This document shows, one piece after another, positions 1 through 64,000 of a stretch of DNA of 64,000 nucleotides. The notes below the pieces were generated by a model. The model saw only the letters and a program-made list of their open reading frames with translations. It was not told where the DNA came from and ran no database searches. Numbering within the stretch: the first letter of the stretch is position 1; each line of letters starts with the position of its first letter. Origin of the DNA: a virus. Taxonomy: Duplodnaviria; Caudoviricetes. Made by a program: the position numbers and the translations under genes. Where the stretch lies: IMG/VR virus record IMGVR_UViG_3300031994_004484. One strand, 5' to 3'.

Positions 1-2
1 CT

Positions 3-206
3 GATGCCGGTTGTTATGTATGGGGTGACCCTCTTAAAATTACGGATGACAGTCTTAAGGTTTTGTATAATATTAACGGAGTGTATAAAAATTGGGTTGA
101 TAAGGATTTGGGTAACAAAGGCGGCGACATAAAACCAATGTCCTTAAGAGACGAAGGTGTTTTGGGTGGAGACAACGGTTTGGTTCCCGGTGACGATTTG
201 GATTAA
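3..206 (+). CDS. 3' end of a gene truncated by the window edge (hypothetical)
   Basis: Frame 3 is open from base 3 to TAA at 204-206 and is followed by a terminator. Confidence 0.6.
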   Translation, partial: DAGCYVWGDPLKITDDSLKVLYNINGVYKNWVDKDLGNKGGDIKPMSLRDEGVLGGDNGLVPGDDLD

Positions 207-233
207 AGCCCAAATACACAATAACTTATATTC

Positions 234-269
234 GCGGTTGGCAAAATACTACCAACCGCTTCTTTTTTT
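234..269 (+). terminator. Intrinsic terminator
   Basis: GCGGTTGG...CCAACCGC stem followed by a T-run. Confidence 0.75.
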
Positions 270-275
270 GTAAGA

Positions 276-282
276 TATTTAT
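276..282 (+). promoter_or_regulatory. TATTTAT motif, putative phage late promoter (one of about 10 copies)
   Basis: Same heptamer lies shortly upstream of starts, on the coding strand, at 7834(-), 16835(-), 16909, 18609, 30191(-), 31287, 40554, 45674(-) and 59165. Confidence 0.5.
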
Positions 283-289
283 AAGAAAA

Positions 290-511
290 ATGAAGAAAAT
301 GATTGATAAGAACGAAGTAAGGAAGCTGCTGCGTGAGGAATTGAACAAGGGTGAAGTACGTTCCATGATAAGGAGTGAGATGGAGGATTATCTCAAAAAC
401 GCGGCGTTCAAAAAGGCAGTTAAAAACATAACAGCCGATGTATTGGAGGAATTCCTTGACTCTATGTGGAGAAGGAAGTCGTTTTGGAAAGGGACTATAA
501 AAAGAAATTAG
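290..511 (+). CDS. Hypothetical protein, possibly virion-associated
   Basis: 73-aa ORF after TATTTAT; N-terminal EVRKLLREE helix. Confidence 0.7.
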   Translation: MKKMIDKNEVRKLLREELNKGEVRSMIRSEMEDYLKNAAFKKAVKNITADVLEEFLDSMWRRKSFWKGTIKRN

Positions 512-515
512 GATT

Positions 516-1283
516 ATGGCAAGGACAATTATAATAAGTGAAAGTGTGGCCAAAACTATAGAGGAGAAGGCGGCTGTTAAACCGGACACATTCTATGAAA
601 ATGTCCTGTATTTCCTGCACCAACTATTAGACGATCCGATTAATGCGAAAATCCCGACATGCGTTAAGATGTTAGGGATTTCAAAACCACGGTTCATACG
701 TATGTTAGAAAAACGGGGAATCCTTGAAAAAAGCACAAAGATAAACGACAGGGACAATGACGGTAACCCAAAGACAGCTACAATGTCCGTGAAATATAAA
801 GTCTTGGATAAAGTTCCTGACGAATTGGAATATAAGGTACCGAAAACCGACTTTTATCGAAAAGTAGAAAAACTATATTACTCGATTTTCCAAAAGAATG
901 TTCCGGAAAAGAAAAAAGAAGCTCAAGAAGCTGAACATGAAATAGAAGAGTCAACTGCTTGTGCGGGGGATGGCGCTGGACAGTATAGCATGCCTCTTTT
1001 CAAAACAATTGTTAGTAGAAAAATGGAGGAAAATATAAACATAAGTTCGCAATACAGGGATTTGGGTGGTGGTTTTGATGTCACAATGGAGGATGGAAGA
1101 AACGAGAAAAGTCTTGTGACAATACAGAACAAGAAAACCGGAGTGCTTTATCACATATGTTTTGACGGGGCTAACTTCGACATTTGCAGGGATTTGCAGG
1201 ACGGAGAACCGTGTTCCCATGTGAGTTATGTGTTTGATAATCTCCTGAAGGCTTTTGATAATAATGGATTCGTAAATATTTAA
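516..1283 (+). CDS. Hypothetical protein, possibly virion-associated
   Basis: 255-aa ORF starting TIIISES; tightly coupled to neighbours. Confidence 0.75.
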   Translation: MARTIIISESVAKTIEEKAAVKPDTFYENVLYFLHQLLDDPINAKIPTCVKMLGISKPRFIRMLEKRGILEKSTKINDRDNDGNPKTATMSVKYKVLDKVPDELEYKVPKTDFYRKVEKLYYSIFQKNVPEKKKEAQEAEHEIEESTACAGDGAGQYSMPLFKTIVSRKMEENINISSQYRDLGGGFDVTMEDGRNEKSLVTIQNKKTGVLYHICFDGANFDICRDLQDGEPCSHVSYVFDNLLKAFDNNGFVNI

Positions 1284-1284
1284 T

Positions 1285-1473
1285 ATGAGGGATATTTATA
1301 ATAGGCTGACAGACAGTTCTTATGTTTTGGATGAGATGAGTGAAATACAGGACGAAATTGAAAAGGAACAGTCAAAAAGCGACGAAGAGTACGACAGGGA
1401 AAAGGTATTTAAGTTATTGTACAGACAATTCTTGACAGGATTGAAGATAAACACAGGAATAAAGATATTTTAG
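1285..1473 (+). CDS. Hypothetical protein
   Basis: 62-aa ORF 1 bp after the previous stop. Confidence 0.6.
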   Translation: MRDIYNRLTDSSYVLDEMSEIQDEIEKEQSKSDEEYDREKVFKLLYRQFLTGLKINTGIKIF

Positions 1474-1489
1474 AAAAAAAAATACAACA

Positions 1490-2752
1490 ATGTTGAAAGA
1501 AGGCAAATATACACTCAGCGAATTGAGAGCCGCCATTCAGGAAAGCGAACAGAAAAACGAGTTCAAGCCGAAACTCGGTAAAGGTGTCGAGAGTGGCGAC
1601 AAGAAGAACAACAAAAAGGCTGTGAAAGACATCGCCGACGAAACGGGTAAATATAACCCGGAAAAAATGGAGCATGAAACTATACTTCCTGACAACAGGG
1701 GCAAAACTCCTATGGATGTTAATTTCGAAACACCACCTTCAGAGCCTTGGTACGAACGTGTGAAATCACAGGCCAAAGGTTATCCGTCTTCAGATAATGA
1801 AAAAACTACAGATGCGGGAAAGAACGGTGGTCTTGAATTCGACGGAAACAAGAGGTTCTATGATTCCCGTGTTGATATAAACAAAAGAATTGGTGATGCT
1901 GAAGAAGCTGAAGCGAAATCAGGCTTAAGTTGGAGAACAAAAGAAAAAAGCAAGTATATAAAACCTAAAATGGCAAAATACATTAAAGAGCAAACCGATT
2001 TTGATTTCGAGGATGACAATATGACAACTTCCGATATTGTTGCGAAGGATTTCATAACATGGGCTACAAGCGACGCCGATAAAGCGCCATATCCCATAAA
2101 CGCCATGCAGTTGGTTTATGATGCATATGTCAACAACGATGATGATGCTCTTGAAGAGGTTGCCACGGCGTATTTTGAATCAAAATATACTGATATGGCC
2201 CAATGGGACACTGTTTTTGACGGGGTTTCAAAAGCTGTGAATGCCTTTGGCTATTACAACCTTTCAAATGAAGTACCGGAAGACACTTGGGATGAAGAGA
2301 TGCCAAATGAAATTGGTTTTGAAGGTAAAATAGAAGGTACTGAAGAAGAGGATGACGAACCCGAACCTCTTGACGAATGTGATGGTAAAAATGAAATCTG
2401 TGAGAACAGAAAAATGAAACGCCTTCATTTCAAGAACACTGTTTTCCTCAATGAGAGTCAGATTCTTAAAAAGGTGCCAGAAGAATTCAAGACGGACGGA
2501 AACAGGTTCTTTGTAAAAGACGCAAGCGGTACAGAATATATTATAGAGTGTTCTGTTGACAAACAGTTTGATTTTCCGAGACTGAAAGTTGTGAATAAGC
2601 TCAATGAAGCGAAAGTGAATTATGAGTTCAAGAGGATGAAAGAACTGTTTGGTTATGAGAGTTCAAATTATTTTACAAAGACTGACAAAGCGTCCGAGAG
2701 TGTTGGAAAGCTCCACGAGGACTTGGAGAAGATGCGAAAACTGAAAGATTAA
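1490..2752 (+). CDS. Hypothetical acidic protein, possible internal head protein
   Basis: 420-aa ORF with A-rich start context and TLSELRAAIQES leader. Confidence 0.75.
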   Translation: MLKEGKYTLSELRAAIQESEQKNEFKPKLGKGVESGDKKNNKKAVKDIADETGKYNPEKMEHETILPDNRGKTPMDVNFETPPSEPWYERVKSQAKGYPSSDNEKTTDAGKNGGLEFDGNKRFYDSRVDINKRIGDAEEAEAKSGLSWRTKEKSKYIKPKMAKYIKEQTDFDFEDDNMTTSDIVAKDFITWATSDADKAPYPINAMQLVYDAYVNNDDDALEEVATAYFESKYTDMAQWDTVFDGVSKAVNAFGYYNLSNEVPEDTWDEEMPNEIGFEGKIEGTEEEDDEPEPLDECDGKNEICENRKMKRLHFKNTVFLNESQILKKVPEEFKTDGNRFFVKDASGTEYIIECSVDKQFDFPRLKVVNKLNEAKVNYEFKRMKELFGYESSNYFTKTDKASESVGKLHEDLEKMRKLKD

Positions 2753-2801
2753 TTTTTTAGATAAAAAAACAAAATAAAGACATTTTCCATAAAAGCCCGA
2801 A

Positions 2802-3584
2802 ATGGAATACATTGAAGAAAACGAAGTTACTGAAACAATTGATACACCGCAGAACGAACAACAGGTGCAGCCAATAACGAAAAACGAGACAAACTTCAAC
2901 CTTCTTGAAAGAATGGTAAGGCTTGTGGTCAGGTACGGTGTCTGGAATATCATAAAAGCCATAATGCTTCTCATAGCCTTCATCATGGTCATGTGGACGG
3001 CTACCCACATGGACACCATATTCGAGAAGGTTATAATGAAACAGGAGACAAAGGAAGTCTTATATCACGAAAGCGTCATGAAACACAGAACGGAGATAAA
3101 ACCAAAGATAGACCTGATTCTGAAGAACACTCTTGACGAGATGGACGCTGACAGGGTTTTCGTGATAGAGATGCACAACGGGACGAACAGCCTTTCTGGC
3201 CTTCCTTTTGTGTATTGTGAGATGACCTACGAGACTTGCAAAAAGGGTATCATGCGCGTCGATGACGAATACGGTTCTGTCGTTCTTTCTAGATACGCTC
3301 TACCGTATTACATGTCAGAGAACAGTGTGTATTGCGGTACTGTTGACGAACTTGAAGAGATAGACCCGAAGCTTGCACACCGGATGCGCGACAACGGTAC
3401 ATATTACATTTGTGTTGCGAACATGTACAGCTTGAACGAATATATAGGGTATGTTGGAATAGGGTACGCCGAGGGAAGTCAGCCTGCTGACAAGGAAAAA
3501 CTTAAAGACGCGGTGTTCAAGATGTCACAGAGAGTGTCAACCCTTTTGGAACCAAGTCAAATCCCAAATATCTATGAAGAATAA
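2802..3584 (+). CDS. Membrane-anchored GAF-like protein (T4 T-type holin-like)
   Basis: One N-terminal TM segment (IIKAIMLLIAFIMVMW), then a DADRVFVIEMHNG...IGYVGIGY GAF-like pattern. Confidence 0.45.
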   Translation: MEYIEENEVTETIDTPQNEQQVQPITKNETNFNLLERMVRLVVRYGVWNIIKAIMLLIAFIMVMWTATHMDTIFEKVIMKQETKEVLYHESVMKHRTEIKPKIDLILKNTLDEMDADRVFVIEMHNGTNSLSGLPFVYCEMTYETCKKGIMRVDDEYGSVVLSRYALPYYMSENSVYCGTVDELEEIDPKLAHRMRDNGTYYICVANMYSLNEYIGYVGIGYAEGSQPADKEKLKDAVFKMSQRVSTLLEPSQIPNIYEE

Positions 3585-3861
3585 TGGCAACATCGTCAAA
3601 ATCGTGCTTGAGGTACTGCAATGGCTGCTCATAGCTTCCGTGTTTGCAATGTACCTCATCGTGTATTCACGCGTCACAGAACATCTCCATATGGAAAAGG
3701 ATGCCATACTATACGAACAGATAGACAACAGCAAGCAAATTGAGCGACTAAACGGAGAGAAAATGGCACTAATAGATTCCATATCAAGCATGTCCAAGGA
3801 CACAGTCTATATTATTAGATACAAGACCATTGTCGAAACAAAACAAACCACGATAGAATAA
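3574..3861 (+). CDS. Single-TM coiled-coil protein (possible lysis accessory/spanin-like)
   Basis: Hydrophobic N-terminus plus coiled coil; overlaps the previous gene. Confidence 0.45.
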   Translation: MKNNGNIVKIVLEVLQWLLIASVFAMYLIVYSRVTEHLHMEKDAILYEQIDNSKQIERLNGEKMALIDSISSMSKDTVYIIRYKTIVETKQTTIE

Positions 3862-3882
3862 ATACTATTTTTTTTTAAACAT

Positions 3883-3921
3883 AAAAGCAGGTCGTACATT
3901 TGTTTCTGCCTGCTTTTTTTT
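3883..3921 (+). terminator. Intrinsic terminator directly followed by a TATATTTG promoter box (3923-3930)
   Basis: AAAAGCAGG...CCTGCTTTTTTTT. Confidence 0.7.
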
Positions 3922-3952
3922 ATATATTTGTATAAGAAAAAATAAATGATAT

Positions 3953-4132
3953 ATGTTAAAGTTTGTTTTAATATTCCTTACGGTGTTGTCTTCGCTGAAC
4001 ATTTTAAGGGAAATCCTAAACATAGTGAAAGTTTTCAGGAGAGGTGAGGAATACAAGAGGCCGTGGTACATGACGTTGCTTTCAATGTTCTCCATATCGT
4101 TTTTAATAACTGTAATGATAATCGGTATATAA
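3953..4132 (+). CDS. Small two-TM membrane protein (59 aa, below the ORF-track cutoff)
   Basis: MLKFVLIFLTVLSSLNILRE...SISFLITVMIIGI*; its stop overlaps the next ATG (TAATG). Confidence 0.65.
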   Translation: MLKFVLIFLTVLSSLNILREILNIVKVFRRGEEYKRPWYMTLLSMFSISFLITVMIIGI

Positions 4133-4728
4133 TGGCAGCGGACGAATTTCAGGACAGGATGATGAAGTACATAAAGTACGGACTCACTATAAAGACAACA
4201 ACAGCCGACGGGAAGGAATACAATTTGGTGGGAATAAACTACAAACCGTCGTGGGATGTGGTTGAGCCATCCAAAGACAGCGGTGTTTTCTGTATACCGG
4301 ATAGAAATGGTGTCGGTATATGTAACTATTTCACCGAAACCAAGAACGGGGTCGGATGCATATTCGATTCCATAGAGGAGACCATACGCTATAACGAGGA
4401 CGTGGAAAAGAAGGTGAATTTGCTTCGTTTGAAAATAGGTGAATTGCAGGAATTGTTCGCCAATGAAAGTTATGAAGACCTTACAATGTTGAGGTTTGTA
4501 ATAGACAAGGAAAAACCTAAGAAACAGAAAAGCAAGAAGCAACAGCCTGAGAAAAAGGTTGAGGAACACAATACGGAACCTGAATCCGTAAAAGTGGAAG
4601 AACCAATAGCCTCAAATGATGATGAAGTTGTTGTTAACATGGAAGATACGCATGTTGTTACAGGAAATAATAAGGAGGAAGCCAACGAGATTGACACAAA
4701 GATAGCGAGGGCCCTCGGAAAAATATAG
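4132..4728 (+). CDS. Hypothetical protein (start reassigned to ATG 4132)
   Basis: TAATG coupling with the upstream small gene. Confidence 0.7.
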   Translation: MAADEFQDRMMKYIKYGLTIKTTTADGKEYNLVGINYKPSWDVVEPSKDSGVFCIPDRNGVGICNYFTETKNGVGCIFDSIEETIRYNEDVEKKVNLLRLKIGELQELFANESYEDLTMLRFVIDKEKPKKQKSKKQQPEKKVEEHNTEPESVKVEEPIASNDDEVVVNMEDTHVVTGNNKEEANEIDTKIARALGKI

Positions 4729-4735
4729 TTTTGCT

Positions 4736-5158
4736 ATGGTTTTTGCAATAATTTTCGCGTACATTTTCTACGCTTACGGTCTTACCACCATAATGGTATA
4801 CGGAAGAGGCCCGTTCGGTATATGTGACAAGATAAGGGCAACCGCAATGAGGATTTCTGACGGATTAGGTGAATTGTTTTCATGTCCGATGTGTTTTTCA
4901 ACATGGGTTGGCCTTGTAACGTCGTTCATAGACATTGTTTTTATAAAAAACACCGCCTTTACACCGTTCAGCATAATATTGGGTTCCGTTGGAGGCTTTT
5001 GGGCTTCATTGTTCATTATTCTGCTTGACGGATTCTTCACATCCGGTGTTGTATGGCTGCTGCACGAGTTTGAAGAGGCAATGGAACGGCATGATGTGAT
5101 ATACAGTGACGAATTGATGGAGGAACCAAAAGATGAGTCGAAAGTTGATAGAAACTGA
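4736..5158 (+). CDS. DUF1360-like membrane protein
   Basis: LGELFSCPMCFSTWVG motif with flanking TM segments. Confidence 0.6.
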   Translation: MVFAIIFAYIFYAYGLTTIMVYGRGPFGICDKIRATAMRISDGLGELFSCPMCFSTWVGLVTSFIDIVFIKNTAFTPFSIILGSVGGFWASLFIILLDGFFTSGVVWLLHEFEEAMERHDVIYSDELMEEPKDESKVDRN

Positions 5159-5360
5159 GCTGGAGAAAAGCCGCAATGAATCGGAAATGAATTCCGCATT
5201 AACCGAAATCACAAAAAAAAGGATGGCTGACAACTTTCGCGAAATCCCATATGCAATTCTTGCATCAAAGCCAAAAAAATACAGGAAACCGTTAAAGATG
5301 AGATTGAAGGAAAGGTTTTATGATTTCACGGAAAGAATAAGGATAGTTTTCGGTTTTTAG
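5133..5360 (+). CDS. Hypothetical protein
   Basis: 75-aa ORF in operon. Confidence 0.6.
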   Translation: MSRKLIETELEKSRNESEMNSALTEITKKRMADNFREIPYAILASKPKKYRKPLKMRLKERFYDFTERIRIVFGF

Positions 5361-5363
5361 GAT

Positions 5364-5633
5364 ATGGTATTGAACGACATTTATATTATAGCGGAATCAA
5401 TTGACAATGCCTTGTCAAAGACAAACCGTCCGCAAGAGCGTGATGACGGTAGGCATACTGTTACAATTTCTTTGGGGGTTACTCCGTATGAGGTACAAAT
5501 GATAGACAGGGAGCTTTATTACAGGACAAACGGGAGCATGGAAGGTCATACACCAAGCGATGAAGTTTCAATAGAGCTTTACGGCATGAAGTTTGAACTT
5601 GTTCCTACCGATATAGAGGAGGAGGTTCAATAA
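5364..5633 (+). CDS. Hypothetical protein
   Basis: 89-aa ORF in operon. Confidence 0.65.
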   Translation: MVLNDIYIIAESIDNALSKTNRPQERDDGRHTVTISLGVTPYEVQMIDRELYYRTNGSMEGHTPSDEVSIELYGMKFELVPTDIEEEVQ

Positions 5634-6624
5634 CATTCTCCTCAGACCAACCGGTTTTATTCATTATTTTTTCAACAAACTCGTCGGCATGTCGTTCAGC
5701 AACGCTGCCCGTGAACAGAACCCATTCCTCTTCGGACAGGACACGTTCCAATATATTATAAAGTCGAACCGACTCCTCGTCGTTTTTTGTTATAATGAAG
5801 TTGAAATCATTATAATTTTCTAATATCAGATAGCAACCGAAGACATATATGCGGCAGAACCCATATTCTTTGGTTTTTTGTTTTATTATGTTTTTGATTA
5901 TCCATTTTGCGTCCTTTCTTTGGTCTTGCCCGAAAACAAAGAATTTTTCCTCTATATACCAATCCTCTTTAGCTATGATAAGCCAACCGGGGTTACTTGT
6001 CTCAACGGAAACGGCAATGCCCATGTCGTCACGGAAATCCCTGATGTTGCTTTCCCGTTCAGGGTCTATTTTCTTCTTGAGGATAATCTCATACTGTACA
6101 GGATTCAATTTTTTCCATCTTCCACGGCGTTCATAACATACAGGGCATATGACCTCCTCATGGTTTTTCTTTACCATTTCGTCCATAGCCTCCAATCCCG
6201 AGTTTTTCCACCAAAAGCGGTTTATGGTTTTGCCCTGCTTCTTGTTTCTTGTGAAGAATAGTATATAATACCCCAATTCATCGCCTTTGCGAAGGCGATG
6301 GCGTATTCTCGGGCTCCTGTGATGCTTCACATAGTATCTGTGTTGGGCGCGTTTTCTCTTTAGGGTTTGTTGTCTTTTTTTCTCCTTGTCAGTCTTTTTT
6401 ATGTACTTCTTGACCCAAACATGTGCCGTTACCTTTCTCCTTTCCTTTGACCGCTGTATTCGTCTTAGAAAGACTTCCCTTTCGCGCTTCGCCTTCTTTT
6501 CGGCAGCACGTTTTTCTTTCTCGGCCTCTCTCTCAGCTTTTTTTCTTTCGGCTATTATTATTTTATCTTTGGCAATCCTGCGCTCCAACCATTCCGAACG
6601 GTCTTTGTTTGATACTGATGGCAT
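5605..6624 (-). CDS. Hypothetical protein with a very basic N-terminal half
   Basis: 339-aa ORF, K/R-rich. Confidence 0.7.
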   Translation of the reverse strand: MPSVSNKDRSEWLERRIAKDKIIIAERKKAEREAEKEKRAAEKKAKREREVFLRRIQRSKERRKVTAHVWVKKYIKKTDKEKKRQQTLKRKRAQHRYYVKHHRSPRIRHRLRKGDELGYYILFFTRNKKQGKTINRFWWKNSGLEAMDEMVKKNHEEVICPVCYERRGRWKKLNPVQYEIILKKKIDPERESNIRDFRDDMGIAVSVETSNPGWLIIAKEDWYIEEKFFVFGQDQRKDAKWIIKNIIKQKTKEYGFCRIYVFGCYLILENYNDFNFIITKNDEESVRLYNILERVLSEEEWVLFTGSVAERHADEFVEKIMNKTGWSEENVIEPPPLYR

Positions 6625-6699
6625 AAATGGAAAACATATTATATAATGTAGTATATTTGGACTATCAAAACAATATTATTTTATATTAAACACTTAATT

Positions 6700-7164
6700 A
6701 TGGCAAAGTTAGAGAAAGCTTCAGATGACATTATTGAATTTATTGAAAACATTGTGATGGACCACGGAATCGACCATTTTGCAGAATTCAGGTTCTTTGA
6801 ACTGCCAAAGCAGAAGGAGGCGATAAAGGTTGCAAGGGCTAACGCCACGTCAGAGTATTTCGCCAAGACAAGCGACATGTGCACGGTCTTTGTGAACCCA
6901 AAGATTTGGGACAGGCTTGATGATGAGCAGAAAACGCTTTTGGTTGAGAATGCGCTGTGCGGAATTTACTATGACAATGACAAGGGGCGCCTTGTTGTGG
7001 GACAGCCTAATCTTATGATAGCTTCCGATTGTTATGCCAAATTCGGGGTAAAGCTTGTCGATGCAGCCGAAATAGCAATGCATGCATTGGAACAGATAAA
7101 GGAGGAGGAAAGAAAGGAGAAGGAAGAGGCAAGAGCCAAGAAAAAAGGCAACGCGCAGAATTAG
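6700..7164 (+). CDS. Phage metallopeptidase-like protein lacking HExxH
   Basis: VFVNPKIWDRLDDEQKTLLVENALCGI matches the family pattern W..L...Q..AL.DHEL.H, but both His are absent. Confidence 0.5.
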   Translation: MAKLEKASDDIIEFIENIVMDHGIDHFAEFRFFELPKQKEAIKVARANATSEYFAKTSDMCTVFVNPKIWDRLDDEQKTLLVENALCGIYYDNDKGRLVVGQPNLMIASDCYAKFGVKLVDAAEIAMHALEQIKEEERKEKEEARAKKKGNAQN

Positions 7165-7304
7165 CGTGTTGCCCTTCTGATGATACGACGGCTCCGTCTT
7201 TGGGAGCTTCTGTTGACAACCCTTGTCGGAGTCTGTGTCGTTTTGACAACCTTCACACCTCCGTTATTGGTTGTCACATTCTTTTTACCGCAATTGCATC
7301 CCAT
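7161..7304 (-). CDS. Small basic peptide MGCNCGKK...RRSRRIIRRATR (47 aa)
   Basis: Hand-translated; same MGCxC start as the adjacent ORF; co-oriented operon. Confidence 0.65.
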   Translation of the reverse strand: MGCNCGKKNVTTNNGGVKVVKTTQTPTRVVNRSSQRRSRRIIRRATR

Positions 7305-7315
7305 AGTGTTCTATT

Positions 7316-7405
7316 TTAATTTTTGTTATTATCTTCGTTTTTGTTTTCACCCTCTTTTGGCGTAGGCTGTTTTACAACCACTTTCTTTTTGCAACCGCAT
7401 CCCAT
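7316..7405 (-). CDS. Small peptide MGCGCKKKVVVKQPTPKEGENKNEDNNKN (29 aa)
   Basis: Hand-translated; starts 3 bp after the stop of the ferritin-like gene. Confidence 0.6.
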   Translation of the reverse strand: MGCGCKKKVVVKQPTPKEGENKNEDNNKN

Positions 7406-7408
7406 AGT

Positions 7409-7813
7409 TTACCTCCTTATCTTATAGTTTGACACTTTATCGAAAGTTGATAGGAACATGTTTTTGGACATGTCGCCCTTGAAATCGTCTATTAAGGAAA
7501 CAATATTCGACAGTTTAGGATTTTCTTCGCATTGTTTCCTGAAGTCGTCCATCATTTCCGACACGGTGTTACATAATTCACCAAGGTCATCGGTCTCTTT
7601 TATGGATTGGTCGAACGAGAAATCGGTAAATTTCGGTTTTCCATAATAACCGAAAAACTGTTCGGCGAAATCGTCGGCAAAGGATAATATGGTATCGCGG
7701 ATTGTGTCGCATAACTCATGTGCGTGGTTCTTTTCGGTGGTGTAATGCACCATCTTTGTAACATCCGCATACATGTAAAGTTTCATTATGATATCACAGG
7801 CTTCCTGTTCCAT
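7409..7813 (-). CDS. Ferritin/Dps-like four-helix protein (DUF5856-like)
   Basis: HY.T....H...D....D.F.EQ.FG.YG pattern. Confidence 0.6.
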   Translation of the reverse strand: MEQEACDIIMKLYMYADVTKMVHYTTEKNHAHELCDTIRDTILSFADDFAEQFFGYYGKPKFTDFSFDQSIKETDDLGELCNTVSEMMDDFRKQCEENPKLSNIVSLIDDFKGDMSKNMFLSTFDKVSNYKIRR

Positions 7814-7848
7814 TGTAAAATGCTATTTTCTAAATAAATATTGCCTTT

Positions 7849-7903
7849 TTAAGTTTTTTTAATATATCTTCAGAAACAAATATATTTTATTGTAGTATAT
7901 TTG
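7849..7903 (+). promoter_or_regulatory. Degenerate copy of the 65-bp promoter cassette
   Basis: TTAAG-TTTTT-TTAAT with TATATTTG at +47. Confidence 0.45.
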
Positions 7904-7950
7904 TGTGGAGTAATATGTTAAAATATATGCAAAACAAAAAGGAAAAACAA

Positions 7951-8529
7951 ATGAAGTTCCTTGTTGATATTGATGATGTGTTGAGGGATTTGTTAATCAA
8001 CATGGTCAGGATATACAATAGGGAATTTGATGAAAAAATGACATATGATGATGTTTCGGATTACGATGTCAGGAAATCATTCCCGAAGGTTGTTGAAAAA
8101 TACGGAGACGTAGGAAGATGGTTCTTTTCGGAACACGGCCACGAACTTTTCATTGGGAGCAATCCGATAGAAGGTTCGATTGAAGCAATTGAAAAGTTAT
8201 CAGAGTACGGTACCATACACATAGTTACCAAGCAGAGTTCAATGGATAACAAGATTGATGCATTGAAGTGGCTTGAAGCTAATAATATAAGGTATGACAG
8301 CATTTCTTTTGTCAAGGACAAGTCAATTGTTTGTTGCGATTTCTTCATTGACGATTTCCATGACAATTTTATCGGTTGCGGCTGCGAAGGTTCGACAGGT
8401 GTATTGATTGACGCCCCATACAACAGGTTGGTCGGTTTGGAGGAACTTAAAAAGAAAACGGGTTTTGAAAAAATTGTAAGATATAAGAGTATTAAAGATT
8501 TTGCAAACGATATAGAAAAATTTTTATAA
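7951..8529 (+). CDS. 5'(3')-deoxyribonucleotidase (HAD/NT5C family)
   Basis: VDIDDVL motif I and FFIDD motif; start placed at ATG 7951. Confidence 0.85.
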   Translation: MKFLVDIDDVLRDLLINMVRIYNREFDEKMTYDDVSDYDVRKSFPKVVEKYGDVGRWFFSEHGHELFIGSNPIEGSIEAIEKLSEYGTIHIVTKQSSMDNKIDALKWLEANNIRYDSISFVKDKSIVCCDFFIDDFHDNFIGCGCEGSTGVLIDAPYNRLVGLEELKKKTGFEKIVRYKSIKDFANDIEKFL

Positions 8530-8531
8530 TA

Positions 8532-10607
8532 ATGATAAACAACATTTTCAATTATGAGGGGTTGGAGGAGAAAAAGAACCGACTCCATGAGGCTGAAACG
8601 ATATTAAAAACGGAGTTTGTAGGGATTGACGATGTGATTGACGGGACAATATCAAATGTGCGTCCGTGGTATCTATACCCTGAATTGCAGGACAAGCCGC
8701 TTGTCATAACCCTTGTCGGAATGAGCGGGACGGGAAAGACGTCGCTTGTCAAAAGATTGTGTGAAATTCTTGACCTTGAGAAGGACATGGGCTATTTCAA
8801 TTTCGGCGAAATCAACGAGCAGAGTGCATGGGAGATAGAGGATACCATAGACGAGACGTTGAACAACGGCAGAAGGTCTAAGGTTTTTGTATATGACGAG
8901 TTCCAATATGCCGCAACGCTTGACGAGGACGGTTCGGAGAAGGAGAACAAGGGTGGCATGAAGACCTTTTGGGAGCTGATGGACACAGGACTTATAAACC
9001 GGAGGTTTCAAATATATGAGATAACGAGGATAAGGAGGGCTTTATCCTATGCCTTGAAGATAGACAACAAATGCCATATGATAATAAGGAATGGCGTTTG
9101 GGAGAACTGCAACGAATGCCTTTCATTTTTCAATGAATACGACAAGATGCAATTCTCTTCCATATTCAATGTCGATATTGATGAAGTGGAAGATGATGAA
9201 GTAAAGGAAAAATATATAACATATCAGGTAAAATCCGATATGTTCCTGACACAGGGTACGCTTGATGATTTATACAGGTCGTATTCCAAAATAAACGGGG
9301 ACATAGACATAATTGATTTCAGGGACATGCTGGTGAAGATGGACTTCAATGGGCTATGTTCATTTCTTGAGGAGTTGTATGAGAAAGGAATGAAAGGTTA
9401 TTCAATGGATTTCAGCAAGTCAATTGTTTTTGTCCTGATGAACCTTGACGAGGCATATCAGATAAGTTTCGATGTTAATCCCGACATGTTGCCGGATCAG
9501 TTTTACAAGATAACAAAGAAGCTAACAGTTGTTGACATAAAGCAAGGGCTTAAGAGAAGATTCCGTAACGAGCAGATAGCACGTTTGGGTAACATCTTTA
9601 TGATATATCCCGCGTTCTCAAGCGAGACCTTCATGAAGATAATCGTGATGTTCTGCCAAAGATATGCCGAAAGCGTCAAGGAGAAGTTCGGCATAGCCAT
9701 ATATTTCGACGAGACTGTATTAGAGCTTATATATAAGGACGCGGTTTTCCCGACACACGGAACAAGACCGATTATTTCATCAATACACGAAATTGTCAAG
9801 ACAAAACTACCAATAGTTGTAGATGAGCTTTCAAGGAATGGGATAGACAAAGTTGACAATATGGTATATTCCTATGACGGCAAGGACATACACGTCAAGT
9901 CTTTCTTTGAGGACAAAGAGGTTGGCGAATCTGTCATTGAACAACCTTTAAGAGTTGAGAACCACAGGAATGTCAGTGACACAAAGAAGAGGATTGCCAT
10001 AGCCGTACATGAAAGCGGGCATTTTGTGATGTACACGAAACTATATGACAAGATACCAGAAAAGGTCTGCGTCGGAACCGTAAACAGGGAAACGGGCGGA
10101 TTCATGCTGAAAGACGCAGATGATTTGGATAAACTATATAGCAAGGAAGAATGCATGGCCGAAATAAAGATAAGCCTTGCAGGGTATGTTGCAGAGAAGA
10201 TGGTCTTCGGAGATGTAAAAAGAACAAACGGGGCTTCAGAGGATTTGGCCAACGCAACGGTCATAGCCTCACAGATGGTAAGGAAATTCGGTTTCGGTTC
10301 AAGACCTGAAGTAACAACGTATCTTAATAACGGAACCGAAACAGGCGGAGGCAACTATCTGAATGAGGACACTAAGGAAAGGGTGAATTCGGAAGTTAAA
10401 AGGATAATATCTTCATGCATAATGGAGATTGAATCAACATTTGTTAATAATGAATGGAAAAAAATGCTGAAGGATTCGGCGTCATACCTTCTTGAAAACC
10501 CGTCAATTCCTAAGGAAAAGATGCAGGAACTGTATGATGAAGTGTCAAGCAACCTTAAAAAGGAAAATGACGAAAAAATATATTTGGAACTTTTTAACAA
10601 ATTTTAA
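8532..10607 (+). CDS. AAA+ ATPase fused to an M41 (FtsH-type) Zn peptidase, no TM segments
   Basis: Walker A GMSGTGKT, Walker B VYDE, AVHESGH, LAGYVAEK..FG and NGASEDL..AT motifs. Confidence 0.85.
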   Translation: MINNIFNYEGLEEKKNRLHEAETILKTEFVGIDDVIDGTISNVRPWYLYPELQDKPLVITLVGMSGTGKTSLVKRLCEILDLEKDMGYFNFGEINEQSAWEIEDTIDETLNNGRRSKVFVYDEFQYAATLDEDGSEKENKGGMKTFWELMDTGLINRRFQIYEITRIRRALSYALKIDNKCHMIIRNGVWENCNECLSFFNEYDKMQFSSIFNVDIDEVEDDEVKEKYITYQVKSDMFLTQGTLDDLYRSYSKINGDIDIIDFRDMLVKMDFNGLCSFLEELYEKGMKGYSMDFSKSIVFVLMNLDEAYQISFDVNPDMLPDQFYKITKKLTVVDIKQGLKRRFRNEQIARLGNIFMIYPAFSSETFMKIIVMFCQRYAESVKEKFGIAIYFDETVLELIYKDAVFPTHGTRPIISSIHEIVKTKLPIVVDELSRNGIDKVDNMVYSYDGKDIHVKSFFEDKEVGESVIEQPLRVENHRNVSDTKKRIAIAVHESGHFVMYTKLYDKIPEKVCVGTVNRETGGFMLKDADDLDKLYSKEECMAEIKISLAGYVAEKMVFGDVKRTNGASEDLANATVIASQMVRKFGFGSRPEVTTYLNNGTETGGGNYLNEDTKERVNSEVKRIISSCIMEIESTFVNNEWKKMLKDSASYLLENPSIPKEKMQELYDEVSSNLKKENDEKIYLELFNKF

Positions 10608-10658
10608 TAAAAAAAACTTTTGTAAATAAAAGAATGTTTTTTATATTTGTCGTGTTGC
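10594..10658 (+). promoter_or_regulatory. 65-bp promoter cassette copy (upstream of dnaK)
   Basis: TTAAC-AAATT-TTAAT, TATATTTG at +48, GTTGC at +60. Confidence 0.6.
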
Positions 10659-10711
10659 CAATGTCAGTACTGACAAAATGTCAGGTTATTGTTATTGGCA
10701 CACGGTTTGCA
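10656..10711 (+). promoter_or_regulatory. Sigma54-type -24/-12 promoter with TGACA/TGTCA palindromic operator
   Basis: TTGGCAC-ACGGT-TTGCA (10695-10711; GG-N10-GC); TGTCAGTACTGACA palindrome and CTGACAAAATGTCAG upstream. Confidence 0.7.
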
Positions 10712-10759
10712 TTATAAGGATGGAAAAAAAATAAACAATAAAATAAGTGAAAAAATATT

Positions 10760-12664
10760 ATGAGTAAAAGAGCAATTGGAATTGATTTGGGTTCTACAGC
10801 ATCGGAATGTGCTGTTATCGAACAGGGCAAGCCTGTTGTTGTTTTTAACGAAGAGGGTTCGAACATGACGCCTTCTGTAGTCTCGTTTGTCAACGATGAG
10901 AGAAAGGTCGGAGGCCCGGCAAAAAGAAAGATGATAGTCAACCCAAAGGAAACCGTAAACCTTATAAAGCGTTTCATGGGCGCCACATATGAGGAATCAA
11001 AAGAGGCGATGACGCATGTCCTGTATGATGTTGTCGAAAAAAATGGACAGCCAAGGGTCAAGGTTGGGGATAGGTTTTATTCCCCTGAAGAGATTTCGGC
11101 TATGATTATCGGTTCGCTGAAGAAAAACGCGGAATCCTATCTCGGTGATGAGGTTACCGAAGCGGTTATAACCGTTCCCGCATTCTTTTCGGACAGTGCA
11201 CGTGCAGCGACAAAGAAAGCGGGTGAAATGGCGGGTCTTAACGTTTTGAGGGTCATCGCAGAACCCACCGCGGCAATACTTTCTTCAAATATTGATATGG
11301 AGAAAGGCGGCAAGTATATGGTTGTTGACTTCGGCGGTTCCACTCTTGATGATTCTGTGGCGGACATTTCAGACGGTGTGGTTGAGATTTTAAGCACCAA
11401 CGGTGATGTGTATCTTGGAGGTAGCGACCTTGACAAAGCCATAGCGGAGCATATTATCAAGACGTACAAAGAAGATAGCGGTATTGACATCAAGGATGAC
11501 GCCCAGGCTATGTCACGTGTTATGGATGCCGCAGAAAAGGCTAAAATAGACTTGAGTTCGTCTTCAATGGCCGATATCAATATTCCGTATATCACAGTGA
11601 AGGATAATCAGCCACAGCATCTTATAATGCAACTTTCCAGAAGCAAGTTTGAGCAAATTATAACCCCGTTTGTTGACAAGCTAATCAAGTGTGCTAAAAA
11701 GGCTATTGAACTTGCCAATATTGAGAAAAAAGACCTCAACGGAATTCTTTTGGTTGGCGGTTCATGTAGGATTCCTCTTGTTCAGGAACGTTTGACAAAG
11801 GAATTTGGTATCGAACTGATAAAATCGAGCAACCTCGACCTTGCCGTTGCCGAAGGCGCCGCTATTCAGGCAAACATATTGGTGGGAGGTGAAAATGCAA
11901 AGGACATTCTTCTGCTTGACTGTACACCTATGAATTATTCAATTGAGACTGAGGGTGGTATAGCAACCACTCTTATTGAGGCCAATACAACAATACCTTG
12001 TGAGAAAAGACAGGTTTTCAGTACGGCTGTCGATAATCAACCTGCTGTGAACATTCATGTTCTTAATGGTTTGAGACCTATGGCAAAGGATAACAAGTCC
12101 ATTGGTATGTTCACACTTGACGGAATCATGCCGGCACGCAGGGGAGTTCCTCAGATTGAGGTTACGTTCTCATTGTCTGCTGACTCAATCCTGACGGTAA
12201 CGGCGAAAGACCTTGCTACAAACAAGGAACAGCATATAACCATCGAGAACAACAACAAGATTTCAGACGAGGAGGTTGAACGCTACAAAGCCGAAGCTAA
12301 GGAGCATGAAGAGGAAGACAGGAAGTTCAAGGAGGAAGCAGAAAAAGCCAACCGTTGCGAAGGCTTGATTTATCAGACCGAACAACAGCTTGAAACATTC
12401 AAGGACAACGAGAAATTCACTGAGGACGACAAGAAATTCTTTACCGACAAGGTTGAGGAACTGAAGAAACTTAAGGAAAATTCAGATTACTCCAAACTTG
12501 ATGAAATCGAAAAGGAGATGCAGACAAAATGGTTCGAGTTGAGCAGCAAACTGTATCAGCAGCCTAACGGTGAGGCCTCCCCTGATATGGTAAACGAGAT
12601 GTTCAAAAACGGAACAGTTGAACATCAACCTACCGAGAGCGATTTGGAGAATCAGGAAGCATAA
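10760..12664 (+). CDS. dnaK: Hsp70 chaperone DnaK
   Basis: GIDLGST, AVITVPAFF, EPTAA, DFGGSTLD, LVGGSCRIP, GVPQIEVTF. Confidence 0.97.
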   Translation: MSKRAIGIDLGSTASECAVIEQGKPVVVFNEEGSNMTPSVVSFVNDERKVGGPAKRKMIVNPKETVNLIKRFMGATYEESKEAMTHVLYDVVEKNGQPRVKVGDRFYSPEEISAMIIGSLKKNAESYLGDEVTEAVITVPAFFSDSARAATKKAGEMAGLNVLRVIAEPTAAILSSNIDMEKGGKYMVVDFGGSTLDDSVADISDGVVEILSTNGDVYLGGSDLDKAIAEHIIKTYKEDSGIDIKDDAQAMSRVMDAAEKAKIDLSSSSMADINIPYITVKDNQPQHLIMQLSRSKFEQIITPFVDKLIKCAKKAIELANIEKKDLNGILLVGGSCRIPLVQERLTKEFGIELIKSSNLDLAVAEGAAIQANILVGGENAKDILLLDCTPMNYSIETEGGIATTLIEANTTIPCEKRQVFSTAVDNQPAVNIHVLNGLRPMAKDNKSIGMFTLDGIMPARRGVPQIEVTFSLSADSILTVTAKDLATNKEQHITIENNNKISDEEVERYKAEAKEHEEEDRKFKEEAEKANRCEGLIYQTEQQLETFKDNEKFTEDDKKFFTDKVEELKKLKENSDYSKLDEIEKEMQTKWFELSSKLYQQPNGEASPDMVNEMFKNGTVEHQPTESDLENQEA

Positions 12665-12678
12665 TCAGAAATTTGTTT

Positions 12679-12720
12679 ATGGTGCGGTGGAAACAAAACC
12701 GCCGTACCATTTTAATTTTT
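12679..12720 (+). terminator. Hairpin/terminator between dnaK and dnaJ
   Basis: ATGGTGCGG...CCGTACCAT followed by a T-rich run. Confidence 0.55.
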
Positions 12721-12727
12721 TTGTCAA

Positions 12728-13870
12728 ATGGCATCAGGAAAAGATTATTACAAAATTTTAGGACTTTCGGAAGAAGACAAGAAACTTCAAGGTGAAGAGT
12801 TCAGCAAAAAGCTTAAAGGTAATTACAGGAAAATGGCGAAGGATTACCATCCTGATCGTTATGCCAACAAATCCGAAGAAGAACGCAAAGAGGCCGAGGA
12901 GAAATTCAAGGAGATAACCGAAGCCTATGATGTTTTATCCGATAATAACAAAAGGACACAATATGACCGTTTCGGAACCACAGAGGCGTTTGATTTCAAC
13001 GGTTTCAGTGGCACGGGCATGCCGGATATCGATGAGATACTCAATCGTTTCCGTGGTGGTTTTGGCTCATTCAACCCTTTCGGAGACATTGGCATGGGAT
13101 TCGGAATGCATCGCAGGGGAAATATGGTTGAAAAGCCCGAACCTGTAAAAGTTAGGGTTCACTTGACTATTGAAGACCTTTATAAAGGAGGTGTGAAGAG
13201 AATCAAATATAAGAGATTCAAACCATGCAAGGATTGTAATGCTTCAGGAACAACAAAATACGGAAAAACTGAAACATGTCCTGTGTGTGGCGGAAGCGGT
13301 GTGTGTGTTCAAACAGAAAGAAACGGATGGGCTACGGTACAAAGGACAAGCGTTTGCCAAAAATGTCATGGCTCAGGAAAAATTATAACAAATCCATGCA
13401 ATACCTGCGGAGGTACCGGAAGGGTTGTTGAAACTGAGGAGTATGACTTGCAGATACCGTATGGTGCAGTTGACGGTTCAATGTTCTTGGTTCCTGAAAT
13501 GGGTAATTACGCCGAAAGAAACAAGAATGTTGTCGGGGACCTTTTGGTTATTATTGCAATTGACGATAATGGAAAGTACAGGACAACAAACGGATACGAC
13601 CTTTATACAACAATAGACGTCCCGATATTAGAATGCATAACAGGTGGCAAATCAGAAATTGAATTTATAGACAAAACCAAATTTTCGATAAAGATACCGA
13701 GGTTTACACGGGACGGGGCTATATTACAGTTGCAAGGTTACGGGCTCCCAAGTGAAAACGGAAGAGGAAGGTTACTTGTTGAAGTTAGGCAAAAATACCC
13801 CGACAACATAGATTCAAACGAAGAGAAACTTTTGAAAAAACTGAAACAATCCAAAAACTTTGCATCATGA
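12728..13870 (+). CDS. dnaJ: DnaJ co-chaperone
   Basis: J-domain HPD, G/F region, four CxxCxxxG repeats. Confidence 0.95.
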   Translation: MASGKDYYKILGLSEEDKKLQGEEFSKKLKGNYRKMAKDYHPDRYANKSEEERKEAEEKFKEITEAYDVLSDNNKRTQYDRFGTTEAFDFNGFSGTGMPDIDEILNRFRGGFGSFNPFGDIGMGFGMHRRGNMVEKPEPVKVRVHLTIEDLYKGGVKRIKYKRFKPCKDCNASGTTKYGKTETCPVCGGSGVCVQTERNGWATVQRTSVCQKCHGSGKIITNPCNTCGGTGRVVETEEYDLQIPYGAVDGSMFLVPEMGNYAERNKNVVGDLLVIIAIDDNGKYRTTNGYDLYTTIDVPILECITGGKSEIEFIDKTKFSIKIPRFTRDGAILQLQGYGLPSENGRGRLLVEVRQKYPDNIDSNEEKLLKKLKQSKNFAS

Positions 13871-14316
13871 GGCACAGCGCAGGAATTATTCCATACAGAA
13901 TGAACAACGGAAAGTATGAATTCTTTGTCGGTCACCCAGGCGGGCCACATTGGTCAGAAAGAACCTATTGGGCCATGCTGAAAGGCAGGATTGAGGAAGG
14001 GGAAGATGAAATGACTGCGGCCTTAAGAGAGTTTCAAGAAGAATCAGGTGTTGCAATTCCAGAAAATCTTAAGGGTAAAATATTCAAGCTCGGAACCGTC
14101 ATTCAGAACCCAAATAAATTGGTCACCGCGTTTGGGGTTGAGTTTCCCGATATTTATCCTGAAAGATGCCGCTCGAACATGGCCGACCATTGCGACTGGC
14201 CGGAGATAGACAACTATGCTTGGATTGACTATGACTCAATATTAAAATACACACACCCGACAAACATCGTCTTCTTCGAGACAATAGTTAAAATGTGTCA
14301 GCCGAAAGAATATTAA
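13867..14316 (+). CDS. NUDIX hydrolase
   Basis: KG..EEGED..TAALREFQEESG Nudix box; HPGGP motif. Confidence 0.9.
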   Translation: MRHSAGIIPYRMNNGKYEFFVGHPGGPHWSERTYWAMLKGRIEEGEDEMTAALREFQEESGVAIPENLKGKIFKLGTVIQNPNKLVTAFGVEFPDIYPERCRSNMADHCDWPEIDNYAWIDYDSILKYTHPTNIVFFETIVKMCQPKEY

Positions 14317-14377
14317 GAATTTTTAACGTTTTGTAGGAAACAGTCTATTGGAAATAAACATATATTTGTGTAGTTAA
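14313..14377 (+). promoter_or_regulatory. 65-bp promoter cassette copy (upstream of infC)
   Basis: TTAAG-AATTT-TTAAC, TATATTTG at +48, GTTAA at +60. Confidence 0.7.
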
Positions 14378-14397
14378 TTCACGATAAGAGATTTTTA

Positions 14398-14943
14398 ATG
14401 GCAAAAAACAACAGAAACAACAGGAAGCCTTTGGTTGAGGGTCCGAGAAAAAACGAAGAGATTGTCGGGTATTATAATGTAAGGGTTATATATTCCAACG
14501 ATGAAGGGAAAACCGAGAACATCATATGTCCGTTAAAGAACGCTTTGAAGATGGCTTATGATTCGGAATTGGATTTGATTGAGATAAGCCCTAATGCCGA
14601 CCCTCCTGTGGTAAAGATAGGTGATTATTCAAAGTACATGTATGAACTGAAGAAAAAGGAAAAACTCAAGAAACAGAACAAGACCGAGTTGAAAGAAATG
14701 CCTTTGTCGGTGAACATATCCAAACACGATATGGAGACCAAGGCAAAGAAAGTGAGGGAGTTTATCGAAAAGGGAGACAAGGTGAAGGTCACGCTGACCA
14801 TGAGAAAGAGAGAACTTTTAAGGCGCGAGGAGAACAAGAGGTCTCTTTTGGATTTCATTTTGATGCTTGAGGATGTTTCGGTTCCTGAATCAATGCCGAA
14901 GGATGAAGGTAACAAATGTGTTGTAATACTGAAGAAAAAATAA
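14398..14943 (+). CDS. infC: Translation initiation factor IF-3
   Basis: LDLIEISPNADPPVVKIGDYSKYMYE; KGDKVKV. Confidence 0.93.
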   Translation: MAKNNRNNRKPLVEGPRKNEEIVGYYNVRVIYSNDEGKTENIICPLKNALKMAYDSELDLIEISPNADPPVVKIGDYSKYMYELKKKEKLKKQNKTELKEMPLSVNISKHDMETKAKKVREFIEKGDKVKVTLTMRKRELLRREENKRSLLDFILMLEDVSVPESMPKDEGNKCVVILKKK

Positions 14944-14946
14944 CCT

Positions 14947-15849
14947 ATGTTTATAGTAAACTGTAAGAAAAAGACGGCATCGGTCGAAGACAACGGTGTA
15001 ACAGGACGCTATTTTGCGGAAATAAGAAAAATAGAACAGCTTAACGACGAACAGCAGAAGGAACTCTTGAAAATCGTAAAATTCGGCTCGGAGGAAGAAT
15101 CGAACGCTGCAAGAGAGAAACTGATAGGGTGCAACCAAAGGTTTGTCGCATCAGTTGCAAAACATCTCACAAATGGTGACAACTTCAACGATTTGGTAAG
15201 TGAAGGTAATTTAGGTCTGAACAAAGCCATAGACAAGTTTGACCTGTCTTTCAAACAGCATTTTATAACATATGCCACTTTTTGGATAAACAAGTGCATG
15301 GTGGACTATATGACAAACGTGGAGAGAATGATAGTCCCGAAGAATGCGACAAGGGTCAACACATATGTTGCTTCAGCCGCAAACGACTTCTTCCTTGAGA
15401 ACGGAAGGAATCCAAGCGTTGACGAATTGAAAAACAGACTTAACGATATGGGTGTTCCGATTTCTAATATCGAGGATATCGTTGGTATTACAATGGTATC
15501 TCTCAATGAGATAGACCCTGACGGAGAGATTGACGACGACACAAACTATACGTCATATACGGATTACATAGATTTCCAAAAAACCACATCCTCAAACAAC
15601 ATAGAGGAGGAGATAGACCTTGAGGACGTAAGGAATTTGGCTGAAATGATGGTTTCATGTCTTGATAGCAGACAGCAGGAAATTGTGCGCAGGTATTACG
15701 GAATAGGAAGATGCGAGGAACCAACAGAGGTGATAGCCAGGAGTTTCGGAGTTCCGACAACGGTTATTTCCAAGGAGATATACAGCGCTATGAACAAGAT
15801 TAGAAAAACATTCAAAATAACAAAAAAGAGGAAAAATGGCAAAAATTAA
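14947..15849 (+). CDS. Sigma70-family RNA polymerase sigma factor (regions 1.2-4, no region 1.1)
   Basis: AREKLIGCNQRFVASVAK, DLVSEGNLGLNKAIDKFD, FITYATFWI. Confidence 0.9.
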   Translation: MFIVNCKKKTASVEDNGVTGRYFAEIRKIEQLNDEQQKELLKIVKFGSEEESNAAREKLIGCNQRFVASVAKHLTNGDNFNDLVSEGNLGLNKAIDKFDLSFKQHFITYATFWINKCMVDYMTNVERMIVPKNATRVNTYVASAANDFFLENGRNPSVDELKNRLNDMGVPISNIEDIVGITMVSLNEIDPDGEIDDDTNYTSYTDYIDFQKTTSSNNIEEEIDLEDVRNLAEMMVSCLDSRQQEIVRRYYGIGRCEEPTEVIARSFGVPTTVISKEIYSAMNKIRKTFKITKKRKNGKN

Positions 15850-16351
15850 GATTGAATTCACCGAAGACATTATCAAATTGGTCAAAAACCTTCGTTTCGG
15901 CCCCATTGAAACCAAATATTATGTGACACCTTCACATGACGATGTGGTTGTCGAGAATGTGGGAAGCGGACGTTTTAACGTAATAAGTGTAAGCGATGAA
16001 GGTTTGGCTAAGGAAATCGCCCCAATCAGGGTTACAAATATTCAGGATTTGGGGGACAACCTTTACGGAATCGACAACTACAACCTTTGGGGCGGAACCT
16101 ATATCTATGAGGATATGGCGTACATTCTCGGCAAAATGGACAAGGTTGTGAAAGGAACCGAAGAGGACCCGGACGGTCCTAAATTTGAGGAGGAAACAGC
16201 AAAATATCTTGAAGAACTCGCCTCGTTCATTATCGAAAACCTTTCAAACATTGAGGAGATTCTCCATCAGTTCTGCACAGAAGGTATACACACGGGTGTA
16301 ACATACGTATGCAAGCCTAACGAACACATTTGGATCAAGGAGGAAAAATAA
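15836..16351 (+). CDS. Hypothetical protein
   Basis: 171-aa ORF overlapping the end of the sigma gene. Confidence 0.7.
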   Translation: MAKIKIEFTEDIIKLVKNLRFGPIETKYYVTPSHDDVVVENVGSGRFNVISVSDEGLAKEIAPIRVTNIQDLGDNLYGIDNYNLWGGTYIYEDMAYILGKMDKVVKGTEEDPDGPKFEEETAKYLEELASFIIENLSNIEEILHQFCTEGIHTGVTYVCKPNEHIWIKEEK

Positions 16352-16375
16352 CTTTAGAAAAAAAGCGAAAAAATT

Positions 16376-16404
16376 AACGCGGTCTTGATTGACCGCGTTT
16401 TTTT
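16376..16404. terminator. Terminator between convergent genes
   Basis: AACGCGGTC-TTGATT-GACCGCGTT plus T-run. Confidence 0.75.
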
Positions 16405-16801
16405 ATATGCCGCTGTTATGTATGAAGTCAATTGCCGTGTTAAGTTCCTTTGTTGTAATCGGGTCTTCACCCTCCAGTTGGTCTTGGAACATATGTCGTG
16501 CAGAATCATGGTCAACACCCGGATGCAACCTATATGCTATCTGTGATTTCTTTATAATCGGGTTCTTGTCAAGAATGGTGTTAAGTTGACCAAGGGCACT
16601 TCTCTTTTTTCCGCTGTCCTTTTCTTTGTCATTGTTTTTTTTATCATCTTTTTTATTGCCACCCTCAAAGACCCCCTCATCTACACCCTCAAAGACTCCC
16701 TCATTGTACATTCTCTTGAGTTCCTCACGGATTATTTCCTTAACAGTCTGACGCTCAACTTCCTCGTGGACACATTCCTTTATCAATTGTCTTATATCCA
16801 T
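16403..16801 (-). CDS. Hypothetical protein, possible internal virion protein
   Basis: IRQLIKECVHEE / IIREE leader; TATTTAT upstream. Confidence 0.7.
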   Translation of the reverse strand: MDIRQLIKECVHEEVERQTVKEIIREELKRMYNEGVFEGVDEGVFEGGNKKDDKKNNDKEKDSGKKRSALGQLNTILDKNPIIKKSQIAYRLHPGVDHDSARHMFQDQLEGEDPITTKELNTAIDFIHNSGI

Positions 16802-16934
16802 AATAAAATATTTTTTTTTTCTTATATATCAATAATAAATATGCTCTTTTGTAGTATATTTGTCAAAACAGGGAAAAGGTTTGTTTGAAAAATTTTCCTC
16901 TCTGATAATATTTATGTTTATCTGAATTTGACTA

Positions 16935-17741
16935 ATGGCCTGCAATTATTTAGAGATATACAAAGGTAACACAAGGATAACAAGCACGACGGATTTGATT
17001 CCGGGCGAAACGCTTACCGTTGTCGTCAGGGAGGACTTGTACCCCGGGCATACCTTTGCCGCATGGGTGGACAGGGCCGGAAACGTTCTTGACCCATATC
17101 CTCAAGGCGGATATACCGAAGACGGTTACCCGTATTTCCTTTTCACAGTTACATGCGACAGTTACTTCAACGCACTTTTCAAACCCGATGTCGTTCAGGA
17201 GGTGCTTATACAAACAATTGTAAATGACGAGGATTTGGGTTCGGCAAGCGGAGGTGGTACATTTAATACAGGTGACCTTGTTACATTGACGGCCACACCC
17301 GTTGACACATGTACGGCGAGATTTGTTGAATGGAGGAAGAAAACGACGGGGGAGGTGGTTTCGATAAACGAGCAGTTCACGGTTGTCGCTACGGAGAGCA
17401 GGATATACGAGGCTGTGTTTGAACTGATTGAATACAAAATCAACCTCACAATAAACAACAGGTTCTACGGAACGGTCTCACAAAGCGGAAATGGAACATA
17501 CCATTTCGGAGACACGGTGACGTTTATTGCTGAACCGAATGAAAACTGCACATTTTTGGGATGGTATGAGAACAACGAACTGATAAGCGAGAATGAGGTC
17601 TATTTATATACTATAGACAAGATTGGGGACGAATGTGTGGAGGAAAGGAATATTGTCGCAAGGTTTAAGACAAACCTTTATGAAATAGATGTCTTTTTTG
17701 ATGAATTTGAAATAAACGCAAACGGTATTTTTATAATATAA
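16935..17741 (+). CDS. Protein with InlB-B/Flg_new-like beta-sandwich repeats (fibre/structural)
   Basis: Repeats of G.GT...GD.VT..A.P...C.F..W...A.F. Confidence 0.75.
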   Translation: MACNYLEIYKGNTRITSTTDLIPGETLTVVVREDLYPGHTFAAWVDRAGNVLDPYPQGGYTEDGYPYFLFTVTCDSYFNALFKPDVVQEVLIQTIVNDEDLGSASGGGTFNTGDLVTLTATPVDTCTARFVEWRKKTTGEVVSINEQFTVVATESRIYEAVFELIEYKINLTINNRFYGTVSQSGNGTYHFGDTVTFIAEPNENCTFLGWYENNELISENEVYLYTIDKIGDECVEERNIVARFKTNLYEIDVFFDEFEINANGIFII

Positions 17742-17767
17742 GAAAAAAAAAAATATAATAATTAATT

Positions 17768-18547
17768 ATGTCATACATTAGTTCAAGTAGTCCAACATTT
17801 CAAGCTCAGAAGCCTGAAGGTAATTACACCATATCCAATATAAGTGCTAAACCTTGTTATGGCATTTTTTTGAAATGTACTAAAACAACAGGAAATGGGA
17901 CCGCTTCAGGATGGGAGTCAGGCTTATTAGAAGCGGCTTCTGGAGCAACAACATATGATGGTATAAACCAAGGATTGTATTCTTCCGTTAATATTAAATC
18001 CTTTTTATTAAATTCTACAACCGACCCTGTAAAATATTGGATTTATAGTGTCCCTTTGAGATATATAATTACTTATCATCAAAACAATGATGGAACGGGT
18101 AATACTAAAACGGTTTTTACAGATGACCCAAATGCGGGCACGTTATGCAACTGTTCTTCAACAACACCTTCGGCAGGACATCCATGTTATATTCCTGAAG
18201 CATGCGATATTTGCTCAAGAAGGCTCTCTTATCAAACAGGTGGAGGGTCTACAATATATTATGAAACCGATATTTACACTTATACAGGGCAGAAATTAGG
18301 TTGGACAATTCCTTCTGGTACATTTACAGGATGGACAACTACACAAGGAGGAACAACTCCCGATATAACAATACAAGAAATCGCTCAATCAACTCTGTAT
18401 GAACAATTAATTTACGGATTATGCGATGTAACAACAGAGCGTCATTTATATCCGGTAATTACACCTGAAGCACAATATAATATAAATGTTTATTTTGATA
18501 CTAATGAAATAAAGAATATATCAGTTTCTGACATTTCTCAAGTTTAA
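17768..18547 (+). CDS. Thr/Gly/Cys-rich protein with one InlB-B-like repeat (fibre subunit candidate)
   Basis: Y.ITYH.N...FTGWTT motif; ends paralogous to the flanking genes. Confidence 0.7.
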   Translation: MSYISSSSPTFQAQKPEGNYTISNISAKPCYGIFLKCTKTTGNGTASGWESGLLEAASGATTYDGINQGLYSSVNIKSFLLNSTTDPVKYWIYSVPLRYIITYHQNNDGTGNTKTVFTDDPNAGTLCNCSSTTPSAGHPCYIPEACDICSRRLSYQTGGGSTIYYETDIYTYTGQKLGWTIPSGTFTGWTTTQGGTTPDITIQEIAQSTLYEQLIYGLCDVTTERHLYPVITPEAQYNINVYFDTNEIKNISVSDISQV

Positions 18548-18573
18548 TAGATTATTATAGAGTACACTAACTT

Positions 18574-18599
18574 AAAGCCGTCTTCGGGCGGCTTTTTTT
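18574..18599 (+). terminator. Intrinsic terminator (CUUCGG-type loop)
   Basis: AAAGCCGTC-TTCG-GGCGGCTTTTTTT. Confidence 0.85.
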
Positions 18600-18691
18600 G
18601 TGCCTCGATATTTATAAAAAAGTCTGCACAAACAGTAAAACAATAAGGTTTTTGCAGGTTTGTTATATAATTTTGGAAAATTTAGAACAGG

Positions 18692-21600
18692 GTGTCAAAT
18701 TTTAATTCGCACGAGAGTTTTGATTTTAACGATACGACGCAAAGAACCGCAAGTGTCGAGAACCAACCCCACTACGGGGTTGAGAAGGTGACCCACCAAT
18801 CAGAGAGCGGAAGTGAAGTGACAATCACAGGCGGGGACAGCATAAACGGTATATTAAACAATGATTTGTCGAGGGCCACGGAAAACAATCCCGTTACATT
18901 TCCCGCAACACCAGCAAGCAGCAGTCCTTTAAGTGACTATTACGTTCATGGAAGGCAGATAAAATACAGAGTCACAACCAATGTATCTCCGGGTACAATT
19001 TTAGGCAGTGTTTCTGTAGATAATGAAACAAAAAACAATCAGAATACGGACATCGTTGAAGGAAGCACACACAGTGTTGTTGCAACACCAAATTCTCCGT
19101 GTACTTTCCAAAATTGGACCGGTGATTATGATGAATTTTCGGTTCCAACAGATACAGGTAACAGTAAGACAATACCGAATACATTGGACGATGATATGAC
19201 GGTAACGGCGAATTTCAACTGTGTTGTCAACGTCGAAGACCCAACAGGTGCTGTGATACAAAACCCGACGTCTTGTTCGTGGTCCAAAATTCAAAACATG
19301 TATGTGAATGAAAACGGAAATTGCTGTAATTTGGTTAAATATACTTTAGGGCCGCAGGAGATTTTATTGGCGCAGAACAATTGCAACAAATCATTCCTGA
19401 ATGTGTATTCGGCATATTACAAACCAATTCCTCAACCAAAATGTTATTCATATGTATATCATGCAAGAGGTTGGGCCGGTGATGTAGGTTCTTCACATCC
19501 TTCGGCTTGTTATGTTGCACCTCAATTTGGTTTGAACACCACAGACAGTCAGACTGGTTTGCCTGTCGGTAATTACGCCATGATGATACCAACAAGTAAC
19601 AGCGGTAGAAAACCCTGTGATCCGGTACAGGATGAAACCCTTTGCAATGACCCATGTTATATAGTGAATACAATACCGACGATAAGTTCAAATGTAGGTT
19701 ATAGCAAACCAATCGATGTTTATAGGTATTACACAAGATGCACCGAAAATAATGTAACATATTCTTGTCTTAGTGACAACAACCATCCCGAATGGGAAAA
19801 TGATGGAAGGCCTGATGTTGAAATCTTTTTGGGAACGGCAAGTTCAACAAACGTATTCTCATGGGGAAATTACGCCATTTCCGAAAATAGTACGAACAGC
19901 ATAGGTAAATGGATGGTTAGTAACTCTGCAATTGCCGATTTTCCGAGAAGTACGTGGCTTGTTATATGCCCGCAATCAGGTGGCTATCATTTTGACCCTT
20001 CACGCTTTGACATAAGTGATGTTGACACAATAACTTATCAAAGCCAAACTATAACAAACGTAAATGAGTTGCTTGACACAACTAAGAGCGGTTTATCGTC
20101 AAATCAGGCTGTTTGGTTCGAGCTTGAAGTTAAGGAAATACCAATAACTTCAGTTCCGGCGAATTCTGATTTCCTGCAAACATACTATGACAATTCGGAC
20201 GATATAGTATGGGGAGACCAAAATGACGGAACACTAATAACACAGATAAACGGAAACTATATAAGCAGGGATTGGCCAAACACAATACGTATTTGTCTTT
20301 CAAACGGAAATTCAACGTATTACAACAAAATAGTATATAGGGACATGTTGTTCCGCAAGAATTGTAATGGAGGGACAATAGGCCCAAATGGGATTGAAGA
20401 AATTCAAAACATGACATCAACAAACACATTTTTCTTCCAAGACGGAGAATGTGGAAGCTTCAATGGTTGGGCAAACGGCAATGGAACTATCATTGAGAGT
20501 GATAATATTCTTAATTTGTCAGTTCCGTCATCTTGCTGCAACACCTACCATCCTGAAGTGGAATCCTGTTCCGACAAGTATTATCCGTATGGCTTCAGGA
20601 TTGTAAACGGTGGTACTGTGAAATATTACAGATGTGCCATTCTTCCTTATTGTGACAACTCAACAGGAAACTTTTTAACACCACCGAACGGTAGCACTAT
20701 AATAACGAGTCTTGATATTAATACAATAATAACGGAAGGTTTAGTACAGAATGGTAATATTGTTGGTTTGGACAATGTGTTTTTTGCATTGACCCCAAAC
20801 AGAACACTATATTTCAACGGTTTGATGTTACTTAAATTTGACAACACCCAAAATTGGGAATACTATACAACAGACGGGGATTCAAGGGAACTTACCACAA
20901 CTTCAACCGCTTCAGGAATACCACTAAGCGAAACCGGAAAACTTACAAACGAAACAAACAATTCAACCCATTATTATCGTATTGCTTACATGGAGATAGA
21001 GGACACCATAGGACAAGATTCATACATATCGAATTACGCAGCAATAGATGATGCATTCCTTTCAGGGGAAATATTCCTGTATGCCGATGACAGTGATTAT
21101 GATGAGGAGATGTACAACGGTTTGAAGGTCAAATATGGGGTTGTGTACAAAAACAATTGTGGTATAAATAAAAGTGCCGTTTTGTTGTCATGTTTTGACG
21201 GTGTAGATGGTGATGAACTCACGTTGAAAATGTCTCTTGAAAGCAGATACATCGACTATGGTGTTACAAGAGATGTGGAAACCGATGCTACAAACACACT
21301 GTACAGATATGTTAAAAGGTATGAGCCTCTTGTTGATTCCCCTAACAATTACGATTATGGTGAAAAAAGCAATATGGTGAGTTGGTCTGATATTGGTGAC
21401 GGCAGGGTCAATGATTATACCATATTTGGTTTACGTTCGTTTGTAGAAAGAAACCCATTACCATTTGGGAGCCAATACATTTACAAATACAACCTTTTTG
21501 ATGGTTATGATTTTGGGTTCGAACAAGAGAAACGGGTTTTTGTTTCAGAAAAAATATGGGAAAAACAAACAACACAAGATCCGGATATTCCGTGGCAATA

Positions 21601-24600
21601 CGTTAAAGTGAACAACACCACATCGTGTACGGATGGTAATAATACTTACTATAATTACGACCAAAACGATGGTGACAATTCAAATGCACGTTCTTGTAAT
21701 ATGCAGGAAGGCCTGTTCCTTTTAGCCCACGATAATAATAGCGAATCAATTGTTTTACTTACAAACAGTAATCTCAGTTATTACACTAATCCTTCTTATT
21801 ATACTTTTCCCACAGATATTGACTATGTTTGTTCTAACGCTCCGACAACAAGTTATTGTGAGGGGCCACAATTAGCCGGGTATAATTATGTTCTTGAAGA
21901 CGGTGGAATAGGAACGAGGTTTGAGATAGACTCAACCCAAACTTATGAGCTTGGTCACTACTGTTATGGTACAGATAGTAATTCATTCACATACGGACGT
22001 TGGTGGCCGTTAAATTATGACGAAATCATAGACGAGTGTTCTTTTTATAATTTAGATACATACCATCTGATAAACAGCAATCAAACTTCATATACAGGAA
22101 CGAGAAAATATATTCTTATAAAAAATATAAATGGTCTTGATCAGGCCAGTTATTATGATTTTGTTAATAATCTTTGGGTTGATTATGACGCTTTCCCGTG
22201 CCTTATAGATTGTACTGCCATGGGGGTGAATGATGAATTGATTATTCTGAGAGAGATTGATGATTTAGGAGAATGTACCGCTGATGAGTCGTATTATGTA
22301 ATAATAAACGAAGGTTATACTGATATAAACAGAGAGAAACACGATACAATATGCCATGTGGCAAACTATTTTTATGCAAACAAAAAATATGTAACACAGT
22401 CTGGTTTTGAAGACATAATGAATGATAGTGACATTACACTTTGTTTAAGGGTGGCATATGTCACAAGCGAAACAAAGGGAATATTGGTTTACGTTGACGG
22501 ACAATATGTAAGCAATGTTTATGAGGGAGATGCCAACGGTGATGTTGCAGAAGCAACAATTTCGGGCGGCTATTTCAATAGCGGAACCATTGATAGTTAT
22601 TCATTTTTCAAGGGTTCTGACTGCATAACGAACGGAGGCACATACAATTCTCCATATACATTATTCACTGCCGATGAACTTATAGATGCATGGGAACGTG
22701 AAATAAGGTTTGTGAAAATCGGCGAAAATATACCGTATGATGTCAAACCCTTTAATTCCAATACACCACCATATGTAAAAAACAGTGTTTATCGTTTGAA
22801 TGTGGATAAGATTAGTGAAACATCTAGTAGTAGTTTTTATACCGAAGCCCATAATTTTTGGAATACTTCCACACACTCATATAATGCCAAGGAAAGTGGT
22901 TCTGAAATAGAACTTTCTTTTGAAAACGGTGATATCATGATTCCTGTAAGGTGGAATAATAGCAATATAGTCAGTATTAAAGAATATTACTGTTCAAAAG
23001 ATGGTTTTGACGGAAATGGTTTGTATATTGGCATACCCGAATTACAGAGTGGTACCACCTATTATAAACCGCAATGTTATACATTAAGTGGAGCTCAGGA
23101 AAGCGGTTCTTGGAAAGGTGTTTTCAGAAATCTGTCATGTGATTGCTGCTCAAATTTGGTACACACAGGGTATGGTTTCATGCCAATGGAAACATCAACT
23201 TCCGGAACCTATGACTATTGTGCATATAAAAGGGAAATATCATACAACCAAGAGTTAGGTATATACGAAATAACCAAGTACGGTTATTATGCAAACGATA
23301 TTTTCATTGAAGTCCCGGAAAATGGTATTAAATGGTTAAGGCTTAGTGACGACGGTGTACATGTTTCAATCGTAAACAACATAATTGACGGCATATCCGT
23401 GGAAAAGTTGAACACAGGCATGTATGAACTTACACCACCGTTGGAAAAGGTTGGAAATGTATTGCAAAAAGATTATTACGATTACATTCTTTTCAATGGA
23501 ACACCATCAAGTGCCTCATCTGATGTTTCCACAACATCGCAGTTGGAAACACACAGGGACACAAATCACACTTTGTTCATACATACAACTACAAATGTCC
23601 ACGCCCCAATAACAAATCTACCAAACCAACAGGGTGCCGCAAGAACATATCCTTCCGGGAAATATTGGGAACTCATATCCAACTATTATTACGAAACATC
23701 TGTTAATGGGAGCCAAAATCCGTATAGATTCCAATTTTTAGGGTGGTTGGTTGAGGACAAACCCGTATACAAATATTATTGCGACTCAAATTGCAATGGT
23801 ATAACGGGTCGTGTGAAATTTCCGATAAGAAATTCTTTCGAAGAAAATAGCGACAATTCATTGACGTATGAGTCAATATACTCAATATATCCTGATGTTT
23901 CATATCCGTTCAACTTAGTAAATACAAATGTTGAATCTTACAGGGTGGTGAGAAATGTTGTCGAGTTGGACGAGTGTTTGAAATCGGCAGTTTTATTCAA
24001 GGTGGATAGTTATGATGCCAATGATATTACCGGTATGGATGGGAATACATACTATAATGGATATTTTTATGAGCCAAATCCAAGTTTATTGACAACAGCA
24101 ATAAAAAACATGTATCCGTACATAGAGACAGATGATATTGTAATGGATTACATGGGAAAACAGTATAACGCCAATTCAACTTATTCAAACACAGGTGTGC
24201 GTTCCATAATATTCACGCAGGATGATGTGAAAAGGGTTTTCAATAGAGACGTTGAATATGCAATGATAGCCGACTATGTCTTGTATGATGAGTATCCATC
24301 AGAATCTATTGATGTTTATACAATAGACGACCTAAAAAATGCCATTTCAAATAAAGCGGAATACATAAATGTCCAGGCAAACATTATTTACCGCTATATG
24401 AAGTACGAAAGCGGGCATTATTATCAATACAATAAAATAACTATTAATGGTACTCAATATAACGGAGGAGACGTATTCAAACGCGAGATTGGCTACAGGT
24501 TTTTCCCGAGGGACGAAAAGGTGCGTGTAATGGGATGCCAAACTGCCACCGCCATATATGCACATAATTTCTTTCTCACTTTTTGCTCAAGCGCATATGG

Positions 24601-26158
24601 TTTCGGTTGCGGAGTGACAACTGACGGAATGTCAGGAATGCAGTTCTCATATGATGACTCATTATTATACGGATTGGCTTCAGGTTTAAACGATCCGGAG
24701 GTCTTCTATATAGACCACAGGCATTTCACAGGCTCACACAGATTATCATATACCTTGATTGATACAATCGAAAACGAAAATGGTGATATAATAGAAGCCG
24801 GAGATAGTTTCAATTCAAATTGCCAAAATATGAATGGGTATAATGTCGGGAAGTGTAGTAGAGAAACATTCACGGGTGAACATGTCGAGATGGATATAGA
24901 TAAGATAAACGATATAAAAACCTTTGTTGACGGCATTCTTCCCTATTGCAACCAAAGTCTGACAATGAGCGGATCGTGTGAGAGTTTAATAGTCACAAAC
25001 AATCAGGAAAGTTTGTTTGGGTTAGAGGAATATGACTATAGTGACCCACAAACCGGTAATGAAAACTATCCTGATTTTTATTATCTTAAGTATATTGGCG
25101 TTAACTATCCTCTTACATGGTATGAATGGAACGGAAGCCAATACAATATGGTTGATACAGAAAACGACCCGGATTGGGTGGAACCGTCAGATGCCGCCGC
25201 AGTATATACCATACCTGTCAGATGGGAGAATGGTTCATACCCATTGAAACGTTTGATATCTGTTGGGGTATATAAAGTTGTTGTAGAAAAGTATTATGAC
25301 GACCCCGGAGACATTGCTCCGTATAATATAAACCAATACACTTCATTATTCGGATATAGTTGGTATGAGGACAACCCAATAGCCGCATTTGCTCCGTATA
25401 TAAGGACAAGTGATGTTGCGGACACAGAAAACTTACAACGCATTTTCTTAAGGGATTCGGCGTTGCCGTTCGTTTTTGAAGCCAACACTTGTTACAGCAT
25501 ACAGTATACAAAAATAAATGATATTTCGGAACGTCTCGAAAACACGGAAAATTCGCTACAATTATTCCTTGTAGTCTATGACAGAGATATGGTCCCCGCA
25601 AGATTCGGCTCAAACGTTTATGTGTGGATGGGTACCCAAACTCCGCCAACCGTTACACCACCATATAGTATAAGCAATGTATCAAATGAAACAGAATATG
25701 TTGACGCTGTAATGAGCGGTGTTGATATAATACATGTTCAAACTGATTTTGAAATGGGTGGCCATGAATATCTCACAGGAGCATATTACGGTAGTTCTGT
25801 AAAGTTCAGTCCGTGCAATTTCGCTATATTCGGATATTGTACAAACCCGATATTGAGATATATAACAGGAGACGAGATAACATTGGAAGCTCCAATTGTC
25901 ACAATCATAGACAACAGCGTTTCGGTCGGAGATTCCTATTACGTTACAATGACCCACAGCAATTCACCGGATCCTTCTATACAAATACTCTATTCCATCA
26001 CAGTACAAGGTGTTTCCGATGCGAATCCATCAACAATTTACACAGGTCCTCTTACAATATCAAAAAGCGTTTTGGACGGTCATCAAATAAATGCAAGATG
26101 CCACGGAGGATACGGTTACAACAATTCCACTATTACAGTGGAAACACCGCCGGTTTAA
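18692..26158 (+). CDS. Giant Cys/Asn/Tyr-rich protein (2488 aa), probable tail fibre/appendage
   Basis: Uninterrupted ORF with GTG start; N-terminal beta-sandwich repeat; C-terminal Fn3-associated-like motif (ILYSI...P...YTGPLTIS...INAR). Confidence 0.7.
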   Translation: MSNFNSHESFDFNDTTQRTASVENQPHYGVEKVTHQSESGSEVTITGGDSINGILNNDLSRATENNPVTFPATPASSSPLSDYYVHGRQIKYRVTTNVSPGTILGSVSVDNETKNNQNTDIVEGSTHSVVATPNSPCTFQNWTGDYDEFSVPTDTGNSKTIPNTLDDDMTVTANFNCVVNVEDPTGAVIQNPTSCSWSKIQNMYVNENGNCCNLVKYTLGPQEILLAQNNCNKSFLNVYSAYYKPIPQPKCYSYVYHARGWAGDVGSSHPSACYVAPQFGLNTTDSQTGLPVGNYAMMIPTSNSGRKPCDPVQDETLCNDPCYIVNTIPTISSNVGYSKPIDVYRYYTRCTENNVTYSCLSDNNHPEWENDGRPDVEIFLGTASSTNVFSWGNYAISENSTNSIGKWMVSNSAIADFPRSTWLVICPQSGGYHFDPSRFDISDVDTITYQSQTITNVNELLDTTKSGLSSNQAVWFELEVKEIPITSVPANSDFLQTYYDNSDDIVWGDQNDGTLITQINGNYISRDWPNTIRICLSNGNSTYYNKIVYRDMLFRKNCNGGTIGPNGIEEIQNMTSTNTFFFQDGECGSFNGWANGNGTIIESDNILNLSVPSSCCNTYHPEVESCSDKYYPYGFRIVNGGTVKYYRCAILPYCDNSTGNFLTPPNGSTIITSLDINTIITEGLVQNGNIVGLDNVFFALTPNRTLYFNGLMLLKFDNTQNWEYYTTDGDSRELTTTSTASGIPLSETGKLTNETNNSTHYYRIAYMEIEDTIGQDSYISNYAAIDDAFLSGEIFLYADDSDYDEEMYNGLKVKYGVVYKNNCGINKSAVLLSCFDGVDGDELTLKMSLESRYIDYGVTRDVETDATNTLYRYVKRYEPLVDSPNNYDYGEKSNMVSWSDIGDGRVNDYTIFGLRSFVERNPLPFGSQYIYKYNLFDGYDFGFEQEKRVFVSEKIWEKQTTQDPDIPWQYVKVNNTTSCTDGNNTYYNYDQNDGDNSNARSCNMQEGLFLLAHDNNSESIVLLTNSNLSYYTNPSYYTFPTDIDYVCSNAPTTSYCEGPQLAGYNYVLEDGGIGTRFEIDSTQTYELGHYCYGTDSNSFTYGRWWPLNYDEIIDECSFYNLDTYHLINSNQTSYTGTRKYILIKNINGLDQASYYDFVNNLWVDYDAFPCLIDCTAMGVNDELIILREIDDLGECTADESYYVIINEGYTDINREKHDTICHVANYFYANKKYVTQSGFEDIMNDSDITLCLRVAYVTSETKGILVYVDGQYVSNVYEGDANGDVAEATISGGYFNSGTIDSYSFFKGSDCITNGGTYNSPYTLFTADELIDAWEREIRFVKIGENIPYDVKPFNSNTPPYVKNSVYRLNVDKISETSSSSFYTEAHNFWNTSTHSYNAKESGSEIELSFENGDIMIPVRWNNSNIVSIKEYYCSKDGFDGNGLYIGIPELQSGTTYYKPQCYTLSGAQESGSWKGVFRNLSCDCCSNLVHTGYGFMPMETSTSGTYDYCAYKREISYNQELGIYEITKYGYYANDIFIEVPENGIKWLRLSDDGVHVSIVNNIIDGISVEKLNTGMYELTPPLEKVGNVLQKDYYDYILFNGTPSSASSDVSTTSQLETHRDTNHTLFIHTTTNVHAPITNLPNQQGAARTYPSGKYWELISNYYYETSVNGSQNPYRFQFLGWLVEDKPVYKYYCDSNCNGITGRVKFPIRNSFEENSDNSLTYESIYSIYPDVSYPFNLVNTNVESYRVVRNVVELDECLKSAVLFKVDSYDANDITGMDGNTYYNGYFYEPNPSLLTTAIKNMYPYIETDDIVMDYMGKQYNANSTYSNTGVRSIIFTQDDVKRVFNRDVEYAMIADYVLYDEYPSESIDVYTIDDLKNAISNKAEYINVQANIIYRYMKYESGHYYQYNKITINGTQYNGGDVFKREIGYRFFPRDEKVRVMGCQTATAIYAHNFFLTFCSSAYGFGCGVTTDGMSGMQFSYDDSLLYGLASGLNDPEVFYIDHRHFTGSHRLSYTLIDTIENENGDIIEAGDSFNSNCQNMNGYNVGKCSRETFTGEHVEMDIDKINDIKTFVDGILPYCNQSLTMSGSCESLIVTNNQESLFGLEEYDYSDPQTGNENYPDFYYLKYIGVNYPLTWYEWNGSQYNMVDTENDPDWVEPSDAAAVYTIPVRWENGSYPLKRLISVGVYKVVVEKYYDDPGDIAPYNINQYTSLFGYSWYEDNPIAAFAPYIRTSDVADTENLQRIFLRDSALPFVFEANTCYSIQYTKINDISERLENTENSLQLFLVVYDRDMVPARFGSNVYVWMGTQTPPTVTPPYSISNVSNETEYVDAVMSGVDIIHVQTDFEMGGHEYLTGAYYGSSVKFSPCNFAIFGYCTNPILRYITGDEITLEAPIVTIIDNSVSVGDSYYVTMTHSNSPDPSIQILYSITVQGVSDANPSTIYTGPLTISKSVLDGHQINARCHGGYGYNNSTITVETPPV

Positions 26159-26204
26159 AAAAAGTAGTGCATTTTGTAGTATATTTGTATAAACTACAAA
26201 AGAA

Positions 26205-27113
26205 TTGTACAAAACAAAGACAACTCAGGAATACTCAGAAACCATAAGGTCCACAAACTCATGCAAAAGGTTTATGGACCTTTGGCGTAACGAGTTTGCG
26301 CCGGCTAGATATATAGGCCATGTCAACAACCTGTATGACAAATACAAAATGACGGATTACTATCTTTCAGGAAAGACGCCCGACGAATGCGTGTTTCATT
26401 TCATAGAATCATACCTTAACGACTCGAATCTGAGTTTTTCATACCACAATGCGAAAATATCACAAAAAGGCTATTGTTCTGATATCGGAAGAAGCTCGGA
26501 ACAACTAACTGATATTGCGGAAAACCTTAAAAGAAGATGCTCCGAGATAGGAATATTGGGGGAAAACAAATATTATTCGGACATATCAAAACTTGAGGAT
26601 GTAATAATAGGCCATGCCTGTTATGAAACCGTGTTGGGTGCGTTGTCAGAACTAAGGGTCAGAAAATATCTCGAATATAAAGGCATCAACACACAAACAC
26701 TTTTGAATATTGACGAAGAATCCTATTTGGATTCGTTTGGTACGGATATTTTCATGTCGGACGGCAACAATAAGATTTATGGATTCATACAAGTCAAGCC
26801 GATATCTTTTCTTTTCGGGACAGGTTCCGATTTAGTGAAGGACAGGGCGAAATGCTACAGCAACGAGGAAGAACTCAACAATTTCATCCATACACATCCA
26901 CAATATTTCAGAGACGGAAACGAAGGAGGAGTTGACACTTCGATAAGGTACATATTCTATGATAAGTCAAGAAACTATGGGTTTGTGAAATTTCCTATAG
27001 ATGGGAAACAGCAGAAGTTTATACACGTATATGATTTCACCACAAAGGACGGAAAGCCGCTAATAAAAAGTTCTGAACTTGCAAAATACAAGACAGACAA
27101 CCTTATTCGTTAA
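26205..27113 (+). CDS. Putative PD-(D/E)XK-fold (restriction-like) endonuclease
   Basis: E...LD.FGTDIF.........IQVKP pattern; TTG start after GTAGTATATTTG. Confidence 0.5.
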   Translation: MYKTKTTQEYSETIRSTNSCKRFMDLWRNEFAPARYIGHVNNLYDKYKMTDYYLSGKTPDECVFHFIESYLNDSNLSFSYHNAKISQKGYCSDIGRSSEQLTDIAENLKRRCSEIGILGENKYYSDISKLEDVIIGHACYETVLGALSELRVRKYLEYKGINTQTLLNIDEESYLDSFGTDIFMSDGNNKIYGFIQVKPISFLFGTGSDLVKDRAKCYSNEEELNNFIHTHPQYFRDGNEGGVDTSIRYIFYDKSRNYGFVKFPIDGKQQKFIHVYDFTTKDGKPLIKSSELAKYKTDNLIR

Positions 27114-27174
27114 CAATTTTTAAGAAAAAGGCAAACATAACGGAACAAGTTTTCTTATATATTTGTCATGTTAA
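27110..27174 (+). promoter_or_regulatory. 65-bp promoter cassette copy
   Basis: TTAAC-AATTT-TTAAG, TATATTTG at +48, GTTAA at +60. Confidence 0.75.
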
Positions 27175-27188
27175 AAGAATAAAAAGAA

Positions 27189-27731
27189 ATGGCGAATATA
27201 AACAGGAAAGCTACAACAAGGAGATATATAACGGAAATCAAGAAATTCCTGATAGATTGTGGTGCGGAATATCTTAACAAGTCTGAAGAAAGTGATTCGG
27301 AATATGTCAAGTTCGAAGATATCATTATACGTATTTCTGACCATATAGGTGTACGCAACGACATACCATCAGTCGTTTTTCCAAACAACGAGCCATCAAA
27401 ACCTGTTTTTGTTATGAGTTCGAACATTCTTTCATATTCCTCCATAAAGGAACTTAAAAATTTACTAAAAAGCTACTTGGACTTGATTTCTCTAAATGAG
27501 AGTATAGTCAAAAATATCACATATAAGAAAAACGCCAAGATTAAAATCCTAACAAACAAAATAAACGAAAAAAAAGAAGAGCTTGATGAACTAACAAGCA
27601 ATATAAACAGCATTTCAAAGGCAGTAATGGGGAAGAAAGGCTACGTGGACATGTCTGAGTTGACAACAAAGCAGAAACACTCAATAATCAAAATAATCGA
27701 AGACTATAAGAAACAGAATACGAAAAAATAG
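27189..27731 (+). CDS. Hypothetical protein (IRISDH motif, C-terminal coiled coil)
   Basis: 180-aa ORF. Confidence 0.7.
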   Translation: MANINRKATTRRYITEIKKFLIDCGAEYLNKSEESDSEYVKFEDIIIRISDHIGVRNDIPSVVFPNNEPSKPVFVMSSNILSYSSIKELKNLLKSYLDLISLNESIVKNITYKKNAKIKILTNKINEKKEELDELTSNINSISKAVMGKKGYVDMSELTTKQKHSIIKIIEDYKKQNTKK

Positions 27732-27756
27732 TATATTTGTAAAAAACAAAAATAGT

Positions 27757-28719
27757 ATGAAAAAAATTGATCTTTTAAAAATTTTCAGAAACGCACCGGA
27801 AGGAATTGAGGTGTATTCCATTATTTTCGGAAAATGTAATTACATTGGCATTATGGATGAGCAATTGAACTTTACCCCATCAAGCGGATGCATGAATTTC
27901 CTTGTTGATTCACAAGGAAGATATAGCAAGCTTGGCGAGGAATGTACCGTATTCCCGGCAAAATTTCACAGGAATTGGGAAAATTGGCAATCGTTTCTTA
28001 TGGAAAACATTGAAAACCATGCGATTGTGGACGCTTTTGGAGTATGGATGAAAGGTAAAAATGCAAATTACGCGGTTATCAATAAAGGTATTGTTGTAGA
28101 AGACAGGAAAAGTTGGAATTATTCAGGATGCAGATTTGCAACACCCGACGAGGAAAAAGAGTTTTTCAAAAACCTTAAAGGCATCGGATATGAGTGGGAT
28201 TTTGCCATGTCCGAACCATTAAAACTGAATGAATGTTTTGCAATATACGTTACGCCAAGGTTTGATTTGGAGAATATGGTGTCAATAAGAGGGGAAATAA
28301 GGGACATAAAGAAAGGCGAAGCATTAAAGTTAACAAATAAAGAAGCACTACTTTTCCCCAATGTCGAAGTTGAAGATATTTACGGGGAACGATATAATGT
28401 ACCGAAAGGCTTTCTAAAGAATTGGAGCATAGAAGACGCTAAAAACGGAGATGTGATTGTAGACGACGACTTCAATATGATATTTATTTTTAATAAAATT
28501 GATGGTACGTCTTTAATTTCTAATGCAACATACAATAATGATGGATTATCATCATCGGCAATAAACGAAGGATCGCGGACAAGCGTTTATACAAATTCTT
28601 ACAATGATTGTCATTTTCTTAGACCGGCAACATTTAAAGAAAAAGCAACTCTTTCATCAAACATGCTACATAAAGGTTATATGTGGTCACCGGAATACAA
28701 TAAAGTTGTAGAGTTATGA
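27757..28719 (+). CDS. Hypothetical modular protein, paralogue of 52114..53610 (family D)
   Basis: WSIEDAKNGDV, RPAT..E and GYEWD motifs. Confidence 0.75.
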   Translation: MKKIDLLKIFRNAPEGIEVYSIIFGKCNYIGIMDEQLNFTPSSGCMNFLVDSQGRYSKLGEECTVFPAKFHRNWENWQSFLMENIENHAIVDAFGVWMKGKNANYAVINKGIVVEDRKSWNYSGCRFATPDEEKEFFKNLKGIGYEWDFAMSEPLKLNECFAIYVTPRFDLENMVSIRGEIRDIKKGEALKLTNKEALLFPNVEVEDIYGERYNVPKGFLKNWSIEDAKNGDVIVDDDFNMIFIFNKIDGTSLISNATYNNDGLSSSAINEGSRTSVYTNSYNDCHFLRPATFKEKATLSSNMLHKGYMWSPEYNKVVEL

Positions 28720-29483
28720 GATATTGCGGAAGTAAAGCAAGATTGGTCAAGGATATTGTCCCGTTCATAACGAGTGCCATAAAAGACGAGGAAACATGTT
28801 TTGTTGATATGTGTTGCGGAGGATGTTCAATAGTTTCAGAAGTTCCGCACCGGAATAAGATTGCGGTTGACTCTAATGAATGCCTCATATCCTTATGGCG
28901 TAAGTTAAAGGATAATGTCATGAACGGATTCCCGTGTGACGGAATACCATACGACATAACAGAGGAACAGTATGATTCAATCAAAAAATCTTATCTGAAC
29001 AGGGATGGAAGATGGCCTGATTACATCATAGGATATGTTGGTAACGCATTGAGTTACGGTTCGTCATGGTTCAACGGTTTCGCAAAGCCTAATTACAACA
29101 AAAGGAATTCCCGAGGCGAACCCGAGAATCATTGTCATGAGGCATACAACGGACTTATGAAACAGCTTAGGAACTTCAAGAACATTGATACAACAGAGTT
29201 CATATGTGCGTCTTTTGAAAAAATACACCCGTCTGAAAACAGTGTAGTATATGCTGACCCTCCGTATTTCAGCACAAAGGAATACAAGGATTCGTTCCCG
29301 CATGAAAGATTCTATCAATGGTGCAGGGATTTGGCAAAGAACGGAACAAAGGTTTTTATATCTGAATACCAAATGCCTGATGATTTCAAGTGCATATGGG
29401 AGAAGGATGTTCCTGATGGTATGGGAACTACATATAAGGGTGACAAACAGAAACGGAAAATTGAAAAACTATTTACATTATAG
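28716..29483 (+). CDS. DNA adenine methyltransferase (Dam/D12 class)
   Basis: Y.GSK, FVDMCCGG, YADPPY. Confidence 0.9.
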   Translation: MRYCGSKARLVKDIVPFITSAIKDEETCFVDMCCGGCSIVSEVPHRNKIAVDSNECLISLWRKLKDNVMNGFPCDGIPYDITEEQYDSIKKSYLNRDGRWPDYIIGYVGNALSYGSSWFNGFAKPNYNKRNSRGEPENHCHEAYNGLMKQLRNFKNIDTTEFICASFEKIHPSENSVVYADPPYFSTKEYKDSFPHERFYQWCRDLAKNGTKVFISEYQMPDDFKCIWEKDVPDGMGTTYKGDKQKRKIEKLFTL

Positions 29484-29861
29484 ATGGCAAAAGCTGAAAG
29501 AGTCTGCAAGACGGAAAGCATGATGTTGGGTGAGAACGTATTTGATGTCTCAAGACCAAATATATTGTCGAATCCGTTTACCCATATCAAGGACAAGAAA
29601 ACACTCGCCAAGCGTGTGGTGAAGGACAAGGAAACCGCCATAAAATATTATGCGGAATACTTTGACAAAATGGTTAAGAAGAAAGGTGATTTCAAGGATG
29701 AATTCGATAGGATGTATGAAGCTTTTACAAAGTTTGATACTATATATCTGATGTGCTATTGCAAAACGGACGAACCTTGTCATTCAGACGTTATAATAGA
29801 CAGACTTAACAAAAGACTTGTCAAAGAGAAGGTGATGGAGATTATAGGAGAAGAAGATTAA
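29484..29861 (+). CDS. DUF4326-like protein
   Basis: RP..LSNPF and L.CYC....CHSDVI. Confidence 0.75.
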   Translation: MAKAERVCKTESMMLGENVFDVSRPNILSNPFTHIKDKKTLAKRVVKDKETAIKYYAEYFDKMVKKKGDFKDEFDRMYEAFTKFDTIYLMCYCKTDEPCHSDVIIDRLNKRLVKEKVMEIIGEED

Positions 29862-30184
29862 ACTTTAGCATCCTTATTATAGAACGGATTATCCATGATA
29901 GAGTCTATTGTTTTTTGGGCTTCCTCGCATATCTTCTTGAAGTTTGAAATTTCATCCGAAGACAATGTAAACCATTCACCAACTTCCCTTTCCAAACCGA
30001 ATTTGAAATGGAGGAACTTTTCGAGTTTGAAAGGCGTGTTTGTTCGGAAATGAGAAACAATGTGGAGTTCGGTTCCATTGCCCGTCTGAAGGCTCTTTAA
30101 CCTTTTCTCTATTGAACCCGTTGTAACACCTATCTTGTAGTAGTCGTTTTTTGGATCGCAAATCAAATAAACATATCCTCCCAT
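29858..30184 (-). CDS. GIY-YIG (T5orf172/MUG113-like) nuclease
   Basis: GYVYLI, YKIGVT, RLKSLQTGN, GEWF. Confidence 0.85.
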   Translation of the reverse strand: MGGYVYLICDPKNDYYKIGVTTGSIEKRLKSLQTGNGTELHIVSHFRTNTPFKLEKFLHFKFGLEREVGEWFTLSSDEISNFKKICEEAQKTIDSIMDNPFYNKDAKV

Positions 30185-30243
30185 CGTAGTATAAATAAGT
30201 TTTCAAACAAATATAGCCGTTAACCGTCAAAAATAACAATAAA

Positions 30244-30438
30244 ATGGAATACAAGAAAATTTGCCCAACACATCATCTGAGATACTCTGGAGAAAGATGC
30301 CCTTATTGCGAAAAGGAACGCATAGACAAAATGGTCAGGAAATATCTTCCGAATAAGGAGGAAGAACAAATTGAAGATGAACCCGACTTTTCAATATTAG
30401 CCGAGAAATTTAGAATTGGAAAACTTAACAAAGAGTAA
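30244..30438 (+). CDS. Small Zn-finger-like protein
   Basis: CPTH...CPYC. Confidence 0.6.
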   Translation: MEYKKICPTHHLRYSGERCPYCEKERIDKMVRKYLPNKEEEQIEDEPDFSILAEKFRIGKLNKE

Positions 30439-30440
30439 TA

Positions 30441-31295
30441 GTGATTTTGGAAAATGAAAAATATATAAAATCACCGTTGAATTATACCGGAGGTAAACAT
30501 AGGCTGTTACCACAAATATTGCCTTTGTTTCCCAATGGTATTTCATCTTTTGTGGATTTGTTCACGGGAGGCGCAAATGTTGCGGTAAACACAAACGCTG
30601 AAAGAATAATAGCCAACGATATATGTAAACCGGTTATTGACATCTACATGGCAATGCAAAGCGTTGGTATAGAAACTCTTTTGCAAGAGATAAAAGAAAG
30701 AATTGTCAATAATAATCTAACAGTATCTAATAAAGAGGCATACTTAAACTTTCGTGGAAAATATAACGAATCCTCAGGCAAGAATCCTTTGGATTTGTTT
30801 ATACTGATATGTCATGGTTTTAACAATCAGATAAGATTTAATAAAAAAGGCTTGTTTAATATGCCGTTTGGAAAACGGACTTTCAATGAATCAACAGAGA
30901 AAAACTTAATAGACTTTCATCATGCAATAAAAGACATTTCATTCTCAAATGTGGATTTCAGGGATTTTAATATAGATTCTTTAACAAAAGAAGATTTGGT
31001 GTACTGTGACCCACCGTATCTGATAACATGTGCAACATATAATGGGCAAGGGGGATGGACTGATGCCGATGATAAGGATTTGATGGTGTTTCTTGACGGG
31101 TTGAATGAAATAGGGATAAGATTTGCACTATCAAATGTACTGAAGAACAAAGGAAAAGAAAACGCGGGACTAATAGAATGGTCTGAGAAATATAATGTAT
31201 ATCATTTGAGCAATACCTATTCGAATTGCAGCTATCATGCAAAGGACAGAAGCAAAACAACAACGGACGAGGTGTTGATAACAAACTATTTATAG
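30441..31295 (+). CDS. DNA adenine methyltransferase (Dam/D12 class)
   Basis: SPLNYTGGK, FVDLFTGG, YCDPPY, EVLITNY. Confidence 0.92.
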   Translation: MILENEKYIKSPLNYTGGKHRLLPQILPLFPNGISSFVDLFTGGANVAVNTNAERIIANDICKPVIDIYMAMQSVGIETLLQEIKERIVNNNLTVSNKEAYLNFRGKYNESSGKNPLDLFILICHGFNNQIRFNKKGLFNMPFGKRTFNESTEKNLIDFHHAIKDISFSNVDFRDFNIDSLTKEDLVYCDPPYLITCATYNGQGGWTDADDKDLMVFLDGLNEIGIRFALSNVLKNKGKENAGLIEWSEKYNVYHLSNTYSNCSYHAKDRSKTTTDEVLITNYL

Positions 31296-31312
31296 GAAAA
31301 ATCAAAAAAAAA

Positions 31313-32068
31313 ATGAAAAAGAAGATATTGGTTACCGAAAAGGAATTGGTAAACACAATCAAGGATTGTATAAATGAAATAAGCATAAACGCCAAGAAGA
31401 GGAATATAAAGGATGTTAGAAATGCGTTTGAAAAAGGGAAAGGCGGTTGGAATACAATAAAGACATTTGCGGTTTTCACTGCGGAAAACCCAGATTCACA
31501 GCAAACTGAAAAACCGTTAAATAGGAAGTTGAACAAATCCCTAATTTCCGACTTAAAAACAGGTGGTTATAATGTCATACCGGCCAAAGGAAAATTCGGA
31601 AACGTGGAGCATCCGTTTATGGTTTTGAACATATCTTTGGATGCATGCAAATATTTTTGCGGAAAGTACCAACAGACCTCATTTGTGTATCATATTTTGG
31701 AGAACGGTAAGGTTATCTCCCAATATTGGGAAAAAGCTGACACTGAAGAGCCGTATGACAAAAATACAAATGACTACATTAAAAAAGACGAGGATGAGAA
31801 GTACGTTGACGAAGCCGAATCCGATGATATGTACACATCAATCGGTGGGAATATCGGAAAAGAATTCAAGTATTCCATTCCTTTCTCAATATTCAACGAG
31901 GAGAATGAAAGAATTAACAACAACCTTGATTTGATATTGGAGAAAAGAAAAAAAATAGGTTCTATTGATAGCAGGGAAAAACTTTTGGAATATGCGTTTT
32001 CCCTTGGTGATAGACCGGCAGGAAACGGAATGTACAGACTTGCCTTGAGAAAGGCCATAAACAGGTAA
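31313..32068 (+). CDS. DUF3293-like protein with virion-type leader (start reassigned to 31313)
   Basis: FTAENP...N..L...L...GKFG..E......GKYQQ; TATTTAT upstream. Confidence 0.6.
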   Translation: MKKKILVTEKELVNTIKDCINEISINAKKRNIKDVRNAFEKGKGGWNTIKTFAVFTAENPDSQQTEKPLNRKLNKSLISDLKTGGYNVIPAKGKFGNVEHPFMVLNISLDACKYFCGKYQQTSFVYHILENGKVISQYWEKADTEEPYDKNTNDYIKKDEDEKYVDEAESDDMYTSIGGNIGKEFKYSIPFSIFNEENERINNNLDLILEKRKKIGSIDSREKLLEYAFSLGDRPAGNGMYRLALRKAINR

Positions 32069-32082
32069 GAAACAGTGCAATT

Positions 32083-32775
32083 ATGAGTCAAAAAATACAA
32101 ATTAACGAAAACGAATTGCGTTCCATTATAAAGGAAAGCATTGCAAGTGTTATAAAGCACAACAAAAGGAGTGTGTCGGTGAACGAAGTCAAATATTTCC
32201 ATCCCAACGGAAGGAAGATGCCAAACGGTAGTCATTACACAAGGGGAGGTTTTCTACATGAATGTTATGTTAACGAAAACTCTTTTCATTTGGATGAAGG
32301 TGTTCATCCCGAACAATACGGTTTGGCGAAATATCGTGGCGGAATGATTGTGTTCTCCACAGATATAAACGCCATAGAACTTGACCCAAGGCCTGTTATA
32401 AACAAAATAAAGCAGGTTGCCGAGACGTTCAAGCAAAGGTTATCAAAGGGAAAAAAGATACATCAGACCATTTTCAAACACAATCAGGAGAATGAAGAGT
32501 TCATAGGTGCATATTCAGTCGGAAGGTTCTTCCACGGAAGATATATAAGCGACAGCGGGCAGAAGTTCGACGAGAAAAGCATATGCCTTGAGATTAACGG
32601 AATATCCTCAAAGACTTTATTGAAAATGGCCGAAATGATTTGTGTCGAGTTCAAACAGGAAACTGTTTTGGTTAAAGACCTTAACAACAACAAGATATAC
32701 ACGGCTGACGCGAACCCTATCCCTGATGACTCCTCTTTCGAGAAGGAAATGGAGAGAATAAACACCGAGGTTTAA
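32083..32775 (+). CDS. Hypothetical protein with virion-type leader
   Basis: KIQINENELRSIIKESI N-terminus. Confidence 0.7.
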   Translation: MSQKIQINENELRSIIKESIASVIKHNKRSVSVNEVKYFHPNGRKMPNGSHYTRGGFLHECYVNENSFHLDEGVHPEQYGLAKYRGGMIVFSTDINAIELDPRPVINKIKQVAETFKQRLSKGKKIHQTIFKHNQENEEFIGAYSVGRFFHGRYISDSGQKFDEKSICLEINGISSKTLLKMAEMICVEFKQETVLVKDLNNNKIYTADANPIPDDSSFEKEMERINTEV

Positions 32776-32781
32776 ATCCAA

Positions 32782-33408
32782 ATGGTCAGCATAGAGAAAA
32801 TAAGGTTCATAAACAATTACAATCCGTTAAAGGGAGGCACTCTTAACGAATCTGAAATACAAAGGCAACCTCTTATGTTGTATAACGGACTTGTTGTTTT
32901 GCGTCATGACTCAAACGAAAAGATAATCAACGGACTTGTCAACAGCGGTGGAAGAAACAAAAATTCATATTCCTCAAACACAGACGCGGACAATTACTTT
33001 TGGGCATCCGAAAAAATAGGTAGGGACAATTCAAACTACGGACGATACCATTATTATGCCTTTGTCCGGCCAGAACTTATATATGATATGGATGAAAACT
33101 CCAAACAATACAAATCCGTTAAAGAAGCTGTTGATAACGAACAATATGTCTCAAGGTCATGGCATGATGGAGCCGTTGTGGTTGTATCGAACAAACCTAC
33201 GCCCATACAATATATAAAGTCAGACGGGGATGGTGCCACAATAGGCGGTGTTTTTGACGCAAAATGGAAACTGATAAAAAGCGGTGTTAGATATCCTGAA
33301 AACCAAAGGAAAAACAAGGAAATAGCGAAGAAAATAAAACCGGAATACAGAGATATTGAAGTCCCCGATTTCCTTGGCGGATATTCGTTTTCAGATTTAA
33401 TACAATAG
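32782..33408 (+). CDS. Hypothetical protein
   Basis: 208-aa ORF in operon. Confidence 0.7.
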   Translation: MVSIEKIRFINNYNPLKGGTLNESEIQRQPLMLYNGLVVLRHDSNEKIINGLVNSGGRNKNSYSSNTDADNYFWASEKIGRDNSNYGRYHYYAFVRPELIYDMDENSKQYKSVKEAVDNEQYVSRSWHDGAVVVVSNKPTPIQYIKSDGDGATIGGVFDAKWKLIKSGVRYPENQRKNKEIAKKIKPEYRDIEVPDFLGGYSFSDLIQ

Positions 33409-33418
33409 AAGAAAAGAA

Positions 33419-33474
33419 TTAACTTTTTTTAAGAATAATAGTTTGTCTTTTCTGATTCAGATGCAGTACATTTG
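33419..33474 (+). promoter_or_regulatory. Promoter cassette copy upstream of metK (lacks the 3' GTTAA)
   Basis: TTAAC-TTTTT-TTAAG, TACATTTG at +48. Confidence 0.6.
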
Positions 33475-33508
33475 TTTCAGAAAAGATTTTTTTAATGCAA
33501 AATAAAAA

Positions 33509-34699
33509 ATGCAAGTTATGTGTAAGAGAACAATTGTAAGTGAAAGTGTTACCAACGGTCATCCCGACAAGATTGCCGATTGGATTGCTGATTCTATCCT
33601 TGAAGAATACAGCAGAAAGGACAGAAAAGTCAGAGCAGGAATTGAAGTCATGGTAAAGGACAACGTGGTTGTTTTGGGTGGTGAGATAAACTCCAACGCC
33701 ATTGTTGATTACGACACTATTGTAAGGGACGTCTTCAGAAAACTGTCGTTCCCTGCAAGCCATCATCTTGAACCCGAAAATATCAAGATTGTGAACCTTA
33801 TAGGAAAACAATCTGAGGAGATACACAGCGGTGTTGACAAGAGCGACGACGTAATTGGAGCCGGTGACCAAGGTTTTGTCTGCGGTTTTGCGACAAACGA
33901 GACTCCCGCATATCTTGGTTTGGGCCACTATATTTCAAAGAAGATTTGTAGATACATAGAAAAAGAGGAAGGATTAGGCCCTGATGCAAAGTCACAAGTT
34001 GTTGTTGAATATGATGACGAAGGAAACGCCGAGATAAAGTCTGTACTTATTTCAACAATGCACAACGGTATTTTCGACGATTTGGAGGAGACAAGACAAT
34101 ATGTTTCGTCAGCGTTTTATAACAATCTTATGAATATTGACGCTGATATTTTTGAGAAATACATAAATGGCAAGAAGGTTCCACTCACAGTGAATCCTTG
34201 CGGAGCATGGCATATAGGCGGTCCTGTTTCCGACTGCGGTGTAACAGGTAGGAAAATCGTGGTTGACCAATTCGGTGGTTATTCCAAGGTTGGAGGAGGT
34301 GCTTTGAACGGAAAGGAAATGACAAAGGTTGACAGGTCAGGAGCATATATGGCAAGGTATCTTGCAAAGAATATTGTCGCTTCAGGAATTTCAAACACTG
34401 CAAAGGTTGAATTGTCCTATATGATTGGAGTACCAGAACCATCATCGGTTTATGTTTCGCTTGGGGACAACTGCGAATTGCAGGATGCTGTCATCGACAT
34501 CATCAAAAACAATGTGGACTTAACTCCGGCCGGAATCATCAAACGTTTCGGTTATTGTGAGGACAGGTATGAGGCAATCGGCAGATTCGGCCATTATGGT
34601 GTTGTCGAATCGGACTGCAATTCTCTTGCAAGATGCTACGAACTCTATCCTTGGGAAAAAACCGATATCAAAAAACTTTTTTCAAAACTTAAAAGATAA
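33509..34699 (+). CDS. metK: S-adenosylmethionine synthetase
   Basis: SESVTNGHPDK, GAGDQG, GVTGRKIVVD, GGGALNGKE.TKVDRS. Confidence 0.96.
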   Translation: MQVMCKRTIVSESVTNGHPDKIADWIADSILEEYSRKDRKVRAGIEVMVKDNVVVLGGEINSNAIVDYDTIVRDVFRKLSFPASHHLEPENIKIVNLIGKQSEEIHSGVDKSDDVIGAGDQGFVCGFATNETPAYLGLGHYISKKICRYIEKEEGLGPDAKSQVVVEYDDEGNAEIKSVLISTMHNGIFDDLEETRQYVSSAFYNNLMNIDADIFEKYINGKKVPLTVNPCGAWHIGGPVSDCGVTGRKIVVDQFGGYSKVGGGALNGKEMTKVDRSGAYMARYLAKNIVASGISNTAKVELSYMIGVPEPSSVYVSLGDNCELQDAVIDIIKNNVDLTPAGIIKRFGYCEDRYEAIGRFGHYGVVESDCNSLARCYELYPWEKTDIKKLFSKLKR

Positions 34700-34708
34700 G
34701 GGAAAACT

Positions 34709-34918
34709 ATGGAAGAACGTGAATTTTATACTACAGCGGCCCTGTACGCAATGCAGGGAATACAGGAAAGCGGATACAGAATAGAGGGTGCGTTGGCAAC
34801 ACTTCTGCCGAACAAGTTAGCCTCACTATCATTTGATATTGCAGATGAAATGCTATCTGAATACAGGAAGAGGATGGAAAACTTCCAAACAACGGAAAAG
34901 AAGAAACTTAACGATTAG
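34709..34918 (+). CDS. Hypothetical protein
   Basis: REFY..A..AMQG...SFDIADEML motif, seen in small phage proteins. Confidence 0.65.
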   Translation: MEEREFYTTAALYAMQGIQESGYRIEGALATLLPNKLASLSFDIADEMLSEYRKRMENFQTTEKKKLND

Positions 34919-34946
34919 AAAAATAACATTAAAAAAAACATTAAAG

Positions 34947-35159
34947 ATGAATTATCCGTATTTAGGTATCAAGACTGTGGAAGACAGGAAGAACATTGTC
35001 TTTTTCACGGGAGAGAACAAAGGTGTTGTCGTTTATGATGAAACGCATAAAGGCGGAATGGAGTTCGGAAGGAACGCCGCTTTCGACGAGGACGAATACG
35101 ATTTCCTGTCTGACAAGGACGACAATGGCAATGAAATTTTTGTAAGATTATCAAATTAA
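34947..35159 (+). CDS. Hypothetical protein (start reassigned to 34947)
   Basis: A-rich context before MNYPYLG. Confidence 0.6.
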   Translation: MNYPYLGIKTVEDRKNIVFFTGENKGVVVYDETHKGGMEFGRNAAFDEDEYDFLSDKDDNGNEIFVRLSN

Positions 35160-35170
35160 AACAAAGAAAG

Positions 35171-35470
35171 ATGAAATTAGAGGAATACAATAATTTGATT
35201 TCGCAGGACGGTATTGTTATCGTAAAATTTTCAGCGGAGTGGTGTTCTCCATGCAAATCGTTGGAAAAGGTTCTTGATAAGATTTCCGAAAAAGAGCCTG
35301 ACATTAAGCTTATCAAGCTTGACGTTGAGGAAGAGCCCGAGCTTTGCGAGAATTTCGGAATAAGGAACGTTCCCGTTCTAATGTATTACAAGGACGGAGA
35401 ACCTAAGGATATGACGGTTGGAATGCTTCCAGAACAGACTATTATTGACAAAATCAACGCTATAAGGTAA
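35171..35470 (+). CDS. trxA: Thioredoxin
   Basis: FSAEWCSPCK, GIRNVP. Confidence 0.92.
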   Translation: MKLEEYNNLISQDGIVIVKFSAEWCSPCKSLEKVLDKISEKEPDIKLIKLDVEEEPELCENFGIRNVPVLMYYKDGEPKDMTVGMLPEQTIIDKINAIR

Positions 35471-36222
35471 TGGAGAGGGACGAACTTAACAACAGCAATG
35501 TCATAAAGAACATTAGCACGGACCAATCCGAGATATTGCAATGGGTCATGGACATGCATAACAACGGCGAACCGTTCGAGTGCGACATAACCGCTTCTGA
35601 GTTGAAGTTCTACGGAAAACGTCCCGGTTGCAAGTATTCCATACCTGAACCGAAAATCCTTATGGATGTGTATCCGATGAGGGGTGACATTATAAAGATT
35701 GTCCCTTTCGAAAAATTGCCTTTGGATGATGAAGGCGTTTCGTCAATTGTGGTTGACCTACCGTTTGTATGTTCGCCTCATACGTGCAAGTCCGTTGTAG
35801 AAAAGAAAGAGGGGGCGAACCTTATATCAAACCGCTTTTCGAGTTGGTATCCCATGCAGGAGGGTTATGAGAACATATATTGGTGGATTAACGAATGCAG
35901 CAGGGTCTTGAAGCCCGACGGGATAATATTATGGAAAATGCAAAATTCAGTATCGGGCGGATTACAACATCTTTTGAGTGAGTTTTCTGCATTATGCGCC
36001 GATGATTGTGGTTTATACATACATGACCAATTTTTCGTGATGGCGAAGGCAAGACTCATATCCGCCTCAAAGATAAAAAAGCAGGCTCATGCGAGAAAAT
36101 ACACAAGCACATTTTGGGTTTTCAGAAAAGACAACAAGAAGGCGATAAAGACGAGTTTGCTTAGAAAACTGAAGGAATGTAAGGAGAACGTACATGAAGG
36201 AAAAGTATGGCCGTTAAAATAA
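35470..36222 (+). CDS. Putative amino-(N6A/N4C) DNA methyltransferase
   Basis: LPL...SSIVVDLPF (DPPF-like), ECSRVLKPDGI, QAHARK. Confidence 0.7.
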   Translation: MERDELNNSNVIKNISTDQSEILQWVMDMHNNGEPFECDITASELKFYGKRPGCKYSIPEPKILMDVYPMRGDIIKIVPFEKLPLDDEGVSSIVVDLPFVCSPHTCKSVVEKKEGANLISNRFSSWYPMQEGYENIYWWINECSRVLKPDGIILWKMQNSVSGGLQHLLSEFSALCADDCGLYIHDQFFVMAKARLISASKIKKQAHARKYTSTFWVFRKDNKKAIKTSLLRKLKECKENVHEGKVWPLK

Positions 36223-36241
36223 TATTAAAACATAATCAAGA

Positions 36242-36730
36242 ATGAAAAGAACAGTTAGAAAAAAAACGTTTGAAACAAACAGTTCAAGCACCCACACAAT
36301 TTCAATATCAAGAAACTTTGATTCAACCGAATACCAATTCCCAAAAACACTTGTATTTCAAGGAGGTGAATTCGGTTGGGAAGTTGAAATTTACGATGAT
36401 GTTGAGTCTCGTTGCAGATACCTTTACACTGCAATGTGCTCGCTTTATGAAGGTAACGAATTGGAAGAAAAGAAAAAGTATATAGAAAACGCGCTTCAGA
36501 AACACGGTACGGTCGCCGCATTTGCCAAATTTGAATATTATGACGATGGTTATATTGACCATTCGGAAGAATTATGGGATTTTGTTGGTTACGTCTTTGA
36601 AAATGAAAACAACCTTTTGAACTATTTGTTTGGAGACACCTTAATTTATACATCCAACGACAATATGGATATGGATGATAAGCCGGAAATCCGAAACGGG
36701 GATTACGAAGAAATATACAAAGGAAATTAG
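36242..36730 (+). CDS. Hypothetical protein, FETNSSS family
   Basis: VR..TFETNSSSTH motif. Confidence 0.75.
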   Translation: MKRTVRKKTFETNSSSTHTISISRNFDSTEYQFPKTLVFQGGEFGWEVEIYDDVESRCRYLYTAMCSLYEGNELEEKKKYIENALQKHGTVAAFAKFEYYDDGYIDHSEELWDFVGYVFENENNLLNYLFGDTLIYTSNDNMDMDDKPEIRNGDYEEIYKGN

Positions 36731-36753
36731 TTAGAAAGAAATATCACGTTATC

Positions 36754-37368
36754 ATGAAAAAACAGGTTAGAATAGGAGTGTTTGAAACAAATTCTTCCTC
36801 TGAGCACTCGTTGGCCTTAATAAACCTTGATAAGTTCAGACAATGGAAAGAAGGCAAGTTAATGGCCCGTGTAGCACTTACACAGGAAGACAAGAATTGT
36901 TGGGGAAATTTTTGGAGTGAGATGTTGTCGCTTGAATTTACGGATGACTTTGAGAAAGCCAAGAGCGACAACAAAGAACGGTTTAATGATGTTGTAGGCG
37001 AACGTTTTGCAAAAAATGAAGAATACAAGAATAGGTGTCTATCTTATACACCTAAAATCCAAAAAGAACTTACAACCGACGAATTGAGACAGCTTCCATA
37101 TGAAGAGTATGACAGATATTTAGACGATCAGTACATGGACTCAATGCACAGGTTCGACGAATCATATTATAATGAGGAAAAAACATTGTTAGAAAATATG
37201 AAACCCGAAGACTTTGATGAGCATTTCGGAATGGTTGAAAGCGGTATGTGGTGCACATTCCAAGAGTTTTGGGATAGTTGGATTAAAAATAACGATTGCT
37301 ACTCACCGTTTGAACATGACGACATCATAAACAATGTGCATATAATTGGAAAATATTATCATAGTTAA
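36754..37368 (+). CDS. Hypothetical protein, FETNSSS family
   Basis: VR.GVFETNSSSEH motif. Confidence 0.75.
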   Translation: MKKQVRIGVFETNSSSEHSLALINLDKFRQWKEGKLMARVALTQEDKNCWGNFWSEMLSLEFTDDFEKAKSDNKERFNDVVGERFAKNEEYKNRCLSYTPKIQKELTTDELRQLPYEEYDRYLDDQYMDSMHRFDESYYNEEKTLLENMKPEDFDEHFGMVESGMWCTFQEFWDSWIKNNDCYSPFEHDDIINNVHIIGKYYHS

Positions 37369-37384
37369 AAAAAAAAATATTAAA

Positions 37385-37603
37385 ATGAACGGATACAGAA
37401 GATATAAGTTGATTCAGGACTACACTTGTCCTGACGGCACCTTGAGAGCAGGCGACCAAATAGATGTGATAGGTGACAGAATCTTTTTCAACGGAGGAAT
37501 GATAGAACCGCAATATTACGGAATCATAAGAGAGCTTATAACTAATAACGAGCTTAGTAATAAGTATATTAGGGAAGTTGCCGTACCATATAATAAAATT
37601 TAA
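37385..37603 (+). CDS. Hypothetical protein (start reassigned to 37385)
   Basis: A-rich start context. Confidence 0.6.
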   Translation: MNGYRRYKLIQDYTCPDGTLRAGDQIDVIGDRIFFNGGMIEPQYYGIIRELITNNELSNKYIREVAVPYNKI

Positions 37604-37618
37604 AAAAAAAATAAAAAC

Positions 37619-37804
37619 ATGTTAACATACGAAGAGATTTTATGCGATTTGAAAAACCGTCCGAAAAGTGAGTTGGCCGGTTTTGCGGCTGATTTGTTGT
37701 TTGCGATTCAGAAGTTTCTTGAAGATGTGAAAAATGATTCTGAGGACAAGAAACCCAAACACAGAAAACCAAAACACATGGATGAACTTCAAATAACCTG
37801 TTAA
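37619..37804 (+). CDS. Hypothetical protein
   Basis: 61-aa ORF, A-rich start. Confidence 0.55.
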   Translation: MLTYEEILCDLKNRPKSELAGFAADLLFAIQKFLEDVKNDSEDKKPKHRKPKHMDELQITC

Positions 37805-37815
37805 AACAAATTGTC

Positions 37816-38235
37816 ATGGGAGAAAACAAAGAAAAGAGAATCAAACTCAAAGCGGCTTTCATAAAAGCGGTTGACGCATACATGGACGAATGGTGTGCAA
37901 AGCACGGTTTTGAATACGGGTATGACGGTTGGGTTGCTGATGACACAGGAGGTATATGTATGGTCGGTGATTATTTTGTCAATTTTGATGATGCAAGGTA
38001 TGACATTGACAATGACCTACCCGAAACTATGTATTTCGACTGGTATGAATATGCGCTTGACATCTATGAAATTGAACCCGAGAAAAAGATTTCGTTGGAG
38101 GCATACGTTAGCGGGTACCGCCCATATACAGAAACACAGATTGGTATGGTAAAAGCCGGAAAAACAAGAATAAGGGAATTACAGAAAGAGTTGGATGAAC
38201 TTATCGAATCCTTCAAGAATAAAAATACAAATTAG
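37816..38235 (+). CDS. Hypothetical protein
   Basis: WVADDTGG...GDYF...D.RYDID motif. Confidence 0.7.
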   Translation: MGENKEKRIKLKAAFIKAVDAYMDEWCAKHGFEYGYDGWVADDTGGICMVGDYFVNFDDARYDIDNDLPETMYFDWYEYALDIYEIEPEKKISLEAYVSGYRPYTETQIGMVKAGKTRIRELQKELDELIESFKNKNTN

Positions 38236-38242
38236 CAGAATT

Positions 38243-39034
38243 ATGTCAAAAAGCGTAATAGGAAGATTATTGGTCATTGGTGACAATGCTGATGAAAAGG
38301 CTGAAAGATATTCAGGTGACAAGGAGGTCGAACCCTATATAAGATATCGTTTCGAAGACAGGGAAAAACTAAGGGATAACCATATAATGATGTTGGATAA
38401 AATGCTTTCACATCCGACAATAGAACTGTCAAACAGGCAGCGTGAGATTTTCAAGGACTTGTATGACGAGGCCATCGAATGTGACGCCGAGGAATTTTAC
38501 GAAAAAATAACGGAAGGTCTTGACATTGACGAAGAAACTGGAGATGCGTACTCTTCAATAAATCCCGAAGCGAAATACAAATACCAAACCTGTTATGACA
38601 AGCGTCTTAAAAGCACAGGTGAAGAAAGCATGTTCAGCAACCCGTTCAAGCTTAAAGATGAAACCCTTGCGTACATTGCAAAGAAAGGTGAGATAGATTG
38701 GCCTAAGAACCACATGTGTAACACTGACGTATACAAGGCGGCATGGGAAGTGTGCGTTGAGGACAGGGAACCTGTGAACGACACTGAAAAAACCATAAAG
38801 GAGAACATGTCTAAACGCTTGGATTATTTTGCCAATTTCAAGGATTCTGACGAATATGTAAAACACAGCTGTTGTTTTTGGACAAATTCCGTGATAACAG
38901 AAAACGGAGAATATCACGACATGAGTACCGACAAGGTTACGGACAAGAAATGGGTATCCGAATTCTACGACAGGTTTGTAAAACCTCTTGATGACAACGT
39001 AACACTTACATTGTACGAGTTTCATACGTTGTAA
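38243..39034 (+). CDS. Hypothetical protein (start reassigned to 38243)
   Basis: Long ORF with normal composition. Confidence 0.75.
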   Translation: MSKSVIGRLLVIGDNADEKAERYSGDKEVEPYIRYRFEDREKLRDNHIMMLDKMLSHPTIELSNRQREIFKDLYDEAIECDAEEFYEKITEGLDIDEETGDAYSSINPEAKYKYQTCYDKRLKSTGEESMFSNPFKLKDETLAYIAKKGEIDWPKNHMCNTDVYKAAWEVCVEDREPVNDTEKTIKENMSKRLDYFANFKDSDEYVKHSCCFWTNSVITENGEYHDMSTDKVTDKKWVSEFYDRFVKPLDDNVTLTLYEFHTL

Positions 39035-39037
39035 CTC

Positions 39038-39102
39038 TTAACATTTTTTAGGAAAAATCCTTCCTGTATAGGTTGGATTTTTTCTTATATTCGGCTTGTT
39101 AA
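39038..39102 (+). promoter_or_regulatory. 65-bp promoter cassette copy with internal hairpin
   Basis: TTAAC-ATTTT-TTAGG, AAAAATCC/GGATTTTT stem, TATATTCG at +48, GTTAA at +60. Confidence 0.75.
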
Positions 39103-39117
39103 TAAAAAACAAAAAAA

Positions 39118-40275
39118 ATGAAGCTTTCAGAACTATTGGATAAGGAATATTGTTCGCCTAATTGGGAAGTCATAGAATCAATTCCGGAGATGTCTGTTCT
39201 TGCCAAAACACGGCAAAACGAAAAATACCACAAGGAAGGGGATGTGTTATCACACACAAAACTCGTATGCAACAAAATGCAGTATGCGATAGAAAGTGGT
39301 CTTGCAATGAGTTTGTTTGATTTTAGTTACGGTGATTATACGATAGAACCAACAGCTTTGATGCTATCCGCAATACTTCATGATATAGGGAAAGGAACCA
39401 CAACAAGATGGGATGAAAAGGAGAATACGTGGAAAACCGAAAACCACGGTCTTGAAGGAGTAAGGATTATAAGGAGAATTTTTTTCGACGATCCAGATGT
39501 ACAGTTGAGGGAAAGAGTGTGTTGGTTGGTAAGGAACCACATGGCATTGCATCATATATTTGATGGAAGCAATGAAAACCGTTTCGACAAAACGATGGTT
39601 AAATTGTCGTTTGGAAACGCCAATCTTTTGGAACTTTGCCTTTTGAACTATGCTGACACAATGGGTTCGATTTCGGAAGAAACGGAAAAAGGTGACGCAT
39701 TTGTATTGGAAAAGCTTAGAAAAGTCATGTCGGAGGACAGAACTCGCAAAATGGGTTTGAATTCTTTGAGGAAATACTATTATGGCGATAAATACAATAA
39801 ACCAAATCAAACATCTCCGTTAATATATGTTATGATCGGCATTGCCGGCAGCGGGAAAACAACTTGGATTGAACATAATTTGTCTTCTAACTTCGTGATT
39901 GTTTCAAGGGACATCATCAGAGAGGAGTTAGGTTACACAAAGCATGGCGAAAAAGCGCGACTTAGCGGTAAACAGGAAGAAGTTGTCAGCAAAAAATTTA
40001 TTGAAAAGGCAATGAATGCATTGGAAAACGGTAAATCCATTGTTATAGACAATCTAAATCTTAAAAAAAGATACCGTGATCAATACCATAATGATTTCAA
40101 TAAATTTTCTCCAAAATTTGTGTATGTATATATTGAAGCCCCGACATTGAAAGACAATGTAATCAGAAGGAATGGACAAATAACTGAAAATGAGATAAAC
40201 AAAATGTTGGACAATCTTGATTTTCCTGAAACATATGAATATGACGAACTGCATTACGTTAAACAGGCGTATTAG
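39118..40275 (+). CDS. HD-domain plus P-loop (AAA_33-like) kinase fusion, nucleic-acid end-repair-like
   Basis: YHKEGDV..HT, LHDIGK, GIAGSGKT, VIDN.N. Confidence 0.85.
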   Translation: MKLSELLDKEYCSPNWEVIESIPEMSVLAKTRQNEKYHKEGDVLSHTKLVCNKMQYAIESGLAMSLFDFSYGDYTIEPTALMLSAILHDIGKGTTTRWDEKENTWKTENHGLEGVRIIRRIFFDDPDVQLRERVCWLVRNHMALHHIFDGSNENRFDKTMVKLSFGNANLLELCLLNYADTMGSISEETEKGDAFVLEKLRKVMSEDRTRKMGLNSLRKYYYGDKYNKPNQTSPLIYVMIGIAGSGKTTWIEHNLSSNFVIVSRDIIREELGYTKHGEKARLSGKQEEVVSKKFIEKAMNALENGKSIVIDNLNLKKRYRDQYHNDFNKFSPKFVYVYIEAPTLKDNVIRRNGQITENEINKMLDNLDFPETYEYDELHYVKQAY

Positions 40276-40323
40276 AAAACAATAAGATATTAAAAATAAA
40301 TTAAATAAAATTTAAAAACTAAA

Positions 40324-40551
40324 ATGGAAAAGATTTTTGAATGTACCGGTGGTACCGACGAATTGCTGACTGTATCACCTGATGGAAGCATGAAATGTGC
40401 AAACATAGTTTATTTGGGAGAAAACCCTATGGATGCGGACAGTGAGGTTTTCCATATCTCAATCACTTCTTCTTGCATGAACGGAAAACATGAGGTCTTT
40501 GACAAGATGTTAGGTAAAACTATAAAAGTAACCGTTGAAATCGATGAATAA
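40324..40551 (+). CDS. Hypothetical protein
   Basis: 75-aa ORF. Confidence 0.6.
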   Translation: MEKIFECTGGTDELLTVSPDGSMKCANIVYLGENPMDADSEVFHISITSSCMNGKHEVFDKMLGKTIKVTVEIDE

Positions 40552-40574
40552 GCTATTTATGTATAAAAACGAAT

Positions 40575-41240
40575 ATGTTTAGCTTACCTATTATTTCGAT
40601 TGCGATTTGTTTCGCATACATAATTTTCATACTGTTCAAATACGGCGTACCAACCTCAATATCGGAAACGTTCTATCTGTTGCCGAGCAAGTGGGATTGG
40701 ATGTTCAGTGCTTGGTGTACGCTCACCGCAATACCTTTCGGGATATGGTGGTTCACGGTTTCCCCTGCAAGCCTGACATGGATACCGATTGTTGTGATGG
40801 TCTGCATGTCCATGATAGGTGTCAGTTGCCGTTACAAATCAGGCCCAAAAAAGGACGGGGAATACGTTCCTAAAGCAACAATTGGTGACAACACAACACT
40901 TATCGTCAACGGAAAAAGGAAAAGCATAAGGGATTTCTTCAGAGAGGTGATCGACAGTTTCAAACCGCAGAATTTCCTTAAATACGGATGGGCAAAACCT
41001 ATACACTATGTTTCATCCCTGATTGTCATAGCCTTGACAAGTGTTTGGATAGCTATTGTAAATCCACTTTCAATAGCAAGCATGACTCTTTCCTATATCA
41101 TGTTCATATTGATAGGTATTAATACGCCAGGTGTATATAACAAGGACTATTCGGTAGACGTGGACAACAAAGCTTGGATATTCTTCATGGAGGTAATATG
41201 CTTCCTGCAATTATTCATATTTGTTTGGAGCGTCGTTTAG
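40575..41240 (+). CDS. Multi-pass membrane protein
   Basis: Several hydrophobic segments; GVP.SISETFYLL motif. Confidence 0.75.
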   Translation: MFSLPIISIAICFAYIIFILFKYGVPTSISETFYLLPSKWDWMFSAWCTLTAIPFGIWWFTVSPASLTWIPIVVMVCMSMIGVSCRYKSGPKKDGEYVPKATIGDNTTLIVNGKRKSIRDFFREVIDSFKPQNFLKYGWAKPIHYVSSLIVIALTSVWIAIVNPLSIASMTLSYIMFILIGINTPGVYNKDYSVDVDNKAWIFFMEVICFLQLFIFVWSVV

Positions 41241-41251
41241 TCTTTTATTTT

Positions 41252-41316
41252 TTAACATTTTTTAAGAAAAAGCTGTATGTGATTATACGGCTTTTTTTAT
41301 ATATTGGCCTCGTTAA
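41252..41316 (+). promoter_or_regulatory. 65-bp promoter cassette copy with internal hairpin
   Basis: TTAAC-ATTTT-TTAAG, AAAAAGCTGTAT/ATACGGCTTTTT, TATATTGG at +48, GTTAA at +60. Confidence 0.75.
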
Positions 41317-41325
41317 ATTCAAAAA

Positions 41326-42018
41326 ATGAAAAATATTTTCGCTATGGATTTTGGAAAATTATATAAGTACGACAAAGACAGTATACTTTACAAACCAATA
41401 TCAGGGGTGGTTTCTTTTTTCGTTCTAAACCCAATGGTGACATTATGTTTATCTTTAATTATTTTAGGTTTTGTGTCATACAAGATTATAGAGCATGAGT
41501 TAACAATGAGGGATAGGATAGATGTTAGGGATTCGAGGATAGAGGAGCTTGAGAACGAGATGCGATTGGAGAAGGAATACGACACCCTTCTGATAAGGAT
41601 TGCCGAGGCTTCTTTGGAAGGTTCTAAAAAAATTCCTTTTGATGATGAGACAATATACAGTTACATCAAAAGCTGCAACGCATGGTATCCCGACATCATA
41701 ATGGCACAGTACAAGATAGAGTCCGCAAGCGGAAAGTCCGATATCGCTCTTCATGCACACAACTTCTTCGGCATGAGGCCCGTCATGGGAAATAGGAAGT
41801 CGTTCACCACACAGAGAAAAGGAGAATCATATAAAGGGTATGCCGTCTTCGACAATTGGAAGATGTCCATATTGGACAAGATACTTTGGGACCATTTCGT
41901 ATTCAAGGGAAAGAAACCCACAAGGAACGAGTACCTTGCAAAACACAGGGGTTATGCCGAAGCGGAGGATTATGTCGCCAAAATAAACAACGTTGCAAAA
42001 AAATACAGCGGAAAATAG
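41326..42018 (+). CDS. Membrane-anchored glucosaminidase (GH73-like) peptidoglycan hydrolase
   Basis: IMAQ..IES, HNFFGM, GYA.F..W and YAE...Y motifs; N-terminal TM. Confidence 0.75.
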   Translation: MKNIFAMDFGKLYKYDKDSILYKPISGVVSFFVLNPMVTLCLSLIILGFVSYKIIEHELTMRDRIDVRDSRIEELENEMRLEKEYDTLLIRIAEASLEGSKKIPFDDETIYSYIKSCNAWYPDIIMAQYKIESASGKSDIALHAHNFFGMRPVMGNRKSFTTQRKGESYKGYAVFDNWKMSILDKILWDHFVFKGKKPTRNEYLAKHRGYAEAEDYVAKINNVAKKYSGK

Positions 42019-42026
42019 TATATTTA
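41980..42026 (+). repeat. 47-bp direct repeat, copy 1 (copy 2 at 43162-43208)
   Basis: AAAATAAACAACGTTGCAAAAAAATACA identical over 28 bp; both copies encode KINNVAKKY.GK*. Confidence 0.85.
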
Positions 42027-42058
42027 CACATGTACAGCATCAAGGAAGGAGGTGATGA

Positions 42059-42211
42059 GTGAAACTTAGAAAAATACGTTATGTAGCGGATACGTGTCCG
42101 TTACAAAGAAGAAATTGCAACACTTGCAAATACAACAACGGATTTGAAAACGACAAGTCTTATTGTTATTATAAAAGTAAAAAGAAAAAAAAGAAAGGAG
42201 GCGAGGAATGA
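42059..42211 (+). CDS. Small Cys4 protein ending GGEE (50 aa, not in ORF track)
   Basis: GTG start; C.....C..C...C; stop overlaps the next ATG. Confidence 0.5.
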   Translation: MKLRKIRYVADTCPLQRRNCNTCKYNNGFENDKSYCYYKSKKKKKKGGEE

Positions 42212-42351
42212 CAAACGAAGAAAAACAACTCTTATTATCATTATTAAAAAAGGCAGATGAGGATGGATTGTTACTTGTTTATGATAATGAATATACACGT
42301 AATGTAATCTGGATATATCTTGATAATGAAATTTACATAAAAATAGAATAA
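42208..42351 (+). CDS. Small protein with a family-A N-terminus (47 aa, not in ORF track)
   Basis: MTNEEKQLLL start. Confidence 0.55.
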   Translation: MTNEEKQLLLSLLKKADEDGLLLVYDNEYTRNVIWIYLDNEIYIKIE

Positions 42352-42354
42352 GTT

Positions 42355-42714
42355 ATGACAACAGAAGAAAAAGAACTATTGTTAAAGGACCTCTGCGCAA
42401 GACAGCCGTATGGGGTTAAAGTTAAAATAGATGGATATGGTACCCATATATTGAAGTGTATTGATGGTGACACTATTTCAACTGATAGAGGTATTAATTA
42501 TCCATTAAGACTTGTCAAGCCCTATCTTCGGCAAATGCCAGACATACAAGACCCATTGTTGAACGAACTGAATGATTTAATTGCAAACAAAAAATTCTAT
42601 GAGATAACAACTATTTCACAAGATTGGTATAATAAACATCACTTCGACTATCGTGCCTTGATTGAGAAAGGTTTGGCTATCGAAGCACCAGAAGGAATGT
42701 ACAAAAATGTTTAA
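42355..42714 (+). CDS. Family A paralogue (KDLCARLPY...EAPEGMY)
   Basis: N-, mid- and C-terminal motifs shared with 56478, 57246, 57695 and 62135. Confidence 0.85.
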   Translation: MTTEEKELLLKDLCARQPYGVKVKIDGYGTHILKCIDGDTISTDRGINYPLRLVKPYLRQMPDIQDPLLNELNDLIANKKFYEITTISQDWYNKHHFDYRALIEKGLAIEAPEGMYKNV

Positions 42715-42728
42715 TAATTTGATAAGAA

Positions 42729-42920
42729 ATGATACCGAAAGTTGGTGATAAAATAAAATGGTGTCTTGGCCTTAAGGCCGACAAAGAAGAACACTACAAT
42801 GTGGTGACAAAAGTGGAGCCATGCGAATACCCTTATTGGTTCACAACATATTGGCATATATGGTTGGACAACGGCGGATGGATAAGAGAACAAGACGTGT
42901 TGGAAATCATCAGAAATTAA
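42729..42920 (+). CDS. Hypothetical SH3-like small protein
   Basis: PKVGDKIKW start. Confidence 0.55.
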   Translation: MIPKVGDKIKWCLGLKADKEEHYNVVTKVEPCEYPYWFTTYWHIWLDNGGWIREQDVLEIIRN

Positions 42921-42939
42921 AACAAAAATGTAAATAACA

Positions 42940-43200
42940 ATGACAAAAGAAGCAATGATTAAAGGTTGGATTGCGGTTGACAAAGACTCAACAGGCAGAA
43001 GGAGAGTGAGTTTCTTTCCAACCAAACCTGTAAGGGATTTATTGGCGGAGCCCCATTATTGGGCGGCAACACTCCCGTATTATGAATCAATCCGATTGGA
43101 TTCAAGGCTATTCAAAGGTATTGAGTGGGAAGACGAGCCTGTCGAAGCAGAAGTAACTATAAAAATAAACAACGTTGCAAAAAAATACAAGGGAAAATAG
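42940..43200 (+). CDS. Hypothetical protein (GWIAVDKD...WEDEPVE family) with a captured C-terminus
   Basis: Last 12 aa duplicated from the GH73 gene. Confidence 0.7.
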   Translation: MTKEAMIKGWIAVDKDSTGRRRVSFFPTKPVRDLLAEPHYWAATLPYYESIRLDSRLFKGIEWEDEPVEAEVTIKINNVAKKYKGK

Positions 43201-43208
43201 TGTGTTTG
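43162..43208 (+). repeat. 47-bp direct repeat, copy 2
   Basis: Matches 41980-42026. Confidence 0.85.
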
Positions 43209-43238
43209 TGAAAGAGGATTGTGGAACAAAGGTTTGTA

Positions 43239-43303
43239 TTAACAATTTTTAGCAAAAAAGGTATGTGATAGTATTGATCTTTTTAATATATTTGGCTTGT
43301 TAA
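43239..43303 (+). promoter_or_regulatory. 65-bp promoter cassette copy
   Basis: TTAAC-AATTT-TTAGC, TATATTTG at +48, GTTAA at +60. Confidence 0.75.
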
Positions 43304-43317
43304 AAAACAATAATTAA

Positions 43318-43776
43318 GTGTCTATGCAAGTTTTTGTACCATATGTGAATCCATTTAATGTCGCCTGTTGTCTTGACAAGAGGCGTTTGAACAAGCAGAT
43401 TATAGAATGCAGGCAGATTCTGAAGTCTATTGCGAATCCGGACGGCCCATGGGGGCATCATCCAATAGTTGCTATGTGGAAGGGATATGCTTTTTGGTTG
43501 TCCTTTTATATGAAAGTGTTGGAGCTGTATCGTGATGGTGATGTGGATAGAGCCCGTTTGTTGGGTAATGAATGTGCTATGCCTTGGAATAAACCCGAGT
43601 TTCTTACAAGAGGTTTTTGCATTCAGCACAGGCGCAGGCTGTATACAAAGTCCCCTGAAATGTACGCTAAGTTTGCCAAATACGGCTATTCTGAAGAAAA
43701 TTGGTATTATATCGCAGGTTGTTTTGTAAAATATAAAAACGGTAAATTAATTGAAAAACTTAAAGCGCTTTATTGA
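43318..43776 (+). CDS. Pyrimidine-dimer DNA glycosylase-like protein
   Basis: MQVF.P, LD..RL.KQ..E..QIL, HP...MW.G, HR..L..K. Confidence 0.75.
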   Translation: MSMQVFVPYVNPFNVACCLDKRRLNKQIIECRQILKSIANPDGPWGHHPIVAMWKGYAFWLSFYMKVLELYRDGDVDRARLLGNECAMPWNKPEFLTRGFCIQHRRRLYTKSPEMYAKFAKYGYSEENWYYIAGCFVKYKNGKLIEKLKALY

Positions 43777-43777
43777 T

Positions 43778-44170
43778 ATGAGTAATTTGATGTTATATAG
43801 TGGTGAGGTTTGCGAAGGAATGTGCGGAACTCCTACAGATTTGTACGATGACAACGGAAACCAACTTTTTGTTGGAGACCAAGTTGTTGCTTTTTCGAAC
43901 AATTATATAGTGTTCTGTCATGGAATACTTGTTGTAGTTGAAGACTCTGTGATTTCAGACAACAAAGAACAATTCATTATGGGGCTTAGAAGCATAGATT
44001 TTACAAACAGATGCCGGGAAAACGAAAAGATTACAAGAGATGAGGAAGTTTCCCAAGCTGAATGGTCTATTTGGTTAGTTAAGTCGTATAAGGATTGTGT
44101 CGAAGGGGAGAAAGTGCCGCACTCAGCGCAAATAAGATACGTTAGAGAAGATAACAAAACAGAACCATAA
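43778..44170 (+). CDS. Hypothetical YopX-like protein (start reassigned)
   Basis: T.L.D.NG..LFVGD motif. Confidence 0.55.
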   Translation: MSNLMLYSGEVCEGMCGTPTDLYDDNGNQLFVGDQVVAFSNNYIVFCHGILVVVEDSVISDNKEQFIMGLRSIDFTNRCRENEKITRDEEVSQAEWSIWLVKSYKDCVEGEKVPHSAQIRYVREDNKTEP

Positions 44171-44235
44171 TCTTATGATTAACATAGAATGTTTGATGGT
44201 TGGTGATTATTTCATTGCCGAAAGATATTACGGAC

Positions 44236-44450
44236 AGATACTCAAAGTGTTTGAAGTGAACTACCCTCGACCGAAGTCGCAGGCATCACACATGCCCGCA
44301 ACACCTAATCGCACGGCTTCCTGCTTCCTACCCTCAAACGGGTCTTGCGACAGGAGGCACCCAAAGGTTTCCCTCAGGGTGGAGCTCCCGTCTCCACAGG
44401 CTTGTATTCCCGCCGTTCCGGCGGTATTGTATCTCGTGAGGAACTCGTCC
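44236..44450 (-). ncRNA. Predicted omegaRNA (scaffold overlaps the tnpB 3' end; guide from flank 44255-44236); 5' boundary approximate
   Basis: Position inferred from established IS200/IS605 TnpB organisation. Confidence 0.55.
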
Positions 44451-45753
44451 CTCAGATTAATCGCGGCGTTGACATCCCTGTCGTGGTGGCACCCGCACTC
44501 GGGGCATGTCCACTCCCTGTCGGACAGCGACAGCCCGTCGTTCTTCCACCCGCATCCGCTGCACAGCTTCGAGCTCGGGAAAAACCGGTCCACATAATGT
44601 ATGTAGCAGTCGTACTTCCCCGCCTCGTGCTCCAACCACTGCCTGAACTCCCCGAACGCCAAGTCGTTCACGCTCTTGCCCAACCTGAGACCCCTTGACA
44701 TGCTCTGCAAGTCAATGTCCTCCAACACAACCACATCGTACTTCCTCACGTAGTGTAATGCGGTCTGTATGCAGAACTCCCTACGCCTGTTGGCCACCCT
44801 CTCGCAGGCCTTGGCGTACCTCAGCCTTGCCTTCTCGCGGTTTTTGGAAGGCCTTCTGATTTCAACCTCCTTTCCGCTTGAGTCCGTGCGGTATTCGCCT
44901 GTGCCGGTGAATGCCTTCCTCGACAGCTTGCGTTGGAGCCTTGAAAGGTGTCTCTCGTTCCTTCGGTACTCCCTGACGTACTTGGGTTTCGTCACGTCAG
45001 ACGGGTCCGATGATACGGCGAAGCCTTCCATGGACATGTCCAAACCCACAACGGACGGGTTTGACACCCTCGGTACCCTGTTGAACATGGGCCTTTCAGG
45101 TTGCCCAGTCTCCACTGTGAGTGAGATGTGGTATTTGCCCGACCTGCTCCTTGACACGTTGGCGGACCTTATTGTACCGACAAACGGTCTGTGGAGGACT
45201 ATCCTCACCATGCCGACTTTAGGCAGTTTTATGCGCTTCCCGTCTGCGGATAGCTTTATGCAGCCGCCGTTGTTGAACGTGGTGTAGGTGTCCTTGGCGG
45301 CACCCTTCTTCTTGAACTTGGGGAACCCCGCCTTGCGGCCCTTGCGTTCGCCCTTGCGGGACTTGAAGAATGCTTCGAGCGCGTCGTCGAAATGGCGTCT
45401 TGCCTGTTGGAGTGCGACGGAGTCGCATTCCTTGAGGAAGGCGTATTCGGGCATGTTCCTGAAGTGGGTGTAGTCGGGTTGTTTGCCGATAGGTATGCCG
45501 TCGGACTTGTATGCGTTGTACGCGTCGATGTACCATGCGAGGCAGAGGTTGTATACCTTGCGTGCGCATCCGAAGAACCGGTTTAATGTTTCGGTTTGGT
45601 TCTTGGTTGGGTAGAGCCTGTATTTGTATGCGCGTATGGACATCTGAGCGTTATAATTATATATAATATAATTATAAATATTATAAAAAGCAAATTTTAA
45701 AAACAGGCGACTTTCATCCCACGACTGAAGTCGCGGGTTTTCCCGCCGCTTTA
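44256..45753 (-). mobile_element. Non-autonomous IS200/IS605-family (IS1341-like) TnpB element
   Basis: Related subterminal hairpins (CGAC.GAAGTCG core) at 44264-44283 and 45718-45737; TTTAT 5' of the left end; right end ...GTTCAC; no TSD; visibly GC-richer than flanks. Confidence 0.9.
44261..45643 (-). CDS. tnpB: RNA-guided endonuclease TnpB
   Basis: AYKYRLYP HTH, RuvC D (GLDM), E (LEDI), Zn ribbon, D (DRDVNAAINL). Confidence 0.95.
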   Translation of the reverse strand: MSIRAYKYRLYPTKNQTETLNRFFGCARKVYNLCLAWYIDAYNAYKSDGIPIGKQPDYTHFRNMPEYAFLKECDSVALQQARRHFDDALEAFFKSRKGERKGRKAGFPKFKKKGAAKDTYTTFNNGGCIKLSADGKRIKLPKVGMVRIVLHRPFVGTIRSANVSRSRSGKYHISLTVETGQPERPMFNRVPRVSNPSVVGLDMSMEGFAVSSDPSDVTKPKYVREYRRNERHLSRLQRKLSRKAFTGTGEYRTDSSGKEVEIRRPSKNREKARLRYAKACERVANRRREFCIQTALHYVRKYDVVVLEDIDLQSMSRGLRLGKSVNDLAFGEFRQWLEHEAGKYDCYIHYVDRFFPSSKLCSGCGWKNDGLSLSDREWTCPECGCHHDRDVNAAINLRDEFLTRYNTAGTAGIQACGDGSSTLRETFGCLLSQDPFEGRKQEAVRLGVAGMCDACDFGRG

Positions 45754-46055
45754 ATAAAGTCTTACGTAGCTATAAGGGCTGAAACCTTGAATGGCGGGTT
45801 GGTTGGCCCGTTCTTCGATTCTGACATTAAACCGGTTCAGTTGACGGACGAGATTCTCGAAAAGAACTTTCCCGAACCTGATATTCTTGCATGGCGGCCT
45901 ACAGGCAAAGACGCTTCCTATCATATAGAGATAACCAAAGACGATAAAGAGGACGAACTCGGTTCAATGGAAGTCGTTATAAGGTTGAAATATGTTCATG
46001 AATTGCAGCATCTTTTGAGGATATGCGGAATTGAAAAGAAAATTGTTTTATAGAA

Positions 46056-46120
46056 TTAACATTTTTTAATAAAAAATCGGATACATTTTATTAGATTATT
46101 TCATATATTGGTCTTGTTAA
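46056..46120 (+). promoter_or_regulatory. 65-bp promoter cassette copy
   Basis: TTAAC-ATTTT-TTAAT, TATATTGG at +48, GTTAA at +60. Confidence 0.75.
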
Positions 46121-46138
46121 ATTGAAAAAACAAGAATT

Positions 46139-46624
46139 ATGATTGAGAATTTCGAATGGAATGATGTGGTTCTGACTTGCAAAGGTTGGTATGAATCATG
46201 CGGTAACATCGTAACCGATTTGGCCGTAGCTATTGAGCAAAACAATAACCGTAGTATTTGCTTTAAGGATAAGGCAAACGCATGTGAAGTTGCTTCAGTG
46301 TTAATGAACAGTGTCCTACCGAGTTATTGGGAGAAGCTTAGTGAAAGCGAGAAGCAAAAACCATGTAATTTATATAAATCATCTGAGTTTTATCAAAAGA
46401 TAAAGAGAAACATGGATTTATTTGGATGTGGTTTTGATATGGCTGTAATTTATGCTGTTAATGATGTTTTCTGTAATCATGTAACACGTGATAATATCAA
46501 GTTAAACAAACCGGTATATGGGAAAGGCAGTAGAAGACTTGGAAGCCTGTTTGGTGACAAATATCCGATAAGCATGACATATAAGCATATGAACGATACA
46601 GCAAGTAGAATGTTTGATAGATAA
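46139..46624 (+). CDS. Hypothetical protein
   Basis: 161-aa ORF after cassette. Confidence 0.7.
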   Translation: MIENFEWNDVVLTCKGWYESCGNIVTDLAVAIEQNNNRSICFKDKANACEVASVLMNSVLPSYWEKLSESEKQKPCNLYKSSEFYQKIKRNMDLFGCGFDMAVIYAVNDVFCNHVTRDNIKLNKPVYGKGSRRLGSLFGDKYPISMTYKHMNDTASRMFDR

Positions 46625-46639
46625 AATTAAAATGGCAGT

Positions 46640-46861
46640 ATGGGAAACAAGGAAAAAGCAAAAGAGATAGCTGAAAAATCGCAAGACTATTTTTACCATG
46701 ATGAAAAGGAGTGTGGGCTTGCCTGTGCTTTGAGAATGGCAAAATGGAAAGACGAGCAATTCAATGAAGAAAAGAAAGATTTGCTTGAGCTTGTCAATAT
46801 GTTAGAGTGCAACGAGAAAAACCAAACAATTATAGAAGATTTAAAAGCATTATTACAATAG
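46640..46861 (+). CDS. Family C-related small protein
   Basis: EKAKEIA...MAKWKDEQ. Confidence 0.7.
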   Translation: MGNKEKAKEIAEKSQDYFYHDEKECGLACALRMAKWKDEQFNEEKKDLLELVNMLECNEKNQTIIEDLKALLQ

Positions 46862-46871
46862 TATAGTAGCT

Positions 46872-47204
46872 ATGAGAAAGGTAGGTTTGTTTAGAAATTT
46901 CATATATCAGGTTGATGAGAACGTAGATAAGATTTTGTCTCAAATCATGGATGAATATGAACTGTTAGATATAAAATACAATAATGAATATACAATCACT
47001 TTGCGTTTCGGGGACAATATTCTTGTGGAAGCATGGAACTCAGGGCGATATTACGCATGGTTGTCTAATGGAAAAGTCATAGACAACGGCAAATTGTTTT
47101 TCACATGGTGCGACGGAAGACCAAGGCGTAAAACAATGAACCGGCTTTTGGAATTAATGAATGGGATATTGGAGAAGAAAATAAAAACAATAGGGAATGT
47201 ATAA
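46872..47204 (+). CDS. Hypothetical protein
   Basis: WN..RYYAWLS.G...RP motif. Confidence 0.65.
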   Translation: MRKVGLFRNFIYQVDENVDKILSQIMDEYELLDIKYNNEYTITLRFGDNILVEAWNSGRYYAWLSNGKVIDNGKLFFTWCDGRPRRKTMNRLLELMNGILEKKIKTIGNV

Positions 47205-47817
47205 ATTTGTAAGAGTACATAAAAAAGGAACCGACGATTATGGTATATGGTATTTCAAACCAATGTCATTTGACGACCTTAAGTTGCACTGGACCACAGT
47301 GTGCGGAAGCGAGATACGAAACCATATTAATGAAAGGTTCGAGAAATCCGTTCTTGTGGAACGTGAAGGGGAAGAGCCGTATATAAGCACCCCTCACCCG
47401 ACAACGCAGTTCGGTATTGCTGTTGAGGCCTATCTTGACGTGGTCAACGGAAACTACGCGCTTGGAATGCTTGAGCTTGAGAACATAGCCTGGCAGTCCA
47501 GGAAGGAGTTGTTTGAAAAAGGCAGGGACATTTACCTTGCAGAAGGTATGACCGTGTACGAGATAGACGAAAGATTCTTTGAAATCGCTGAAGAGGTTGA
47601 ACATGAGCGATTTGTTTATCCATCCAAAAAAGATTGGTCTATCGATGATGTAAGATACATGCAATGGAATATGCTTGGAAATGTCGGCACACATTGGTAC
47701 GCCAAAATCGGAAAAAGGGATGTGTATGACAGTAATGGAAACATGAAATGGGACACGAAAGAAGAGGCTGAAAATGCCGCCGAATGGTTCTTAACCAATA
47801 AAATCAGACAAAAATGA
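47197..47817 (+). CDS. Hypothetical protein
   Basis: 206-aa ORF overlapping neighbours. Confidence 0.7.
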   Translation: MYKFVRVHKKGTDDYGIWYFKPMSFDDLKLHWTTVCGSEIRNHINERFEKSVLVEREGEEPYISTPHPTTQFGIAVEAYLDVVNGNYALGMLELENIAWQSRKELFEKGRDIYLAEGMTVYEIDERFFEIAEEVEHERFVYPSKKDWSIDDVRYMQWNMLGNVGTHWYAKIGKRDVYDSNGNMKWDTKEEAENAAEWFLTNKIRQK

Positions 47818-49037
47818 AAGACGAAGATATAGATTTCGGCAAATATTACGAACTTGATTGCAACAGGAAATATTTTTCGATTGATTTGCAAAGAGAAATC
47901 CAGTTCGATAGTTGTTTGGCTGTGAAACCTACGCATAAATCCGACAGTGCTTGCGGTACTTTTAAAGGCGGAGGCTGTTTGTGGTTTGGAACACTTGTAA
48001 TTGTTGACGTAAACGGGTTCCACGATTACGACACAAACAACGAAATAGAATTCGTGGCGGAAGATGTGATTTCAGAATATGAATTCAAAGACAGAGTTAT
48101 GCCTTTGTTTGTGCTAATAACGCCAGAGAAAGCGAGACTTGATTTTTTGAACGAACAGCTCGGAACAAGTTATGAATCACTTGATGATGTTGATTGGAAC
48201 TACATTTCAACATATCAGAAACTATCCGAGGACTTCATCCGTGAGTTCAAGGATAATGTTAATTGGTGTTGGATTTCGTCATACCAAAAATTATCCGATG
48301 ACTTCATCCGAGAGTTCAAGGATGATGTGAGTTGGTATTGGATTACAAGATGCCAGAAACTTTCCGAGGATTTCATCCGTGAGTTCAAGGATATGGTTGT
48401 CTGGGACCACATTTCGCAATGCCAGAAATTATCGGAGAGCTTCATCCGAGAGTTCAGCGACAGAGTTGACTGGAACTACATTTCAACATATCAGAAACTA
48501 TCCGAGAACTTCATCCGTGAGTTCAAGCATAAGGTTAATTGGTCTGATATTTCAATATATCAGAAACTATCCGAGGACTTCATCCGTGAGTTCAAGGGTG
48601 ATGTGAGTTGGTATTTGATTTCGTCATACCAAAAATTATCCGATGACTTCATACGTGAGTTCAAGGACAATCTTCACTTGTATTCAATAATGGACAACTG
48701 GGCATACAAGGATGCTGAGTTTTTGAAGGCACAAGTGGAGAAAACTGGCTTGTACGAATGCCACGACGATTACTTCATTGCGTATAAGGGAATTCGTTCG
48801 GACAGGTACTCAAAGTATAACTTCCAATACCAATACCTTCCTGGGGAGACATACGAATCATTCTGCGACTGTTCGTCAAGCGAAAACTCATTCGGCTTGT
48901 CGGTGTGGACAGAAGGAAAGGCGAAAGAATACAGTGACGAACTTGTCGTGAAGGTGAAGGTGAGATACGAGGACGTGGGCCGTGTCGTGCATAACGGAGG
49001 GAAGGTAAGGTGCAGGAAAATTACAATATTGGATTAA
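47814..49037 (+). CDS. Tryptophan-repeat solenoid protein
   Basis: 7 x 23-aa V.W..IS..QKLSEDFIREF.D; C-terminal IAYKG...Y..GETY domain. Confidence 0.8.
   Translation: MKDEDIDFGKYYELDCNRKYFSIDLQREIQFDSCLAVKPTHKSDSACGTFKGGGCLWFGTLVIVDVNGFHDYDTNNEIEFVAEDVISEYEFKDRVMPLFVLITPEKARLDFLNEQLGTSYESLDDVDWNYISTYQKLSEDFIREFKDNVNWCWISSYQKLSDDFIREFKDDVSWYWITRCQKLSEDFIREFKDMVVWDHISQCQKLSESFIREFSDRVDWNYISTYQKLSENFIREFKHKVNWSDISIYQKLSEDFIREFKGDVSWYLISSYQKLSDDFIREFKDNLHLYSIMDNWAYKDAEFLKAQVEKTGLYECHDDYFIAYKGIRSDRYSKYNFQYQYLPGETYESFCDCSSSENSFGLSVWTEGKAKEYSDELVVKVKVRYEDVGRVVHNGGKVRCRKITILD
48189..48671 (+). repeat. 7 tandem 69-bp coding repeats
   Basis: Unit core TTCATCCGTGAGTTCAAG at an exact 69-bp period. Confidence 0.95.
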
Positions 49038-49052
49038 AAAATTACTGATAAT

Positions 49053-49334
49053 ATGGATTATAAAAAATCAATGGCAAGGACATTTGAACTGCTTGATACA
49101 GTTGACATCAAGGAATTGATTTTCAATGAAAGACAGGACCGTGAAATTGAAACTTATGACCTGATGGATAAACTTGAGGAAATTCTAATGGAAGAGGTCA
49201 TGAAGTATCCAGAACTTGAAGGTTTTCTGTTTGATTGTGTATCTGAATGTGAGTTTATTGAATATATAGAAAAGAGATACAAAGGAACATTGTCAAACAG
49301 GGAAGTTATAAAAAATTATATCAGTATTATCTAA
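49053..49334 (+). CDS. Hypothetical protein
   Basis: 93-aa ORF. Confidence 0.65.
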   Translation: MDYKKSMARTFELLDTVDIKELIFNERQDREIETYDLMDKLEEILMEEVMKYPELEGFLFDCVSECEFIEYIEKRYKGTLSNREVIKNYISII

Positions 49335-49345
49335 TAAACATAATT

Positions 49346-49558
49346 ATGACAAACAAAGAAAAAACACTTGAATTGAAAAAACAGTATTACGACATGGTGC
49401 AATCAATAGGCGGCCATGCTATGGACCATGTTCTGCTTGATATGGCGTCATGGAAGGACGATGAGTTCATGAAGGTTTTAGTTGAAACAGACTACAGTGT
49501 TTTTGCCGACCGTTACGAATATATAAAAAATATCCAAAACAAGCTGAATATTGAATAA
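49346..49558 (+). CDS. Family C-related small protein
   Basis: MTNKEK...MASWKDDEF. Confidence 0.65.
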   Translation: MTNKEKTLELKKQYYDMVQSIGGHAMDHVLLDMASWKDDEFMKVLVETDYSVFADRYEYIKNIQNKLNIE

Positions 49559-49561
49559 TAT

Positions 49562-49978
49562 ATGATTACAGAAGATTACGTAAGTTTTGAGATTGCGAAA
49601 CTCCTTAAAGAGAAGGGGTTTGATGTAAAATGTGAATATTGTTATGCGGAGTTTAGTAAGGACGATATTAAAGTTATCGGCTTGTCGCCTGCTAAATTCG
49701 CACAATCTCTTAAAGAAGATAGATACCCGTATGTGACTCTTCAAACGGCTATGAAGTGGCTGAGGGAAGTACACGGCATCCACATAAATGTATTTCGTTA
49801 TCCTGCGGCATTTTTAGACGATAATAATGAACAACACAAACCATGGTGGTTTCAATACACACTCCTTAAACCAATTAAGGAAATTGACATTGACAGTCAT
49901 ATGATGAATGGTGAATTTGAATCGGCAGAAGAAGCTATGGGTTACGCAATAAAGTATTGTTTAGAAAATTTGATTTGA
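49562..49978 (+). CDS. Family B paralogue 1
   Basis: EDYVSFEIAKLLKEKGFD...TLQ.AMKWLRE...AIKYCLENLI. Confidence 0.85.
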   Translation: MITEDYVSFEIAKLLKEKGFDVKCEYCYAEFSKDDIKVIGLSPAKFAQSLKEDRYPYVTLQTAMKWLREVHGIHINVFRYPAAFLDDNNEQHKPWWFQYTLLKPIKEIDIDSHMMNGEFESAEEAMGYAIKYCLENLI

Positions 49979-49980
49979 TT

Positions 49981-50364
49981 ATGATTAAAGAAGATTACGT
50001 TAATTTTGAAACAGCAAAGCTCTTGAAAGAAAAAGGATTTGATGAAGAATGTAGTTGTTTTTACAACAATATTGATTATGGTACACCTGGATTGGAGGTA
50101 GACGGACAGCTTTATTATAAAAATTCAGCACTTGATGATTTAGAATATGCCGCTCCAACTCTTCAAATGGCCATGAAGTGGCTGAGAGAAAAGTATAACA
50201 TTCATATTGAACCTAGATACTTCCCGATGCCAAACATTTACAGGTATGTAATTATATATACACCAATCACGATTGAAAATATTAATTCACATCCGCAATA
50301 TTTCAATTCTTATGAAGAAGCTTGTGAAGCAGCAATTAAGTGTTGTTTAGAAATTTTAATTTGA
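49981..50364 (+). CDS. Family B paralogue 2
   Basis: Same motifs; start reassigned by paralogy. Confidence 0.85.
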   Translation: MIKEDYVNFETAKLLKEKGFDEECSCFYNNIDYGTPGLEVDGQLYYKNSALDDLEYAAPTLQMAMKWLREKYNIHIEPRYFPMPNIYRYVIIYTPITIENINSHPQYFNSYEEACEAAIKCCLEILI

Positions 50365-50366
50365 TT

Positions 50367-50750
50367 ATGATTGAAGAAGACTACGTAAATTTTGAGACGG
50401 CGAAACTTTTGAAAGAAAAGGGTTTTGACGAACCCGTTATGCACCATTTCACGCCAGATGGCGCACAAAGAAAATTCCAACAAGCGTTTTACAGAGACGA
50501 TGTTGCCCAACCAACTTTGCAGATGGCGTTGAAATGGATTAGGGAACAAGGTTTCTATATCAATGTTGACATTGATGTCGATTACGATGAAGATGAACGA
50601 GGCACAAAATGGTATCATAAACCAGCATGGGATTGGGCTGTTTTTCGGATTGACGAAAGAAAACAGATGTCTGATGACGGAGCGTTGTATGCAACCTACG
50701 AACAAGCTGCTGAAGCGGCAATTAAATGGTGTCTGGAAAATTTATTTTAA
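50367..50750 (+). CDS. Family B paralogue 3
   Basis: Same motifs; start reassigned by paralogy. Confidence 0.85.
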   Translation: MIEEDYVNFETAKLLKEKGFDEPVMHHFTPDGAQRKFQQAFYRDDVAQPTLQMALKWIREQGFYINVDIDVDYDEDERGTKWYHKPAWDWAVFRIDERKQMSDDGALYATYEQAAEAAIKWCLENLF

Positions 50751-50755
50751 GTATT

Positions 50756-51151
50756 ATGATTAAAGAAGATTACGTCAGTTTTGAAATAGCGAAGCTTTTG
50801 AAAGAAAAGGGCTTTGATGAAGATATTAATTTATGGTATGATGAAACTGGTGAAATGTTTTTCGAGCTTAAATACAATATAGGTCGTAATTGGAGAGTGA
50901 GAAATAACCAAAAGGTATATGAATGTCCAACTCTTCATATGGCAATGAAGTGGCTGCGTGATGTGCATGGTGTTCATTTAGCTCTATTTCCATACGATGT
51001 TGAAAACGGTGCCGTAAGGTATTTGCCTGAAATATTGATTATATCAAATGGAACTCAACAACTAGAATATGTCGAGGGGCTTAATATATGTGAATCTTAC
51101 GAACAAGCTGCTGAAGCGGCGATTAAATATTGTCTGGAAAACCTTATATAA
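50756..51151 (+). CDS. Family B paralogue 4
   Basis: Same motifs; start reassigned by paralogy. Confidence 0.85.
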   Translation: MIKEDYVSFEIAKLLKEKGFDEDINLWYDETGEMFFELKYNIGRNWRVRNNQKVYECPTLHMAMKWLRDVHGVHLALFPYDVENGAVRYLPEILIISNGTQQLEYVEGLNICESYEQAAEAAIKYCLENLI

Positions 51152-51154
51152 CCT

Positions 51155-51289
51155 ATGGCAAAAGCAGAATATGAAGTGGCAAAACAATGGTGTCATATCA
51201 GGTGTTTGAAACCGATGGAAGAGTGCAAGAACTGTTCAATACTTAAACATTATACAGAAGTTTTTGGAAAAACGGAGAAAAAACAGTAA
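51155..51289 (+). CDS. Small Cys4 protein (44 aa, not in ORF track)
   Basis: MAKAEYEVAKQWCHIRCLKPMEECKNCSIL..., 3 bp after the previous stop. Confidence 0.5.
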   Translation: MAKAEYEVAKQWCHIRCLKPMEECKNCSILKHYTEVFGKTEKKQ

Positions 51290-51320
51290 TGTAGATTTAC
51301 ATAAATAAAAAAACAAAATT

Positions 51321-51902
51321 ATGAAGTTTACAGTAGAAGATATTAAGGAAATTAACTCTGAACTTTTGAACATTAAAGTTCATTGCAACAAAGGGATTGT
51401 TTTGGACCCGTTTTTGATAAACAATTTAATTGGTCTAAACAGAATAAAAGAATATGATTTTGAAATATATTTACCCAAATACGGTATAAACCTGCAAAGA
51501 CCTTACGTGTGGAAAGACTACCAACAATCCGAATACATAATTTCCATTTTGCAAGAAAGACCTTTGGAAAACGTAATTGTTATCCAACATGAAACAACTG
51601 AAGGAAAAATAACAATGCAAATTTTGGATGGAAAACAACGCTTGACCACAATACAAAAATTTTTGCTTGGAGAAATACCAGTTACAATAAATAACAAAAA
51701 AGTATGGTGGGATGATTTTGACAAAGATGCAAAACGACATTTCAAATCACGTCTTTTAAGTATCACGGCTGTTGTTTACTACACATACGATGATGACAAC
51801 CTAACGGATGATGACAAAATACGCTTGTTTAACTTTTACAATTTTTCTGGAACACCACAAACCGAAGAACACAAAAACACCCTAAAAAAACTGTTAAAAT
51901 AA
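51321..51902 (+). CDS. DUF262 (GmrS/ParB-like) domain protein
   Basis: LQRPYVW, ILDGKQRLTTI, F...N. Confidence 0.85.
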   Translation: MKFTVEDIKEINSELLNIKVHCNKGIVLDPFLINNLIGLNRIKEYDFEIYLPKYGINLQRPYVWKDYQQSEYIISILQERPLENVIVIQHETTEGKITMQILDGKQRLTTIQKFLLGEIPVTINNKKVWWDDFDKDAKRHFKSRLLSITAVVYYTYDDDNLTDDDKIRLFNFYNFSGTPQTEEHKNTLKKLLK

Positions 51903-52113
51903 TTACCAAACAATATATTGAACAAACAAGGTTATGTATAATAAAACGAATATTGAGATAGACCATGCGGATATAGTAATAACACATGATTTTGGAAAAA
52001 TATCTGAAAAAATCGCTTAATATTTCCGATGAGATTTTTGAAAGAATCAAGTAAGTAGGTGAGGAATGACAAAAAGTTAAATCATTATTAGCAAGGACTT
52101 AAAGAATAGTTAA

Positions 52114-53610
52114 ATGAACTACGAAAAAGCATATAAAGATGCTCTTGAAAGAGCTAAGAAAGGTGAATGCCTTGAAAACATCTTCCCCGAATTCAAAGAT
52201 GAGAAGATGCGAAAAATGGCAATAAAAGCAGTACATGCTCCAGAAGCCCAAAGTTGCATTAAAAGTTGGGGAGTAAATCCAGATGATGTCATTGCTTGGC
52301 TTGAAAAACAAGGTGCGCAGAAGCCTATTATTTCAAACAACGCTCTCAGAGAAGGAATAGCACATTTTGGAATTACTCAATACCAGATAGATAATTGGTT
52401 AAAGAAGTATATTGATGTTGAAAAGCAAGATGAACTTCAATATTGGAAGCCGTCAAAAGAGCAATTAGAAGCATTAGATTATGCGTATAATAGTTGTCCT
52501 GATACTGAAAGAGGGAATTATTATGAGGGTGTCTTGAGAACTTTAATAGATGACTTATACAAGTTACAAGAAAAACAAAGTAATCAGAAATCAACTAAAA
52601 ATATTATGAATGTTTGGAAAGATATGCGTTTAGAGGTATATCAGCAGGCAAGTGGTAACAGACATGAACCTAATTATTCTGATGATACTACAAAAATGTT
52701 TTCCCTTAATGATATTGATGAAATAATTGAAAAAGTGAGCGAGCAGAAAACTGCTGATAAAATTGAGCCAAAGTTCAAGATTGGTGATTGGATTATCAAC
52801 AATGATAAAAGAATTGCAGCCCCTACACAGATATTAAAAATAGAAAAGTATGGTTATGTTACTTCAAGTGGGTACATATCATTTGACAAAGTAAAAACTG
52901 ACTATCATCTTTGGACTATTCAAGATGCAAAGGATGGTGATGTGCTTGTTGATAACTATGCAATAATTATCTTTAGAAAAATTGGTAATTATGTTTTGGA
53001 TGATGTTGTAGATTTTTATATATGTTATAGTTTTGAAAAGGGGATTATAATTCAAAGGCATAACTTACATTGTGGTTTTATTGACAGCGTATTTTTTAAA
53101 CCAGCAACCAAAGAACAGCGTGATATGTTTTTTCAAAAAATGCACGAAGCAGGATATGAATGGGATTTTGAAGTGAAAGAATTGAATAAGATTGAGAAGA
53201 AACCTGCTGATAAGGCTCAACCAAAGTTCAAGGTTGGGGATTGGATTACAAATAGTATTGAGACAGTACAAATTACTGGCTATGATATAGATTATGGGTA
53301 TCAAGTTGATTATAAAGGCAACTTACAGCACCGTGATACTGATATTATTGAAAAAGAATATCATCTTTGGTCTATCCAAGATGCAAAGGATGGTGATGTG
53401 CTTTATACAACTTGTGGTGGCAAAAACAAAATGATATTTATATATAACGGAATTGATATTGACTCAGTTTGTTGTTATTGTCTTTATTCAATTACAGGTA
53501 TTAAATACGAAATGTTTAATACTGTTTGTCATATTAAATCAGATATTTGCCCTGCTACCAAAGAACAACGTGATACTCTAATGAAAGCAATAGCCGATGC
53601 AGGAAATTGA
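52114..53610 (+). CDS. Family D modular protein with internal duplication; C-terminus truncated by fusion to an IS remnant
   Basis: Two PKFK.GDWI...HLW.IQDAKDGDVL...PATKEQRD units; ends AG|N* where the first unit continues AGYEWD. Confidence 0.8.
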   Translation: MNYEKAYKDALERAKKGECLENIFPEFKDEKMRKMAIKAVHAPEAQSCIKSWGVNPDDVIAWLEKQGAQKPIISNNALREGIAHFGITQYQIDNWLKKYIDVEKQDELQYWKPSKEQLEALDYAYNSCPDTERGNYYEGVLRTLIDDLYKLQEKQSNQKSTKNIMNVWKDMRLEVYQQASGNRHEPNYSDDTTKMFSLNDIDEIIEKVSEQKTADKIEPKFKIGDWIINNDKRIAAPTQILKIEKYGYVTSSGYISFDKVKTDYHLWTIQDAKDGDVLVDNYAIIIFRKIGNYVLDDVVDFYICYSFEKGIIIQRHNLHCGFIDSVFFKPATKEQRDMFFQKMHEAGYEWDFEVKELNKIEKKPADKAQPKFKVGDWITNSIETVQITGYDIDYGYQVDYKGNLQHRDTDIIEKEYHLWSIQDAKDGDVLYTTCGGKNKMIFIYNGIDIDSVCCYCLYSITGIKYEMFNTVCHIKSDICPATKEQRDTLMKAIADAGN

Positions 53611-53958
53611 GCATATCGGCAGGAACTACGACATTGCTGTTTCCACTGTTCATTCAAGTTACACAAGCAAGATGTGCCCGATATGCGGGTGCATAGATGA
53701 CGGGAACAGAACAACGCAGGAGGATTTCCGCTGTGTTGAATGCGGTCACGAGGACAACGCAGACCACAACGCGGCGGTCAACATAAGAAACAGAGTCGGC
53801 ACAACCGTGTTGTGCAAAAGGCTCTTAAAACAACTTGGCAACGGTGCATACGAACCAAGGAAGATGTCGAAAGACAAGGTGAAGGATGTGCTGTTGTCGT
53901 ATCGTGCAAGTCTTGAAAAAGATGGGGAATCTAAATTTTATTAGATTTTGTTGTACGG
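53600..53958 (+). mobile_element. Truncated IS607-like element: TnpB C-terminal fragment plus right end
   Basis: TSKMCPICG...CVECG..DNADHNAAVNI; ends TTTTATTAGATTTT...TACGG like 60551-60573. Confidence 0.8.
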
Positions 53959-54081
53959 TGATATTGTCCAACTCATATATCGGGGACATACAGGACGGAA
54001 CAAAGGAGGAGAAGAAGATGGGGAAGACGCCGTTTCTTATTAAGGATTTTATGTACATGTCAATTTAATAATTAAAGAATT

Positions 54082-54384
54082 ATGGAAAAAGTGTTTTTGA
54101 ACTCCGACGAGGATTATTTTAACGTGTGTGTTTCGAACATGATAGGGAATATACAGAGAACGTACTGTTCACAATACGTGGATATCGGAGATGATGGAGA
54201 CAGTGTTGAATGTAATTTTTGGCACAAGTATGTGTACGGAACCGGTGATGATGATTATGAGTGTATTCACGTCAACCGCAAGCCGAAGAGTTATCCCTGT
54301 GTTTTTGTATGGCATTGTAATGATGGAGACCATGAGTTGTACTATGCGAGATTTGTGTATCCGGAAGATTTTAGTTTAGAATAG
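54082..54384 (+). CDS. Hypothetical protein
   Basis: PKSYPCV...FVYP.DF motif. Confidence 0.65.
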   Translation: MEKVFLNSDEDYFNVCVSNMIGNIQRTYCSQYVDIGDDGDSVECNFWHKYVYGTGDDDYECIHVNRKPKSYPCVFVWHCNDGDHELYYARFVYPEDFSLE

Positions 54385-54410
54385 AAAAAAAATGAGCGAG
54401 GAATTGAAAA

Positions 54411-55052
54411 ATGGGAAGGCATAAGAAAAGAGGTCCTAAAAAAGGTTTTGAGGAGCGCAGGGGCTATAAGCGTGTAATGCTTCGGTATTGGAACAAGACC
54501 CGCTGCAAGCGTGAGGCAATGCGTTTCAAAAGTTATTCCGACTTTTACACGTATTCGCAGTCCGCATACAGAAGGGCGCAGGAGATGGGATGGTTGAAGG
54601 ATTACACTTGGTTAGAGAGAAGTCATAAGGTTTGGAGATGGAGCGAGGAGACCGTCATGGAGGAGGCAAGGAAGTACAGCACAAGATCCCAATTCCAAAG
54701 GGGCAGCAAGGGGGCTTATCTCTATGCTTGGAGGCACGGGCTCTTGGACAAGATGGATTGGTTCGTTGAGTTTGACGATGACACCATTGTATTCATGAAC
54801 CAATTGTTTGGGAAAATTTTCCGCCTCTTGACATCCGTAGGACTGTCTGCGACAAAGGAATGGTTGTTGGTTGAGAGCGGTAAGGAGGATGTGTACACGG
54901 AGAATCAGAGGAAGCTGTTGAAGGATTGGTCCGGCCGGGTGACAAAGAAATGGGCCTCATGGAAGAAGTTCAAGTGGAAGTACTATGACGAGATGAATTG
55001 GTACAAGGACAGGAAACCCGGAAATGAGGATGAGTTATTCATAAAAGATTAA
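54411..55052 (+). CDS. Basic protein with two W..E....EA.KY..R..F.....AY..A...G.L repeats (probable DNA binding)
   Basis: Repeat seen twice; no nuclease motif evident. Confidence 0.65.
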   Translation: MGRHKKRGPKKGFEERRGYKRVMLRYWNKTRCKREAMRFKSYSDFYTYSQSAYRRAQEMGWLKDYTWLERSHKVWRWSEETVMEEARKYSTRSQFQRGSKGAYLYAWRHGLLDKMDWFVEFDDDTIVFMNQLFGKIFRLLTSVGLSATKEWLLVESGKEDVYTENQRKLLKDWSGRVTKKWASWKKFKWKYYDEMNWYKDRKPGNEDELFIKD

Positions 55053-55134
55053 GTTATTATGTGTTTGTGGGCAGTCATACCGGTGAAATCGAAGGCATGA
55101 TTAGTCCTTGCAAGTAGTTTTACTAAAACTTTTT

Positions 55135-55199
55135 TTAAGAAAAATTAACATAATGGTGTTGCTGAGGTAACACCTTTTTTCGTATATTTGGGGTGTTAA
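55135..55199 (+). promoter_or_regulatory. 65-bp promoter cassette copy with internal hairpin
   Basis: TTAAG-AAAAA-TTAAC, GGTGTTGC/GTAACACC stem, TATATTTG at +48, GTTAA at +60. Confidence 0.75.
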
Positions 55200-55216
55200 A
55201 TTAAATGATAAAGGTG

Positions 55217-55477
55217 ATGACAAGGAAAGAAGAAATTAAAAAAGGCGCATTTGACGCTTTTACAAATGAAGGATGGGAGCGTCAGAGAGTGGCATTTGTT
55301 CAAGGCGCATTGTGGGCTGATGAATATCCAAGGAAAGGTCTTGTGGATATTGAAAAGGTTTGCAAAGTGTTAAACAGTATGTTGGCCGAAGTAACATATT
55401 TTGATAAAGGTTCAATAACAGAACATTATGACAAACTTGAATTTATTGAAGCTTTCAGAAAAGAAATGAAGGAATAG
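55217..55477 (+). CDS. Family C paralogue
   Basis: MTRKEEI...GA.WAD..PRKGLVDIEKVC...FRK.M. Confidence 0.8.
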   Translation: MTRKEEIKKGAFDAFTNEGWERQRVAFVQGALWADEYPRKGLVDIEKVCKVLNSMLAEVTYFDKGSITEHYDKLEFIEAFRKEMKE

Positions 55478-55481
55478 CATT

Positions 55482-55775
55482 ATGGGAAGAATAGATGAAT
55501 GGTATAACGCGGCAGAAGAAGAATATCCTCCACAAATGGGCTATTGTGATATGGGGGATATTGATTACAACTGCGGGTATCGAGAGGCGTTTGTCAAAGG
55601 TGTTGAACGGGGAGAGAGGACGATGATTGAAAGGACGTGCAAATGGTTAGAAGAAAACATGAGTGTAGTCAATGCAAACGCTGTAAACTACGGGGATATA
55701 AGTTTCGCCGCATCGAAAATTATAGGTGGAAAGGAAAACTTTGTTAAAGAGTTCAAAAAAGCGATGGAGGGATGA
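55482..55775 (+). CDS. Family C paralogue
   Basis: MIERTCKWL...FKKAME. Confidence 0.75.
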   Translation: MGRIDEWYNAAEEEYPPQMGYCDMGDIDYNCGYREAFVKGVERGERTMIERTCKWLEENMSVVNANAVNYGDISFAASKIIGGKENFVKEFKKAMEG

Positions 55776-55778
55776 AAT

Positions 55779-56033
55779 ATGACAAGAAAAGAAGAAATAA
55801 ATGAGCAATGTTTTGTCAATGGCTTTAATGACCACGACAAAGAGTTATTCACAATCGGCGCGGAGTGGGCTGATTCACGTCCAAGGAAAGGCCTTGTTGA
55901 CATTGAAAAGGTTTGTATGTGGTTGAAAGAAATGATGCAAGGACATCTTGTATTAGAAGTATTAACTGGCGAACACTATGAAACTGATTTAATCAAAGAT
56001 TTCAAAAAAGCAATGGAAGGAGGCGAGGAATGA
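55779..56033 (+). CDS. Family C paralogue
   Basis: MTRKEEI...GAEWAD.RPRKGLVDIEKVC...FKKAMEGGEE. Confidence 0.8.
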   Translation: MTRKEEINEQCFVNGFNDHDKELFTIGAEWADSRPRKGLVDIEKVCMWLKEMMQGHLVLEVLTGEHYETDLIKDFKKAMEGGEE

Positions 56034-56284
56034 CAAACAACGAGCAAAAAGCAAAGAAAATAGTTGATAGCATATTTTCAACAGGATTAAACACTTATAA
56101 AACATTTTACGAAATGGCGTATAATTCTGCAATGGAAATGGCCGAATGGAAAGAACAGCACATAATTGAAAAGGCTTGCAAGTGGCTGAAAAATAACTGT
56201 ACATATACACACCCGAGAACAGGCAAAGAAACATGCGTTGTCAACTTGAATGCTTTCAAAAAAGCGATGGGGGAACAACAATGA
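56030..56284 (+). CDS. Family C paralogue
   Basis: KAK.I...MAEWKEQ..IEKACKWL...FKKAM. Confidence 0.8.
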   Translation: MTNNEQKAKKIVDSIFSTGLNTYKTFYEMAYNSAMEMAEWKEQHIIEKACKWLKNNCTYTHPRTGKETCVVNLNAFKKAMGEQQ

Positions 56285-56481
56285 CAAGACAGGAATATTA
56301 CAACATAAGGGAAGAGTTCGCGACATTGTCAATGGTGAAGAAATTCCTACAATGCACCAAGGACATGCTGGAGACATACCCTTTCTTCAAAGAATGGAAC
56401 ATGGCTGAGATAAAAGAGTTTCTCGACAAAAGGGAGACGGAGATGGAATTAAATGTGGAACATAAATTAGGTGTGATATGA
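56281..56481 (+). CDS. Hypothetical protein (start reassigned to 56281)
   Basis: ATGA overlap with the previous stop. Confidence 0.6.
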   Translation: MTRQEYYNIREEFATLSMVKKFLQCTKDMLETYPFFKEWNMAEIKEFLDKRETEMELNVEHKLGVI

Positions 56482-56969
56482 TGACAGAACGAGAAAAACA
56501 ATTATTGTTAAAAGACCTCTGCTCAAGGTTGCCTTATGATGTCAATGCGAAAGGCAACTATGATGTATTTGACGACAATGGCAATGTAGTTAAAATGGAG
56601 GCTACAGGAACAGTCGAGTGGGTTTCCAAAGAGTATGCGACTATAGGCTTCGAAGGTATATATTATTCCATAAACTGTAGAATTGATACCGTTAAACCAT
56701 ACCTCCGCCCAATATCATGTATGACGGAGGAAGAAGTTGACACTTTATTCAATGTTCTTAAAATTGACGAGAAACGCGGTGATTGGTTAAAGGTGAACGA
56801 CATAGGGATTATTCGACTTTTCACTGAAGCAGGAAAAGACTTTTATGAAATTGCCGCAGCGTTTGATTATCTTAACTCAATCCGTGTAGATTATCGTGGT
56901 TTGATTGAAAAGGGCCTTGCCTTGGAAGCACCTGAAGGAATGTATAAAATTGTGGCAACACGTGTGTAA
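56478..56969 (+). CDS. Family A paralogue
   Basis: KDLCSRLPY, KPYLRP, DYRGLIEKGLALEAPEGMY. Confidence 0.85.
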   Translation: MMTEREKQLLLKDLCSRLPYDVNAKGNYDVFDDNGNVVKMEATGTVEWVSKEYATIGFEGIYYSINCRIDTVKPYLRPISCMTEEEVDTLFNVLKIDEKRGDWLKVNDIGIIRLFTEAGKDFYEIAAAFDYLNSIRVDYRGLIEKGLALEAPEGMYKIVATRV

Positions 56970-57006
56970 TCACCGGAAAAAAATAAATACTTAAAGAATT
57001 TTTATC

Positions 57007-57246
57007 ATGACTTGGGTTTTTATTTTAATTTATGTAATTTCATTTAGTGTATCATATACTTCAGCAATAGTTGAGGAATGGAAAAACCTCCATACAATAG
57101 GAGATTTTCTGTGGCCACATGGAAGTAGCTTTGAAAATTTAATAATGATTTATCTACCATTCGGGAACACTATTGTTGCGGTTATAATAATATCTGAAAT
57201 ATTATACAAGTACTTAAAAAAATTTTTAAACATCAGAATTAAATAA
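57007..57246 (+). CDS. Small two-TM membrane protein
   Basis: Two hydrophobic segments. Confidence 0.6.
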   Translation: MTWVFILIYVISFSVSYTSAIVEEWKNLHTIGDFLWPHGSSFENLIMIYLPFGNTIVAVIIISEILYKYLKKFLNIRIK

Positions 57247-57692
57247 TGGACAATATGAAAAACGAAGAAAAAGCTTTGTTGTTAAAAGACCTTTGTGCGA
57301 GGTTGCCTTATAAAGTAAAATGTTATTGTATGTTGTGGGATAAAGATGCGGATGGTTGCCCATTAAATACAAAACACGCAGGTATTGGCGAGTTATGTAC
57401 AATTTATACAGACGAAGGTAGTTCTTTTCCTGTTGAGTTTGTGGATGACCTTGCCCGATATGGAATATATGACATCAAACCATATCTCCGTCCTATGTCA
57501 AGTATGACGGAAGAAGAAAAAGATCATTATGATTCAATCACATACACTGAAGATGAGACACATTTCAAAGGAGTTTGGTGTAAAACTGTTGTTGATTGGT
57601 TAAACAAGAAAATGTTTGACTATCGTGGCTTAATTAAAAAAGGCCTTGCTCTTGAAGCACCAGAAGGAATGTATAACACTAAAGATGAATAG
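57246..57692 (+). CDS. Family A paralogue
   Basis: Same motifs. Confidence 0.85.
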   Translation: MDNMKNEEKALLLKDLCARLPYKVKCYCMLWDKDADGCPLNTKHAGIGELCTIYTDEGSSFPVEFVDDLARYGIYDIKPYLRPMSSMTEEEKDHYDSITYTEDETHFKGVWCKTVVDWLNKKMFDYRGLIKKGLALEAPEGMYNTKDE

Positions 57693-57694
57693 TT

Positions 57695-58096
57695 ATGACA
57701 CAGGAAGAAAAACAAATTTTAATCAAGGTTCTTTGCGCGGGATTGCCTTATGAGGAGAAAGTAGAAGTCTGTATAAAAGACAAAGATATAAAATCTATCG
57801 ATTGTGTAAAATATAATACGATCGGCACTTATATTGGGCTATTAGATGAGGAGAAATTTTCAGTCAAGCCATATCTCCGTCCGATGTCAAGCATGACGGA
57901 GAAGGAAAGGATATCTTTTTTTAAAGCCACCAATTTTCATATTGCATTAAAGCCAAACGGCTTCTTTCCACTTAATAATCAGTGTAGTGGTGAACACGTT
58001 ATTGAGGCATTAGATTGGTTTAATAAACACATGTTCGATTACAGGGGTTTGATTGAAAAAGGGCTTGCATTGGAAGCGCCCGAAGGTATGTACTAA
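57695..58096 (+). CDS. Family A paralogue
   Basis: Same motifs. Confidence 0.85.
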   Translation: MTQEEKQILIKVLCAGLPYEEKVEVCIKDKDIKSIDCVKYNTIGTYIGLLDEEKFSVKPYLRPMSSMTEKERISFFKATNFHIALKPNGFFPLNNQCSGEHVIEALDWFNKHMFDYRGLIEKGLALEAPEGMY

Positions 58097-58107
58097 ATTA
58101 TAGAACA

Positions 58108-58320
58108 ATGATATGGCATGACTCAGGCGAAGAGCCTAAAAACGGAACTGAACTAATAATAGTTCACGATTATTTTGCCCATGGTTTTGAACAACATGAG
58201 ATAGTGCATTATTCGAAAGGACGATTCTATACCGACAGAGGATTCCATTATGATTGGAGTGATTGGGCTTGGAAAGTAAAGAGATGGTGCTATATTGAGG
58301 ATGTTTTAAAACTTGACTGA
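58108..58320 (+). CDS. DUF551-like small protein
   Basis: WH...E.P...V.RWCYIED. Confidence 0.6.
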   Translation: MIWHDSGEEPKNGTELIIVHDYFAHGFEQHEIVHYSKGRFYTDRGFHYDWSDWAWKVKRWCYIEDVLKLD

Positions 58321-58321
58321 T

Positions 58322-58570
58322 ATGACAAGAAAAGAAGAAATACATAAAGAAGCAATGTCAATGTCTTTTGATTATCCTTATCTTTGCAATGAAGAAGACA
58401 ATAATTCAGAATATGTTAAAAAGTTGGAAGATATTGCTAATTGGGCCGATGAAACAATTTTGGACAAAGCATCAGAATGGCTGAAAAAGAATCTTCAAAA
58501 CTATATTGAAAATGACCGGACAAGCGAAAAAGATTTTATTGAGCAATTCAGAAAATCAATGGAGGAATAA
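58322..58570 (+). CDS. Family C paralogue
   Basis: MTRKEEI...WADET.LDKA.EWL...FRK.MEE. Confidence 0.8.
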   Translation: MTRKEEIHKEAMSMSFDYPYLCNEEDNNSEYVKKLEDIANWADETILDKASEWLKKNLQNYIENDRTSEKDFIEQFRKSMEE

Positions 58571-58573
58571 AGT

Positions 58574-58819
58574 ATGACAAGAAAAGAAGAATGTTACGCA
58601 GAGGCGTTGAGGTATGTTGAAAATAATCATAGCAAAGCCGGCAACGACTTTCAGAACGCTATGAACATAGCAGTGCTGAAGGCATACATGGCAGGAGCAC
58701 AATGGGCGGACAAGACAATGATTGAGAAGAGTAGAAATTGGATTGAGGATAATATAACGAGCTATTTTGACCGTTCAGATTATATGGGTCGAGAGTTCAT
58801 AGAAGCAATGGAGGAATAG
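58574..58819 (+). CDS. Family C paralogue
   Basis: MTRKEE...GAQWADKTMIEK...AMEE. Confidence 0.8.
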   Translation: MTRKEECYAEALRYVENNHSKAGNDFQNAMNIAVLKAYMAGAQWADKTMIEKSRNWIEDNITSYFDRSDYMGREFIEAMEE

Positions 58820-59179
58820 GTTATGATTAAAATATATGCAGATTTGCACAAAGAACAAGATACAGTTTACATTGAAGATGTTATTTCGGCGCACGACATG
58901 CATACAATAAAAAAAGACGACCTTAAAAAGTTAATCAATGATATGGTTGGCAAATATGGGTCGCTGCATACCAGTTATCCAGGTTTTTTGAACCGTGTAG
59001 GTAGGTTTGTAAGAGATTACGGTAAAAGATGGTGCGGCCAAGAATTTGTTGTTTACACAACACTCATAAAGCCAGGTGGGGTTTGCAACAGTTCTTTGAA
59101 AATCTAATAAAATCTATGAAAAACTAATAAAAACTAACCGATATAAATATATTATAGTTTAGACTATTTATAAATAAAA

Positions 59180-59278
59180 TGAACGGAAGTAGGAAGTCGT
59201 TCAAAAACATAAATAAGATATACAGAGGTTTAACCTTGTTGGTACTTCCTACATTACTGCCACAAGTTTAATACCTCT
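59180..59278 (+). ncRNA. Predicted kissing-loop/pseudoknot RNA in the tnpB 5' leader
   Basis: Hairpin TGAACG/CGTTCA with loop containing GTAGGAAGT; long hairpin AGAGGT.../...ACCTCT with apical ACTTCCTAC (9-nt complement). Confidence 0.6.
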
Positions 59279-59284
59279 TTTTTA

Positions 59285-60559
59285 ATGGAACATTCTGTTA
59301 TTGATATGTTGCGAGGAATCAAAGTGAGGTTATACCCGAACAAGGAACAGCAGACAAGACTTGACAAGGTACTTGGATGCTACCGCTTTGTGTATAACAA
59401 GACCCTTGAACTCAAGCGCAATGCCTATGACAAGTATAAGACCAATCTTAAACTAACTGACATCTCCAAGTGGTTTCACGGAACATTATTGAAAGACGAG
59501 AACTATGCTTGGTTGCAAGAACAGAATACCAAAGTAATGAAGCAATCAATACGTCAGATGCTTGACGCTTATTCAAAGTTCTTCAAGCAGCACAACGGAT
59601 TCCCGAAGTTCAAATCCAAGAAAGACAAGCAGTCGGCACTGTTTCCGTCAGAAGCGATTTCCAAACGCAACACATTCAATGAAAGAAAAATAACACTGAC
59701 GCAAGACCTCAAGGACATCAAGTTTAGATGTTCGGACTTGTATTACGAGAGACTTCAAGACTACAAAGATTGCATAAGGAGTGCTACCGTTTCGAGAACC
59801 AAGAGTGGCAACTACTTCCTTTCAATCCTTGTTGACATACCGCAGGATGAACTTGTAAAGTTCAAGCATACCAATCAATGTGTTGGTATAGACCTCGGTG
59901 TGAAGGATTTTGTGATTACAAGTGACGGTGAGGTATTTGAGAACAAGCACTTTTTCAAGAAGCAGGAAAAGAAAGTCAAGCGATTGCAGAAGCAACTGTC
60001 AAGGAAAGTCAAAGGTTCGCACAACCGAGAGAAACAACGTGTCAGAATCGCAAAGGCGTTTGAACGGTTGACCAATCAGAAAGACGATTACATTCATTCG
60101 GTTGTGAATACACTCTTGTCTTTGTATGACTTGGTTTGTATGGAGGACTTGAACGTGGGAGGAATGTTGAAAAACCATAAGTTAGCAAAAGCGATTCAAG
60201 AGGTTGGTTTCTACAAGTTCAAGCAAATCTTGCTTGACAAGGCAAGTGTCAACGGCAAGCAGGTTGTCTTGGTTGACAGATTCTATCCAAGCAGCAAGAC
60301 CTGCCACAAGTGCGGTTACATCAAGAATGACTTGACTTTATCAGACCGTGAATGGGTTTGTCCAATTTGTGGTGAGCATCTTGAAAGGGATGTAAATGCT
60401 GCAATCAACATCTTGGATGAAGGTTTGAGAATAATAGGTGTCCGTAGCACCGAATTTACGCTTGCGGATTGCCCAACTATGGATGACCGTTTGAAAGACC
60501 TAAAAAGTAGTGGCAGGTTGAAACAAGAAAGAAGAACTAATAATTCCAGTTTTTATTAG
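59285..60559 (+). CDS. tnpB: RNA-guided endonuclease TnpB
   Basis: KVRLYP HTH, GIDLGVK, MEDLNV, CxxC..CxxC, RDVNAAINI. Confidence 0.95.
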   Translation: MEHSVIDMLRGIKVRLYPNKEQQTRLDKVLGCYRFVYNKTLELKRNAYDKYKTNLKLTDISKWFHGTLLKDENYAWLQEQNTKVMKQSIRQMLDAYSKFFKQHNGFPKFKSKKDKQSALFPSEAISKRNTFNERKITLTQDLKDIKFRCSDLYYERLQDYKDCIRSATVSRTKSGNYFLSILVDIPQDELVKFKHTNQCVGIDLGVKDFVITSDGEVFENKHFFKKQEKKVKRLQKQLSRKVKGSHNREKQRVRIAKAFERLTNQKDDYIHSVVNTLLSLYDLVCMEDLNVGGMLKNHKLAKAIQEVGFYKFKQILLDKASVNGKQVVLVDRFYPSSKTCHKCGYIKNDLTLSDREWVCPICGEHLERDVNAAINILDEGLRIIGVRSTEFTLADCPTMDDRLKDLKSSGRLKQERRTNNSSFY

Positions 60560-60695
60560 ATTTTTCTATACGGTTGAAACAAAGAAGAAAGAGAAGCACA
60601 AATTTGACCTGTCTGGACATTTAACTTCTTGGACAATCGGGTATTTTTAAAATTATTGTTATATTGAATTAAAATAAAATATAAAAATTTGACTC

Positions 60696-60887
60696 ATGAC
60701 ACTTGAAGAATATAAAAAACAAATATTCAAATATGGCACTGATGCGAACGGAAATGTAGTGGAAATTACAATTGGTGATGAATTTGACACTTTGCCGAGA
60801 AGAGATAGAAGATACATCCAGCGTTGCTTGAACAAAGGTAAAGTCCCGAATTTTGAGGATGTTTTGTTTTCGCCAGACGAGGATTAA
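60696..60887 (+). CDS. Hypothetical protein
   Basis: 63-aa ORF. Confidence 0.6.
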   Translation: MTLEEYKKQIFKYGTDANGNVVEITIGDEFDTLPRRDRRYIQRCLNKGKVPNFEDVLFSPDED

Positions 60888-60925
60888 GTTATCACTAAAA
60901 AATAATAAAAAAATAATTAAAAATC

Positions 60926-61312
60926 ATGTATATAGCATTATTAATAATATCATTAATTGCAGGGGTTGGACTCATTGTTCTGTGCTTTTGTTTTGACGTA
61001 GGCCGAAATTGTGGATTGTGTGGAATTGTGTTTGTTCTTTATTTCATATATGCCACGGTTATATTATGCAGTCACCAAACAAAGGAAGAAGATTTCGCAA
61101 AATACGAAAAAGCGAAAACGGAGTATGAAATAATCAAAAACAAATGTGTTGACATCAGCACATCAACGCTGATTGATTATATTGATGATATTGAAAAAGC
61201 AAACAATTTGGTTGAAAAGTCAAAAAAATGGCACGACAATTGGTATTTGAAGGATTTTTATTACAAAGAAATTGGCGAATTGCCTGTTCTTGAACTAAAA
61301 GAATTATTTTAA
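60926..61312 (+). CDS. Membrane protein (two N-terminal TM segments)
   Basis: Hydrophobic N-terminal half. Confidence 0.7.
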   Translation: MYIALLIISLIAGVGLIVLCFCFDVGRNCGLCGIVFVLYFIYATVILCSHQTKEEDFAKYEKAKTEYEIIKNKCVDISTSTLIDYIDDIEKANNLVEKSKKWHDNWYLKDFYYKEIGELPVLELKELF

Positions 61313-61316
61313 TAGC

Positions 61317-61499
61317 ATGAAACCTGCGATAGTGTTCACAACGGACAGCCTGTACGGGGATTTCAAGAAAGGCGACAAAGGAGTGGTTGACGGTTACGTC
61401 AGAGGAGGAGACGACACCCCGTGCGCGGTGATAATAAAAGAGGACGGGCGTTTTGTCATAGCCAACCTTTACGAATTCAAACTATCTTTACCGAATTAA
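61317..61499 (+). CDS. Small SH3-like protein
   Basis: FKKGDKG.VDGYVRG. Confidence 0.6.
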   Translation: MKPAIVFTTDSLYGDFKKGDKGVVDGYVRGGDDTPCAVIIKEDGRFVIANLYEFKLSLPN

Positions 61500-61531
61500 A
61501 AAGTGGGAGAGTTACTTAAAATTTTTGAACA

Positions 61532-61807
61532 ATGACCGACATAGAAAAAGCAAATGATTTAGCGCAGTATTATTCAGAAGAGAGTGACTATAAAAGGACT
61601 GTAGGTTACGATTGTGCTATTGAAATGGCTGACTGGAAAGAGCAGCAGATGATTGACAAGGCGTGCGAGTGGTTAGGTAAAAACATAGGCAATTACCAAA
61701 ATTGGGAATACAACGAGTTTCATCAATGTGTTGAATATGATGGTAGTTTTGATATTGAAAAAATGATTAGTGACTTTAGGAAAGCAATGAAAGGAGGTGA
61801 AGAATGA
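61532..61807 (+). CDS. Family C paralogue
   Basis: EKA...MADWKEQQMIDKACEWL...FRKAMKGGEE. Confidence 0.8.
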   Translation: MTDIEKANDLAQYYSEESDYKRTVGYDCAIEMADWKEQQMIDKACEWLGKNIGNYQNWEYNEFHQCVEYDGSFDIEKMISDFRKAMKGGEE

Positions 61808-62124
61808 CAGATTTAGAAAAGCTTTCGAAGTTTTTTGATGACGGAAAAATAACGGAAAACAATTTGAGATTTGGCAGAAAGATGCCATTTGGAAAACACA
61901 AAGGTAAGTACATTTACCATCTTTTAGTAAAACATTGGAGATATATGGATTGGGTTGTCAAAAATACTCAATTTGACTTAAACGATATTGAAGTTTGGTG
62001 GAAAAACAAAATAGATTTGTTTATAGAGATGCAAAAAGCCGACAATCTTATTCATTGTTTATGCAGGCAATTAAATATTGGTGGTATTGATAATATTGAA
62101 AACCCACATTTTATAATTGAATAA
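61804..62124 (+). CDS. DUF3820-like (MPFGKHKG) protein
   Basis: MPFGKHKG...YMDW. Confidence 0.65.
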   Translation: MTDLEKLSKFFDDGKITENNLRFGRKMPFGKHKGKYIYHLLVKHWRYMDWVVKNTQFDLNDIEVWWKNKIDLFIEMQKADNLIHCLCRQLNIGGIDNIENPHFIIE

Positions 62125-62134
62125 AATTAACTTT

Positions 62135-62545
62135 ATGACAAGAGAAGAAAAACAACTATTGTTAAAAGACCTCTGCGCGAGGCTGCCGTATGGAGTAAAA
62201 ACTAAAATAACAGAGGAAGGTGTATTGTCTTACGATAGTGAAATAGGTATTATTGTTGGCAAAGAACATATTGATAATGAAATTTTCATCGTCAAATGCA
62301 AGAATGACAGTTGGTGCTTAACTGCTATAAGTGAGTTTGTGCCATACCTCCGACCGATGCAAAGCATGACCGAAGATGAGGAAACGACCAAATGCGCCTT
62401 TTTGGACAACATCGAGGGAGGTGTGGAAGATTCAATACCGAAATACGTTGATTGGCTTAACGCCAGTCATTTCGATTATCATGGTCTTATTGGAAAAGGT
62501 CTTGCGCTTGAGGCCCCAGAAGGAATGTATGCTTTCATTGGCTGA
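62135..62545 (+). CDS. Family A paralogue (start reassigned)
   Basis: MTREEKQLLLKDLCARLPY...EAPEGMY. Confidence 0.85.
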   Translation: MTREEKQLLLKDLCARLPYGVKTKITEEGVLSYDSEIGIIVGKEHIDNEIFIVKCKNDSWCLTAISEFVPYLRPMQSMTEDEETTKCAFLDNIEGGVEDSIPKYVDWLNASHFDYHGLIGKGLALEAPEGMYAFIG

Positions 62546-62586
62546 TTTTTTTGTATATTATACACACAAGAACAAACATAACGAAC

Positions 62587-63033
62587 ATGTGCTTATATTC
62601 AGAGAAAAAAATCGAAATAACGACCGCCGAAACTGACATTCAAGTTTACAAAGTTCTGTACCGACCAGACAGGAAAACCCTTTACCCTCCGTTATACAAC
62701 GACGGAAGACCGTACAAGAAAGGCGAGGTTTTGCACACCGTTCTTGACGAGATGGAGTGCTTTTTCCCACAAAATCCGATATCGGATATAGCCGATGAAG
62801 GAAGCTATACACCTGGCGTATACGTATTCGACGATGAATACAGAACACGCAGGGGGTTCTACTCCGAAACCACCAGGAAGGCGGCAAGAGAGTTCAAGGA
62901 CAAGTGTTGCTATCCTCACAACAAGTGCAAGATATACAGATGCACAATCCCAAAGGGTGCTAACTACATCACCGACGGGGAAACATATGTCAGCGACACC
63001 CTGAAAGTCGTCAGGCGATGTATTATACAATAA
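62587..63033 (+). CDS. Hypothetical protein (MCL...AE.DI.VYK...C.IPKG..Y family; start reassigned)
   Basis: Motif pattern; A-rich start. Confidence 0.7.
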   Translation: MCLYSEKKIEITTAETDIQVYKVLYRPDRKTLYPPLYNDGRPYKKGEVLHTVLDEMECFFPQNPISDIADEGSYTPGVYVFDDEYRTRRGFYSETTRKAAREFKDKCCYPHNKCKIYRCTIPKGANYITDGETYVSDTLKVVRRCIIQ

Positions 63034-63112
63034 AAGGCTGGGTGGTGGCAAGATAAAAAACAAATGGGTGTATACACTTGAAGACACGAAAATCAGTTAA
63101 AAATCATATAAA

Positions 63113-63296
63113 ATGTCAGGGTGGGTAGCAGTAGAACAAAGCGGTAAAGAAGTTATTTTCAGATTGTTCCAATGTTCATGGCACTTTCATGGTTGAGAGG
63201 ATAAAGAAGACCGGTGAGCCCCATTATGTGCATGAGTTGCAGCATTTGTTCAGGGAATGTAATATTGAATTCGGTTTTCAATTTCCGGAAGGTTAA
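63113..63296 (+). pseudogene. Chimeric gene fragments
   Basis: MSGWVAVEQSG (like 42940) followed, in another frame, by YVHELQHLFRECNIE (family E C-terminus). Confidence 0.5.
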
Positions 63297-63298
63297 AT

Positions 63299-63598
63299 AT
63301 GAGTGTACGGAAAGGATATTACATGGAATGCGACTGGTGCGGCGACGCCAGGTTCGGCGAGACTATACGCGAGCTTGCCAAATGGCAGTGGGTCTACAGG
63401 TGGACAAGTGTTAACCCTGTTGCAGACGAACTGTATTTTAAAGACAAGCCAAACGCTTTCAAATACCGCGAGTTATGCTGCAAGGAATGTGCCGACGAGT
63501 ACTTCAAAGCAAACCCGGAGGACGTTCCTTTTTACAAACACTGGGATGTGAAGGGTGGTGTAATATGGGAAACAATTCACAACTATACTCCGTTATAA
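63299..63598 (+). CDS. Small Zn-binding-like protein
   Basis: CDWC...CCKEC. Confidence 0.65.
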   Translation: MSVRKGYYMECDWCGDARFGETIRELAKWQWVYRWTSVNPVADELYFKDKPNAFKYRELCCKECADEYFKANPEDVPFYKHWDVKGGVIWETIHNYTPL

Positions 63599-63634
63599 GA
63601 TTTGTTATGGTTAAGATAAAAGCGTTAGTGTTAT

Positions 63635-63820
63635 ATGGAGAATAATTCGGAATTTGAAGTGAGATTGTTTAGCGAGGTCTCGAAGGAGTTCCAATCGGTT
63701 TTCAAGAGAATGACAGAGGAGGATTTGAATAGATTGTGTGGGGATGTTAAAGCTGATATTTCCCACAACGATGATGATTTTATATGGTTTGAAAAGATAA
63801 AGGAGCGGTTTGGTGTTTGA
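63635..63820 (+). CDS. Hypothetical protein
   Basis: 61-aa ORF. Confidence 0.55.
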   Translation: MENNSEFEVRLFSEVSKEFQSVFKRMTEEDLNRLCGDVKADISHNDDDFIWFEKIKERFGV

Positions 63821-63822
63821 TA

Positions 63823-63887
63823 TTAACAATTTTTAAGAAAAAAAGCGGAATCTTGTATTCCGTTTTTTTGTATATTTGTAATGTTAA
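63823..63887 (+). promoter_or_regulatory. 65-bp promoter cassette copy with internal hairpin
   Basis: TTAAC-AATTT-TTAAG, AAAAAAGCGGAAT/ATTCCGTTTTTT, TATATTTG at +48, GTTAA at +60. Confidence 0.75.
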
Positions 63888-63903
63888 ATTAAACAATAGG
63901 TTT

Positions 63904-64000
63904 ATGAAAGAAATGAAATTTGAAATACCGGCCGGTTTCGATGTTGAAAAAGTCGAAACGACAGACGGTCACGTTGTTATAACACTAAAGGAGAAAGAGC
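63904..64000 (+). CDS. 5' end of a gene truncated by the window edge
   Basis: MKEMKFEIPAGF... after cassette. Confidence 0.6.
   Translation, partial: MKEMKFEIPAGFDVEKVETTDGHVVITLKEKE

Follow-up and report, generated by a model that had tools for sequence, protein, structure and literature searches.

The window analyzed here is the whole 64,000-nt stretch of a large rumen phage (Caudoviricetes; IMG/VR record IMGVR_UViG_3300031994_004484), whose 21-kb accessory region carries multiple copies of genes from several very large families of small proteins. All-versus-all BLASTP of the plus-strand ORFs and alignments recovered these families at the positions given by an earlier, sequence-only reading of the window. 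That reading described genes with constant ends and a variable core, which was borne out: all of them alternate three constant blocks with two variable segments, in the order constant–variable–constant–variable–constant. At the protein level, these blocks (N-terminal, central and C-terminal) are real and are separated by unalignable segments (hereafter cassettes; var1 and var2). The gene counts of families A (five), B (four), C (seven to nine) and E (one plus a fragment) also stood, and family A was found to include an additional half-gene. Families A, B and C represent at least three families that share this architecture without detectable sequence relationship and that are interleaved in arrays. 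The encoded proteins are small, acidic and soluble, and paralogues of the window are 35–46% identical. As DNA, the constant blocks form repeats of 60–100 nt that are 61–88% identical across the region, and exact matches between paralogues within these blocks span only 8–23 nt. Families A and B each count more than 8000 homologues (8,718 clusters at 50% identity for family A) and family C counts 1524. Complete genomes contain from 6 to 46 copies, the highest number being that of one family in a 413-kb genome.

The five family A genes of the region, all on the plus strand, are located at 42355-42714 (119 aa), 56478-56969 (163 aa), 57246-57692 (148 aa), 57695-58096 (133 aa) and 62135-62545 (136 aa). 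They are 36–41% identical to each other, and a sixth copy lies just beyond the end of the window. The half-gene is a 47-aa ORF (42208-42351, plus strand) that probably represents the truncated N-terminal half of a family A gene (BLASTP to 62117-62545, E = 1e-4; alignment). It had been read as a family A start on an unrelated body, which seems not to be the case: it has its start and a portion of its first variable segment in common with 62135-62545. The idea that family A itself arose by internal duplication of one module is unsupported (hhalign probability of 9%).

Family B forms an array of four head-to-tail genes on the plus strand (49562-49978, 49984-50364, 50367-50750 and 50753-51151; BLASTP and alignment), which are separated by gaps of 2–5 bp and present a mutual identity of 35–42%. 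Family C, also on the plus strand, consists of a run of four genes (55217-55477, 55482-55775, 55779-56033 and 56030-56284; BLASTP and alignment), a pair (58322-58570 and 58574-58819; BLASTP and alignment), a single gene (61532-61807), a weak member at 46640-46861 (HMM E = 4e-5; alignment) and perhaps another weak member at 49346-49558. Two family D genes with repeated units had been proposed. The repeats are internal to 52114-53610 (plus strand), which contains two units of ~151 aa with constant linkers (repeat families D17-D19), and its relative by BLASTP, 27757-28719, lies outside the region; within the region, one family D gene is present. Family E is represented on the plus strand by the C-terminal portion of a gene that a TnpB element interrupts (45787-46053) and by a frameshifted fragment with the family E C-terminal motif (63113-63296), both identified by BLASTP and sequence inspection.

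The window had also been read as free of any reverse transcriptase or dedicated recombinase, and this holds in part. A scan of the record's 135,854 bases (~37% of the genome) returned no RVT_1 match, and no dedicated diversifying enzyme was found in the same 136 kb. The region does contain two full TnpB genes, one of IS605 type in a G+C-rich insert (44261-45643, minus strand) and one at 59285-60559 (plus strand), as well as a probable remnant of a TnpB C-terminus (53597-53944, plus strand; BLASTP to 59285-60559, E = 2e-4; sequence). Finally, an intergenic cassette of 80–90 nt combining a hairpin, a T-run and a promoter-like sequence is present in five copies (55120-55216 on the plus strand; 41241-41330, 43228-43317, 46045-46138 and 63812-63901).

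Cassette pairs and recombination junctions

We compared the two cassettes of families A, B and C among metagenome homologues. These were ranked with profiles built from the window's own paralogues, using a database clustered at 90% identity, and both choices shape the pair counts. The var1 and var2 cassettes assort near-independently in the three families (correlation of 0.02–0.15). Among the best-ranked homologues, the pairs sharing var1 only, var2 only or both cassettes numbered, respectively, 74, 30 and 13 in family A, 179, 523 and 42 in family B, and 124, 107 and 17 in family C; almost all the pairs with both cassettes in common were near-identical sequences. When the cassettes of the best 120 members, rather than of whole families, were assigned to types, the observed number of type combinations equaled the shuffled expectation. 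The proposal that variable segments are swapped at the constant blocks is upheld by these results, as segment similarities are incongruent in all three families and cassette types are combined approximately at random.

Cassettes of the window's own genes recur in such pairings. The var2 of the 163-aa family A gene recurs in P0009 next to the var1 of the 119-aa gene, and the var2 of the 148-aa gene is found in other genes next to four or more different var1 cassettes (P0004, P0049, L015 and L016). The var1 of the 133-aa gene is 92–95% identical to those of P0023, P0028 and P0031, whose var2 cassettes are unrelated to its own. In family C, the C-terminal cassette of 61532-61807 recurs in P0248 next to the N-terminal cassette of 56030-56284. 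Reciprocal recombinants of the window's genes were also found elsewhere (P0243 and P0253); the junctions of P0004, P0009, P0243 and P0253 are defined at the protein level. Within a locus, we found no cassette common to two copies (0 of 390 pairs), which does not depart from the ~1.5 expected. The highest DNA identity between variable segments of the same locus was 0.59, and all the copies within one genome were distinct. No control family of similar size was found in the same loci, which are almost devoid of other families of useful size.

Junctions were then located on DNA. Among 175 distinct family A genes, 22 pairs shared var1 only, 19 shared var2 only and 7 shared both, with flanks at background identity. 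L011 and L014, two phages that are ~98% identical, are distinguished by a single gene unit, and the crossover of the resulting chimeric gene maps to a 16-nt exact match inside the C-terminal constant block. Segments had been suggested to be added or deleted between phages, and this one-unit deletion or duplication supports it; the family D relatives of the same two phages differ by about two repeat units. In another pair (L088 and L094), a patch of ~190 nt was replaced between otherwise near-identical flanks. The ends of high-identity DNA tracts occur at 0.83 per kb in constant blocks, 0.29 per kb in variable segments and 0.12 per kb in other DNA. Breakpoints are clustered in the constant blocks as anticipated, tract ends being ~7 times denser there than in other DNA. 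The junctions that were mapped fall in coding constant blocks.

Selection on constant blocks and origin of the mosaics

We analyzed codon usage at the conserved residues of the blocks. The same codon was used with a frequency of 0.44–0.51, relative to 0.39–0.45 expected at saturation; for the paralogues of the window, these values were 0.53–0.57 and 0.39–0.44, respectively. The excess of identical codons (0.03–0.10) is greatest at residues beside the start codon, which show codon bias regardless. Over-conservation of synonymous sites in the blocks, which the sequence-only reading had raised, is not supported. Because synonymous sites are nearly saturated and exact matches span 8–23 nt, the homology of the blocks is a by-product of protein conservation: selection at the protein level accounts for the blocks without selection for recombination. 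Within shared cassettes, dN/dS is 0.16. This indicates that cassette types are under purifying selection and, therefore, that the cassettes are not hypervariable.

Our results suggest that these arrayed families of rumen jumbo phages are probably re-paired by ordinary homology-dependent recombination within protein-conserved blocks. Cassettes exist as many discrete types, each maintained by purifying selection, and the blocks, which are kept by selection on the protein, would retain exact DNA matches of ~14–23 nt. Recombination at these matches could join any first cassette in frame to any second through unequal crossing-over between array neighbors, patch conversion or exchange between phages, and the same process would lead to the gain or loss of whole genes or repeat units. 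At the scale of the population, the two cassettes would end up almost unlinked, as observed. The enzymes involved may include a UvsX-like recombinase, for which a weak candidate is encoded elsewhere in the same record. The proteins themselves may be binders engaged in phage–host conflict, with a binding surface formed by the cassettes.

Several other explanations need to be considered. The families might be ordinary old paralogues, with copies that diverged in place, loops that drifted and segments that were never exchanged. The 36–46% identity of the window copies, their nearly saturated synonymous sites and the lack of cassette sharing within loci are compatible with such a history, but cassettes are incongruent over hundreds of pairs in three families, reciprocal recombinants exist and recombinant junctions separate phages that are 98–99% identical, making this scenario very improbable. 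The mosaics could also be artefacts in which paralogues or strains were joined across conserved blocks during assembly. The sequences compared all derive from short-read metagenome assemblies, some built with small k, and chimeric assembly across the blocks is possible for individual short contigs; many homologues lie on contigs of 0.5–3 kb, and the Logan assemblies that constitute part of the collection rely on short k-mers. However, mosaic pairs are also found on contigs of 5–413 kb from different samples, and key examples originate from JGI and ENA assemblies. Moreover, shared cassettes are 76–99% identical, not 100%, substitutions occur on both sides of the junctions, and most exact matches within the blocks fall short of the final k-mer lengths generally used. 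We consider it extremely unlikely that assembly generated the observed pattern.

A selected diversification system, in which blocks are kept at the nucleotide level as recombination sites and every phage carries a non-redundant anti-defence binder library, would be consistent with the recurrence of the architecture in at least three interleaved families without detectable relationship, the nearly random association of cassettes, the small excess of identical codons and the distinctness of the copies in each genome. We regard this explanation as unlikely: the codon excess is small and peaks near the start codon, cassette sharing within loci is as expected by chance, the 136 kb yielded neither a dedicated enzyme nor a reverse transcriptase, and no defence-system association was detected. 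A related and rather doubtful possibility, to which we assign slightly more weight, is that a shared pool of cassettes provides each genome with a non-redundant repertoire of two-cassette binders against host defence or takeover targets, the blocks serving as both scaffold and recombination sites.

Similarity to known systems and searches for function

In Anaplasma Msp2, Neisseria pilin and Borrelia VlsE, variable cassettes are recombined segment by segment into mosaics under the guidance of conserved flanks. These antigenic-variation systems of bacteria have a single site of expression, with donor copies that are silent, and operate within one cell line, whereas all the copies described here look like intact expressed genes and mixing occurs across the phage population. 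A diversity-generating retroelement was rejected: the 135,854 bases (~37% of the genome) contain no RVT_1 match, the repeats are blocks with 61–88% identity rather than a near-identical template/variable pair with adenine-specific differences, and the variable segments form discrete, unalignable types that evolve under purifying selection. A genomic accordion, i.e., recent tandem amplification, was likewise rejected, as copies are 35–46% identical and the best DNA identity of variable segments within a locus is 0.59.

The closest known analogues are two systems of T4-type phages, gp38 adhesin segments and PeSL-mediated shuffling. The gp38 tail-fibre adhesins of T2/T6-type phages contain hypervariable segments between conserved glycine-rich motifs, a design thought to ease the recombination of specificity determinants (Trojet et al. 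2011, PMC3157838). The likeness is one of design only: in both cases, one small protein contains variable segments that can be exchanged independently of each other and that are set between conserved structural motifs. In contrast to gp38, the families described here are not adhesin or virion genes, present no sequence or family match to gp38, and form multicopy accessory arrays (up to 46 copies per genome) with two cassettes rather than four segments; in addition, several families without detectable relationship use the same design. In the hyperplastic regions of T4-type phages, short conserved repeats (PeSLs) act as recombination sites at which small genes without a known function are gained, lost or exchanged (Arbiol et al. 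2010, PMC2839356). The window similarly contains repeated intergenic cassettes with hairpins and promoter-like sequences, but the junctions mapped here lie inside coding sequences and yield in-frame chimeric proteins, whereas PeSLs swap whole ORFs between regulatory cassettes. The abundance of small paralogues also recalls the lineage-specific expansions of jumbo phages reported in excerpts of Iyer et al. (2021, PMC7824862), such as the ~35 zinc-ribbon copies of Bacillus phage G; those excerpts describe no cassette structure or re-pairing.

With thousands of variants, these unnamed families, at least three in number, account for a visible part of what rumen jumbo phages carry as accessory genome. 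Their near-random re-pairing offers a testable picture of how protein diversity may arise without a dedicated diversifying enzyme. Orthology and tree methods break on these families because the two halves of a gene have different histories. The families are leading candidates for proteins facing host targets that vary and, if the shared-pool binder repertoire is true, they would represent a recombination-based viral counterpart of an immune repertoire.

We searched databases for the function of these proteins. Searches of Pfam, PHROGs and PADLOC identified no function for families A, B, C and D, and PADLOC identified no link to a defence system. No Pfam family was found for members of A or B, nor for the three family C genes scanned, and PHROG matches were limited to families of unknown function; family B matches one of them, phrog_12005 (E = 5e-14; residues 13-137 of ORF 50726-51151). 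The protein atlas returned unnamed viral clusters only. In the phage collection, neither a DNA search with the region nor tblastn with family A gave a match, and tblastn of family B yielded only distant matches, to Cellulophaga phage phi18:3 and the crAss-like cr108_1. Profile searches of PDB sequences returned nothing below E = 0.09. For the predicted model of family A (pLDDT of 74), no fold match was obtained: Foldseek gave E-values of 0.5 or worse against the PDB and 0.027 or worse against BFVD, and the best VIA-align Z was 5.3. Two leads, DUF6794 (one structural neighbor) and Phage_ABA_S (score of 0.75), were not confirmed by Pfam.

The predicted model of family B (pLDDT of 91) presents the constant blocks as helices and the second cassette as a beta-sheet. 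Its best VIA-align match (Z of 6.5; rmsd of 2.5 over 64 residues) is weak and a common arrangement could suffice to explain it. The C-terminal half of the model matches many chains of the dsRBD (an alpha-beta-beta-beta-alpha fold) at VIA-align Z of 5–6, with Foldseek E-values of 0.13 or worse. Separately, the C-terminal block of family A presents a weak likeness to the N-terminal block of family B (hhalign probability of 60% over 22 columns).

Gene families and their distribution

All-versus-all BLASTP of plus-strand ORFs, followed by MAFFT alignments, recovered the small-protein families of 42208-63296, and with them the constant/variable architecture proposed from the sequence alone. On the plus strand, the window presents five family-A genes (mutual identity 36–41%), four family-B genes in head-to-tail order, nine family-C genes (seven clear, two weak), one family-D gene with two internal units, one family-E gene interrupted by a TnpB element and, in addition, a frameshifted fragment resembling E. 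Families A, B and C each possess three conserved blocks and two intervening segments (var1 and var2, the variable cassettes) that are unalignable between paralogues. Among window paralogues, the constant blocks span 60–100 nt at the DNA level with 61–88% identity, and the longest exact matches measure 8–23 nt. The stretch 42208-42351, previously described as a family-A start on an unrelated body, looks more like an A-type N-terminal half that has been truncated.

Profile searches of metagenome proteins identified at least 8000 proteins for family A, at least 8000 for family B and 1524 for family C; an exhaustive search for family A yielded 8,718 clusters at 50% identity (1,183 below E 1e-30). 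Pfam scans assigned no member of A or B, and none of the three family-C genes scanned, to a Pfam family, and family B matches phrog_12005, whose function is not assigned. Seven family-A homologues (P0001, P0002, P0361-P0364 and P0366) are fused, double-length proteins of 264–388 aa with two matched stretches each, as would be expected from a lost stop codon between neighbours or from recombination joining two units.

The virus record of 135,854 bases, of which the window represents bases 69408-133407, was estimated to be 37% complete (CheckV), so the phage probably has a genome of about 370 kb. Relatives with the same gene families are represented by complete genomes, one of 355 kb with 6 family-A and 7 family-B genes and one of 413 kb with 46 family-A genes in two clusters. 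Locus L007 contains 24 family-A genes inside 20 kb, and many loci carry A, B and C interleaved. Beside the A/B/C arrays, loci L007-L094 carry one more multicopy family, of about 120 aa (cluster 2, 26 members). Family A was also found on contigs of 286–410 kb submitted as "MAGs" from the rumen of cattle, buffalo, yak and deer, which places the habitat in the ruminant gut. Several family-A genes are present on each of the single 286–410 kb contigs labelled as bacterial MAGs (L098-L100, L103, L109-L112), which probably represent jumbo phages whose genomes were binned as bacterial. Among them are RUG343 "Firmicutes", RUG13941 "Erysipelotrichaceae", RGIG8901 "Bacilli" and RUG12352 "Bacteroidales", and GTDB species representatives may include some of these contigs.

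Pairing and exchange of cassettes

Each protein was cut into constant/var1/constant/var2/constant, and var1 and var2 were compared separately for all pairs. A cassette was considered shared at ≥55% identity (60% for C), and as the only one shared when the other segment fell below 30%. Among 96 family-A sequences, 74 pairs shared var1 only, 30 var2 only and 13 both (correlation 0.15). The corresponding counts were 179, 523 and 42 for the 88 sequences of family B (correlation 0.02), and 124, 107 and 17 for the 114 sequences of family C (correlation 0.07). The pairs sharing both cassettes were nearly all the same or near-identical sequences in A, and came mostly from one near-identical cluster in B. 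The number of cassette-type combinations matches shuffling and is far above the full-linkage minimum in A (84 observed, 87 shuffled and 69 under full linkage) and in B (respectively, 74, 70 and 48). Individual homologues join cassettes of different window genes: P0004 combines var1 of 57695 with var2 of 57246, P0009 var1 of 42355 with var2 of 56478, and P0248 the N-cassette of 56030 with the C-cassette of 61532; for 55217 and 55779, both reciprocal products occur (P0243 and P0253), and the switch falls within the central block. At least four other var1 cassettes were found in combination with var2 of 57246.

The DNA set comprised 89 loci (698 kb in total), from which 175 distinct family-A genes were segmented; 22 pairs shared var1 only, 19 var2 only and 7 both, and the 150-nt flanks on each side of cassette-sharing pairs were usually at background identity. 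Two comparisons capture junctions directly. Between two phages that are about 98% identical, one (L011) has two adjacent family-A genes and the other (L014) a single gene in which the body of the first is joined to the tail of the second, with the switch at a 16-nt exact match in the C-terminal block; their family-D-like giant ORFs differ by about two repeat units (948 vs 1232 aa). Loci L088 and L094 are 97–99% identical upstream, over the gene's N-terminal half and again downstream; the patch of about 190 nt that has been replaced takes in the central block and var2, together with the beginning of the C-terminal block. The tract shared by the two loci has its left edge in the conserved block of the upstream family-C gene. 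Across all loci, internal ends of tracts ≥90% identical and ≥100 nt long occurred at 0.83 per kb in constant blocks (35 ends), 0.29 per kb in variable segments (14 ends; an upper bound, BLAST ends being imprecise by a few bases) and 0.12 per kb in other DNA (56 ends).

We then compared how often aligned identical residues of two sequences use the same codon. This frequency reached 0.53–0.57 among window paralogues, relative to 0.39–0.44 expected from codon usage. Over 1500 random inter-locus family-A pairs it was 0.51, 0.44 and 0.45 in the N-terminal, central and C-terminal blocks (0.39–0.45 expected), with the greatest excess adjoining the start codon. The over-conservation of synonymous sites anticipated for the constant blocks thus amounts to hardly any excess. 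Between genes with one cassette in common, dS was 0.54 within that cassette and 1.27 in the blocks next to it, and dN/dS within shared cassettes was 0.16. Based on the same-codon, dS and dN/dS results, the constant blocks are old and kept by protein-level selection, and the cassettes are stable functional types rather than fast-mutating loops. The suggestion that the blocks act as homology arms holds in that segments swap there, as the tract ends and the L011/L014 junction indicate, but not in the sense of DNA-level over-conservation; recombination uses short exact matches left over from protein conservation.

Segment exchange had predicted that var1 and var2 would be incongruent, and this is what A, B and C present, contrary to what ordinary drifted paralogues would yield; this incongruence excludes the latter. 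A diversity-generating retroelement is likewise excluded, because no reverse transcriptase was found in the 135,854-base record (37% of the genome), no template/variable pair exists among the repeats found and the cassettes form discrete conserved types. Assembly artefacts are possible for mosaics on single short contigs, but do not account for those on long contigs of different samples, with substitutions on either side of the junctions. It is also possible that the arrays represent a system selected for recombination, the small codon excess in the blocks being the sole positive point in its favor.

Likeness to known designs and possible function

Two described designs come closest to these families: the gp38 adhesins of T4-type phages, in which hypervariable segments lie between conserved glycine-rich motifs (PMC3157838), and the shuffling of small ORFs between repeated promoter-stem-loop (PeSL) cassettes in T4-type phages (PMC2839356). 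Jumbo phages with expanded sets of small proteins have been described as well, such as phage G with approximately 35 zinc ribbons (PMC7824862). What is new here is the families themselves and their scale, the recurrence of the same two-cassette design in several families with no detectable relatedness, and the fact that cassettes pair almost at random.

In the confident family-B model (pLDDT 91), the three constant blocks coincide with helices and var2 with a beta-sheet; the C-terminal half of the model presents a dsRBD-like alpha-beta-beta-beta-alpha arrangement, with structural matches of only Z 5–6.5. Structure searches with the weaker family-A model (pLDDT 74) gave no match, and defence-system models did not match any family member. 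Every member is soluble, and most are acidic (pI 4.4–5.9). Our best guess, a tentative one, is that these proteins might bind variable host targets. Genes nearby encode a denV-like glycosylase, a DUF262/GmrSD_N protein and a polynucleotide-kinase-like protein, which is consistent with, but no proof of, an accessory region related to conflict. The GmrSD_N/DUF262 protein (51321-51902; 193 aa; Pfam E 8e-15; PADLOC NsnA E 6e-12) follows the family-B array, with only a 44-aa ORF (51155-51289) in between.

Other elements around the arrays

The window had been described as lacking any RT or dedicated recombinase. The span does hold nucleic-acid enzymes: among the arrays lie two intact TnpB genes, one on the minus strand (44261-45643) in a 51% G+C insert interrupting the family-E gene and one on the plus strand (59285-60559), as well as a probable TnpB C-terminal remnant (53597-53944, plus strand). 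Elsewhere in the record, a 403-aa protein with a Walker A motif (G000:C1:23351-24562, locus L095) is a weak candidate for a phage recombinase: it presents a weak UvsX-like match (phrog_97, E 6e-10) and a RecA match under the cut-off (21.8 bits).

An intergenic cassette of 80–90 nt is present in five copies (41241-41330, 43228-43317, 46045-46138, 55120-55216 and 63812-63901), which split the accessory region into blocks in the manner of the PeSL cassettes of T4-type phages. It consists of a conserved A/T-rich box, a short variable hairpin, a T-run and a TAnnTTTG-like box, after which comes TGTTAAAT; the whole resembles a terminator with a promoter behind it. The TAnnTTTG-like box is of the Bacteroidota promoter type. 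Finally, a 407-aa gene (47814-49037) that matches phrog_3532 contains seven tandem 69-bp (23-aa) repeats at 48120-48736, which are 63–86% identical.
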